Assembly (NCBI GenBank): GCA_030770535.1
Contig: JASVEC010000002.1
Span: 1,550,001-1,614,000, forward strand
Direction of reading: 5' to 3'
Length of the DNA stretch: 64,000 bases
Origin: Batkoa obscura
Lineage: Eukaryota
Both the position numbers and the translations under genes were made by a program. The number at the start of each line of letters is the position of its first letter. The first letter of the stretch is position 1. This document shows positions 1 to 64,000 of the stretch, one piece after another. Below the pieces are notes generated by a model. The model saw only the letters and a list, made by a program, of their open reading frames with translations, made no database searches and had not been told where the DNA came from.

Positions 1-41
1 GTTTATTTAATGATATATAAATAGATTAAATTGATATTTAC

Positions 42-1008
42 TATAGTATTATTGGTCTCAGTAGATACATTATTTGTATTTTGAACTTGAAACTCTTCTT
101 TTGTAGGAGTTTGAAGATTTAGTGGTCGAATATTTCCAAAATTCATCACCTTTTTCCCTTCTATTAATAATGAGTTAACATATTGTTGATGTCTTATAAA
201 ATCAAATATTACCATTTTTGGCCCTTTGGTTGTAAAGTTTAGCTTGATTTTGCATATCTCTTACTGCAAGCTGAGATTTAATAGCCTTAAAATATAAGCT
301 TAATGTTTTATAATAGTGGTTGAATTACCTGATTTATTAAATTGGAGTCTTTATTTTGATTTTGAGGGAGATTGTTTGGTATGTTAGGATTGATAGCATA
401 ATTCATATAATTGATAGGCTGTTGATACATATAATTGTTTGCTTGTGAGATATTAAAACTGGGAGGAAAGTTTTGGGTTTGGGGGTTCATATTGATTGGG
501 ATTTGATTTAAAACCGGTTTATCATTATTCATAGAAATATTATTATTTCCCATATTACTAACATTTGGATCAGCTGGATTCCAGTTTTTAATGGCATTGT
601 TTTGTGTTATGTTGCCACCGTTAACGTTCATAGTACTCCCTCCCATATTATTCATCATATTCATCGCATTCATTTGATTATACACTCCCATTCCCATTGC
701 ATTTAAGTTATTTGGGTTCATTCCACCCATATTTTGAAGTCGGTTTCTCAATGCTAACTGATTCAAGCTAATTTTGTTATTATTTAATAATTTATCATTT
801 AAAATATTATAATAGTGGCTACTTACTTAAAGTTATTCATTTGAGCTTGATTCATATTCTGAAAATTAATATTTGGTATATTATTAAATGGACTCATATT
901 CGGTTGCCCTTGCATCAAGTTATTTTGGAAACCTTGGTTACCTTGATTCATGGGACTAAACTGTACATTTTGTTCATTTCCAATAGGTAGATTATTGTTC
1001 TGTTGCAT
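42..1008 (-). CDS. 5' part of a multi-exon gene encoding a Q/N/M-rich low-complexity (prion-like) protein; continues off the left edge
   Basis: ATG at 1008 (MQQNNNLPIG...). ORF pieces 823-1017, 308-766 and 3-215 are joined by short GT..AG introns (donor gtaagt at ~826, acceptor at ~769; donor gtaatt at ~328). Composition is extremely N/Q/M-rich. Exon boundaries are approximate. Confidence 0.65.
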
Positions 1009-1769
1009 TTTAAGCACTATTTTAACTTAACCTGATACTAGAGTCAAACTTTTTTTTGAAGGTTCAATATTTGAATTTTGTGTTTTTAAAGTGAACCTAA
1101 ATTGAGAGAGGAAGATTTAGTCAAAGGAATTAAATATTAGGACATGATCAAATATGGTCAAAGAAATTAAAAAGGGATGGTTTTAATTTAATTTCAATTT
1201 TGATTAAATTATTTAATAATTTAATAATTTAAATAAGTCATTTTTCATGATAACTTAAATTTTACCTTGATTTCAATTGTTTGAATTGAACTATAAGCAC
1301 AAAGTAATCTTTAGTTGTTATTCATTTTATTTTTGGTGGAGTAAAATGGACTCATTTGATTGGTTGAAATGGAATTTTAATAAGGAAATTAAATGCAAAG
1401 TGAGGTGGAGTCTAAAACATTGGTATTTGAGTATACAACGTTAGCCTACATCTTTAATTATTATCAATATTGTGTTAAAATGAAATAAAGTTTAGTTATT
1501 ATCTGTTACTATTCTTTAGTTTTTTTGTTTTATAGTTTATTGTTTGTATAATAGCAGTTTTAGACAAGTCAGATATAACAATTTGATTAAATTTAAAGGG
1601 GATAGTCAATATCAACAATGTATAATCATGAGTTTATTATATAAATTAAAAATCGATTAAAAAAGGCTACAAATAAATTTAAAAATACAAATTTGAACAT
1701 AATAAAATAGAAATACCAAACTTATTCTAAAAAAATAAACGTCTACTTTTAATTTTGAAAAAAATCCCT

Positions 1770-2630
1770 TTAATGACGCGATGGCCTTGGTTTGTTGGCC
1801 TTGATAAAACTGAAATACTTTTTATTAAGTGTTTTACCTTTCTTATTAAAGTCACTATCTGATTTATTCATTTCTCCATCAAACTCTTCGAACGCTAAGT
1901 TAGGTGGTAGTGAGTTTGTTGCTTCTATTTCTCTAATAAATTTCTCTATTCCATGGCCTTGCATAACGTCAAATTGATCCTTTTCATTAACATAAAATTC
2001 AAGAATATCTTCAACTGTCTCTATATTATTTAAGTTTCTATTTGGTAAATCATAGTTTCCTCCTTCACTTTTTGCTACTAAATCTTGGATGATATTTGTA
2101 AGAAGCTAATTATTAATATCAATATTAATAAATTTTTAATAAATTTTAATAACTAACTTACCTCAAACTTAACTTTACCGTCTTCAAGACTAAGCTTATT
2201 GATTTCTTGATCACTTTTTCCAATAGCTTCTGGGTGTACTTTTTTAACCCATGTTGATATAACTTCCTTTTTTTGTTCTGATGTTAATTCAATTACTGTT
2301 TCTTGCCTTTACAAAAAAATATTAATAATTTTACTTTGAAAATCAAATACCAACAACATACTCAACTTCTTTAACTTCAGCCCAGCTAGCTTCTTGAACC
2401 ACAGTTTCTTCCTTGTCTGCTTTTAAAGCTTCTAATTTATCTTCGGACTTATCTTCTTCTTTCTTACCAAATAAATCCCATCCAAATAAAGAACCTTTAT
2501 TACGTGCGTTTAATAAACTGCCACTTTGAAATCCACGTACTATCTTTAATTCATTCAATTTACTTGGTTTATATTGTGCAATTAAAGTGCAGCGCTGTAC
2601 TAGCTTGCAAGTCCTTTTGATTCCGCTCAT
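1770..2630 (-). CDS. Mitochondrial large-subunit ribosomal protein mL50-like (3 exons)
   Basis: Basic N-terminal presequence (MSGIKRTCKLVQR...). Introns at ~2361-2308 and ~2161-2106. The spliced C-terminal part reads LPNRNLNNIETVEDILEFY...LPPNL, matching the Ribosomal_L50 motif pattern. Confidence 0.7.
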
Positions 2631-3135
2631 TTTTTATTTTGAAAAAATGGGGGATAAGTTAGAATTCAGATTTTTTTAGTACCAAAGGCTTGAATTATGG
2701 GAAATTTTAAAATAGAGTTTGTTGAATTTTTAATATTGATTGTTTTGAATTCAATAAAAAATCTTTTTTTTGGTGGAAGTCAAATTTTAATAAAATTATC
2801 TTTATTATAAAATCGTATAAATAAAAGAGTATCTGATACTAAAATGTAAATTCATTCATTTACATTAGAACTTAAATAATAAACTTCAAAAATTAACTTT
2901 TCATATCAAATTTATTAGAAAATCATATGAAAAACACCTTTCCACTTTAAGCAACTTTTTGAAAAATTTCGCTTGTTTCCAAAAAAGATAAACTCTCTCA
3001 AAGATCATCAAGCTTAAAAAAAAAGCAACTTTAAATTTTCGATAGCCACGTCCATCCCGCTTATAAAACCTTTAATTAAATATACTATTCATATAAAAAA
3101 CTTTATCCGCCTCCTCAACTTTGCAAAAAAAAAAA

Positions 3136-4068
3136 ATGCTAAATCCTAGTTTATTTTTAACCCTAATTACCGCTACCCTAGCCCTCCCCTTCTCTGCTGA
3201 AGACATGGACACAGCCCCATGTCCAAAAGGTACAGTAATGACAGGATATAAAGGCCCAGATGATGTTGTTTATTATGCTTGTACCGCTTTTGAAGATAAG
3301 GTCAATAATAAAACGATGGACGAGTGTCCAATTGGTACAGTTAGAACTGCCAAAGTAGAAAATAATGAAAAGGTGTTTGATTGTGTATCTTTAAATTCTA
3401 TAAAAGCTGAAAATGAATGTCCAAGAGGGACAGTATTAACAGCTACAACACTTAAAAACGGTGAAAAGGCGTATTTATGTCAGAAATTTGAAAGCGAAGA
3501 AGAGAAAGAAAACAAGGTTGAAGATAAAACCAAGAAATGTCCAGATGGATTGATGTTGAAAGAAAACAAAGATGAAGATGGAAAGATGAGTTTAAGTTGT
3601 GTTAGTAAACCAGCGAAAGAAAGTGAAGCAAATATTGATTTTTCTACTAATCCTTGCCCTAGGGGAGAGCGATTGTTTAGCAGTAAAAACAGCGAAGAAA
3701 AGGAAAGCCTTGCTTGTGTTTCAGAAGATATAGATTTAAAGTCGGAAGAAAGTAAAAAGCTTTGTGGTAAAGATGAAAAGTTGGTTAAAGATAAAGACAA
3801 TAAGGGTAGAGAGATGTTTACTTGTAAAACGCATTCTACTAGCCCCCAGCTTGATTTGAGTGGGAAATCACTAGAAGTTAAAAAAGAGAGTAATAATGTC
3901 CAAGCTAAAGCCGATGAAACTTCACAAGTCAAGGAGAAACCGATAGATTCAAATGACGCTCCAATAGTAGTACGAATTGTTAAGCCCCCTATCCAAGTAG
4001 TAAACCCCAAACTTAAAGAAGGGGAAGTGGTACGTAAAGTTGTAGTCACTAGAAAAGTGATTGATTAA
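3136..4068 (+). CDS. Secreted protein with six tandem Cys-pair repeats (C-P-x-G-x15-16-C)
   Basis: ATG at 3136 followed by a signal peptide (MLNPSLFLTLITATLA-LP). Repeats: CPKGT..AC, CPIGT..DC, CPRGT..LC, CPDGL..SC, CPRGE..AC, CGKDE..TC. Intronless, with higher GC than the flanks. Confidence 0.85.
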   Translation: MLNPSLFLTLITATLALPFSAEDMDTAPCPKGTVMTGYKGPDDVVYYACTAFEDKVNNKTMDECPIGTVRTAKVENNEKVFDCVSLNSIKAENECPRGTVLTATTLKNGEKAYLCQKFESEEEKENKVEDKTKKCPDGLMLKENKDEDGKMSLSCVSKPAKESEANIDFSTNPCPRGERLFSSKNSEEKESLACVSEDIDLKSEESKKLCGKDEKLVKDKDNKGREMFTCKTHSTSPQLDLSGKSLEVKKESNNVQAKADETSQVKEKPIDSNDAPIVVRIVKPPIQVVNPKLKEGEVVRKVVVTRKVID

Positions 4069-4278
4069 ACTAATTAATAAATTTATATTTTTTATTTTGA
4101 CAATGTTTAATTTCAAATTTAATTTCTAAATTTAGTAAATTTAAACTTTTTGTTTCTATTTAATAGTAAGCGCCAATAAGCTGATATTAAAATAAGCTTA
4201 ACGGAAATGCAACTTATATTTAACTATCAAATTTGAATTACATAGTTTTAGTTATCTATTATTTATTTGTATGGCATT

Positions 4279-5120
4279 ATGACTAATATAAGGACAACCC
4301 AATTGACCATCAAGCATAACGAATTTAAAGTGGTATTATTTGGTTTAGGAGGTATGCTATAGTTCAACATAACCATACAAATACTTATTGTAAATTAGGT
4401 GTTGGAAAATCAGCGATAACGATTCAATTTATACGCAATCAGTTTGTAGAAGAATATGATCCAACAATAGAAGATAGCTATCGAAAGCAATTAAGCTTAC
4501 CTGATGGTGATGTAGAATTAGATATTTTAGATACTGCAGGTCAAGAAGAATACAGGTGAGCTCAATTCATAGACTGTACCATTAAATTAAATCCCTACTC
4601 TAGTGCTATGCGAGGCCAATATATATGTAGCGGGGATGGTTTTTTACTAGTTTATTCAATCGACAGCCATGATGCTTTTGAAGAAGTGAAAGCTATTTAT
4701 TCTCAGATTTTATTAGCAAAACAAGATCAGTCTATTATACCTGTGATCCTTATCGGAAATAAATGCGATTTAATCAATTCTAGAGCGGTACCTATCTATG
4801 GTAAATTAAGTTTCATACAAGCAACTCATTTTTCTAACATTTTATTAGAAGCCCAAGGTTTAGCACAAAGTTGGAAGATACCATTTATTGAGACATCAGC
4901 TAAATTAGATTTAAATATCAAAGAAAGCTTTGTACAGTTAGTATATATGATGAGAAAATATAGGAATTCTATTGGGATACTACCGCCACCTTCAGCGGCT
5001 AGGTCGAATTTTTCAAATCCAATGAGTGCAAAGTCATTTGATAAGACTAAGGATGTTTTACCAGGGCCAGTAATGGAAGAGGATGGTATACAGTTGACAA
5101 AATGTTGTATTTTGTTGTAG
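4279..5120 (+). CDS. ras: Ras-family small GTPase (4 exons)
   Basis: Spliced ORF contains [13 protein letters not shown] (G1), YDPTIEDSY (effector), DTAGQEEY (G3), NKCD (G4), ETSAK (G5) and a C-terminal CCILL CAAX box. Introns at 4352-4398, 4556-4603 and 4801-4848. Confidence 0.95.
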
Positions 5121-5881
5121 GTTGTGGATCGATATTAGTATAGGAATAGGTTTTATTAAGTTAATAAGAATGAGGATAGAAATAGGTTAGATAAACTAAA
5201 CCCATTCGGAAATTATAATATTAAATAAAGTATACCTCTAGTTCGTAGATTTTATCTATTTTAATCATATTCGTTTAACTGTATAATATATTTAGTATAT
5301 TATACTTCACATTTAAACCGAAGTGATTACCTTAGGTGTGTTGAGGTTCCAATTACATAAACTGAGATCTTTTCAAAATTAACCTGTTAATATCTTATTT
5401 TCTAAATCTTTTATTATGTTTGTCTCCATTTCTCGTAAATGTCAATTAAACCTTCTAGCTACTTTTAGCTTTATAAGAGCTCTTTAAAGGTCTAATGTTA
5501 TAAGTTAAGAATTTCCACTTTATCTTAATTCGATATAGAAAATAGCTTTAACCTATGACTCTTTAATACTGAATATTCAAAACATGATGATCTAAGTTTC
5601 ATACTTTAATATTATTAAAAGTTATTTTTAAAGCAAATGCTTAAAAGCGATTTTAGTATAGAAACTAGAAGTTACCAAGTTTCTAATTTAGAACTTTAGA
5701 ACTTATATCAATAAGTGGGATAGTATGAAATAATGGATACTAACCAAATAGACGATATCACAACCTAACAACTAATGATTTAATGTTCTATTTTTTGGAC
5801 TTTTATACATTGTTAATTCTTATGTTATAACTTTTTTGATAAAAAGATATTATGATACAAAAGTTCTTCTAGTCAAGACAT

Positions 5882-5978
5882 GGAGATGTGTTTTTTATTT
5901 AAGAATTTTACTAACAATTTTTCTACTTAAATAGCGCTTAAAAAATGGAAAAATAGTGAAATCAAAAAAAACAGCCCC
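5882..5978 (+). mobile_element. MITE family A copy
   Basis: Matches the ~99-bp consensus GGGGATGTATTTTTGTGTTTAAGAATTTTACTAAC...AAAAAAACACTCCC; flanks acat/atat. Confidence 0.85.
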
Positions 5979-6690
5979 ATATATATAGTCTTAAAATGCT
6001 TGCTTTTTCTGAATCTTGTGACAAAATGTCTAAGTACTATAAAAAATAGAGCGAAGTATAGTGAAATTCAAAATGTACTCACATTATTTCTTATTTTGAT
6101 AGTCACTGCTATATAACATTTATTTATATAATATTACACTACTGTTAATAAATTAGAAATATTCTTAAATTATTTGGTTACTGTATTTCATTAATAGCAA
6201 TAATTTTTAAAATTAAACAACTGGTTACTCTAAATATCATTTATTTGATGAAACTTTTTTGAGCCTGTAGAATTATAACTGAATAACGTTTAGAGTGTTA
6301 TCTAGGTGCATACGCCCTTCTTTGGATATAGTGTAGTAAAATATTTACTATAAGATATTTTAGAAATAAAATTAAAACTGAAGTATTAACTTTGTATTTT
6401 ATTTTTTGAATAAATTCTCCAAATATACTTGACTTTAATTTGTCGATGTCCTGAATCAACTTACAAACTAATAATTCACATTTATTGGCATCAAAATGAT
6501 ATCATAGATGATATTTAGTCCGTAAAAACTACTAGCAAACATTAATAAATTTACAAGTGAGCAAACCTCAGATTGATCAATTAGAAAAAGCGATAAAATA
6601 AAAAGTATCATTATTAAACATGACTAAAATTAATTAAACTTTTATTAGTAGTGAAATTATTGATATATTATTATATATATGTATAGAGAG

Positions 6691-7074
6691 TTAGAATAAA
6701 CAGGCCGATATTATTATAGTTAAGAATAATAAGATGGTGGAATAGGAAAGGTTTAAGATTAAGTTTGCTTGTAAGTGATCACTTCTAAAATTATTTAATG
6801 AAATCAGTTTGCTACTACCATATACAAAAAAGTTGTATTTGAAATTTATATCCATATACTTTAACATCATTAGTTCATCTCCTTTAAACAATTCTTGCTT
6901 TTGTTGAATACATTGCCCAAATAATGAGTCTCTATGACTACAATAAGTTGATCGGAGATTTTGATATGCTACGATTTCATTTGAGCTCCTTGAAAGATAA
7001 TGGCTGAGCTTGAAATCTAATTCCGAAGATATTAAGCAAATAAATACTAATAGTAGATAATACTGTGGCCTCAT
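6691..7074 (-). CDS. Small putative secreted/membrane-anchored protein
   Basis: ATG at 7074 (MRPQYYLLLVFICLISS, signal-peptide like) and a hydrophobic C-terminal tail (TILLFLTIIISACLF). TATA-like TATATAAAA on the minus strand at ~7197-7205. Confidence 0.55.
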   Translation of the reverse strand: MRPQYYLLLVFICLISSELDFKLSHYLSRSSNEIVAYQNLRSTYCSHRDSLFGQCIQQKQELFKGDELMMLKYMDINFKYNFFVYGSSKLISLNNFRSDHLQANLILNLSYSTILLFLTIIISACLF

Positions 7075-10000
7075 TGTATCTTTTAAAGAAAAAAGCAAGA
7101 AATTAGTTGAAAATTAGTTGAAAATGAAATTAAAAAAGATAATTATTCAAGTTCAGTTTTGACCGTTATTAACAGCCATAAAATTCATTTTTTATCTTTT
7201 ATATACTTTCCACTCAAAATGGGTTTCATCTTCGCTTAACCCAATCATAATCAATAATTTAGTATCTAAATCTTATCTTGTCTTAATTCAGTTAATTATG
7301 AATTCGTGAAACGAATAAATTTATAATTCCCAACTATTGATTGGCCAAGACCACGAAGCAACTTTACAATTGTTTATAGTTGTACTAACCTTGAGGTAAT
7401 TTTTGGTAAGAGTTTTTTATTATGACTATACAATACCCCAATCCGCCTCTCAACTCAAAGAATAGAAACTTTATAAACCTGATAAATTAAAAATCAAATA
7501 AAAGAAAAAGAAATATATAAACAAAATAGATAATAATATATTAATTTAGTAACGTATAATAACTGAAAACTTATAGTGTAAACTTCCTAAAATGCAAATG
7601 TTATTAAATGGAAAAATTATTATTTTTAATAGAAATCTAATAATAACGTAATGCCAAGAAACAGTAAGATATAACCAAATTACCCTATATACCCTTTTCA
7701 ATGCAAATGTAAACAAGTATTCATTCTGAAGCTTTTGGTTTCACCATAAAATATTTTATAACATTCTTTAATCTTTAATAAACCGTCATGGCAAGCTCTT
7801 TCTTAAGTCACGTTTTCTATATAATTTTTTATATCATTTTCAATATTCTCTATAGAAATACGAACATATAAATATAGAGAATAGAAATGAAATATTAATT
7901 TGTCCTGCTCATCTATATACAAAAATACTATTCCTTTTTATCTTAATGTTTCTACTATCCCTTATTTTTATTAGCATTTTATTGAGCAATTATTTCTATA
8001 ATGATTTGATCATGTATTAATTTTATAATGTTGCTTTTTGGTTGATGACTTATAAATTTTCTATAATCTGTAGTTTTATAGATATTACTATATATGTTAA
8101 ATTTATGAATTTATGCTTGCAGTTCATTATTTACACCGAAATTCTTGGTCTTTTGCTATTTAAATATTTAGGCTATATGAGTTATAGATCTATAAAAGCG
8201 ATAGAGTGAAAAATCATATCGCCCTATATAAAGTATATCATTCATACTTTTTATCACAATATATATAAGTTGAGATATTAGAAAAGTTCCCCAAGGTATA
8301 ATCATATATGCGCCAATTTTTCTAAAGTTACCTGATTTATTTTATTCGCATAAAAGATGATCATAAACAATAATTAGTGCTATCTTAAATTTTTATTTGG
8401 ATATAGGAATTGAATAAAAAGCATGGGATGTTGCCAAGACCATTTATCTTGCCGAAATAGTTTAAATAAAGTATATCTACATGTTTAATTTTAAAATATA
8501 AAGGCTAGCCTTTCCTGGGCAAGCTAACTAAATACGAAGTAAACATGAACCAGTAGTATCATTGCGCCAATGCGTCCTAGGCTATAAGACACAGTCAAGG
8601 ACATTTCTGCTGTCAAATTATTTAATATATACTAAGCTTCATTTATAGCTTTAAAACAGAAGGCAATGTTTTTTATTTGTAAACTAGTTAATTCAATATA
8701 TTTAATGATTATTATATATGTTGAAATCTTATTTGATTATACAAATTTAGTAAAAACCATATGGACATCAGTAAGGCTATTTACGTTATCAGGATCATCG
8801 AAGTATGTTATAATTGCATAGACAACTTTAATATTAAATGAAGTTTACTTTAAATTTATGCAAGTTACAAAATAAAAGGTAATTTTTAACTTTGTTTATT
8901 TAGAATTTCATTTAAATATTAACCTTTCATGAATATTATAGGTCTATTACCAAGCCCATTTGTCCCTTGGAACCTACTTAAATACATTTGAAGTTTACTT
9001 GTAGTTTTAAATTAAAACTGAAAACTAGGAATTAGTCTGGGCTTTTGTATTAGGATAAGAAAAGGGCTTTTGTAACTCTTGGTTCATCATAGTCTAGCAG
9101 CGCAACGAAGTGAAAGGAACGAGATAAATATGTATCAAAATATAGCTGATAGGAAAAAAAACCAAAACCCTAAATGAAGTAATAAACCCATAATATTTCA
9201 AAACAGCCAAATAAGGCAAATAAATACCACGATTATTTTTCATGATGTTATTATTTCCCTTCCTTCCATTTTAATACAATTTCCATCTCTTAAATTAGGA
9301 GATTTGATTTCAAGTGTAAACCTTAATTTTTCTGTGTAAAATAGTGTTTGGAAGTTTCCAAGCCAAATTGGGTTGGATCAATATGTTCTTAATTACATAG
9401 TTTTCTAAAGATTAATTATTACGATAGTTAAATAAGATACAAGTAGCATTGATAAAAATATGTTTATGTTTATTATCTGAATACGATAAATACTTTGTCT
9501 ATATTAAGCTAGTTATTTTAATAAAATAGCCTAATGTTTTATGATATGATTTTCACATTAGGATTCAGAGATGTTCAAGTTTAATTATAGGCCAAAACTA
9601 CCATAATGGAAATATTAATTTACGTAATATGACAGTATTTTTATTTAAAATATTCAATGAAATATTAACACCTATTTATGACATTATGTATTATAATAAT
9701 GTCATTTCCTGTCACCATCTTCATCAGTCTAATTAAGGCTATTTTAAGCTAATTTGATATATGACGATTATCGATATCCTAATACTCTAAATAAAGAATA
9801 AGAATTTATACAATATAGATAAATCTTTGTGAAAGTAAAACTACTTATACACTTCATTTTAAAGCTTTATTCTTTTATGAGATTTGTTATCTCTCATTTT
9901 TGAACTTTTTAATACAACATGCCTATAAATTATCCCAAAAATTAAAATTTTTAACATTCATTTCTCGATAATCAATAATTAAGAAGTATTTGTTTTTTTA

Positions 10001-10166
10001 TTATTACATTTAGTATTATTAATTTAAAATACTGCAACTAGTTTAACATAATACTTATAAAAATGGTATTTGACATACACATTAATATAATATCATTAAG
10101 TATGATCATAAAAAATAGATAATTTTTAATTACTAGTTTTTAATATAAATGCCCAAAGTTGCATAT

Positions 10167-10257
10167 GGGATTGTTTTTTAGTTTCATCATTTTTTCCATT
10201 TTTAAGCACTAATTGGGCGAAGATTATTAGTAAAATTCATAAAAAAAATACATTCTC
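10167..10257 (-). mobile_element. MITE family A copy
   Basis: Reverse complement of the consensus, diverged; a partial copy follows at ~10326-10365. Confidence 0.75.
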
Positions 10258-10503
10258 AATATTTAATTTTTTAAAGCACTTTTTTACTAGTATTATAATT
10301 AAATGATTTCAAATAAATTAAAATATGAGGGTGTTTTTTTTAGTTTCATTATTTTTCCATTTTTTATTTCTATTAGTAAGTTTATGTCAGTAATTAGAGT
10401 TGTTTTCATTTTTCTAATTAGGGAAAATTATTAATTTTAATTTTATTAATTTTTAATTAAAAAAAACTTATTAATTAAATTAATAGAAGTAAAATAAACA
10501 TAT

Positions 10504-10596
10504 AGGGGTATTTTTTTGATTTCACTTTTTTCATTTTTAAGCATTATTTGAGGGGAAAAATTATTAGTAAAACTCCTAAATACAGAAATACACCCT
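10504..10596 (-). mobile_element. MITE family A copy
   Basis: Reverse complement of the consensus; TSD ATAT. Confidence 0.8.
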
Positions 10597-10621
10597 ATAT
10601 AATATTTAAAAAGTACTATAC

Positions 10622-10719
10622 GGGGGTGTTTTTTCGGCTTCATTACTTTTTCCATCTTTCAAGTACTATTTGAGCGGAAAAATTGTTAGTAAAATTCTTA
10701 AATACAAAAATACATTCCC
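10622..10719 (-). mobile_element. MITE family A copy
   Basis: Reverse complement of the consensus; flanks atac/gtat. Confidence 0.85.
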
Positions 10720-10760
10720 GTATACTTTTCCTTTTTTTAAAGATCTAGTTTGCTTAAGGA

Positions 10761-11223
10761 TGTGAAATCTGGTACTCAATGATTGGAGTCAATGACAGCT
10801 ATTGCTGGGTTGACTACACTATAAGTCGAAAGGTTTCAGTTTATGTGACTAAGATAGACTTTAATTGTAAAGAATAGCACGTAATAGGTTACAAGCTATA
10901 TAAGACAGATAGAATAGACAATACTAATGTAAAATCTACGTAAAATACTATTAAGTAAACTTAGTAGCTTTATTAAATGTACGAGATATTAGGGAGTAAT
11001 CCATTTAAAAAACCTCTAGCTACTGTGTTCTAGAATCTCTTTTATATTCCGACAAGTATAGATATCAAAACGAGGGGATAATGTCTTTGAGACGAAGATA
11101 GAAATTTTCACAGCAAATCAAAATAAAAGCATGGACTTAATTGTCTCCGAACTCGAGAATATAACAGCTTAGGCAATTATTATGCTATAATTAACCATGG
11201 AGCTGACAAAGCGATATTTCACA
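10761..11223 (+). mobile_element. Solo-LTR-like element (family B), 463 bp, full length
   Basis: TGTGAAAT...ATTTCACA termini; exact 5-bp TSD AAGGA (10756-10760 and 11224-11228). Confidence 0.85.
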
Positions 11224-11234
11224 AAGGACTATAT

Positions 11235-11330
11235 GGGGATATTTTTTTTAGTTTTCTCACTCTTTCCATTTTTAAAGCACTATTTAAGTGGAAAAGTTAG
11301 TAAAATTCTTGAGCAAAAAAACAAATCTGC
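11235..11330 (-). mobile_element. MITE family A copy (first of an inverted pair)
   Basis: ATAT on both sides; abuts the next copy. Confidence 0.8.
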
Positions 11331-11334
11331 ATAT

Positions 11335-11432
11335 GGGGATATATTTTTATGTTTAAGAATTTTGCTACAATCTTTCCACTCAAATAGCGCTTGAAAAATG
11401 GAGAAAGTAATGAAACCAAAAAAAACAACCCC
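11335..11432 (+). mobile_element. MITE family A copy (second of an inverted pair)
   Basis: TSD ATAT, shared with the previous copy. Confidence 0.85.
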
Positions 11433-11574
11433 ATATTATAATTATATATATTTTTGTTTATAAAGATATAATTATTTTTATGACTAATTTTTCTGTTAAA
11501 AACTTTTAATAAGTTAAGTATTTTTTTACTAAAACTAATCTTTTTAAAATATTTTATTAATTTGTCATTATATA

Positions 11575-11670
11575 TTTATATATATTCGTTCAAGAGTTTT
11601 ATTAATAGTTTTTTATTTAGTAGTGTTTGAAAAATAGAAAAAGTGATAAAATCAAAAAAATCACATCTAC
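11575..11670 (+). mobile_element. MITE family A copy, degenerate
   Basis: caagagttttattaatagt...tagtgtttgaaaaatagaaaaagtgataaaatcaaaaaaa; boundaries approximate. Confidence 0.55.
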
Positions 11671-11893
11671 ATTCTCAAGTTATAAAATTGATTAAATGTT
11701 TATTAGGATGATGATTAGTAAATCTTTTTACAGCTTTTTTTTTATATTTGATCTAATATTGAAATATTGCTATTATTCTATTATCTGATAATTCTTTTAA
11801 AAAACTATAATCTTTATTACTGATTTTGGTGCTTTTTTTACCATCATAAAATTTATACTTATATTTACCTTTGTCTTTATAATATTTAATAAT

Positions 11894-12166
11894 TATGAAA
11901 TCTAGTACTCAGTGGTTGGAGTCAAAAGGTCTTAGTTTATGTAACTAAGGTAGACTTGAATTATAAACAATAGCATATAATATGCTACAGACTATGTAAG
12001 GGGAATATGGATGTCAAACGGGGAGATAATGTTCTTCGGAATCACATTGCAGAAATCCTCATAACAAATTAAAATAAAAAGCTTGGGATTGGTTGTGTCT
12101 GAACTTGAGAACACAACAACTTAAGTAGTTATGTCAACCACAGAGCTGACAAAGCAATATTTCACA
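11894..12166 (+). mobile_element. Family B solo-LTR-like copy, internally deleted (273 bp)
   Basis: TATGAAATCT...ATTTCACA; 5-bp TSD ATAAT on both sides; homologous to 10761-11223. Confidence 0.8.
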
Positions 12167-12835
12167 ATAATATTATATACGGTTTATATAAGAAGATCGT
12201 AATTTACTAATAAAATTTTAAAACTCTTAAAACCATGTAAATGACTCATAACTAAATTATAATATATTATGAAATCTATTTTATGCTAAAATCTTTTAAT
12301 AGCTTGAGGTTGATTTAATATTAACAAAATAAAAATGAAAAAAATGAAAAAAATGAAAACAAATAAAACTTACATTTTTACAAGTTTCAATATACTATTT
12401 TAACTTTTTAGTTTTAACTTTTAATTGTTTACTATTAAAAATATTTATAGGACTCTACTTTTCTATTTTATAATTTTCAAAAAAAGTATTAATGCTTAAG
12501 TTGTTCATAAAAGCTTTATAACAATTTAGCTCAACTTTATAGCTATTACATTAACTTATAAAATCATCTGGGAGCTTGAAGGCAAAATTGTATTCAAAAT
12601 TTCTCAACTCTTTGAAAATAAGTGATTACTAAACTTTGTTCCTTTATCAGATTAGTCTGTTAGTGACATAGTTCATTAAAATGACAGATTTTAGCACTTG
12701 TTCTTTTATTATAGTGAACAATGTATTTAGAGCTTATATTTTTAAGAGTAAAATAAAATAAAATAAAATAAAAGTATTTAATATCTAAATTTGATTAAAT
12801 TTTTATGACATTTTTGTTAGTAAGAGGAAATAACC

Positions 12836-13309
12836 TTAATTTGAAGAGATGGAGTTTGATCGTTTAGCTTTTTGGCGTCTATTTTGAAACCAAATCTGGA
12901 TAGTACGGGGTTTTAAGTTAAGAGATTTAGCTAATTGCACTCTTAAGCTTCGATTAGGGAAAGGAGTAATCATATAAGCTCTTTCTAAAGAATCTACTTG
13001 GTTTAAAGATTTTCTAACTCTCATCCCTGGGAATTCTAGAAATAAATTTTCATTCGAATATATTGAATTAGATGATAATTCATTACATACACTAGATCTA
13101 TTACGCTTATGATAGGGCGTTGGCGAGATATGATTGTTTAAAAGAGACCAGTTGATTAGTTCTGACATACTAGGTAATTTTTCCAAAGACTCATCACCAT
13201 AAGTTAAATTTTTCAATTCGGGTAATTTGATATCAGAGTATAAATCGTTGGGATAATCAAAGTAGGAATAGATTTTATGGCTTAGCGAGAATTGATTTAA
13301 GTAGTTCAT
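12836..13309 (-). CDS. Homeodomain transcription factor HD1 (Q50, intronless)
   Basis: RVRKSLNQVDSLERAY..PFPNRSLRVQLAKSLNLKPRTIQIWFQNRRQK; N-terminal KLPSMSEL. First ATG at 13309; TATATAA ~52 bp upstream. Confidence 0.92.
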   Translation of the reverse strand: MNYLNQFSLSHKIYSYFDYPNDLYSDIKLPELKNLTYGDESLEKLPSMSELINWSLLNNHISPTPYHKRNRSSVCNELSSNSIYSNENLFLEFPGMRVRKSLNQVDSLERAYMITPFPNRSLRVQLAKSLNLKPRTIQIWFQNRRQKAKRSNSISSN

Positions 13310-16217
13310 TTTTAATTTTTTATAGTACAATTAAAAATTAATATTTGATTATTTACTCTCTTATATACTTTTTAATCGTAACTTTTGGACAATTAAAATT
13401 AGTAAAATTTTCAAATAAGCTTACAACTTTTTTTAGCTCCTTAACTTAAGCATTCGAGATGAGTTTTTCCCCTATATGGCTATATCTTCTAAATTTCATT
13501 ATCCCCTTTTTCTATTTGAAATAATTATAATGCAGGTTTAGATTCAGGGTTAATACTTAATTAAACCCTATTTTTTATAGAAAAGGTAATGTATTGTTTA
13601 TTGGCTTATAAGCCTATTAAAAGCAAACATTTAACTGTTTGTTGGTTCTCATGGGTGTCAAGTTACCTTAGTTTGTAATTTATATTTACGTTTAGTGATT
13701 GTAAATAGAGTGTACGCTTAGTTATTAAGCCATAGTAACTTTTCTCCTTAAATTTTTTTAAAACAATTTTTTTTGTTAAGTGACCAATTTAATAAGAAGT
13801 CAGAAATTAAAGAATTAATCTTTATAATTTATAATATCATCAATTTATAACAAAGAACTTATTAAAGTTTCATAACTAAGAGTGAAAGTAATGATCTAAT
13901 GAAAAATATATTAATTAACGGGACTATTCTTATATGCTTTTTATGTGATGATATATAGTCGAAAAAAGAAAGGCAAGATAAAATTGATTTTATAACTATT
14001 TTTTACAAAATCTAGTTATAATATTAAGACAGTATAAGTTTCTGTAGTCAATGTGTTTATTCAAATTGTAATAAATACATTGTTTTTTTTAGATATATTA
14101 ATTAATTAATCAAAATTCTTTTCAACTTTAATTCAATAAATTATAGTACTAGAATTATTTAATAAACATACCTCTTAAAACATATAGATAGGTATATTTT
14201 GTTAACATACCAACATTTATTTACTTTATTTGTATCCCAACTTAGAACAATTCTATGTAGTCAAAGTCCTTAAAGTCTAATTTTAATTTGTTTTAACTCC
14301 AGATTAACTGAGCTTATTTTCATGGAACTATACCATATTCAATTTTATTTGTTTCAATTTATTTGACTATTTCTATTGGAGCACCCCATTTCATACCATA
14401 TTAATTGCAATTTATATCTATTTTAATCACTCTAGACTCTTTATTCAATATAAGACGATAACTGAATGGGTCTTTTTTCATTTAGTATAATCAGATATTA
14501 TTGTTGTTATATAAATATAACAAATAAAATTATCAAAACTTATGAAATCATAATCTAAGTTATGGGTTTATTGAGTTTTAAATCGATCTTATTTTTTTGT
14601 TATTTTAAGTATGGTATTTACTTTTTAATTACAGGTTTGTGTAGGTCACACTATGCTAAAGCTATTTTAAAAAGTAGACTTAGTTTTATGCCCTGGGATT
14701 TAACACAAAAATTATTGACTAATAAACGGAGAGTATTTTTTGAGAAACTTTCACAACTTAATTCGGATCAAAAGTTCAAGATAAATTAATATTAGCCCAG
14801 TCTATTTTAATTTATTACAAACGTTTTTTAAACGTTGAGTTTGAATTAAAATGATAATGATTTAACAGTTTTAATAAAAAAAACAGTGTTATCATATATA
14901 TTTATAAATATAATAACCAACAAATTAATTAGAACCTAAAAATGAAATAATTGAATTAAATATGTAGCTTTTATTACAATTATTATATGGGCAATATCTA
15001 TTATATTCAATTTATATTTGGTACAATGGTGTGGATAAATAGTAAAATTTAATCAACATTGGAGGTTAATTTTAACAATCTTTTTTAAAAAGTTGTAATG
15101 TTATAACTCAATTTATGGTTAACTTTTGCATTTTTACTTAAATCACCTGAATTCGCCCCTTAAAACATTAACCTGTTTAAGGATAGTTTTATGTTTTTTT
15201 CCATTATTTATTTTTAACTTATTTACTTTTATTTATTTTAAAATAACATTTTGTTTTGTTTTGTTTTAATAATATTGAAATTGTTGATAAAATGATATTA
15301 ATATTTCTAATTTAGTTTTGCAAATTTTTATATTGCTCTTTTATTTCATTTCATTTTTTATCTTAATATTGAAGTTAGTTTGACTTAAAAAATTTAGAAT
15401 TAATTAAGTTTAAGCCAATCAATTTCTGTTTTTCTATTATTGCCTTTTTTTGTACAATTTCTCCAACCTATCTAACTTATTAATATGTTTTAAATATTTC
15501 TCCATTTTCTTATTTAATGATTATGATATAGCCCCATTTATTATGATAAATTACTTACAAATTATTTCTATTAACGTTTTATTATATATTGCTTGAATTT
15601 GAAGTAAATAGACTTAAAGATTTCATTACAATAAATTTTGAAACATAGAAAGTATATATATATTTAGTTAATAAATGTCATAGTTGTTTAATAAGATATT
15701 TGAAATTAATTACAATGATAACTACCCTGTGCTTTATAAAGGATCGGATAAAAATAAACAAAGTTAACCAAATAATAATTATCTAGTTTAATTAACCCCG
15801 GTTAAAATTTAAGTTTTATAAAGGTTGTAACTTTAACACTGTAACATTTTTTAGAAGTTGTACGATAAATAATATTTAAAAAAGTGACTTTTTGATATTA
15901 TGTTTAAAGTTATAATTTTATATTATTATTAGGCTATTTAATAATATAAAGTTATTAAATAAATAACTTAAAATAAAGTATTAAGATTAAATAATATTAT
16001 CACAATGAATGAATGAATGATTAATTAAAATAATAGGAAAACAATTTTTAATAAGTAAGATTAAGTTCAAATTATAATATATTAATATAAACATTAAAAA
16101 TCCTATAAATTACAGTGATTTAATATAATTTTTTTAAAAAGTAGAAGAAAAAGTGTAGAATACTTCCGACTGAGGGAATATCATAAAACAGTTATAATGA
16201 TTTTTTAAAGGGCTATG

Positions 16218-16718
16218 TTAGCCTCGTAATTTTTGACGCTTGTTTTGAAACCAAATTTGGATATTTCTTTGGTCAAGGTTTAATAAATTAGCCAGACAAA
16301 CCCTTAATTTACGATCCGGGAATTGGTTAGCTGAAAACACTTGAGCAAGTACATGGGTTTGATAGTCCGATTTACGAAGTCTAGGTTTATACGGTTTTCC
16401 TATCTTATTTGCTACTGGGTTACTGTAATCGTTATAATATTTCATACTGCTACTTTGATTGCTTAGGTAATTACTTTCAAGCTCAGAACTGCTTGATTTA
16501 GATTTGGTAGAAGTATCAATATGAGATGTATCACTTATTGGTTTTAGTTCTGATTCTTTAAATAACTCAGAGATACTTGGTAACTTAATAGAGCCTTTAC
16601 AACGACCATTAGAATTTGAGTAGGGATTAATATATGAAATTTCATTTACAGAAGAATGAAAATTATAATGATAACAATGTATTCCTTCTGCCATGTTCAT
16701 AATATTACCCTCAAGCAT
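16218..16718 (-). CDS. Homeodomain transcription factor HD2 (Q50, intronless)
   Basis: PRLRKSDYQTHVLAQVFSANQFPDRKLRVCLANLLNLDQRNIQIWFQNKRQK; N-terminal KLPSISEL. Confidence 0.92.
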   Translation of the reverse strand: MLEGNIMNMAEGIHCYHYNFHSSVNEISYINPYSNSNGRCKGSIKLPSISELFKESELKPISDTSHIDTSTKSKSSSSELESNYLSNQSSSMKYYNDYSNPVANKIGKPYKPRLRKSDYQTHVLAQVFSANQFPDRKLRVCLANLLNLDQRNIQIWFQNKRQKLRG

Positions 16719-17986
16719 TGGATTTTTGATCTTTTAATATTTAAAAAGTTAGATCTAATATAAGTTAGTGAGCATCTTTTTATAGGGTTGCTATATAGAA
16801 AATTGTGACTTCTACCTAATGATGCTTTACGCTATTTATTAGCATTTATATTTACATATTAAGAATAAACAGAAAATTTCAAACTCATGGTTCACCCCTT
16901 AATCACATATCCTATTGAGTTTCATAAAAGTAAAAATATTTCAAATTTTACTACTTGAAATTATATCATTGGATTAGGTGAGTGTAACATCATAAATTTA
17001 TAATTCATTAAAATATTATTCCGGTTTATTTTTGCCCTTAAAAGTTGTAAAAATAAAACATTTTTACTTAACTTTTGTAATATATTGAGATGGTACTTTT
17101 TTACTAAGGGTTATTGACCCACTCTTAAATCAAACTATCGAACTTATTTTTTATACTCCCTTATTGTTTTTAAAAATAGCAATAGTATAAACTTGAGTAA
17201 TATAAAACAAGGCAAAAAATTTCAACATGAAATTATTTCTAGATTGACTTTAATAAAAAAAAATAATTTATTAATGTTTTAAAGTATCGATTCATTACTT
17301 TTTCTTATGTATAATTTTATGTTTTATTCGCTATTACATCTTTTAGCTTTGTTATATTTGATTATTGAACCCCACTTCCATACATTGGAAATAAATCAAT
17401 ATTATATTACATTATAATATAATACATCATTTATTAACTTAGTTTAGTAATACTTTAGCCCGTAAAATTCATGGCTTTATTAAAAATAGTTAGATCATTT
17501 AATTTAACAATGCTATAATATTTTACTATTTTATTATCCTTTCTATTATTATAGATAATAGATCGTAAAGCTTATTTAGTACTAATTGAAGATAATTAAA
17601 GGATACCTCACCTCAATTTAGTTCAAAGTCGATAATAGATTAGTAGCACTTATGTTGATCTAGTCATAAAGTTATTGATATCAATTTTAATTTTAAAACT
17701 AAAAATAGTGGAGTTAATGATTTTTTATCCGTATATTTATTTTAATACAAAAAAAGCTCTTGAACAATTGCTTAGACCCGAAAACTCTTTATAGACTGAG
17801 TGATTTAAGTTATAGTATATCTTTTTGAAGAATATATTATCCACCAAGATTGAACATTTGCAAAGCAAAAATTCAACAAGATGATTAAATTTGCAGTATT
17901 TTGTCAAGTCTTTATTGAGTTTTTTGTTTGAAATTGTTAACTGTTAGAGTTTTGTACATTTTTTAAGATGGTGTAAAACATTATAT

Positions 17987-18096
17987 GAGGATGTATTTTT
18001 GTGTTTAAGAATTTTACTAACAATTTTTCCGCTTAAATAGTGCTTAAAAATGGAAATTAAAAATGGAAAAAATGATGAAGTCAAAAAAACACTCCC
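17987..18096 (+). mobile_element. MITE family A copy with small internal duplication
   Basis: Consensus match; taaaaatggaaa duplicated; TSD ATAT. Confidence 0.85.
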
Positions 18097-18400
18097 ATAT
18101 TTATAAATTTTTAAAGGGGGAATATACTTTATAGGATATAGCCGCTAAAAGCCAACACGTAATGTTTTGAAAGCATAAAGGAGAAAGGCTATTTAGTCCC
18201 ATTATAAGCCTAATTTGCTTAAATTAGAGACTGTAACTGACTTGTAATATTTTTCAATTACACACTTTTAATATTCTAGTATAAAGTATTAAAAATAACG
18301 ACTTTATAAACTACAATATAATTTTTTTATTATATACAAAAGTTTAGTTTCAAATCATAACTTTCAAAAAAGAAACTATTTATAAAAAATAACATAATAT

Positions 18401-18500
18401 GGGGGGAATGTTTTTTTTGATTTCATTACTTTTCTATTTTTTAAGCGCTATTTGAGTGGAAAAATTGTTAGTAAAATTTTTAAACATAAAAATATAATTC
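18401..18500 (-). mobile_element. MITE family A copy
   Basis: Reverse complement of the consensus; right end degraded. Confidence 0.8.
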
Positions 18501-18853
18501 ATTATAAAACTAAGTTTCAAATTTTATTTACATTTTAAACTTTTTATCATAAGTTTTTTTATAGTTATATTAAAGAATATTTTAATATGAATATTTGTGT
18601 TTTTTATTTATATTGATTATCATTATTATTATTTTATATTTTTTTAAGTAATTTTTTTTGTACTTTATTTTTGCAATAACTTATTCCAAACTTTTTTTGA
18701 ATTTCCAGCCCTCTATAACTGACATAAAGCAATTAAACTTAAATATCATATTTTTAATCAACTACTTAAATAAAACCATTAAATAACTATGGTTTTGTTA
18801 ATTATGCAAAAACTGAAAATTAATTTGAATTAAAAAGTAAAAAACAATTATAT

Positions 18854-18950
18854 GAGGCTGTATTTTTTGTTTAAGAGTTTACTAACAATCTTTCCACTTA
18901 AATAACGCTTGAAAAATGGAAAAAGCAATGAAATCAAAAAAAACTTCCCC
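18854..18950 (+). mobile_element. MITE family A copy
   Basis: Consensus match; TSD ATAT. Confidence 0.85.
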
Positions 18951-19410
18951 ATATAAAGTTTTAATTCTCTAAATCAGAATATATGCTTAAAAATACACAT
19001 ATAAACTTAATTTTTAAATTAATGATATTATTATTATTATTAAATAAAGGTGTTTTTTTAGTTTCATCATTTTTCTCTGTTTTCTAGTAAATTAAATTAT
19101 AATTAACTTAAAAATAACAGTTTTTTTTGTTAAAATATAAAATGAAAATATTTAAGAAATCATTATTTTAACTTAAAGATTAAATATAATTGCTTAAAAC
19201 TATGAAATTTAATGCTTAGTAAAAAACAGTAAAACTTAATTATTTATTAGAAGTCAAAATTTTTTAGCCTCAATAACTAAAACAAACTTGTAATACAATG
19301 TTTTACGAAACTTAATTTTTATATAAAATACTTTAACAATTTTTTCAAACTTTAGTTAATTAATTCTAATAATAAGCAGTTTATATAAAAACAGCAGAAA
19401 ATGCTAATAA

Positions 19411-19509
19411 ATGGTGTTTTTTTGGCTTCATTACTTTTTCCATTTTTCAAGCACTATTTGAATGAAAAGATTATCAATAAAACCCTCAAACAAAGAAATA
19501 CATCTCTAG
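19411..19509 (-). mobile_element. MITE family A copy, diverged
   Basis: Reverse complement of the consensus with degraded ends. Confidence 0.7.
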
Positions 19510-19687
19510 ATATTAAATTAATAAGTTCAAAATTATAAAATTTATAAAAGTTAAGTAAAATAATTATAGTATTAAAACAAAGCTAATACTTGTATGCTTT
19601 AAGCTATATAGTTAATAAATTTTAATTTATGAAAATAATATATGACTGTTATCTAAGTTATAAAAAATATATTAAAATATAATAAAT

Positions 19688-19786
19688 GGGGATATATTTT
19701 TATGTCTAGGAATTTTACTAGCAATTTTTCCACTCAAATAGTGCTTAAAAAAATGTAAAAAGTAATGAAGTAAAAAAAATACCCTC
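19688..19786 (+). mobile_element. MITE family A copy
   Basis: Consensus match; non-palindromic TSD AAAT/AAAT. Confidence 0.85.
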
Positions 19787-19907
19787 AAATATTTAAATAA
19801 CTAAAATATAACTTATTAAACTAAGTTCATATTTTTGTTATTCTCCCAGACTATTTAAAATGATCAAAAGTTTAAATTAATTTGTATAAAAAGTATTGTC
19901 TTATTTA

Positions 19908-20371
19908 TGTGAAATCTGGTACTCAGTGATTGGAGTCAAAAGTAGTTTTTGCTTGGTTGACTATGCTATAGGTCGAAAGGTCTTAGTTTATGTGACTAAG
20001 ATAAACTTGAATTATCTAGAATAACATGTAATAAGCTACAGACTATGTAAGACAAATAGAATAGACAATACTAATCTAAGATCTATGTAAAGTACTATCA
20101 GAAAGGTTTAATAGCTTCATTAAAAGTACAAAACATCAAGGAATAATTCAATTTAAAAACCTCAAGCTACTATGTTCTAGAATCTCTTTTATACTTCGAC
20201 AAGTATAGATATAAAAATAAGAAGGCAATATTCTTTGAGAGGAAGATAGAAATTCTCATAGTAAATCAAAATAAGAGTATGAGATTGATTGTCTCTGAAC
20301 TCGAGAATACAACAGCTTAGGTGGCTATTATGCTATAATTAACCACGGAGCTGACAAAGCGATATCTTACA
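19908..20371 (+). mobile_element. Family B solo-LTR-like copy
   Basis: TGTGAAATCTGGTACTC...GCGATATCTTACA; colinear with the 10761 copy; no clean TSD. Confidence 0.8.
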
Positions 20372-21040
20372 TTATTATAACTATTTGCCCTTTATTATTT
20401 ATCAATTCAGCCACTAATAGTTTAAATAACATTAACATTTAATGATTGATTTCTATCATTTAAAAAACTACCTACTTGCTTTATAAATATTGAAACTTTT
20501 AATTTTTTATTATTTTTATAATATAAGCTGGAATTAACTTTTAAATTTTTTATTTTCTATAGACTTTATAACTTTAATTAGAACTATATTATTTTTTTGA
20601 TCTATTATATACTAGATAACAGTATGGGGATGTTTTTTTGACTTTATCACTTTTTCTATTTTTTAAGCACTATTTGAGCAGAAAAGTTGTTAGTAAAATT
20701 CTTAAACACAAAAATACATCCCTATATAGTTTATTATTGTTTGATAAAATATAAACACTTTTCAGTAGTTTTTATTTTTTTATATCTTTATTTTTTTATA
20801 CTTTTTAAAAATTACACCTGTTTTTTTACTATTAATAGTTAAATTATTGATTTTGTTATATTTACAAATAAAAATATTAAATTTTGAAATTAATTAACTA
20901 ATATTTTTTATTTTACTTAATGCTTTAAAGCTGTTTTTATTATAAAAGATTTCCAAAATATTCATTAATTATATTTTTTTATAATTCTTAGCAAAAAAAA
21001 TTAGAATTTAAACTACTATTTATTTTAACTTTTTTTAAAT
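20372..21040. repeat. Decayed dispersed repeat (family C), copy 1, interrupted by a MITE
   Basis: Alignable by eye with 59161-59630 (e.g. taacattaacattt..attgatttctatcattta; tagactttataacttta; tttacaaataaaaat). Confidence 0.7.
20626..20723 (-). mobile_element. MITE family A copy nested in the family C repeat
   Basis: Reverse complement of the consensus; flanks gtat/atat. Confidence 0.85.
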
Positions 21041-21043
21041 CTA

Positions 21044-21509
21044 TGTGAAATATCGCTTAACCAGTTTCATGATTGATCATAGCATAACAATCACTTAAGT
21101 TGTTATGTTCTCGAGTTCAGAGCCAATTGATTTCATGCTTTTGTTTTGGTTTGGTATGAGGGTTTCTGCCATGTGATTCCGAAGGACATTATCTCTCTGT
21201 TTTGATATTTGTACTTGTCGGAGTATAAAAGAGATTCTAGAACATAGTAGCTTGAGGTTTTTAAATTGAATTACTCCTTGATGTTTTGTACTTTTAATGA
21301 AGCTATTAAACCTTTCTGACAGTACTTTACATAGATCTTAGATTAGTATTGTCTATTCTATTTGTCTTACATAGTCTGTAGCTTATTACATGTTATTCTA
21401 GATAATTCAAGTTTATCTTAGTCACATAAACTAAGACCTTTCGACCTATAGCATAGTCAACCAAGCAAAAACTACTTTTGACTCCAATCACTGAGTACCA
21501 GATTTCACA
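21044..21509 (-). mobile_element. Family B solo-LTR-like copy (inverted relative to the 19908 copy)
   Basis: Reverse complement of family B, with both termini present; no clean TSD. Confidence 0.8.
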
Positions 21510-21589
21510 CCCATATATATACTATTTAATAAGTATTTATTATTATTTTTTATCAAACCTTAGTAAAACAATTAAATTATTTAATATAC

Positions 21590-21686
21590 AGGAGTGTTTT
21601 TTTTGGCTTCATTACTTCTTACATCTTTTAGGTACTATTTGAGCGGAAAAAATGTTAGTAGAATTCCTAGACACAAATACACCCCC
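21590..21686 (-). mobile_element. MITE family A copy
   Basis: Reverse complement of the consensus. Confidence 0.8.
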
Positions 21687-23293
21687 ATATATTATATGAT
21701 AGTTTTAATTTACTTATTCTTACTTTTTTTATATTTTAATAATAGGCTGTAATATTAATACACTATTACTATTAATTATCTTTGAATAAACATCGATTTC
21801 TATTTATATTCAATTCAAAAATTTTATCTTCATCAAACATTCAATAGAAATGATGTAAAATGTATAACTAAAAAATTATTTAAAGGAAATAAAGAAATCT
21901 AAAATTTAGATTAATTTTTAGTTAAATTCTGAAATTAATCTAAACATCGCTATATATTTATTGAATATAGTTTTATAGTAATACCATATAAGCTACTAAT
22001 TTAAGCACAAATAAAATTTATAAAGCTTAATTATATTTAATTCAATTTTTAAATTTAGTAAAAAAAAAGTATTAATACAGTTATTATAACTTTTTTAATA
22101 GGAATTTTTATAACTGAATTATTATTTATATAATTAATTTTTAATACTTAGTCTTTATGCAATGCTTTTAATTATTAATGATTGAAAAATGGTTATTCAA
22201 AGTTAAATGCTTAATTTCAAAGCAAATTTAAAGATATTGCATTTTAGTTAATTTTATTCAATTTTATTCAAATAAATATTTGAAGTAAGCTACAAAAAAT
22301 CTGGAGCAGCTAAAATAATCTTAGTCTTGTAAAATGGTAATTAAATTAGCTGTAATTTAAAAAAGCTAAATAATTTTAAAATTAATATGTCTTGTATTAT
22401 AGTTTTATAAACAAAGTGTAATATAAGACTTAAAATTAATAAAAATCAATATAAGATAGCTCATAATTATTATTTTTAAGTTTTATATCAATTGTATTAT
22501 AAGATCATAGTATATTAAAAACACATGTGCTAATTTTAAAATCATATTATTTTTTTGAACTATATGAAAGCTAATTTTGTGTCACTACTGTATTATAATA
22601 GATTTATATAAAAGAGTATTTAAAATTTCGATCCATGATTAAAGAAGTTAGATTGTTGAGATGTTATATTAGTTTGTTTATAATTTAAGCTATATTAAAG
22701 GTATTATTATAACAAGCAAATATATCAACCTTTATAATGCAGTAGGATAAGGACATTGTTATTTCGTAAAACAGGTTGTATTATATAATATTAACATATA
22801 TATAATAGTTACTTAGTGTTATATTTTTATTATACTACTAAGATTAAAATTGATAAAATTTAATTACCCCCACTCTTAACTCACAACAACTACAAAGTTA
22901 AATCAAACTTAACTAATCCCAAAAAAACATTATAAAAAAGCCACCTTTTTTGGACCATATTAAAGCCAACTGCCCAAAAACCAGCCAGTTTAAAAAGAAA
23001 ATTATGCTTTACTAAATATATTAAAAAGCACCCAAAGTAAAAAATAACTAAAATTTAAAACATATTAATGGAGAAAAAGAAGCAATTAAAAAGATTTCGT
23101 TACAAATTTAAAATTAGATCGCATTCTTCAAACGATTGAAACTAAGCTTTTGAGATTTGGGGAAACTCACGTGGGGTTTGCAAATGGTGTATTGTATTAA
23201 TAGATAGTCGAGTATAAATAAAAAAACAAAGAGGTATATAAATATATTAAAACTTAATATAAAAACAAAGTTCAATTAATACAATCAAAAGCC

Positions 23294-24019
23294 ATGAATT
23301 TATTCCGCTACTTTTTACTAATAGCTCCGATCGTAAGTCTTCCAAATTTAACAAAAAGGCAAAATATGGCGTGTAGTGGTTGGACAGAAGAATTTGCTAA
23401 TGGTATGGGGATGTTTAGCGCAGAAGGACAAACTATGGTCCAGGATGGTAAACTATTTTTAAAGATAAGCCCGGGAAATACGCAGAATCAAACGTCTGGA
23501 ATAACAATAGGATATGGTGCGAAAGTGATGAGTAATACCAAGATATTATATGGTAGTTTAAATGCGAGGATAAAGTCAGCAAGAGTAGGAGGGGTAGTTA
23601 GTGCTTTTGTATTGATGTCAAATGAGAAAGATGAAGTAGATTGGGAATGGGTAGGTAAAGATGAACATAGTTCTCAAACAAACTACTATTATCGTGGGGA
23701 ATTAGATTACACAAAAGGAGTTTATATTCCTAATTCATATAATACTTATCAAGAGTTTCATGATTATGGAATCAACTGGACTCAAGACGAACTAAGCTGG
23801 CTAATTGATGGAAAGGTTGTCCGTACGGTAAAGAAGAGTGAAACAGGAGAAAAGTTTCCTAATACTCCTACAAATATCTATTTCTCAATTTGGGATGGAG
23901 GTGCAAGCGCAGCAGGGACAAGAGATTGGGCAGGTGGTCAAATTAATTGGCAAGATAGTGAAATAGTTAAGAATGGATATATAGCTATGGAAGTAGAATC
24001 AATTACATACTCATGTTAA
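23294..24019 (+). CDS. Secreted glycoside hydrolase family 16 protein (Crh/Utr2-like transglycosylase or glucanase)
   Basis: Signal peptide, catalytic DEVDWE (ExDxE) motif, GVVSAF, FHDYGINWT and WAGG motifs typical of fungal Crh-type GH16. Confidence 0.93.
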   Translation: MNLFRYFLLIAPIVSLPNLTKRQNMACSGWTEEFANGMGMFSAEGQTMVQDGKLFLKISPGNTQNQTSGITIGYGAKVMSNTKILYGSLNARIKSARVGGVVSAFVLMSNEKDEVDWEWVGKDEHSSQTNYYYRGELDYTKGVYIPNSYNTYQEFHDYGINWTQDELSWLIDGKVVRTVKKSETGEKFPNTPTNIYFSIWDGGASAAGTRDWAGGQINWQDSEIVKNGYIAMEVESITYSC

Positions 24020-24078
24020 ATAATAACTTTATAATAACAAGCTTTATTTTTTAAAATAATAAAAAGGATTAAATTAAT

Positions 24079-24522
24079 TTATTTTTTACCAAATCTCTTC
24101 TTTTGGCGTTGATTTTGAAACCAGATCTGTACTGATCTTGGTGGTAAACCTAATATTTTAGCAAGATAATGGCGCATTTGTCGGGTAGGAAATTCAGTAA
24201 TTTTATATACTGAGTTTAATATTAAGGTTTGGCTTGGTAAGATACGTGATCTAGGTTGATGATAGTTGACCATTGGGTACCCTATTGTGCGTACTATGGC
24301 TTCGACTCTTCTTATTACTGGGGATAATCTTTCTCTTTCTGCTCTCTCATCCCTTTCTTCGTTTTCTTCATAGTCGTACACTTGTTGATGTAGTAGCTCA
24401 GTGATGCTTGGTAGACGAACATGTTGGTCTGTATATTTTGGATGAAGCTTCTCTGATTCTTCAATAAGATTAAAATTAATCAAGCTAATCGACAATTTAT
24501 GTTTTAATAATTTGGATAACAT
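24079..24522 (-). CDS. Homeodomain transcription factor HD3 (Q50, intronless)
   Basis: PRSRILPSQTLILNSVYKITEFPTRQMRHYLAKILGLPPRSVQIWFQNQRQK; N-terminal RLPSITEL; TATATAAA ~40 bp upstream. Confidence 0.92.
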   Translation of the reverse strand: MLSKLLKHKLSISLINFNLIEESEKLHPKYTDQHVRLPSITELLHQQVYDYEENEERDERAERERLSPVIRRVEAIVRTIGYPMVNYHQPRSRILPSQTLILNSVYKITEFPTRQMRHYLAKILGLPPRSVQIWFQNQRQKKRFGKK

Positions 24523-25958
24523 ATTTTAAAGTTAAAAATAATTTAAAGATTGAAATTGAAGTTTATATATGCCGTATTTATTTGAGGGTCATAAACTATT
24601 ATCAAATAATTATTGCTTAATATTTTATTATTTTTTATTCAATCACCTCTTTTTGTTTTATATCCCTGTTTTACATGATTCATACAGCCAATAATTTGAA
24701 GTAATTTTCCACTTTTTTTGTATTTTCTATTAAATTTCTTAAATTGGCTTGTCCAGCTTGGTTTTAAAATGGTTTCAAATCTAGAAGTCTACTTAATTTA
24801 GCTATGCCTTTCCATGTTATGGAGTTACCCTTTTTTGAACACATTATTTTTTGTAAAAAATACAAATAATATATTTCTATTAATAATACAAACTAATAAA
24901 CAAGCATAGAGAAGAGATTGTCAATGGTGCTTTGAGTGGATAAACCAGGCTTACAATGTTTTAATTTTTATTCCTTACTTCTAAGAATACGTACCATAGC
25001 TTAGGATCATTTATTTTAAAGCAGGATTCTAAATTAACATCCCATTAAGTAATTTATAGGATTAAATGAAATCAAACTACAAGTTATTTATCCGATAATT
25101 ATATCGGGGTATAAAAATAGAATGCTATAAAAAACATAGGTCTTATTTAAAGGAATTATATTGATCGAATTTAAATGCAATAGGTAAATTTAACTAAAAT
25201 TGGTTAATACTAACCGGTTGCTGTTGTTTGTTGAAATAGAAACTTAAATCATTATGTTTTGTAGTTATAACTATTATTAACACAAGATTTAGTTTAAGGC
25301 TAATCTCCTTTAAGTAATAGAAAATGAAACAGTTGATTATACATAGTTAACGTGTTTATAAATACTTCTCATTTCTTAAAAGATATACATTTACCTCAAT
25401 TCCATCAATTAGTTGTTTTTATTGTCTACATAAACCTAATAAAATTTAATGTAAATAGTAATTTAAATATTCTGAATCTTGTAATTTAAAACAAAGGTGT
25501 CTCGGGTTTAAGATGCTTTTGTGGTATTCAATATTAAATACATTATCGCTTCTATTAAATCTAGGATCGTAAGATTAATTACTTTTCAAGATTAATCAAT
25601 TAATAATTCACGTCAAAAAAATAAATTTTATTACATAAACTTCTAATTAGAATACAATGTTATAACAAAAATACTAAATATATATGAAATATTGTAATGA
25701 TCCAGTTAAAAATAGTTTCTAAAAAGCAGTATCATATACTAATTTTAGTTTTAATTTTAATATATTTAAATTATATTAGAGCTCCAATTAATGAAGATCG
25801 AAATTTAATATAAATTGAGCTCAAAGTTCAGGTTCAATAAATAACAAAAGGATCTCAGATTATTCAAAAGTATGTAAAACTAAAATAGAACATCTCAAAT
25901 TAATCTGTTTATTCTTAGTATATTTATTTGGTTTAATATTTCATTCAACTTAATATTT

Positions 25959-26059
25959 GGGAGTATTTTTTTTGGCTTCATCACTTTTCTATTTTAAGCG
26001 CTACTTTACTTATGCAGAAAGATTGTTAGTAGAATTCTTAAACAAAAAAATACATTCCT
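25959..26059 (-). mobile_element. MITE family A copy
   Basis: Reverse complement of the consensus; TSD ATTT/ATTT. Confidence 0.8.
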
Positions 26060-26567
26060 ATTTATTAGATATTGCTATTTTACTTGGTATTAATATTTTA
26101 AATTATTTACTTTGAGAATTTCGTTTTCAAAGATAGACTCTATCCTAATATAATAGATAATAAATTAAGTTTTTAAGGGTCAAGTTATCAATAACCAAAT
26201 ATAAAACATCATCAAAAGATATTTGATGTCATTAATGGGAGGAAGATTAAAAATCTAGTATCGGATTTAAAGGTTACAAAATTAAGGGGAGGGTTTTAGA
26301 AATCTAAACAATTATTATTTTTACATTATAACTGAATCGAAGTTAAATAGTCTCAGTCAGGTACAAATATTTCGATCGATTAACCAGTGATATTTCACTT
26401 ATAAAACTACTCTAAACTTTTTTTCGTTCTGACTAATCAAATATGATAAGTTTTTGAATACTCTTATTATTTTATTCTAGATTTATTCTGGTACCATCAT
26501 AGTGTGTGAAAGGTTCCGTTTTATTAAAATTTATTTACAATAGTCAACTTTTCATTTTAAATATGTT

Positions 26568-26614
26568 ATAATATATAGCTTAAATTGACAATATAATATA
26601 TAGCTTAAATTGAC
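26568..26614. repeat. Short tandem duplication (ataatatatagcttaaattgacaa x2)
   Basis: Direct repeat visible in the sequence. Confidence 0.8.
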
Positions 26615-26933
26615 AACAATTTAATCCAAACTAAATTAATAAGCTTTATCTAAATTTTAATAGCAAACATAGATTATTTGTGAATGGGCTATATTATTTA
26701 GTAAAATATGACAGTATTTAAATGTAAAAATAACATTAAAAAAGATCAAGTCCAAAATATTCTATTAAGCTATTCTTATTTTTATTTTATACATTTTGAT
26801 GGTGCCAAATTATTTTTCCACAATCTTAAACTAAATTCATATCTAACTACTACAAAATGGATGGACCAATAAAATAGAATGATTAAATTACCAGACTACA
26901 AAGCAATTTTTTCTAATATTAACTTCTTTAAAC

Positions 26934-29098
26934 ATGAAAAACAATAATTCAAGGATAAATAAGTTTAGTGACTCAAATGGAGATCTTAATGAGAATGGAA
27001 TTTCAGAGCCTAACATTAGTGAAATAAGACATGGATTAGAAGCCTTGGATGATTTAATGGTAATTCTGAAATATGTAACTAATTTAATATTAATTAATAT
27101 TTAGAATAAATATCTTGAAGTAGGGGGGAATAAAATCAAAAATACAGCGATTCAAAGTTTAAATGAAGAAGTTACCAGAAAAAATGGAGGTATTACGACA
27201 ATTACGTACAAAAGAAATTTGGATGAAGAATATATACCAGGAGAAGAAACAAACAAAAGCCAAAGTAAGCACAACGGTAGAAGAGCATCAAGTAGAAATA
27301 GCAATGAGAATTTGGATAAAAATGAATACAATCAGTCTTACTACAGTGAATTGTCTAAAGAAATGCGGAAAAAGAAGGTGAAAAGTGACGGTGTCTTGGA
27401 AGCTGTTAAATATAATGAAAAAAAATTTGGGCTATCAAAAAGTAAATTTCGATTGAGTGAAGCAGAATTAACGGTGGTAAATGGGGGATCTAACCTAAAG
27501 TTGAATAGGAATAACATCAATCGCTCAACATTTAGTGAAGAGGAGCCTTCAATTTTACTTGATAGAAGTTTTGATAGGGATAACTCATTAAACTTAGACG
27601 ATGACATTACGTTTAGTAAAATAGAATCGATGTTAATTGAACCTCAAAAACGAATGGAGCCAATTTATCAAAATCCGAGCTCAATTCAAGTAGACAAAAA
27701 GATTAAACAAGATAGAGGTGATTTATCGACTAGTTTTTTAGAAGGAATTAGTAATGTTAGGGAAAATAGCATTGATGATTTAAATGAAATTCCATTTGAC
27801 AAGCATTTAAATAATAAAAAATTAGATATCAGGTTAGAAGATGATATATTACACAATTTAAGTTTACCAGAAAAGTTGTTCAAATTCAATTTATCAAGTA
27901 ATAACGGCGAAGCGTTTGATATTTTAGAGAATAAAGAAACAGATAAAATGTTTTATAATAAATCAGAAACGGAATTATTAACTACAAATCGTAAAAAAGA
28001 AGGAATAAATCAAAGTCAAGTTAACTTGACTGCAGCACAAAAATTAAAAGTGGAGTTACAAAACATAGAGTTAGAAACCAAGAAAGTCAACATTGATAGA
28101 ATACTTAATAAAAACTATTACGGGAACTATAATGCCCAACATAGTACTCCGCTTTCTAGTAAAAGAAACTACACTAGCAATGATAAGATCGAATTCAGTG
28201 GTAAATATAATTAACTATGCTTTAAAAAATAATTACTAAATATTACAGATTTAAACATTGGAAAAGAAATAAAGGCTAAGCTAGTTAAACTTGATTTTTA
28301 CAAAAAAGTAGAGGTAAATAAGATTCAAACACTATTTAATAATAAATCAATATGTTTACTTTTATTTAGGATAATTATATGGTTGATTATACAGAATTAA
28401 TTCGACTTGGATTTTCAGTTGAACTACGATCAACAATGATAGGTAACCTAGCTACCTTATGTAATAAATTAGAACTGCCTAAGGACGTATTGTTTGAATC
28501 TGTACATCATATGGATCGATTTTTAACTTGTCATAAATTAGTTAAGAATGAACACATAATTTATACTTCTCAATTATGCTTTTATTTTGCAATGTATCTA
28601 TTCAACTCAGAGTGTATCCCATTCAATGAGTTTTTAAATATATGTAATGTTGATTTAAATCGTTATAAAGTATCTCGATATTTCAAGCGAATTAATTATT
28701 TTATCATGGATAACTATCGAACGTACATTCCTATTAATGATTACATAGAATTATTCGTATCTGAGCAAAAGGACTGTTTAAATCCGCTGTTTAAGCAAAT
28801 AGTTAAGTATTTAATGGAAGTAACTTTATACAATGAAAAGTTTTATGAATATAAAAAAAGTTTGATAGTCACTAGTTTAGTCCAGGTTACAAAAGAGATG
28901 TTGCATATTAAAGGATTGATTTTTAACAGTCACATTTTGAATAAAGAGAAAGAAATGGAATTAAAATTAACTCAGCAGCTTTTGAAGCATTCTATTAAAG
29001 CTATCCCAAATTATCCCAGTGATCATACTTATTCGAAAGAGTACAAACATGTACTTTTTATTGTTAAATCTTATTATGGGTTGACTGAAACTAATTAA
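26934..29098 (+). CDS. Divergent cyclin-fold protein with long low-complexity N-terminus (4 exons)
   Basis: ATG at 26934. Introns at ~27060-27104, 28201-28248 and ~28313-28369 join ORFs 27219-28214 and 28379-29098. Cyclin-box-like segments LRSTMIGNL..LELPKDVLFESVHHMDRFL and C-terminal KYLMEVTL...KSLIVTS. Confidence 0.75.
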
Positions 29099-29639
29099 GT
29101 TATACTGGTCAATTTTTCATTTAATTTAATTTTTTGAAGTAATTAATTTTAACAGGATCTGAAAGGGCTTTACATTTGTTGGGTAAATATGTTCTCATTT
29201 ATTATTTTGAATAAAATCTGGGAGTACATTTTTTGCTTAAAGGTTAGTTGCTATTTTTTAGAAGTTTAAGTTGCATAAAAAATGGACAAAATACTATAAA
29301 TAGATATCATGAAGTGTTGACTTAAATTCAGTTAGGCTTTTTACCTAATTGTATTAATATATTCTACTTCATTTCGTTTAGAGTTACGTGCCTGAGGTAC
29401 TGTTTATTTAAGTAGCTTTATAAGCTTTATCCGGAATCAGAATGGGACCTTTTAATTAATAATATGAAACACATCCTATTCAAAGTACAGGAAAATAAGT
29501 AGTGATCAGAACAAACCGGTAATACATACTATATAACTATACATGCTATTGAGCGTAGATACATGGTTTGGAAGTGTACTTCATGAGTTTACCTGAAGAA
29601 TCAAAATCTCAAACCCTTCATAAAAGTAGCCAATGATAT

Positions 29640-29738
29640 GGGGATGTATTTTTGTGTTTAAGAATTTTACTAACAAATTTTCCGCTTAAATAGCGCTTAA
29701 AAAATGGAAAAAATAATGAAGTCAAAAAAAACACTCCC
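29640..29738 (+). mobile_element. MITE family A copy (near-consensus, 99 bp)
   Basis: GGGGATGTAT...ACACTCCC; TSD ATAT. Confidence 0.9.
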
Positions 29739-32635
29739 ATATCCTAATTTATTGCTATTGTAAAAATTCAACTATAATATTTATACAATACCCTGTTATT
29801 TAATCCACTTTTATATAAGTAATAAAACCGTCCCTTAGGAGCTCGTCTTCTTCAAACTAAAAAACATATATCTATATAATAACATGAATTATATAGTAAA
29901 TTTAACTATCATCATAGTTATAAAATTAAAAAACTGTCATAATAGATGCATTATTATACTAATTAAATGTTCATTTTAGATGTTTTTAGCTAATTAAAGT
30001 GTTTTGAAGTATTTTTTATCTTAGAACTTTATTTTAATACTATCATATAACACAATCTAATGAGAGAATTAGCCCAATAGGAGCTGAAAGTGGATTTCTG
30101 CATAAATTCAAATAAAATACAAAGCTTTCACAAAAGAGAGGACAGTTATTTTAGGACAGTAGTAGTAAAAAATAGGACTGATCAGAGTTCGAAATATATT
30201 TGGGCAAATCTAAAGTTTGTAATTGGATTTACTTTATTTCTAGCTACTACTGGTTTAAATTAAATGTGGATTGAGCATTTTTAATTTAACAATGTATCCC
30301 ATGCCATGTTTAAACTCAGTAATTACAAAAAAAATGGCCAATACACATTCAACTTAAACTAGTAGTATCATTTGTATTTATATACAAATATAATGAAATC
30401 TGCTTTATTTTATTTGTCTTACAAAGCACTGTATGATACAAAAATTAAGCAAACTATTAAATTATTTTATTAATGTCCTATAGATATAAGTTATACACTT
30501 TATTAATTCTATTAACACAAACTGATCAGTTGTTTTGAATCCATCCTACTATTAAAATACTATTTATAGTAAGTTATTTATTAAAACGTGATTTAATAAT
30601 TTGTACAGGTTTTATTTTGAAAGAGGATCATTTTTATCCCTTGTCATTAATAAAGATAAATCAATTGCTAATGAAAAGATAAAATTGGTAAAGGTAGATT
30701 TTAATTTATCCAAATCTACCTGTAATATGGAACCCCTAACCTGAAAAACGTACATCAAAATAGCATCTAGCTGTGCTTCATTAAATCATAGTTTGACACA
30801 AGGCCTTTGTTTTAGCATCAATTAAATAGTAATACGGTTTGAGTAGACTATTTACTTTGAAAATGGTGAAAAAAATCGAAACATCAGCTTTTATTTTTTT
30901 TCTTGTTTTGAGATGCAAGTACAATAGTTTGTCGCTGTAATTACTTATTTTAACAATGTTACGATTATTTTTAGTTCATTAAAGTTTATGGGTATAATAA
31001 ATAGAAAAAATTCTTGTTTTTATATAACTATACCTTTTTAAAAAACATTAAAAATAATAATTGAATATTGGTATTATAAATATTACAGGAAATATTATTT
31101 GTGTATTTATCATACTTTTAAGTTTATTTAAAATTAAATTTTCAAATAAGTCAAAAATCATTTTCCGCCTATTCATATAAATAGTTTTACATTGAAGTTT
31201 ATCATACCACAAATATCTTTAGTAATTTTCATGTTTTAAAATATAAAGGCAGTTTAAGTAAATCGTCAATAAGAGACCATGTTATAAAAATGCTATTAAC
31301 TTCGGAGTGTAGATACGTATTCAAATAGGACAAGGGATAGAAATTTTGTGATATTAAAAATTTATTAAATTTATTGTAATTTGTGATATCTTTATAGTTT
31401 CATATTCTTGTCAAATTTGCCTATTTTTAACTATAATATAAAGACTCATGACATGAATTCTTGGGAGGTATTTTTTATACTTTTCTATTGAATTATTTCA
31501 TTAGCATTTTACATATCAATAACATAGCTATAATATCTAATAGTGTAATCATCATGTAGTGCAACTATATAATAGCTTGAAAATAATCTAAGTTAAAACT
31601 CAAAATTCAATTCTTTATTGTATAGCTAATCAGATAAAAGGAACTACTTCAAACGCTATTTTATCTAGAATCAAATTATATTGTAAAAACTAATCCAGCC
31701 AAGATCGATATCTTCTATTAGAAACATTTTGGAAGTATAATTTGATAATTATTAAGATTGACTTTTAAGATGCTTTCCGCCATTCATGACTAGGTTTAGG
31801 GGATAAGATTAAACGAGTTTATTATATTGAAAATGATTCTAATTTTTAAAAAAAGTATTTATTCAAAATTATTAGGTTCATAAACAAAAAACAATTGGTT
31901 GAAAACTAGTTTAATAATCTTGGTTAATATTTACTTGTTAGGGGAGTTGTTTTTAAAATATTAAAATTGTATAATAGCTTACCATTTTAGTAAAATTTTC
32001 AAAAAGGGTACTTTTATTACCAATCATTATTTGTATGTGTCTACTCTAAAGTCGATATAATTATAGGTTGAGAACAATATTGTAAATATTCTCATCAAAT
32101 TTGTCTAAATCAATATTTAATAGTCTATATCAAAATATATATTTATGGTTTATAGAAAGATATAGATGCATAACTAATGGAAATATAAGCCTAGAACAAG
32201 TGTTTTTTAACATGTTTAGTCTAAGCTTATTACAATTTATAAGAATGCCTTGTAAAATTTATTTAATTCACAACATTATCTAAAAAAACAGTGTAATGTC
32301 TTATTGACTTTGTTTGGGTAATTTGAGTTATACTAATTTCTTATATCAAGCTTTATGTAAATTGCTTATACTTATAATTGTTAGAGGAAACAATGTACTG
32401 AAGATAGTCATAAAAAAAACTTACATTACTAGTTAATAATCTAAAAATAATACATGAATGAATTTGAGTAAAACCCAAAACTTTTATTGATAAAAAAATG
32501 TTTCAAAGCCAAAAGATATATACAAAGCTTGAAAAACGCAATAGAATTAATGATATACTGTTATAGTAAAAGATAATCGAGTATTTTGGGGGATAACTAG
32601 ATCTTCGAAATGAGCATATAAACAAAAAGAATAAA

Positions 32636-33079
32636 TCAAAGTTTAAAGTAACTAAGGTATGCATTATGGCCATAGTAAGCTGAGCTACGAGTAATACTCA
32701 AAGCCTGGCGCTTATTTTGGAACCAAATCTGGATCGCCCTTGGAGTCATTTTTAATCGTTCAGCCAGCTGAATTCTATCAAGAGTTGAGGGAAAAGAGTT
32801 AATTTTGAATACTTGCTCTAAAATTCGAGTTTGAGTATTATCAGCTCTTTTACGTTTAGGTTTAAGGTTCTTGGTATTATATGGTAAATGCTCATAATAT
32901 TTATCTTTCATCGATGAAGGAGCACATGTATTGATTGGAGCCAAACACAAAAGGGATTCAGATGAAAGTGGGGTAATGTCTGAAAATGCTTTCCTCTCAG
33001 GGTATTCTATAAGATCCTTTTCAGATGATTCAGAGTTCAAAATGAAGTTAAGGCTAAAATAGGTACTCTTTTCACTCAT
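32636..33079 (-). CDS. Homeodomain transcription factor HD4 (Q50, intronless)
   Basis: KPKRKRADNTQTRILEQVFKINSFPSTLDRIQLAERLKMTPRAIQIWFQNKRQ; N-terminal FSLNFILN; TATATAAA ~42 bp upstream. Confidence 0.94.
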   Translation of the reverse strand: MSEKSTYFSLNFILNSESSEKDLIEYPERKAFSDITPLSSESLLCLAPINTCAPSSMKDKYYEHLPYNTKNLKPKRKRADNTQTRILEQVFKINSFPSTLDRIQLAERLKMTPRAIQIWFQNKRQALSITRSSAYYGHNAYLSYFKL

Positions 33080-34147
33080 AATAGCTTAAAGATATTTAAA
33101 GTTTTAAGGAAAATGTATTCTTTATATACTTTTCAAATCTTTATTTTTTGTATCTGAGCTCACTCTTATAATAAACAGGATATAATGCATTATTAATAAT
33201 TAAAACTATGGTGGTATTATTACTTTTTAAAGAAGATTTTTATTTATAAGGGAGGACATGAATTTATGAAAAAGTTTATATATAAAAAGAACAGCCGAAA
33301 TGTTCAACTGCAGATAAGCTAACCAAATGAAATTTTGAACTTATTAAAACTAAATACTATGTACTTATATTTTCTCGAAATAATCTATTGATAGTAACTA
33401 TTAAATTGGATAGTAATAAAAAGTTGTATAGTTCTAATTAAATAAAGGAATAGAAAGAAACGGGTGTTGTTTTTATCATTATAAAAAGTATCATTGAATT
33501 AACAAAAATGAAAAGCTTACATAGCAGGTTTTTACATCTACTATTATTTTGCAAAACCTGAATAAAATATGATTTTGATTCTTAAAATTAAATAAAATAC
33601 AAACCAATAAAAAACATAACTACACAAACATGACTAAAACCTTTGCAGGTTCTTTATGTTTAAATCAAAATAAATCGCTTTTTAAAAATAAATTACTTTA
33701 AAAGAGTTTTTTAAAAGTGTTTGTACAAAACTTTTGCAAGTTCAAATAAATCAGAATATTATTTTATAGGTAATAGAGTGTTGGAATTGAAAATATTTGT
33801 ATTTTGAATAATTTCATTTATATATATTAAATATTATATTTACTATTTTAATAATATGGTTTTTCTATAATTTTTACAATTAATCATTTTTATTAGCTTA
33901 AATTATTTATAGACAACTTTTATTTTGAAAATGTTAAAAATATTATTCTAAATTTAGCTGCTATGATTATGTTGGGATATTGACAAATATTTTTTAACTT
34001 TTTTAAGTATAATTATAAATTATTTTTTTACATTTAACCAATGTTTGATTTTTTTAATTAAAACTTATATATTAATAAATAAAAATTTGAAACCAAAGTT
34101 AAAATTTACAATAAATAATATTCACTGCAATTTTTTTAAATAATAAT

Positions 34148-34246
34148 GGGAGTGTTTTTTTTGACTTCATTATTTTTTCCATTTTTTAAGCGCTATTTGA
34201 GGGGAAAATTTGTTAGTAAAATTCTTAAACACAAAAATACATCCCC
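34148..34246 (-). mobile_element. MITE family A copy
   Basis: Reverse complement of the consensus, near-intact. Confidence 0.88.
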
Positions 34247-34823
34247 AATATTAAAACCTAAATTTTATTTTTTGTTAAATAACCTATAATTTATACTAAG
34301 TTTTCATAATGATATTTTTAAACAAAAGTTCTTATTATTTCAGTTTTATTAAAAATAAACTATACGTAGTAATAAGAATACCATTGTTTTAATCTTTACT
34401 ACAAAACATCAAAGTAATGTAACCTATAATTATTATTTTAAATTTTGATTTTTCTATTCAAGCAAACATTTAAAAACTGATTGGCTCTAAGTATTTTAAA
34501 ATACAGATACATTCAGAGGTAAATTTTAGTCTAAATTAAACCTTTGAAATACTTTAAGGAATCCTACATATGGGAATAAAGTTTTAATTTATAGAGTCAA
34601 ACGCTTATAGTAAAGCCATATACTAAAGCATAGTGTATATAAAATCTGAATTATGAAATTGTAAAAAGGTATAGGAATGCCTTTCTTGTTTTGGTACTCA
34701 ACCAATTGGTTAAGGTCTTAGAGAATTGGTACTATAATAGCTTCTCCAAATTTTCTTTAAAAATGAAAGCCAGCTAAAAAACCCCAATTAAAAAAATAAT
34801 TACAGCAATTCTAAATATGATGT

Positions 34824-34857
34824 GGAGATGCATTTTTGTGTTTAAGGACACATCCCC
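34824..34857 (+). mobile_element. MITE family A, 34-bp internally deleted mini-copy
   Basis: ggagatgcatttttgtgtttaagg-acacatcccc retains both ends; flanks atgt/atat. Confidence 0.65.
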
Positions 34858-35207
34858 ATATGCCACCCTTAACTCTAACTCTAATCTAATCTAATCTAAT
34901 CTACGTTTTACTTTAATCAATTTGTGTAAGTAAAGACAATACAATAATTTATGTTTTAGAGATTTATTAATAGTTTTTTATTTGGCTTTATAAACTGTTT
35001 CATCGATTTTTTAAAATTTTTAATAACACTAGTTCTTTAAGACCTTGATTAATATTTTTTTAGTTTCTGTAAGAATAGACAAAAAAATGAAATTAAAAAA
35101 GACATTGCAGCATGCCAACTTTTTATTATAATTAATTTAACTAGAGTATATGTGATAAAAAATTGGAAATTAGATGACAAAATTCAAATAGTTATTTAAT
35201 ATCAATT

Positions 35208-36241
35208 TTACATTAATTTCGGGGAAGCTTTGAAATAGGCAATAGGTAGATCACAAGAGTTGGTCCCATCTAAAGACTCCGTTTCAGATTTATCAAAGGC
35301 ATTTGTTTCTGGGGCAGAGTTTGGAAAATAAAAGCTGGAATCATCTGGAATATCAGGAGTGTGATTTTTAGGTTTTTTATTTTCCTTAGATAAATCTTTA
35401 TCAGTAAAGTTAGATGGTTCAACTTTCATCCTTCTTTTTGTTTCCTCTTTTCCACCCTTTTCGTCATTAGAACCAGCTACAGAATCCATTAATTGTTTAT
35501 ACTGTTCTGGAGGAATAGTCCAATAGATGGGCTCTAACATATTATTGTAGGTCGATAAATCTAAAGAATCAGATTAAAATTTAAAACAATAACAGTTATC
35601 TATTACTCATTATTTTATCTTCTTTCATAATAGTTTTATATAAAGTTGATATTAATTCACTATGATGGTATAGACTTAAAACATTAGAAAATCACATATT
35701 GAAAATTTCAAGGAAGTAATACCCATAATCTTTCGAAATGTTTTCACAATAACTCAGAACATTATCATCAAATGATAAATTCATTTCCTTTTCATTTCCT
35801 GTTACTTTCTCCTTTTCCTTTGATTGTAATATTTTAAGCTTGTCAATAATCAATATACACGCTGAGCCAAACTTGAATTCATACCTTCTTTTATTGTATC
35901 TTTTTAGCTCCACTGAATAACTTTTTTCAAACTGGTTATCCCAAGAAGTGAGAATGCAGACGACACTGTAAACATCAGATCTAAAAAGCGCAACAAATAT
36001 ATCTTTCTCATCATTATTATTAACTTCTGACATTTTTATTTCCTTTTTGTTAATTAGTCCTACTTTATAATTCAATTTATGTACCTATTATTCATTAAAA
36101 GACTAAATCAACATAAATTTATATTACTTCTTCTATAATTCCTTTTCTACTCTTTTTACACCATTCTTGTGACTCGTTACTTTTTTCCAACAACTCATGG
36201 GATACCATTGTGTTTTCCAACCATCCTTTTTCCTCCCCCAT
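35208..36241 (-). CDS. Hypothetical multi-exon protein
   Basis: ATG at 36241 (MGEEKGWLENTMVSHELLEK...), donor at ~36127 and acceptor at ~36085 lead into ORF 35692-36075. Further short introns lead into ORF 35208-35540. No recognisable domain. Confidence 0.55.
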
Positions 36242-36308
36242 TTTTTAAGAAGAAGTTAGATGGTTTTATTTATACAATAAAATATTTGTAAAAAATGAAT
36301 TGTAAAAA

Positions 36309-36900
36309 ATTCCAGAGTCATTTTCAGATTTATATAAAATGACTCGGATTTTTGCAAAGTTGCTTCAGTTTTTGATTGACTAGATCTGGAGAAACTAAAA
36401 AATCGCTTAAGATTTGTTAGTGTAATTTTAAGCTAGAAATCAAAATTATTCAGATATTAGCATAACTATCAATACATATTCAAATAAATAACAATTCATA
36501 AATAGATGTTTTAAAATAATATGAACAAGTCAAAATAAATATTTTTGTCGTTGTATGCAACTAAATTCTTATTAAATGTTAGAAGAAATCGATAATTCGA
36601 TAATTTTAAATTTAAATTCATCTATGCTTGAGTCAATATTTAGGGATATATTTTTATATTTATGAATTTTACTAACAATTTTTCCGCTCAAATAGGGCTT
36701 AAAGATGGAAAAAGTAATGAAACCAAAAAAAACATCCCCATATTTTTGTCCAAATTTTACTTTGTGCAATTTTTAGTTTAAAATTACCCTAACAAATCTT
36801 AAGCGATTTTTTAGTTTCTCCAGATCTAGTCAATCAAAAACTGAAGCAACTTTGCAAAAATCCGAGTCATTTTATATAAATCTGAAAATGACTCTGGAAT
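36309..36900. mobile_element. 592-bp element with long terminal inverted repeats (fold-back/MITE-like)
   Basis: 36309-36420 is the exact reverse complement of 36789-36900 (112 bp), extending ~20 bp inward with mismatches. Contains a nested family A MITE. Confidence 0.75.
36642..36739 (+). mobile_element. MITE family A copy nested in the long-TIR element
   Basis: Consensus match. Confidence 0.85.
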
Positions 36901-36964
36901 CCTATATGGAGCTTTGCACTTTTTCGCAAATTATATGCAATTAAAAATTATAAAAATAAGGAAT

Positions 36965-39070
36965 TTATTTGATAAATTTCTTTTCAGATAAAATTGAATT
37001 AATCAATAGGATACAAAGCGAGGAGTCAACAGTAAAAGCAAAGCAAAGATTATTAGTAGAAAAAAGCAACTCCTTACCTCTTTTGATTTGGTTAATTAGA
37101 TCAGCTTTATAATCTTGATTGAAATTTGAGTATTGATCTATAAGGAAAAAGAGACAAATAGTTAATACTGGACACCTTGAAGCAAAATACTTGTTAGTAT
37201 TAAATATTTGCTCCTCAATATTAAAGATTTCTTTGCATATGTTTAAACCCAGGTCTACATATTTATTGTGTATTTTTGCATTTGGATATTTTAGCAACGC
37301 TTTGTTGTGATACATAAAGCTAGATGACAGTTTATAAACATTTGATTTTAGCTCATCAACAGTTATATCAGTATTTTCTCTACAGCACGAATAGCTTGTT
37401 TTGAAAGGTATAGTAATAACTGGCATTAAACTAGGATTTGGTAAAGGTATTTCAAAATCAATATAGAATACTAACTGAATAGTTTTTAAAAACGCACATA
37501 ATGAATGTAAGGATACGTAACCTAAAACTGCGAATATTGGGCGCCACAAAGGCTCTCGATCAATAGGTAATAAACCCGGTTTAGGAAGGTATGGGCCTAA
37601 ATTAGTAATCAAATTATGCTGGAAATTTACTTGTACTTTACGTATTTCTATTAATAGCCAAGAGATACTTTCTATCAATTCGCTACTATTCAAACTGCCA
37701 TTTAAAACATTATTTCTAGTAAAACATATGTAGCTCATTACCCTAGATAAATGCAATAAAGTGCTGCTTATTAACAGCGAACAAATATTGCCAAAGAATG
37801 AATTAACATCTTTTGGATGAAGATTAGTATGTGAAAACAAAATATTTGGATGAAACTGAAGTTCTTTTTTCTTGAAATAGTATATTACAGAGTAAAATGT
37901 ACATGGAACGTTCATTCCTAGGGCTGATAATGCTTCAAAGTAGATGATTCGATTATATGCCATCCTTCTTTCAATTTTGATTTTGATATTCAGTTTTTTT
38001 GGGTACTTTTTTTGATGTAATCCTAAACAGTGAGATATTTCCAGCATCATGCCATAATTAAATTTAATTGGTGATGTACCCCAGTTATAGTGCTGTAAAC
38101 CATGTATAGTAATTAGTATTGCTTGTAAAGAATCTAGACTTGGATGAGTATATGTGCTTCTTAATCCAATATAAACTTGGTAATGCAAGTATTTTAATAA
38201 AATCTGATCCTGCTCTTCAGTCGGTAACAAATGGATTCCGCAAGCCCATAACGCCGACAGTAAGAATATCGATCTTTCTTGTCTCTTGAAACTACTTTCA
38301 AGGAACAGTGGTAGAAATCTATTTACACAATCAAAATATATTTTTTCAGCTTTCAAAATAATACATTGATGCTTTTCTATCACTTGATAAAAAGTAGACT
38401 TAAAAAAATAGGGTAAAGTTGCTAAAGATGAGTAATCTGCTTTTGATATATCTGGAAGTTGGGCCTTTTTACTTAAACTTAAGAAGCTTTCCAGACCCGG
38501 GGTCTTTTTGTCCTGATACAAAGGAAAATTAAATAATACTTGAAGAAAACTTATCCAACCTCCCCTTGGACTATTGAAATTTATAAGCTTGACAGATTCA
38601 TTCCATTTATTTAAACTATGGAACGATATCATTGTGGAATCTTTCTTTCGAATATGTTTGTCGTTTGATTTTTGACTCTCAATAAATGTAACTCTTGTTT
38701 TGAATTTGTCCATAAGCCCCCATTTTTCTACTTTAAAATCAATACTATTCTGTTGTTTGCTATTTCCATTTTGATCTAATTCTACTTCTCTGAACGTTTT
38801 TAAGTTATCGCAAACTGAGGTAGATTTTGGTAATCTTAATAATATATTATGTGTAATAGTTTCTCTTACACTATTTTTTTTTCTACCTGATTTTCTTTGA
38901 TAGCTGCATTCTTTTTTCCTTATAGCACATGGTTTACAAGTTGGGTAAGTCCTATCACATTTTCTTTTTCGTTTGTAGCAGTCATTACATGATTGGAATT
39001 GAATCTGTTCGATTTTCGAACTACAAGTTATTGAATTAGCGCCTTGTTTTTGAATACCCTTTGAATCCAT
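36965..39070 (-). CDS. Zn(II)2Cys6 fungal transcription factor with middle homology region
   Basis: CNDCYKRKRKCDRTYPTCKPCAIRKKEC zinc cluster; downstream YFDCVNRFLPLF, LQAILI, LGLH and ERR motifs of the Fungal_trans domain; intronless, 701 aa. Confidence 0.95.
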   Translation of the reverse strand: MDSKGIQKQGANSITCSSKIEQIQFQSCNDCYKRKRKCDRTYPTCKPCAIRKKECSYQRKSGRKKNSVRETITHNILLRLPKSTSVCDNLKTFREVELDQNGNSKQQNSIDFKVEKWGLMDKFKTRVTFIESQKSNDKHIRKKDSTMISFHSLNKWNESVKLINFNSPRGGWISFLQVLFNFPLYQDKKTPGLESFLSLSKKAQLPDISKADYSSLATLPYFFKSTFYQVIEKHQCIILKAEKIYFDCVNRFLPLFLESSFKRQERSIFLLSALWACGIHLLPTEEQDQILLKYLHYQVYIGLRSTYTHPSLDSLQAILITIHGLQHYNWGTSPIKFNYGMMLEISHCLGLHQKKYPKKLNIKIKIERRMAYNRIIYFEALSALGMNVPCTFYSVIYYFKKKELQFHPNILFSHTNLHPKDVNSFFGNICSLLISSTLLHLSRVMSYICFTRNNVLNGSLNSSELIESISWLLIEIRKVQVNFQHNLITNLGPYLPKPGLLPIDREPLWRPIFAVLGYVSLHSLCAFLKTIQLVFYIDFEIPLPNPSLMPVITIPFKTSYSCCRENTDITVDELKSNVYKLSSSFMYHNKALLKYPNAKIHNKYVDLGLNICKEIFNIEEQIFNTNKYFASRCPVLTICLFFLIDQYSNFNQDYKADLINQIKRGKELLFSTNNLCFAFTVDSSLCILLINSILSEKKFIK

Positions 39071-39942
39071 AGTTACAGTTTTAGCTTAACTAATAACTAG
39101 ATATATAAACAGTTTAATAAAAATTTGTTAACAAATATTTTGATCCTTTTATTAATTAATACTTAGAAGTGAGTTTGTCCCACGCACCTCCAAATAAGTC
39201 AAAAAGTACTAAAAATATTTTAGCGCGAAAGCATTCTTATTAACAAAACATTGTATTTGTCACAATATATTTTTTACTATCTGTGGTTGACATTAGCCTT
39301 TTTAAGACATTTTAATCTAAGTTCTTTGCTCACTTTAGCTTTAATACAGCTCATAATTTTTGAGGATGGTGCTTAAAATTTTAAGCTGAAAAGATATTAG
39401 CTTAAAAAGTTGTTTGAGAGAAAGTCCAAAAGCTAATTAGAATTTAGCTGCAATATAATGGGTTAGTTATAACCACTTCAAAGTTTAATATATAATGGTC
39501 CAAACATACTCTTGAACTATTTACTTTTAGGCAATTAGTAAACCAGATCATATCACTCTAGATTTCCTTAGCTACAGCCTTTACCTTTAAATTTGTTATT
39601 TATTACCATCATCTGATCTTTGGTTCTTTAATTATATCACCTGATTAATAATGGCAAAGCCTGGTACATATTATGGTGCTACGCATAACCTTCTTTTAGC
39701 AAATGTAAGTTTAGATATAAAATGGTTGACTATGAGTATTAATTCATATGCTATATGTCTAGATCTCACATACATCTATTACGTTGTAGTTTATTATTCA
39801 ATTGAATTTTCATGGTAATTTATTTGGGGTTTACAAGAATGACATGTAAGAATCAATAAATGAAGTAATTTTTAAGAATGTTTAAAAAATGCCAATTTTA
39901 TAAGATTCTTTTAAAGCTACCAAAGTTATTTTTTTATCAAAA

Positions 39943-41493
39943 ATGGGACAATCTAATAGTATTATTTCAGAAGAGAGTAATATTAAAAGCGAAATGCCAA
40001 ATAAAGAAATACTAAAGATAAACCACAGTTTAAGTAAGACCTTCAAAAAGGATACAATGACTTACAATGATTTTAAGGTAAGTGAAATTTCACCTTTAAA
40101 GATTTAGAATAAATGAAATTAAACTTATTTCAATCAGGATGCTTTAAAAACAGATTACTTGAATGATGAAATGATTAAGCTGTATTTTGTCTTTTTTTTA
40201 AATCTTTCGAACAAAAGCATTACATCCCAAACTGAAATTGAAAATACGGTACTTCACAAAAAGTGGATCATAGCGGGATTACCAACATTACTAGGAGATA
40301 TAAGAGACAATAGTTTAAGCAAGAAGAGTTTAAGCTTTCTTAAATGGCTATCAACAGTTGAGGAAGTAGAAATTTTAGGAAGAAAGGAAATTATAAATAG
40401 AATTTCAAAGGAGTTTACAGTACTACTTTTGAAAGGTCTGAAAGGCTACATAAGATTCATCCTTAAAGAAAGTAGTATTTTAGAGGATAAAAACAGTGAA
40501 AACAATTTGGATAGTTATATTGATGATATGATCTTATTTATAGAAGATTTATATTTTAACACCAATTTAATTCCCACAAATAATATTGACAAGTTCTTGC
40601 AAAACAACTTCACAAATTGGTTCATTTTATTAGACTCATTAAATACCAAAGTATTTTTAGATCCAGTAATAAATGAATCGATTTCAAGATCGTTTGGTGA
40701 AGCAGAAACCATTCCAAATATTGATAGCCCTAGTGAAATTTTAACAAATAGTGATATACTATTTTTAGCTCTGTCGATTATCCCTATTCATCGTGAACCT
40801 AATTGCAAGCAATATAGGAAGGAACTTCAACTATTATTTCGAACAAGTACTAATGGGTTTAGCACTAATAGATTTGAAACTCATTGTTTTATGTACCCAG
40901 GGCCAACATTAACATTGTTTAGGTCGTTATACGGAAAAGAAGAAAAGGAAGTAATTTTAGCTCTTTATTCAGAAGATCCTTGGAAAAGATCTTCAACCCC
41001 ATTTTCTAAAGGAAATATAAAACTTATAGAGCTTTTCCCTAACCGACGTATATTTATTCCGAAAGAACCTGTAAGCAATAATGATCCTGGTCTACTTCTA
41101 TATCACCCAGCCAAAGGAATATTGATTGGTAACCCACCTTTAGTTAAATTAGATAAGGATATGCACAATTTGTCATATGATATAAGTCAGAACTACAGTA
41201 CTAAAGCACTATACACTCATATCCCTAAAATGCCATTGAATCCTTATGAACCATTAGAAAATATGGAATTAATCGAAATGGAAGTTTATGGGTTAGGAGG
41301 CAAAAAAGCCAAAGAGGAGCAAAATAAAGAGTGGGAGTTTGAAAAACAAGAGCAAATGAATAGAACAAAAGTATCTGTATTATCAGACCCTCATAACCCT
41401 GAAAATAGAATAGTTTTGGAAATGGCCGGCTTAGTTTCAGACAGTCAAAGTATTAATAATCTAAGAGGAACATCTAAAGAAGAAAGGGACTGA
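39943..41493 (+). CDS. TLDc-domain protein, Rtc5/MEAK7-like, predicted N-myristoylated (2 exons)
   Basis: Exon 1 starts MGQSNS (myristoylation consensus); intron 40078-40137. TLDc motifs LLFRTSTNGFS, YPGPTL and EMEVYGLGG..A..EQ..EW.FE. Confidence 0.85.
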
Positions 41494-41753
41494 TATTTTG
41501 TGCATTAAGGTTATTGAAATTTCATTTACTACAAAGTAGTATAATTACCGCTAATTTATTGGCAATAATTACTATGGCCGATATTAAGTTAAATTTAAAT
41601 ATATAAATAATATAAATATATATTACCCTTCTATCAAGCTATGGAAATTGAATTTTAAACATATTTATTTTATTTAAATAAACCAGAAAAGTGACGTATA
41701 CTATATCTTTTAGTATACAATTCGAGGATGTTGATTGCTTTAAATAAATATAT

Positions 41754-41851
41754 GGGGATGTATTCTTGTGTTTAAGAATTTTACTAACAAATTTTCCGCT
41801 CAAATAGCGCTTAAAAGGTGAAAAAGTAATAAAATCAAAAAAATCATCCTC
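41754..41851 (+). mobile_element. MITE family A copy
   Basis: Consensus match; TSD ATAT. Confidence 0.88.
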
Positions 41852-42819
41852 ATATATTAAATCTTTATGAGATGAATTTTTGAATTAAATAGATGATACT
41901 ATAGCAAAAAAATTATAAATCCATGATACTTCACTATCTGGAAAAAAGAGTTTAAAAATTCATGCAAAAGTAAAAAAAGGCCAGCAAATTATACTGATTT
42001 TTCTAAAAGCTATTAGTAAGTTTTTAATTTTAATTTTTGAGAAACGGCTATTAAATTTCAATTGTGCAGTGGTTAATTATTCTAAAATTAAATTAGAAAA
42101 TAATATGCAAATCATAATGATTAGCGAATTATCAATTACAAAATCACCACTACCAATGCACAACTGAACTTTAACATTTGAAATTAAGTTTCATAAAAAT
42201 CTAACCTAGATTAAAATAAATTTAATGGATTTAAAACCATATAATGTACTATGTACATATAGCATTTTAATATAAAATATAAAAAAACTTTTTACTATAG
42301 TTGCTTTTTTTTAAAGTTCATTACACTTAATTTTAATAAACTTATTTTATTTAATTATATTATTTCTTATCAATATAAATTATATTTTTATTTATAAATT
42401 CATTCTAATTATTAGAACTAGATTTTTTTAACTTATTATAATCAATTAAAGAGCTTTTACAACTTTTTTCTCAAGCATTAAGTTTTATATTTAGTGTTTA
42501 TGACTAGGAAAATCCTTATAAGTATATTAATAGCTTTATGTTTTCTTTAAAATATTATTATTATATAATCAATTTTTTAGAGAACTATTAGCAAAACTAT
42601 TTAATAATTTTTTATAAAAAATAAGTTTGTTTTTATTTTATAAATACTTAATATTTGTTTAAATATTACTAATAATTAGCTATTTTTGATTATAATATAA
42701 GTAATGATAATAATAAAGTTGTTATTATAAATAAATTAGATATTAAAGCTTTAAATAAAGCTGATTTATTAAAGTTTATTATAAAAAGTATATACATTTT
42801 TGGTATTGTTTTCATATGT

Positions 42820-42916
42820 GGGAGTGCTTTTTTTGGTTTCATTACTTTTTCCGTTTTTTAAGCGCTACTTGAGCGGAAAATTGTTAGTAAATTCTTAAGT
42901 AAAAGAATACATCCCC
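42820..42916 (-). mobile_element. MITE family A copy
   Basis: Reverse complement of the consensus; flanks atgt/atat. Confidence 0.88.
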
Positions 42917-43326
42917 ATATGTTTTTAACAACAATACTTTTGCTTTTAAGTAATATTGAAATAACAACGCCAGAGATTTAATTAGTTTTAGTCCAAATTA
43001 TCAGGTAATACTTATTATGTTTTATATTTAATAGTGTTTAGTAAAACTTACATATAATTGATTTTTTGAAATTATTAAAAAAACTAATCATGTCTTTAGT
43101 AATATTATTAATTTAACTGCTTTACTCCAGACTTTTTATAATATAATTAATATGTTTTTGTTTAATATACGCAATTTTAGCTGACTGATTTTTATCTTAA
43201 TAAATTAATTAAAAATTAATTTATTAAGTTTAACTAAAACTTTAATAATATTATCAGTTATAATGTATATAAACTTGGTTAAAAAAGTTAATAGAATTAT
43301 TAATAAAAAAACCAAACTATTGATGA

Positions 43327-43376
43327 TGTGAAATATCGTTTTGTTAGCTGTATGATTAATTATAAAAGTAATTGCG
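43327..43376 (-). mobile_element. Family B terminal fragment
   Basis: tgtgaaatatcgttttgttagctgtatgattaattata matches the reverse complement of the family B 3' end. Confidence 0.55.
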
Positions 43377-43388
43377 TTTTTATAATCA

Positions 43389-43437
43389 ATTTAATTTAAT
43401 TTAATTTAATTTAATTTAATTTAATTTAATTTAATTT
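43389..43437. repeat. (TTTAA)n pentanucleotide microsatellite
   Basis: About 9-10 tandem units. Confidence 0.85.
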
Positions 43438-43477
43438 GTTATTGAAATCAAAATCATTTGATTTATCATAAACAGTT

Positions 43478-43574
43478 GGGGATGTATTTTTGTGTTTAAG
43501 AATTTTACTAACAAATTTTCCACTTAAATAGTGCTTAAAAGATAAAAAAATGATGAAGCCAAAAAAACATCCCC
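43478..43574 (+). mobile_element. MITE family A copy
   Basis: Consensus match; flanks agtt/aatt. Confidence 0.88.
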
Positions 43575-43977
43575 AATTGATTAAAAAACTTTTACAGTTC
43601 TTTTTGAATACTAAACTTTGTATTTGTATTGAATTATAATTTATATTATTTTTAGCATTTTTAATAAAAATTACAAAAGTTTGTAATGAATCTTATATTA
43701 AAAAAATTACTTAGTAAATATAGAATAATAATAGCTTATAAAACATTGTTTTTATTAACTTTTATAATGTTTAAAATATTTATCAAATAAATAGCAAATT
43801 AGCAATAATTTCTATAATGGCCTATTATAAATTACATGCTTTAATTTTAATTTTAATTTTATATAGTACCAAATTAAAAAAAAATACAACAAAACAAACT
43901 ATATACTTTTAATAATACTTTCTATAATAAACAATGGATTTACTAATTGTTTTTTTATAAATCCTTATATTGTTCAT

Positions 43978-44075
43978 GGGGATGTATTTTTGTCCTTAAG
44001 AATTTTACTAACAAATTTCCTGTTTAAATAGCGCTTAAAAAATGGAAAAAATAATGAAGTCAAAAAAACACTCTC
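43978..44075 (+). mobile_element. MITE family A copy
   Basis: Consensus match; TSD not clean. Confidence 0.85.
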
Positions 44076-44513
44076 AAATGGTTTTTATTTCTATTCTAAG
44101 TAGAATTTATAATATAAAAAGCAATGCAAGTGATGCTATTAAAAAGTTGAAGGGCTTTCTGGTCGAAATCTCGTATACTAAAATAGACAGCCTATGATTA
44201 AAACATTTAATAGTTTTGAAATTATTAGTTTGCTTTTAGCACTATGATTTAATGTTTAAATTTATAACAACTCAAAGTTTAATTTAATCTTTTTAAAGTC
44301 TATAAATATATCAATAATAAGCCACTGTTCTATAAAATGATGTTCTGAAATACTCTATAATTTTATTGTTAGATTAATCATCGTTTATTTGAGAAATTTT
44401 AGATGCTTAACTATAAAAATATAATAAAAACCTTTTAAATAATATTAAAGGGTATTCATAAAATCACAAGTATATAAAAAAAATTAAAGTTGTTTTATAA
44501 ATAATTACTATTT

Positions 44514-44611
44514 GGGGATGTTTTTTTTGATTTCATTATTTTTCCATTTTTTAAGCGCTATTTAAGTGGAAAGATTGTTAGTAAAATTCTTAAACAAAAA
44601 AAAACATCCTC
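44514..44611 (-). mobile_element. MITE family A copy
   Basis: Reverse complement of the consensus; TSD ATTT/ATTT. Confidence 0.88.
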
Positions 44612-45667
44612 ATTTGTTATCACTCAAATTTATGAAATTCAATACCTTTTAAGTCATAAAACCTATTGTTTTAATGATAACAAAGTGGGATTAGGAACAT
44701 TTGTTAAGTTATATAGTAGCTTCTGTGAATTTTTATAATGCGTTGATGTTAATACTATGCTAGTATTTATTGAACTGACTATTTAATCAAAAACTAAGCT
44801 GATATTAATAATGCTATATTATTCCGCTGCTGCTATTTTTTATTTACACCGATTACCATTCCCGTTTACTATGGAATATTATAATTTTTAATAAAATGTA
44901 TCCGAATTACCCGTAATAATTCGTTTAATATAATAAAAAAGTAAAATAGAGCTTTAACGTAAATTAAAGCGAACTCAAGCTTAATAAGTAAAACAGAGTT
45001 TATAACATAAATAGAGCATAAACAAAAAGACGATATGTATAGGGTTCGGATTAAATTCTTGGAGAATTTCCATCCTGGGATCTAGTAATTAAGATACACT
45101 TAATCAATTATAAACCAATAAATAACAGGTAGAGTATAATAATAGTTGTCTTAATGGTCTGAGTGTGAGTTAACGCTGAAGTAAGTTAGTAGATTTCTTA
45201 TTCTTAAACAACATGAATATTAAAATAAATAATTTAAGACGATGAAATTAATTTCAAGGATATTTACGCATACAATTAGTCTTAATATCAAAAATTCTAG
45301 GCTTTATGCTTATTTAGCAAATTATTATATATAATGAAATAGTTGGAATACAACTATTGTAAAAAACAAGGAACCAGTTGGCTCGGCTATTATTGTAAAA
45401 TAGTTGATTTTTTGATATAGGCTCAAAAAGGTAATTAGTAAATTCATAAAAAATACCTAGGAATAATACAAACACTTTGAATGGCATACGTGTAGCACTT
45501 TGTATATTTTTTAAATTCATTATAACTGTTTATATTCTTCTTCTGTATGATAATTGGTAGTATTTCATATAATACTCTAAATGTATCTTTTAAAAACTCA
45601 ATCATGATTTTAAACAGATGCTAAGTTATTATTTTATACTGCTTTTATTTGAGCTATGATAGAATAT

Positions 45668-45766
45668 GGGGATGTATTTTTGTGTTTAAGAATTTTACTA
45701 ACAAATTTTCCGCTTAAATAGTGCTTAAAAAATGGAAAAAATAATGAAGTTAAAAAAAACACTCCC
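45668..45766 (+). mobile_element. MITE family A copy (99 bp)
   Basis: Near-consensus; TSD ATAT. Confidence 0.9.
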
Positions 45767-48171
45767 ATATAGTGGTTGAAATGGAGTTGATAATGTTATT
45801 ATAATGACACATTTTGGCAGATGAGCTACCTATAGCCAAAATACTAAAAAATAGTTATACTTTAAATTGTATTTTTTTTAAGAAGCTATAATAAGTCAAG
45901 CTTTAAAAAAATAAGGCTAGAATGTACATTGAACTAAATAGCTACTTTCACTTATGTTGATTTTTATTTTTAAAATGCGAAATGAAGCTAATAAAGTTTT
46001 ATTACTTTTATACTTTCATTGTTAATAGTAATTTTATATGTGTATGATATTTGGATTTATGAGGGAATATAATATATTATATAACAAAAAGGTATAAATT
46101 GGTTATTTAAAATTGGGTAAATATCAAGGAAAAATTGCTCAAATTTGCGAGCATTTATTAAAGTAATATTTTTACAAATATCAGCTCGCTTAAATAAAAT
46201 AGGTAGAAAATATTTAGCCCAAATATCGGTAAAAAGATTAAAAGTAGGTTCAAGCAATATTTTTAAGATATTTGTTTAAGTATTGACTTATTTTTTAATT
46301 TTATCGATCTGTTTCTATATTAAAACTTTTTGAATTAATTTAAATATAGATTGTAAAGTTACTTTGATTTATAAGAAATTAATAATCAGGCCCTAATCGG
46401 TTTCCTTTTATATTAGTTTTTCCATTTTGATACTGTGCTAGAATATATCTTGAAAATTTAATATTTGGATAATATGACCCTACATTTTAAAATAGAACCA
46501 GATGAGGTTACTAATAATAAATCATTTAATTTTTTAATTTAAGTCTTGCATTTGTCAAATTATCGTTTTTTTAATCAACATTGAAATTTATGAATTAAAG
46601 ATGCAGACTCCTATATAATAAACTTAATGGTTATATGCTTAATAGTTTGAAATAATTTGCTTGATATATAATATTTTGAAACCCGGAATCAAAGGAAAGG
46701 GATGGCATTCCTGAAGGAATAGCCTCAATAGCTTACTAACGATCATAAATCAATCTAATACGGGTAAATTTATACTATTTACTTTGGTATTGAATTTACA
46801 GCAAATTTTTCTTTACATATTCCCAAAATTTTATACGCAAGTAAGGTAAAATACATTTATAGAGCAAAAACATTTATCCTTCTTCTCCTATAATTATTGG
46901 AGAATTACATGAATTCAGTTAGCTTCTTAGTCATGACCATTTAACTACTATTATTATCACAATGACAACCTATTTTTTATAATTCGACTCTTCGGTTAAA
47001 TTTTATACTCTCATTTCCGCTATGACACTCCAATATTGCAATTAAACCATGCTATCACTTTCAATTTAGATAAATCATTATTGCTAGATATTCAATGGTG
47101 TATTCAAAATACCAGACATAACTAACATTTCACATTAAGCTCTAAACAAAACTACTTTTCTACCAAAGGTATATGAAAATTTTTGAGTATAAAGCATGTG
47201 TTTGCTTTTTTCTCAAAAGGTATTGCAATATTAGTCAAAATTATATTTTGATAAACAGTATCTCTCTATTTACTTTCAATGACCTTTATATAACTATTAA
47301 AGTTAACTCCACTAAGCTAAAGCTTTATTATATAAGTCAATAGAAGACAGGCGTTCTTTATTAATGAAGAAAGGCCTATATAATTAAAATAGTATATACT
47401 TTTGAAAAACTAATCTAAATTAGTGTTGATATCCTAATAAATTTATTAATGAAGTTACTTTATTGTATATTAATAGGTTATTTTATTTAAATGACCCATT
47501 AAATAGCATCATTTAAACAGATGTAATTCGAGTGTTTTATCATAATATATTTAATAATTTAATATACAGATCAAATTTTATAAAAGTATAAAATCAAAGG
47601 TAGGTTAAATTCAGATTTGCATAGAATAATGCTATTATATCCTGTTTTTTTATTTAGCTTAATCTATATTAATTGTGAGCTAACTGTAACTCACTATATA
47701 CTTGCCCTGAAAAATACCTATTTTTATTAGATTATTATATTTATATTTATATTGCGTTAATATATTTTTTAATCAATGATTTAATTATAATAAAATAAAG
47801 TGTTTGTAAACATTGTAAATATTTTAATATAAATTGCCTAATTTGGTTTTGTCTTTCATTAAATGATTTTAATAATAAAAATTACTTTTTATTCTTAACT
47901 AAGATCATTCAAAGTTAAAAAATTACAAAATATTTTTTGCTTAATTATTCTTTATTGGAATTAAATTTATTATCAATTCATTACATTTTAATTGAACTAT
48001 AATAATATTTTAATAAATATAGTAATTACCCTAATTAACCTTATACTAATATTAGCTCTAATAAATTCAATGTGTTATTATATCATTTATTTTAACCTAA
48101 CCATTACAGTATTTAAATAGAAAGGATAGAAAAAAAATCAAAATTAAAAAAATCAAAATTTATTAAATTAA

Positions 48172-48672
48172 ATGACATCCTCATCTTGTAGTATAAATTT
48201 CATGCTAAATCCAATTAGTGAAAGTATTACCCAAAGTGATTATCAAGATCAACTAGAAGCATCACCTAATAGTATGAACAGTAGTCTATCTGAGATACTT
48301 CAGGATCAAAGTAAATGGGCTTTTTTGAGTGATTTGGCTTTTAGCGATAATAGTAGTATAGTACCAATCAAACCAAAAAGAAAGAGAGCCTCGGCCTGGC
48401 AAATAGAGTTTTTGGAGAAGGTGTGGGAATACACTTCTTTCCCATCAACATATCAAAGAATCAAGATAGGAATGAAGTTAAATATGGCACCAAGGGCGGT
48501 TCAAATTTGGTTTCAAAACAAGAGAAAAGCTCTAAATGTTAGGAGGAACAATAAAAGGAAGGATTTATTGATTAATACTAAGGACTTATCTGGATCAAGT
48601 TCAAGCTATCAAACTCCGCTCAACTCCCCATCTACTTTGCAGCCTACGATTAAGAATATTCTAAACGAGTAG
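48172..48672 (+). CDS. Homeodomain transcription factor HD5 (Q50, intronless)
   Basis: KPKRKRASAWQIEFLEKVWEYTSFPSTYQRIKIGMKLNMAPRAVQIWFQNKRK; N-terminal CSINFMLN and C-terminal TIKNILN. Confidence 0.94.
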   Translation: MTSSSCSINFMLNPISESITQSDYQDQLEASPNSMNSSLSEILQDQSKWAFLSDLAFSDNSSIVPIKPKRKRASAWQIEFLEKVWEYTSFPSTYQRIKIGMKLNMAPRAVQIWFQNKRKALNVRRNNKRKDLLINTKDLSGSSSSYQTPLNSPSTLQPTIKNILNE

Positions 48673-51600
48673 TTTTTGTATAATACTTTTTCTTTTCGCC
48701 CTCAACTTATATTAATTCATCACCTTATCTTTCTACCATCTATAAATTTAAAATCATTTTAACTTTTAATAAATTGAGTTTTCTGTAATGAATTGTAATA
48801 TTTTCTATTTTCTATTTTCTAGCTTCTACAAATTTCATTTTACTAGCTAATTTTAATTTTATAACATTTAAATGGAATTCTAAATCTTAAAAAAGGTCTA
48901 GGCTAAAAGATTGCATTAAGAAAAAGAATTAATCAAAATAGAAATAATGGAATTTAGGATAAATTCCAATATATAATCTTATATTATACAAAACAAGATA
49001 GAAACTGAAGAATAATCCCGTTATAATTTTAAAATGCTTTTTATAGCAGTTCTCCGATAGGTGAATCTATAGATTTTTGATTCTGTCTTCTATTTAGGAT
49101 TTAAGTGTGTGCTTCAGGTTCTTTAATAGCTCCTTTAATTAATTTACTATAAAATACTCCCTATAAAAATTCAATTTCAAAGTTAAATGACATTATTAAT
49201 CAATTGAAGCGATATTTAACCACTCTCCTTATAAGTAATCTTGAATTTGATAATTTTGAGCTTAGTCACCTATTTTATTAATAAAAACTGCATTACAACA
49301 ATCAGTTAAAAAAATACGGGTTTTAAAGTTTACAGTAAATAAGCGATGCTTATATTTTATTAATAAAATATAAATAACCTTAGTTACTGTATATACAAAA
49401 AAACAATGATTTCGTATTAAATCAGTACCTTCTGTTGCTGATTCTCTTTAATTCCGCTTTATGATATTCTCTGCGTTTATCATCGTTTTTTTCAAATGAA
49501 CCTTTGTTTCGCTGCTTTTACAAATACACCTCAATAGCTCCTTACTTCTTTAATAATAGAAACACTATCATATATTGTATGTTAACAAGCATTTTGCCTA
49601 TAGTGAGTCTATGATAATTAGTATGATTAATAAGCTGCTATTAAATTTCATTAAGTAATACATTATTTAATTTAACATTTTTATTTATTAATGAATTTGT
49701 AAATGTTGAATTAACACACTCTAATTGCTATATTTACAATACAGAACAATACAGGACAATACATCTCTACTGCTTTAGAACAAGATGTAGTCTCGAATAT
49801 AGTGAAATGAATTAAAAATTTTACATAACTTATAAATAGCTTTCAGCGAACTCTATTGATAAAAACGATCGAAAATGTTTTAGATGTAAACTATTCAACA
49901 TAAGACTAAATCGCCTTTTATTTTATTTATTTCCTAATACGCTATTCAAGTACCATAGCAAAGTAGAAATGCTAATAAACAAAAGATTAGGGATAAAATG
50001 TTGAGGTTTTTTTATACATCCTTTATTATTGAAACAGAAGGAATTTTCTTAATTATAAAATAAAGTCAGCTAATAACTATTTTGGTAAGGATCAAATACT
50101 ACATCCTTGAAGCATTCAAGTTGGTATGAAAGCCAGTGGCTATTGTAATTAAACTTTTTTATAAATGATGATATCAATACTTTCTAAACTTGCTTAGAGA
50201 TATAAAATTTAATGTTCGATGATTATGTATAATTTGAGAATATGCTACTATTACATATCATCCTCGCTTTAATTAGAATCTAGACTAGTCTTTATTCGGA
50301 TAAATTTATATTAAAAATATGAATAGATTCTTGTTAAATTAATTATTTTAATATTTCGTTTTTAGGAATTACTTTCCCATGTATTCTTTGATTTATAAAA
50401 AATATAAAATTTTATACTTCAAAAGATCAAAATTACATTTATATTTGTTTGTTAAAATATGTAGTATTTGCTTTTATTTTTGTATTTGTTTTAGGGAACA
50501 GAATAAACAAATGGAACGTTGAAAAAACTGTGTTAAAAAGTAGAGTTCTAAAAAATTAAGGTTTCAAAGAGTAATTGGTTATTGATATTTAGAGTTTTAA
50601 TTATGTAGTTGACTTGCATCTTAGCTCTTTGAAAAATATTATTATTAGCTCAAATTCGTTTTTCTTTGTGCTTAATGATAATCGAATTAAAACCTTCAAA
50701 AGCTATAATTTAAAGGACAATAAATGTTCAACTCTTAGTACTTATATTGTCATTTATTTCACTTTATATAAAATATAAGTGAGTTACAATCTTTAAATAA
50801 GACTTTCTATCCTAAAACTGTAAGTTATTTTGAGTACACGAAGTTCTAATCTCAACTTTATTATATCTTAATTCAAATACTAGTTTCACAAAAAACCTAA
50901 ATAATATAATTATATACATTACTGTAAGTTTGTTTCCTTTACTGCTTTTAATATTTTAAAGAAAACAGTTTAAATACATAAAATCTTGAAATCTGATATT
51001 ACTATTTTAATTTTATAAAGTAGCACTTCAACTTCAAATAACAAATTCAAGTGCTAATGGTCTATAAAAAATAAATAAGAAATAAGTTTTAAAGATTAAA
51101 AATAAGATCAATACTAAGATTATATCTATAAAGTAATTCTAATCCCTATAAATGTATTTCATTGATGTTTAGGCAGATTCAATTAAATAGTGAAGACAAA
51201 TGAAATCATTATTGATCAGTGAGTTTTAAAAATAGCTAAAAAGCAACAGGTAATTAAAATTTATAATAAAAACATATAACAGTTAATTCCAACTATAAAA
51301 AAGGAAAGATATTTTTTATATGTTAAAACAATTAATGTTCTGCTTTGGATTTGTCTAGACCATATCATTAGACATACGATAGATATAAAGTGCCAATTTC
51401 CTAATAAATATTCGAACCTTGTTGAATCTAGAGCTTATATCGGGTAAATAATTTTGATCAAATAAAGAAATTAAAGCTATAATAGAAGTTAAACCACTGA
51501 TGATAGATCATTTTATTTATAGTCATTGTGGTGCTAGATATTTTTCTAAATATTGGACCTGTCAGGGCTAGTAGCCGTATATTAAAAGCTATTAGAACAC

Positions 51601-53220
51601 TAAATTTGAACATTACCATAGACTTGATTGAAGCTCTGATACCAACATATTTTAGTCCTTTGTGGATTTTGTTAAAGTATGCCTTTGTATAGAAATGTGA
51701 TGTTTTAATAAACAAATAATAACACAAGGGTGACATAGGATTAAACTAAGGTTTTAGATGATTCAATAGCCATATAAGCTTACTTTGAGAACATAATAAA
51801 TGTAATATCATATCATATTTTTTGGATCTATATGAGATTTTATTACATAATTTAACATACTTCAAAATATATACGATTTAATCACTTCCGTTTATTTGTA
51901 ATATTAAGGTTGATTAGCTTACTTTTTAGGATCTTTTAACTTTATTCAAAGCCAACTATCTCTTGCCAAGACCTTAAATTCAATTAACTTATAGCATAAT
52001 TTTAGCCTAAATCTAATATATTAACAACAAAAGCTTACTGAATATTATAATATAATTTAACTTAGAGAACAATGGATGCTATTTTTTGAGTGAAAACCTT
52101 AGTTTTGATTAAAACCATAGCTATTTTTATAACGCTTTTAAATCAAATATCAGTTTTCAAATACAATTTACATAGCAAGTCATTATATGGACTACTCTTT
52201 ACTAATTTAAGCACATTTTACCAACCATAACGGTACATATGCATATTAGAATTAATAAACCATATTTTAACTTTGTTGTTGTTGAAATTTACATAAATGA
52301 AGCTATAAAATGTGATAAAAAGGTTGAACCTTGGTGCTTTTTAGAATATAACCCTTATATGTTTTTAACACCATAACATAATATGTATAATAAACCCCCT
52401 TTTAAGAATAAAGCCGAAGAATCTATTGTATGAGACTAATTTCAAAACAGTTCCTTTAAATTTATAATCAATTTAACTACTTTGCTCTTTGATCCATGAG
52501 CCTTGAAACCGATGCTAATGTTTTAGAAACCACAGGGTCAGGATGTTTTCTTTATGCCAGACCTTTCATTTTTTTTTTCTAACTTTCAACATCTTTTATA
52601 AGTTGTCTATGTTATTTGGATAAATCGTTACTAATATTGTAAATGCCTTTAGTTCCCAATCTGGGCTTTTCACACTTTAAATCATAGTTCTAAATGCAAA
52701 GTATTTTTAATTAAACTATTTTTCCTTTTCCCTCTCTAAATAGACTAGCTTAAAAAGAGGAAAAGCATCTTACGGAAGTTTTCTCTGGTTTATTCGCTTC
52801 TATTACTACTAACAATATGATCTTTTAGTATTATTTTAAATTTAGTATTTTAATTCAAAAATAATATCATTAGCAAGTATTCCTAAAAAAATGAATTCTT
52901 TAAACTGAGATAGTAAAAGAAAATTCTGAGTTTCAAACTGGTTTTTTTACTCTCTTTAAATACATAGGCCTCATGTGTTTTATTTAAAATAGAAAATTGA
53001 ACACTCTCAAGACTAATCTAAGAGATACTGGTTGTTAATAGGTTATTTATGAAAGAGTATCAATTGCATTTAAGCTGTTTATACTTTGGAAAAAAGCTTA
53101 AAATCTATATTATTTCTACTTTCTAAAAAGTTACCTTTTGGCTTTAAACAAAAGAGTTTGAAAATATAAGTGAGAAAAAAAGCTGGATAGTCAAATTGAA
53201 GAGTCATAAAACTTTTATAT

Positions 53221-53315
53221 GAGGATGTATTTCTATGTTCAAGGATTTTATCAATAATTTTTTCGCTCAAATAGCACTTGAAAGATGGAAAAGGTGATGA
53301 AGACAAAAAACACCT
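53221..53315 (+). mobile_element. MITE family A copy, diverged
   Basis: gaggatgtatttctatgttcaaggatttt...gaagacaaaaaacacct. Confidence 0.75.
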
Positions 53316-55072
53316 GTATAAAATTCAAGTTTTTTATGACATTAAAGCCTGGAAAAGTAGTATGTCAAGTATTTCAAAAATTAAAGTATTTTTCAGCAAT
53401 TAAAAAAATTTGATAATTATATGAAAAGGATTAAACTTGTTGATTGTCCATAGCTAGAAAAAGAATTTAAATGCTTTAAACTGGAATATTATTAAAATTT
53501 ATATAGTTTTTTCAAGATAGAAGTCGCAGTAAAGTTGTATGATTATAATACCTAAATGTTTACTACATTCTATTCTTATTTTTAAAATAAATTTTAATCA
53601 AAAAACCCAATAGTTAAATAAAAAATGCTATATAAACCAATAGTAAAATTATATTTTCCAACCTGGAAATTTATAAAAATAGTACAGATATAAATATACA
53701 CATAAAATAGAACAAATATAAAATCATGTTATCAAAAACCAAAAGTTAAATGTTATGTTTTAAAAACATTTTTTAAAATAATATCTGAATTTTAAATGGC
53801 TAATAATCAAAACATTGTAATTTTGAACCAAGAAGTTATTAATATTGTTTGTTTTATATTTGTAATTATTATTTGTCACTAAAACTGCATGTTAGCTGTT
53901 AAATGCTTTTCAAGTCTAATATTTATTGACTTTTATTCCTGATTTAAAATAGCCCTAAGTTGTTTAATTTTAGTTTTTGATTTTTTTTAATATTTAAAAT
54001 AATATTTAAAAAATTACTGCATATTTTCAATAAAATTCAAATCTGGGCTTTAAGCAAATCAATACATAAAATTGTAAATTTAGTAAGTGGGGATTTTTTT
54101 TTAAAGTTTTCTCTGATTTAGAAATTGAGCTAAAATATTAATGAGTTTTTTTGATTTACAACTTTAAATTATTATTTTATCATTATTTTATTTAATTGTA
54201 TAATATTTTTTTATCATTTTATTTATTTGTTTATATAATATAGCCTAAGCTTAATACAATTTTTTTATGTATAGCTTATCTAAATAAAGCTTATAAACTG
54301 CTTTATATAATTTAAAACTTACTAATATCAAACTATTTAAAGTATTTTTATAAGCATAAATATTCATATGTATATTTATATTATAGAGTTAAAATTTAAT
54401 TAATTATAAATGATAATAATAGATTTTTTTACCAGCTTTGTTCATGATTTTTTTAAACCCTTTAATATATAATAAAAGCAAAAAATTACTTACAATATTA
54501 ATTCTGATACTAACACTTTATGTTATTAATTATGAGATATTGATAGCTTTTATCATACTATTTAAAAAACACTTTAATACTTTTTAATATTACAATTTAC
54601 ATAAAGATTATAAGTTAAGGTTTGATAATCTGAGCTTACAATGTTGATCAATTATCAAAAAAAATGAAAAAACAGTTTTTTTTCAGGAGTATAAAAATTA
54701 ATTTGGTATGACTATATATTTGGAACTTGTAACTTTAAAATTAATACAATACAGGCTTATCAAAAATTATATGCACAAAAGTTTAACAAAATTGAAAACT
54801 ATTACTAATTTGTGATGATTTAATATAGCTTAAGTAGTTTTATATGATTTATTGATTTTTGTCTTATTTTTTTAGGTTGACTGCCTTGAGTCGTATTTTT
54901 CTTCGACTTTTATATAGTATACAAATTAATCACTTGATCCTATTAGTCATTTGATCCTAAATGTTGAATATTCTTACATGAAGTTAAATAAAATAACAGT
55001 AAGAATATTTAATAAAAAATATGTGCTATCAAAAAATAAAGCTACAGAGCATGGCTATTTAATCCATGTAAT

Positions 55073-55135
55073 ACTATATTATATTATATTATATTATATT
55101 ATATTATATTATGTTATATTATATTGTATGATATT
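55073..55135. repeat. (ATATT)n pentanucleotide microsatellite
   Basis: Tandem atatt units, degenerate at the right end. Confidence 0.85.
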
Positions 55136-55673
55136 TTGATTTTTATAATGGGCTTAATTTCTGAAATGTTCATTTTAAATAACTTCAATTCTACAAAACC
55201 TTACCCTTCTTGATCAATTATGGCTAAATTTCAAAATGATTCTAACAGCAGTTAACAGCAAGTGTTTAAACTATAAATACAATTTTTTTAAAAGTCAATG
55301 GTGTTTTTTTTGTTTTTTTGTCTGTTTAAACATCAACACTATGCCAATTCATTAGCTTGATTTTATTAAGGTTTTTGATTTTCAATAAAGAAAATTCAAT
55401 AAGTTTGACAGTACGGATCAAATGAATATTGGGATCAAACGACTAATTTGTATTTTATTATATTAGTACATGATTTTAAAATACACTTGTCCTATTTTTA
55501 TGTTAAAGAAGCAAAAATAACAACTCAGCTTTTTTTTAAACGATTTACTATCTTTTCAATGATACACTAATATCAGATAATATAAAGCTGCTCGGATTGA
55601 TATATAAAATAGATCATAATGATTGTATTAGTTAAATAGAGTTGTAAATCGAATAACTTTTGGAATGTGATTT

Positions 55674-55770
55674 GGGGATGTATTTTTTTGTTTAAGAATT
55701 TTACTACAACCTTTCCACTCAAATAGTGCTTAAAAAATGGAAAAATAATGAAACCAAAAAAAACAACCCC
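55674..55770 (+). mobile_element. MITE family A copy
   Basis: Consensus match; TSD ATTT/ATTT. Confidence 0.9.
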
Positions 55771-56871
55771 ATTTGTTATTTTGGTGAACCGTTTTTTGAA
55801 GAAAAGCACAAGATGTGTGTGTTGTATTTTTTATAGTTCAATGAAAATATTTTAAGTATAATCTATAAGTAAATTTTCGATGAATATGGTCATTTTAAAT
55901 GAAAAACTAAAAAATATTTGAGAAAGAAAATTAACATTTTGATTATCATTCTTGTTACATTATGCTTACTTCAAAAGGTATTTTTATGAAAATGAACTTG
56001 AATTAGAATAAAGCAAAAGCTAACATTGTGGATATCACTATTTTGAGAAAAACGTATATTCGAGTTTAAATGTTTAAACAAAGTTTGGTCTTTATGTATA
56101 ACAAAGTTGAAAGCTCTTTAATATCTTAGTATAATGAGGAATATATTATTTTAATCGCTACACTTTAAGTTAAGAAAAATCATATAAATTATAACAAATG
56201 ACATTTAAAATAAACTAAATGATAGCACTGAATTTAATATTAAAGAATTAATTTAATAGCTTAGTATAAAACGTTAAATGAAATAGTGTTTAAAGTACAA
56301 AAGTTAAAACAACAGTATCATCCTGTAATCAAATAAAAATAAAAACTTTAATTTTTAAAAGATAAGTTTCACCTGAGTTTGAATGTAAAGTCCTCTCCTC
56401 TATCCTTACAACCATTTCAAAACCTAAGTAATGATTTGATTTTGTTCTATGGCGAAGCAAATCCACTAATGGTCAATTTTAATTAATATCTGAGTTTGAA
56501 ATTATAATCCCGTTTGTTTTATTTTCACTCATAAGCTGTATTTAAAATTTAATAATGTATCTTTAAATTTAATGTTTTGAAATGGTCCAAGTTTTATAAA
56601 TAGATCACTTTTTAATCAGAACTATTTAAATAATTTATTTATCTATTTCTTGATCAAATATTATTTGAGAGACAAAATTAAATTTCATTAAAAGTAGTAA
56701 TTTTTATCTAATTTCTTTAATATTATGTTATAAATTTTCAAACAATTATAAAAGTAAAAATCATAAAATAAGTTTAATAACGGAAATCAATTTATTTGGT
56801 TCTAAGGAATAACAAATGATATTTACACACAATAAGTTACATCATTTGTAAGATGATAACAATAGGCTCGA

Positions 56872-57567
56872 CTATACTCTATACTTGTAATTTCTTTGAC
56901 TAATAGAGTCGATTGGGGAATTTAAAGCATCACTTTTATTATAAAATGATGATGTAGGAGAGGCAATAGATAGTGCAGAAGATGTTGAACATTGAGTTAA
57001 AGCGGAGCCTTTTAATATTTTCTCAATTCCTGGGCTAACTCTTTCATGTACTTTGTTTGTTTTTCTAAATGCTGATCTTTTGTTTTGGAACCAGATCTGG
57101 ACTGAACGTTCAGTCATGTTTAACTCGTCAGCAAGCCTCATACGTGTCGATGTAGTAGGGAAAAAATTGGATTTGAATACGTCTTCTAAAAGTTGTCTTT
57201 GTTCTGGAGCTGCTTTCTTTCTTCTAGGAATTGTAGTATTAATGGTTTTGGATTTAGCCCTTCTAGGTGACTTAACTAGATAGCCTATAATTGAGTCCTT
57301 AGTGTATGGGATAGAGGTGTTACCACTGTAGTTTTTTCCAAGGCCATTTGTATTTAATAGTCCTAGTTCACCTATAGAAGGAAGTGAGACACTATTAGAA
57401 AAGGCTCTACGCTTGTGGCTTGGGGAAGCATAAGTGCTCAAAGGAATATAGTTATTTTCAAAAGTGTTAATATCAGATAAATTATTGCTATTTAAAGAAG
57501 GGAGATCATGACTGAAGTTTGGCATGTAAAGAGTTTGGGTATCAGTGATAGAATAACTTTGATACAT
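56872..57567 (-). CDS. Homeodomain transcription factor HD6 (Q50, intronless)
   Basis: PRRKKAAPEQRQLLEDVFKSNFFPTTSTRMRLADELNMTERSVQIWFQNKRS; N-terminal SLPSIGEL. Confidence 0.94.
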   Translation of the reverse strand: MYQSYSITDTQTLYMPNFSHDLPSLNSNNLSDINTFENNYIPLSTYASPSHKRRAFSNSVSLPSIGELGLLNTNGLGKNYSGNTSIPYTKDSIIGYLVKSPRRAKSKTINTTIPRRKKAAPEQRQLLEDVFKSNFFPTTSTRMRLADELNMTERSVQIWFQNKRSAFRKTNKVHERVSPGIEKILKGSALTQCSTSSALSIASPTSSFYNKSDALNSPIDSISQRNYKYRV

Positions 57568-59160
57568 TCTAAAATTCTAAGATTTAAAAAATGAAAAATA
57601 AGAATAAGAAATTAAATCTAATCATCAAGGCTTTATATATCCTAATTTTTACTAATTTAAAATCAAAGCATTAAATTCAATATATCAAACCATATAAAAA
57701 AGGAATACTATTTCAACTTTCAGTTAATGCAAGGTTTATTCGCTAAAACTGGTTACAAAGTTTTATATAAAAAATAAAGCAAATTAAACGTTATGAAACT
57801 TCGTTTTAATAAAAATTAGCTGAGTCTAAAATAGTTTATATTTTTGTGACTAATCATTCAATTTATTGTTAAAACTATTTTCAATTAAAAGTCCAGAATT
57901 TAAACTACTACTGGATCTATTTTAAACATAGGTTGGGCATTTTAATTTTGTATTTTCTAAATCTAACCTTAGGATTTTCTATTTTTATATTGGCAAAAGC
58001 AAAATAAAAATGCCCAATTCACTTTGAAAAGTATCAGAAATATCAAAATGTAATTAAAGGAAAAACTACAAAAAATAATTCTCAATCTGAGGATTCGATA
58101 AAATTAATAACAATATTATATTTGTAATTGCTAAAGATTAGAATATAGAAAAATGTACAAAAATAGCAACCTCATAAAAACCATGTGGAGCTTTATTTCA
58201 AATAACAAAGTGGAACACAAGGTAGCTGTAATCTGTGCGATTACCAAATATACATCATTAATATAACTACTAAAAACAAATATACATAACAAAATACCTG
58301 GTTAACCTGAATATACATTAAGTATATAACTTTAAGTAGAATTTTATTATTTGATAGATATGTATTTAACTTATTAAAGCTATTGAGTTTTATTTCAGAC
58401 AAATTTAAGGGAGTTAATTTAATATATCAAATACAGATTCTAAACTCAATAATAATTTATATTTGACTTAAGAATAGATTTTGTAATTCTTATGGCAGTT
58501 TGAAATTATTAGTTTTCTATACCAAATAAATTCAAAAAATAATTCACTAGATTTTATGTAAGGTTACTTCATTGATGATAAGACAAAATTAATAGAAACT
58601 GTAACTATTACTATCTTATCGATTTTATATTAAATATTGTACAAACTTTTAATAAAAAACTAATTTATAAATGAAAACAAAACTATCAAGCTTTACTTAA
58701 TTCAAACAATCGCTTTTACTTAATCTTGAACTATTATAAAACAAAATAAAATAAAATAAAACGTAGGGATATCCGAACTGGTTTGATTTTTTTAGCCAAT
58801 TTAAGTATTTTATATTAAGAACTTCGTTTAAAATTCCATAAAAATAAATTCTTTATTAAAAAGCAAAAGTACCCAACACAGCTTTAAATTATTTTATCAT
58901 AATTTATATTGTAAATTAGCTGAATTTCTATTAAACTTAATAGAGATTTCCGGATTAGTAAGGCTTTTACTAGTATAATCTATATATTAATATTAATCAA
59001 AGTTGTAGTATGTAAATAGATAAATTATTTTAATATCACAATTATATTATCAATATATTGCTAAGTTAACAAATAGCTGTGTAGGAGGGGGTGATTAGCC
59101 ATCAAACTATAGTTAATTATTTTTATATAATATAAGCAATATCATAATACTTTATACTTA

Positions 59161-59630
59161 TTATTATAACTACTTACTTTCTGACTATTTACTAACTTAA
59201 CTATTAACAAGTTAAGTAACATTAACATTTGATAATTGATTTCTATCATTTAATAAACTATTTAATTGCTTAGTAAATATTGAAACCTTTAAATTTTCTG
59301 TTATTTTTATAAAATAAGCTAAGGTTGATCCTCTAATTTTTTAACTTTTAGATTTTTTAGATTTTTTAGATTTTTTATAGACTTTATAACTTTAGTTAGA
59401 ATTGTATTATTTTTTATACATATATATATATTAAATATTATATCTGTTTTCCTATCGTTAACAGTTGAGTTGTTAATTTTATCGTGTTTACAAATAAAAA
59501 TTTCAAATTTTCAAATTAGTCAATTAATATTTTTTATTTTGCTTAATGCTTCAAAACTATTCTTTCATTATAAATTTTTTTATAATGCTTAACAAAAAAA
59601 TTAAAACTAAAATACAAACTACTATTTTAT
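59161..59630. repeat. Decayed dispersed repeat (family C), copy 2
   Basis: Homologous to 20372-21040 in the same orientation. Confidence 0.7.
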
Positions 59631-59699
59631 AAAAAATTTTAAATATACAACATAATAGCCTTTAGGATTTTAAACGATTTCCTATGTCCCCCTATATGT

Positions 59700-59853
59700 T
59701 GTGAAATATCGCTTTATCAGCCCCATGGTTAATTATAGCATAACAATCGCCTAAGCTGTTGTGTTCTCGAGTTCAGAGACAATCAATCCCATGTTCTTAG
59801 TTTGATTTGTTATGCTATAATTAACCATGGGGCTGATAAAGCGATATTTCGCA
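59700..59853. mobile_element. Fold-back (palindromic) derivative of the family B 3' end
   Basis: 47-bp inverted arms (59700-59746 and 59807-59853, one mismatch) around a 60-bp family-B-derived spacer. Confidence 0.8.
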
Positions 59854-60251
59854 CTCCCCGATATCCCTTTTAAAATATTCTAGTCATAAGACAGTATTTA
59901 AATTCAGGATGTTTTGAAAGAATCCTCTGCTCTTTGATTTTCTTCTTCTTTGAATGTACTAACCTCTACAACTTTCACATAGAATGAAAGCACAAAAGTT
60001 AAAAACATTTGATTGTTTGACAGTGAAGCTATCTTATAATTTAAATTTGTATTTAGTATTCAACATTTTGGCTAACATAAGCAAAAAAACTATATGTTAA
60101 TAAAAAAATTATCTTTTACCTTTAAACAATTTTTTAAAACCCTAAACAAATCAGAATTTAAATATGTTATTTTTTGAAGCTTAATTTAAAAGTCTTATTG
60201 TTATTGAAACTAGCTTTTTGTTTGTACACTGTGATTTTTTATAGAATATAT

Positions 60252-60348
60252 GGGGATGTATTTTTTTGTTTAAGAATTTTACTATAACCTTTCCACTCAA
60301 ATAGTGCTTAGAAAATGGAAAAATAATGAAACCAAAAAAAACAGCCCC
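60252..60348 (+). mobile_element. MITE family A copy
   Basis: Consensus match; TSD ATAT. Confidence 0.9.
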
Positions 60349-60667
60349 ATATATATAAAATACATTAAAAAATTAAAAAATTATAATAAAAAATAAGAGT
60401 AGATTGCTGGATTAAATCAATTAGAACGTTTTGGTTTTTCGATGTGAAATTAAATTTAAGTAGTATAAAAAAATTTATTAGATATAATATAATAATTTTA
60501 AGCTCCAAGCCATTTGTTGGTATTTATTTAATATGGATAAAGGGTAATTTTATGAGTGGCTTGGCAGATAGCTTAAAGCCTAAAAATTATTTATTTTTAA
60601 TAATATCTCTTTTAGTATTATTTGAATTACAAATAATAATATAAAATATTTAAAGGATTTTAGCATT

Positions 60668-60765
60668 GGGGATGTGTTTTCATGTTTAAGAATTTTACTA
60701 ATAAAATTTCCGCTCAAATAGTGCTTAAAAAATGGAAAAAGTAATGAAGCTAAAAAAATATCCCC
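60668..60765 (+). mobile_element. MITE family A copy
   Basis: Consensus match; flanks catt/atta. Confidence 0.88.
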
Positions 60766-61362
60766 ATTATTAGCTAAACTCATAAATGACTAAAGAAAAA
60801 AAATTAAATGGTAATGGTAAAGTTGTTGATTACAACGATAATTTTAATTATTCAGTTTCTTATACAAAATGTTTACTGATCAAAATTTGTTTTATCTAAG
60901 AACGTAATATCTCCAACAATACTTTTTTCTATTGCAAATATATACTCCTGGCAGTTTTTTAAAATGTTTTAGCTGTTTACAAAGTCCTCAATCCAAATTT
61001 TGACTAATAAAACAGGTGGATTTATCAAAATAATTTTTATTCTAAAAAAACAAATAATGAAAAAAGCTTATCCTTCAACTTTAGTCTTATTGAATTATTT
61101 TACTCTAGCTTTCTTATAATATTTTACTAAATAAAACGCTACCTTTTTCAGTTAAGGACTAAAAACGATTATAAAAAAATGATACCTCAATAAGTTCAAT
61201 CCGTTGTTTTTAAAATCGAAACCATTCAAAGGAAAATGCAATGAACCATAAATTTGTTAGAGGTTAATATAAAACAATGATTTTTCCTTAAAGGATGTTA
61301 TTGAGTATGTAATAGCATATATATAAAAATAATTTCAAAAAATTTAAACAGAAGATTTTTAT

Positions 61363-62055
61363 ATGCATCCTATTGCTCCAAATAAGGCTTATGATTCATT
61401 CAATTACTTTGAAATACATCGCTTAGTAGCTGCTTTTTTATCTATTGGAATTGGATTATTTATCTTGGTAACAGTAAGACGAAGGGATATCACAAAATTT
61501 ATCTACTTCATTAGCACATTTTTATTATTTTATTATGCTATAAATCAATTATACTCCATGATAGTATATCTAGCTGATTTTGAGGTATCCTCAAGCACTG
61601 GTAACTACCTTTTGATTCCATTCTCAATCATTCCTCTACTCGTTGGATTACCTACACTACATAATCAAAGCTTTGGCTGTTATTCGACAGCTGGATTAGC
61701 TGGATTTTTAATTTGGAGTTTATTCTCGGTATTTTTAACAGCAAACGTAAGGTATTTCAACTTTACTATAAGCCTTACATTTGTCATTATAGGGTTTATT
61801 TATTTCACTTACCATAATAGTAAAAGTGTCTTTAATATATTAAGTTGTTGGATTGGAACTTGTTTATTAATTCAAGGCATTCAAAATGTTTTACTTGTTT
61901 CTATTTTACTAGCTGATAAATTAGACATTTTAGATATTGCCACTTTAGTGTGTCACATTTCAACTATTTTTATAAAAATTGGTTTGATTGCTTATCTTGA
62001 TATAAAGGTAAAGCTCATGGAGCTTATAAGTAAAAATAATCAGTCCATTACTTAG
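61363..62055 (+). CDS. Multi-pass (~7 TM) membrane protein, possibly TMEM198/DUF4203-like
   Basis: 230-aa intronless ORF made of consecutive hydrophobic segments. TM1-basic loop-TM2 pattern and an SxxIG...IQGI segment resemble DUF4203; the family call is tentative. Confidence 0.6.
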   Translation: MHPIAPNKAYDSFNYFEIHRLVAAFLSIGIGLFILVTVRRRDITKFIYFISTFLLFYYAINQLYSMIVYLADFEVSSSTGNYLLIPFSIIPLLVGLPTLHNQSFGCYSTAGLAGFLIWSLFSVFLTANVRYFNFTISLTFVIIGFIYFTYHNSKSVFNILSCWIGTCLLIQGIQNVLLVSILLADKLDILDIATLVCHISTIFIKIGLIAYLDIKVKLMELISKNNQSIT

Positions 62056-63146
62056 TTCAGCATCTTTTTGTCCAAACTTATTTCATATTATTAACAGATG
62101 GGTTCCCATAAAACTAAAAGGCTTTCATCATCTCTACATCCTTATTTAATTAATTTTTAACTCAAATCATTAATAAATCATTTAAGTGTATGAATTTTAT
62201 TTAGTTTTTACTATTTGGTTGTAAACACGTTTTATTATTATCTGTTTTCCAATTGAAGATATATGACAATGACTCTAAATATCTTATAAATAATTCTTTG
62301 AGTTAACAAAATGGGAGCTATTCGATAAAAAGGTATCTTTTTAATATCAATAAATGTCACTTATTGTCCTTAGCTAAACTATAATAATAACCATTAGCTT
62401 AATACAAACGACACTAAATACCTATTATTTTAAACTTAATACTATCCTTAACGCTAAATTTCCATTTGTTAATAAACGCTACCATAAAGATAAGACACTT
62501 GAGAGTGGTTATTAGGATTATTGACACCAATTTGAAGATCATTATTAAGATAGTAAAAATTAGGTTGTCAATTGCACTTATCAAGTTTCAGAGGCTATTT
62601 ATTTCTTAAGCTTCCACAATATTATTAAGTTATTCAACATTATAACATTGGTTTTCAGCATTCGGGTTCTTTTAATTTTCAGTCGTCCTTTTACTATTAA
62701 TTACTCAAGTAGCAATAGAATTTAAAACTCTGATATCCTAATTTCCATACTAATTTTTATAATGTATAAGCATAATATTTATTTAAAATGTATATAATAT
62801 CTTATGAAACTTTCAATAGAAGTAACTTTATAATAAGTTAAAGTTTTAAAAACTATTAAGCTTTCAAAAGGTTTTTTATATATACTAATAAAGCATATGA
62901 AAGTTACTAACATTTTCAAGTTTAAAAAAAGTACTTGTGATTAGTTTGTTATTTCCAAACAATTTTAAACTTGAAATTCAAACTTAAAATATTATTTCAA
63001 ATATTTTAATAGTATTCTAAAAGGGTATTATTAGAGTATTTACTTAGCGAAAGTGCCAATATGCTAAATGACATTATATATATCAATAAGTTTAAAGAGT
63101 AGCATCTTAATAATAGCAATGAATTCCAGTTCTTGTGGAAAGATAT

Positions 63147-63230
63147 GGGGATATATTTTTTATTAGCAATTTTTCCACTCAAATAGCACTTAAGAAATGA
63201 AAAAGCGATGAAACCAAAAAAAACACACCC
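63147..63230 (+). mobile_element. MITE family A copy with small internal deletion
   Basis: Both ends present; TSD ATAT. Confidence 0.8.
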
Positions 63231-63321
63231 ATATACTTTTTATTCTTTTAAAAGCGTAAGTAATAATTTAACCGTTAGTTTTAGTTGCTATTATTGAAAT
63301 AAAATTATAGTCTAACAATAT

Positions 63322-63417
63322 GGGGATGTATTTTTGTGTTTAAGAATTTTACTAATAATTTTTCCGCTTAAATAGCGCTTAAAAATGGAAAAAATAATGG
63401 AGTCAAAAAACATTCCG
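63322..63417 (+). mobile_element. MITE family A copy
   Basis: Consensus match; TSD ATAT. Confidence 0.88.
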
Positions 63418-64000
63418 ATATCTTAAATTCCTTAAACGAATAATTATAAAAAAATACATAACTAACAAGATATAATTAAAATTTTAACAATGCTTAATCC
63501 AAACAAGCTAGCATTGTTCAACTTTTCGGGTATATTATTAATTTATTTTAATAAAAAATTAGCAAAAGTTCTGAATTTTTACGATTTCTTCCAAAATAAA
63601 ATACAAATACAATATTTCCTAGCAAAGATTTCCAAGTTGTGTATAAAATAATTATGTAAATGTTCACTAAATTTTAATTCAAGGTAATGTAAACATTGAG
63701 GTTACATCAAAAGTTTTTCTATAATCGTAAAAAAAGATTGATGATTATTAAGCCATTTTTAAGATGATACAGGTAGTGTATAAGATACTTTGTAAAGAAG
63801 ATTAAGGGTATTTGATACTATAATTTAAAGTTAGAGTTTCACTTTAAAAGTCAAAGAGAGACATACATCAAGTACATTATAAAGTATGCCAAATACCTTT
63901 TTAGTATTCCGCTTAAAGTGGTGGTTACTCTAAAAAATTGAACTCTTTTTTAATTAAACCTTGGTTTTAAATGGACTTTTATTAAGGGTTTGTTAATTCA

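Follow-up and report, generated by a model that had tools for sequence, protein, structure and literature searches.

Six linked non-TALE homeobox genes in an early-diverging fungus, likely the product of repeated local duplication

Results

Gene content of the locus

We analysed a 64-kb stretch of DNA (the window), which contains six intact ORFs, each beginning with ATG and encoding a non-TALE homeodomain, inside 45 kb. Five are on the minus strand: HB1 (12836–13309; 157 aa), HB2 (16218–16718; 166 aa), HB3 (24079–24522; 147 aa), HB4 (32636–33079; 147 aa) and HB6 (56872–57567; 231 aa). HB5 (48172–48672; 166 aa) is the sole plus-strand member. All six pass PF00046 (50.1–62.1 bits; Pfam cut-off 22.9) and score below the cut-off for Homeobox_KN, which confirms the number, completeness, placement and strand distribution of the genes given in a first-pass annotation of this DNA.

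The homeobox genes are six of approximately 11 consecutive genes. The unrelated genes between them are few, as the annotation had it, numbering about five: a glycosyl hydrolase family 16 (GH16) gene (23294–24019, plus strand; family match E 1.3e-41), convergent with HB3, the two stop codons 59 bp apart; a spliced cyclin-like gene (26900–29098, start approximate, plus strand; Cyclin_C 24.3 bits, Cyclin_N below cut-off), in which a single contig from run X5 links 27130–28199 to 28368–29662; a gene of unknown family in two ORF pieces (35208–36084, minus strand; no family above cut-off); a Zn2Cys6 transcription factor of 701 aa (36965–39070, minus strand; family match); and a TLDc-domain protein (39904–41493, start approximate, plus strand; domain match).

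The multi-kilobase upstream DNA, which had been described as non-coding, is in part transposon-like repeat. A high-copy block found by self-BLAST (17974–22577), upstream of HB2 and outside the genes, reaches a summed contig depth of up to 43,000 vs ~60 in run X4, and the 6.6 kb upstream of HB2 are 45% transposon-like repeat. Six-frame scans of the 64 kb found neither a seventh homeobox nor a remnant of one, and no pseudogene remnants were found in the window.

Homeodomains and N-terminal motifs

The six homeodomains have no three-residue loop insertion and all retain R5, L16, an aromatic residue at position 20, I47, W48, F49, Q50, N51 and R53; 15 of 15 invariant homeodomain columns are kept. 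The ending [IV]QIWFQN[KRQ]R noted in the first pass is present throughout, HB3 (WFQNQR) fitting with Q. HB4, whose homeodomain is of ancestral type, HB5 and HB6 keep the ancestral basic N-terminal arm and A55; HB1–HB3, the derived type, have an altered arm and K55. The YPWM hexapeptide is absent from the six proteins. Matches in the PDB are to generic animal homeodomains, and kinship to DUX/DUXA was rejected, as those database matches reflect two summed domains.

Pairwise homeodomain identity among the six is 33–57%, and DNA similarity is almost limited to the homeobox, flanking DNA not being shared; the duplicates are thus old or fast-evolving. As in the earlier description, the ORFs are all intact.

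One short motif had been described as shared outside the homeodomain; we found two types. LPS[IM]xEL occurs in HB1 (LPSMSEL, aa 45), HB2 (LPSISEL, aa 46), HB3 (LPSITEL, aa 37) and HB6 (LPSIGEL, aa 62), and S[LI]NF[IM]LN in HB4 (with an EH1-like FSLNFIL near the N-terminus) and HB5 (SINFMLN, aa 7). With motifs defined after inspection of the proteins, one or the other is present in 6/6 (0/20,000 shuffles), and 4/6 for LPS[IM]xEL was never reached in 20,000 shuffles. LPS[IM]xEL, so defined, is found in 7 of 96 relatives vs 0.055 expected, and one of the seven is the unlinked paralog P0003.

These short hydrophobic motifs resemble Tup1/EH1 repression motifs; the HB6 motif ends in G, not in a hydrophobic residue. 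The motif through which MATalpha2 binds Tup1 is IxIxxLL, and that of EH1 is FS[VI]xx[IL][LM] (PMC4943189, PMC4901127). According to Copley, specification is poor in motifs that lack the initial F, and the Tup1 pocket appears unsuited to true EH1 (PMC4943189). From their sequences, the six proteins are predicted, and likely, to be DNA-binding repressors.

Counterparts and relatives in other fungi

Matched database proteins are 99–100% identical to Neoconidiobolus thromboides (Entomophthorales). Five of the six genes lie on a single contig of the N. thromboides assembly; this contig, of 128,731 bases, also carries an exact database match to the Zn2Cys6 gene. HB1 is 99% identical to KAI9296339.1, and HB2 corresponds to the adjoining accession KAI9296338.1, a model that begins 8 codons downstream of the ORF start in the window. 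The entries for HB3 (P0290), HB4 (P0289) and HB6 (P0264) are domain models of only 58–64 aa and no database model was found for HB5, so that the N-terminal motifs are hidden in databases.

The six fall among the fungal KRKRA...FPST homeodomains of Mucoromycota, Zoopagomycota, chytrids and Dikarya (e.g. N. thromboides KAI9296632.1, Basidiobolus ORY06084.1, Rhizopus delemar RO3G_16317 and Mucor OAD00537.1). They share with this subfamily the Q50 homeodomain, the FP(S/T) loop, the R(T/A/S)(V/I)QIWFQN helix, LPS/PIxxL or SLxxML N-terminal motifs and short protein length. Membership is clear for HB4–HB6 (57–63% identity to outside relatives) and weaker for HB1–HB3 (46–54%), which are tied to the subfamily by the FP loop, helix 3 and the LPS motif. 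Judged by these features, a single pan-fungal subfamily gave rise to all six genes. The unlinked P0003 and its best outside relative share 80% identity; for the clustered copies the figure is 46–63%. Our search found no experimentally studied gene linked to the subfamily.

Unlike the six, the subfamily members listed from other species are dispersed and conserved: among the matches listed, all 13 other zygomycete species with at least two listed members have them on contigs of different length. No second homeobox occurs in any of 80 metagenome loci, ten of which span 10 kb or more; there were no Entomophthorales among the 80, and none other than N. thromboides among the protein matches listed. 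This survey is biased toward conserved copies: since even HB2 escaped the protein search, a fast-evolving array in another species would escape it as well. No HB2 orthologue was found outside N. thromboides (one match among 13 candidates), and no outside protein among the best 150 in a HMMER search of 50% representatives, swamped by multi-homeodomain proteins, scored above the generic subfamily level. Matches in the Atlas, all scoring <0.9, include one at 0.85 to a cluster of 61 short homeodomain proteins, mostly from Zoopagomycota.

Density and phylogeny

The first-pass annotation had assumed a baseline of about ten homeobox genes, taken from Dikarya. That figure fails here because the host is a zygomycete, and relatives carry 27–51 (Conidiobolus coronatus 27; Mucorales 27–51). 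With the homeobox total borrowed from these relatives (27–51 in a set of 8,867 genes), a run of eleven consecutive genes with six homeobox genes in it would arise by chance 1e-9 to 6e-8 times per genome; the linkage exceeds chance (<1e-7). We rely on this gene-based test rather than on a megabase version. Supplements of PMC11105155 and PMC10079182 gave no homeodomain counts. At least two unlinked paralogs of the six were seen, P0003 and P0307.

Homeodomain trees rest on 60 columns and have little resolution. The second of two trees, from which 24 of 61 rows were left out (long-branch, animal and near-duplicate Mucorales/Agaricales rows), supports a clade of HB1–HB3 (97/96). The six are not one clade in the free trees (five label changes in the first, three in the second; 0% of bootstrap trees). 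The AU test does not reject a clade of all six (p 0.10) or a clade of the six plus the two unlinked paralogs (p 0.28). HB5 joins the unlinked P0003 with weak support (83/84). End branches of the clustered copies measure 0.25–1.6 vs a median of 0.2, and by both identity and branch lengths these copies have evolved faster than the unlinked parent copy P0003. Animal ANTP homeodomains occupy their own branch, in agreement with the earlier suggestion that the grouping arose independently of animal clusters. Old local duplications of a single common fungal repressor gene likely gave rise to the array.

Transcription, variation and selection

We refer to runs guessed to be RNA, none of which is recorded as RNA, as RNA-like. 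Gene-sized contigs in RNA-like runs from three studies cover HB2–HB5, those over HB2 occurring in X5 and X10. In X5 the intergenic bins are empty and a spliced contig lies in the cyclin-like gene. HB1 and HB6 are represented in RNA-like runs only by short, shallow pieces, which we count neither for nor against their expression; contig depth is not a basis for ranking genes. The genes had been called intronless, and RNA-like contigs show no intron gap over HB2, HB3 and HB5 or in the 3' portion of HB4; for HB1 and HB6 the claim rests on continuous ORFs.

Contigs from X10 differ from the window at 11/407 positions in HB3, 9/360 in HB4 and 21/619 in HB5, and at 56/591 in HB2 and 26/218 in HB6 (~10–12%). 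All 15 differences listed for HB5, a subset that includes 10 of its 21 X10 differences, are synonymous vs 27% expected. At least HB5 is under purifying selection, and HB3 and HB4 are probably kept by it. For HB2, five of 12 listed differences are synonymous, no different from neutral (p 0.20), and the three listed in its homeodomain core are all synonymous. The X4 haplotypes are ~8–13% apart between genes, and both cover both examined stretches in 30/30 bins; no contig bridges two homeobox genes, so linkage on the diverged haplotype is presumed. The earlier claim of a retained cluster gains from the intact ORFs, the gene-sized contigs over four genes and selection on HB5. For the suggested control of spore-type programmes the one pointer is indirect: the lineage-unique families of C. 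obscurus include homeobox genes, two of which rise in conidiation (PMC9026835).

Discussion

We favor, with a probability of roughly 0.65, repeated local duplication of one pan-fungal subfamily gene, giving a putatively lineage-restricted array of likely repressors, Rhox-like in kind. On the way to Neoconidiobolus the gene would have undergone several rounds of local duplication, while one copy, which evolves slowly, is found at another place in the genome. The clustered copies would then have evolved fast into two positional groups, HB1–HB3 and HB4–HB6, an order of events that we infer. DNA would be bound via the canonical I47/Q50/N51 helix, for which family knowledge predicts a TAAT-like core, and the Tup1(-Cyc8) co-repressor would likely be recruited via the N-terminal hydrophobic motif, whose conservation is observed and whose binding is predicted. 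The role is likely to be stage- or condition-specific switching, e.g. in conidiation, as suggested by a relative. That the genes lie together is most likely a leftover of tandem duplication, not a functional requirement.

Mammalian Rhox, Obox and Dux are likewise lineage-restricted, fast-evolving, tandem-duplicated homeobox genes, as described in one review (PMC4901127). The clusters are not homologous: the mammalian arrays consist of many nearly identical PRD-like animal genes, whereas the fungal six are deeply diverged and without remnants. Animal Hox/ParaHox/NK clusters also contain several linked, mostly co-oriented homeobox genes, and the EH1-like motif of HB4 recalls NK genes, but their ANTP domains lie on a separate branch and the six have no hexapeptide; the ANTP-class homeodomain expected of a Hox/NK-type cluster is absent. 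A conserved parent elsewhere with fast clustered copies fits a Rhox/Obox/Dux-type array better than a conserved Hox/NK-type cluster.

A functionally constrained cluster, kept across Entomophthorales, in which gene order and common regulation count and each member serves one of a succession of spore or growth stages by a Hox-like logic of independent origin, appears unlikely. It would account for six open ORFs without a remnant despite 33–57% identity, for sequence type tracking position, for the co-orientation of five genes and for coverage of both X4 haplotypes; the rise of homeobox genes in C. obscurus conidiation (PMC9026835) and, as a lead, the Atlas cluster (0.85) are consistent with it. 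Against it stand the missing HB2 orthologue among 13 candidates outside N. thromboides, the swamped 50% library, whose best 150 yield no outside protein above the generic score, the interruption of the array by five unrelated genes and many repeats, and the unshared flanking DNA. Its fuller form, in which members ordered by sequence type are activated in turn to specify hyphal body, primary and secondary conidium and resting spore as a convergent Hox-like logic, would be quite improbable.

It is rather unlikely that two small arrays (HB1–HB3 and HB4–HB6), or genes of differing ancestry within the subfamily, were brought together. The three to five label changes in free trees, the two motif types and the inverted HB5 with its weak grouping with P0003 point that way, but one clade of six is not rejected, HB6 combines the LPS motif of HB1–HB3 with the arm of HB4–HB5, and arrival of two arrays independently at one site is improbable by chance.

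We find it still more doubtful that this is a birth-and-death array in which some members matter and HB1, HB2 and HB6 drift under relaxed selection. Long branches, the low synonymous share in HB2 and the X10 divergence of HB2 and HB6 would suit such drift; however, all ORFs are open in a genome of 25% GC, the invariant homeodomain columns are retained, the listed HB2 core differences are synonymous and pseudogene remnants were not found.

An expanded HD1/HD2-type mating-type locus is very improbable and largely refuted: most linked homeobox genes in fungi are mating-type genes, a candidate HD locus is known in Rhizophagus (PMC10386755), HB4 and HB5 point apart and the hydrophobic motif resembles the Tup1-binding motif of MATalpha2, but the six belong to one subfamily that is dispersed and conserved in other fungi, no TALE/HD1 partner accompanies a typical HD2, there is no divergent head-to-head pair (three genes and 15 kb separate HB4 from HB5), alignable alleles are present on both X4 haplotypes, and Mucoromycota use HMG genes.

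The section on homeobox clusters in one review names animal cases only (PMC4901127), and we found no paper describing the six-gene array. Homeobox clusters beyond mating-type pairs have been treated as an animal feature; a locally duplicated array would be an independent fungal case, consisting of six old, intact and, judging by RNA-like runs, mostly transcribed genes in a culturable, early-diverging, insect-infecting fungus. It lets one ask whether clusters persist via shared regulation or merely through slow break-up. To our knowledge almost no regulator of the spore types of Entomophthorales is known, and the array names six candidate regulators for that variety of spores.

Results

All six homeobox ORFs proposed in the first-pass annotation were found [HB1, 12836–13309 (−); HB2, 16218–16718 (−); HB3, 24079–24522 (−); HB4, 32636–33079 (−); HB5, 48172–48672 (+); HB6, 56872–57567 (−)], each with one complete homeodomain scoring above the Pfam cut-off. 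Fifteen homeodomain columns are invariant in all six, including R5, L16, the FP loop, I47, W48, F49, Q50, N51 and R53, and the TALE insertion is absent from the alignment of the six. Three scans of the 64-kb window revealed no further homeobox or remnant. TATA-like words lie close upstream of the ATG of HB1, HB2, HB3, HB4 and HB6. Position in the array is matched by sequence type: HB1–3 are marked by K55 and a changed N-terminal arm, HB4–6 by A55 and the ancestral basic arm, differences that, from general homeodomain knowledge, may shift DNA preference.

The homeobox number used as a baseline in the first-pass annotation was too low for the zygomycete group, because file 5 of Shelest 2017 (PMC5415576) gives 27 for Conidiobolus coronatus and 27–51 for seven Mucorales. 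The same file gives 11 for Coemansia and mostly 5–18 for Dikarya. Even with a total of 27–51 borrowed from these relatives, among 8,867 genes (the number given in PMC11105155), six homeobox genes in 11 consecutive genes are expected 1e-9 to 6e-8 times, placing the grouping far beyond chance. This figure rejects the hypothesis of random placement but does not count against tandem duplication of an ordinary kind.

The subfamily of nearest relatives spans Mucoromycota, Zoopagomycota, chytrids and Dikarya. The best outside identities of HB1–HB6 are 52, 46, 54, 63, 63 and 57%, respectively, and that of P0003, an unlinked Neoconidiobolus thromboides paralog, is 80% (50 relatives compared). In a homeodomain tree of 37 rows (LG+G4), HB1–3 form a clade (support 97/96) and the placement of HB4–6 among the subfamily is unresolved. 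A clade of all six was neither recovered nor rejected (forcing it cost 16 log units, AU p 0.10). A 61-row mixture tree, which carried a long-branch warning, needed five label changes. From the AU value and the free-tree label changes, a single origin of all six would be permitted but is not demonstrated.

HB1 and HB2 are each 99% identical to consecutive proteins of N. thromboides FSU 785 (KAI9296339.1 and KAI9296338.1). The deposited models of HB3, HB4 and HB6 (P0290, P0289, P0264) comprise only the homeodomain (58–64 aa; the ORFs are 147–231 aa) and share a 128,731-base contig with HB1, HB2 and the Zn2Cys6 gene [36965–39070 (−)]; HB5 had no protein model among the matches listed. The window therefore derives from N. 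thromboides or from a very closely related species. At least two additional subfamily members, P0003 and P0307, lie on other N. thromboides contigs, and the matches listed held no Entomophthorales proteins besides those of N. thromboides.

For all 13 of the other zygomycetes that had at least two subfamily members listed, the members lie on different-sized contigs, where for clusters of several members the contig entry may belong to another member. Metagenome loci held no second homeobox (0/80; 327,535 bases, 10 loci of at least 10 kb). Both surveys are biased toward conserved copies, and the protein survey missed HB2 itself.

Contigs from sequencing runs were compared over 12830–32829 and 47600–57900 (four runs per stretch; the HB4 5' part lies outside). 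Run X5 is RNA-like: several of the bins between genes contain no contig, and two parts of the cyclin-like gene [26900–29098 (+)] are joined within a single contig. Gene-sized, gap-free contigs cover HB2 (X5, X10), HB3 and the HB4 3' part (X5, X6, X10 for each) and HB5 (X5, X9, X10) in RNA-like runs from three studies, represented by contigs whose RNA nature is a guess. The GH16 gene [23294–24019 (+)] and HB3 converge (23294–24522), leaving 59 bp between their stop codons; a single X5 contig spans both, and their 3' ends possibly overlap. Between HB5 and HB6, low-depth contigs without a long ORF (49417–49985 and 51249–52991, one of them spliced, 51249–51863) in RNA-like runs are possibly non-coding transcripts or repeats.

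Run X4 contains two haplotypes, each at about half depth, one near the window and one ~8–13% diverged between genes (145/1098, 108/1344, 70/658, 118/1045); its source is a hybrid, an isolate of high heterozygosity or a mixed sample. All 15 HB5 coding differences listed, a subset, are synonymous, versus 27% expected under an assumed transition bias of 5. Synonymous changes make up 5 of the 12 HB2 differences listed (p 0.20); of the seven replacements, six map to the linker and the other affects the final residue. X10 contigs diverge from the window by 2.5–3.4% in HB3, HB4 and HB5, 9.5% in HB2, 12% in HB6, 5.4% in GH16 and ~9% in the cyclin-like gene. The last scores only weakly as a cyclin and has an extended N-terminal region of low complexity; it is a predicted divergent cyclin. 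The 310-aa protein encoded at 3136–4068 matches no Pfam family; it begins with a signal-peptide-like sequence and carries about seven repeats of the form Cys-Pro-x-Gly ... Cys.

A MITE-like element of ~105 bp, with short inverted ends (TGGGGAT ... (A/C)CCCA) and located in AT-rich sites, gave 23 BLAST matches in the 64 kb (for example 29635–29742, 45666–45771, 55673–55772 and 60250–60357); its summed depth in X4 is very high, and it is therefore very abundant genome-wide. A longer repeat (~470–730 bp; 19655–21725, 10755–11226, 59160–59814), probably the remains of a non-autonomous transposon, forms an inverted pair upstream of HB2 (19655–20372 and 21043–21725, 80%).

Outside the homeodomain, HB1, HB2, HB3 and HB6 share LPS[IM]xEL. 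Among 96 relatives this motif occurs in seven, P0003 included (0.055 expected); none of 22 DUXA controls has it. LPSIxxL resembles the Mig1/CreA repression motif. HB4 and HB5 contain S[LI]NF[IM]LN, a type present in 6/96 relatives (1.2 expected). MATalpha2 binds Tup1 via IxIxxLL, and the EH1 consensus is FS[VI]xx[IL][LM] (PMC4943189; PMC4901127), from which HB4 FSLNFIL differs by one residue. A caution given by Copley 2016 is that motifs of this kind have weak specification in fungi (PMC4943189).

Discussion

Six old homeobox duplicates form a real, non-random array in a homeobox-rich zygomycete. The full-text literature searched, which took in few subscription papers, yielded no earlier description of it or of another multi-gene, non-mating-type fungal homeobox cluster. 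As to a possible role, the families unique to the C. obscurus lineage reportedly include homeobox genes, of which two rise during conidiation, one of them by log2 7.7 (PMC9026835), a comparison at the level of homeobox genes in general. We consider a conserved, co-regulated cluster unlikely and favour a Rhox-like tandem expansion (probability roughly 0.65) whose products are likely repressors; as predicted from their N-terminal motifs, HB1–HB6 would recruit Tup1(-Cyc8).
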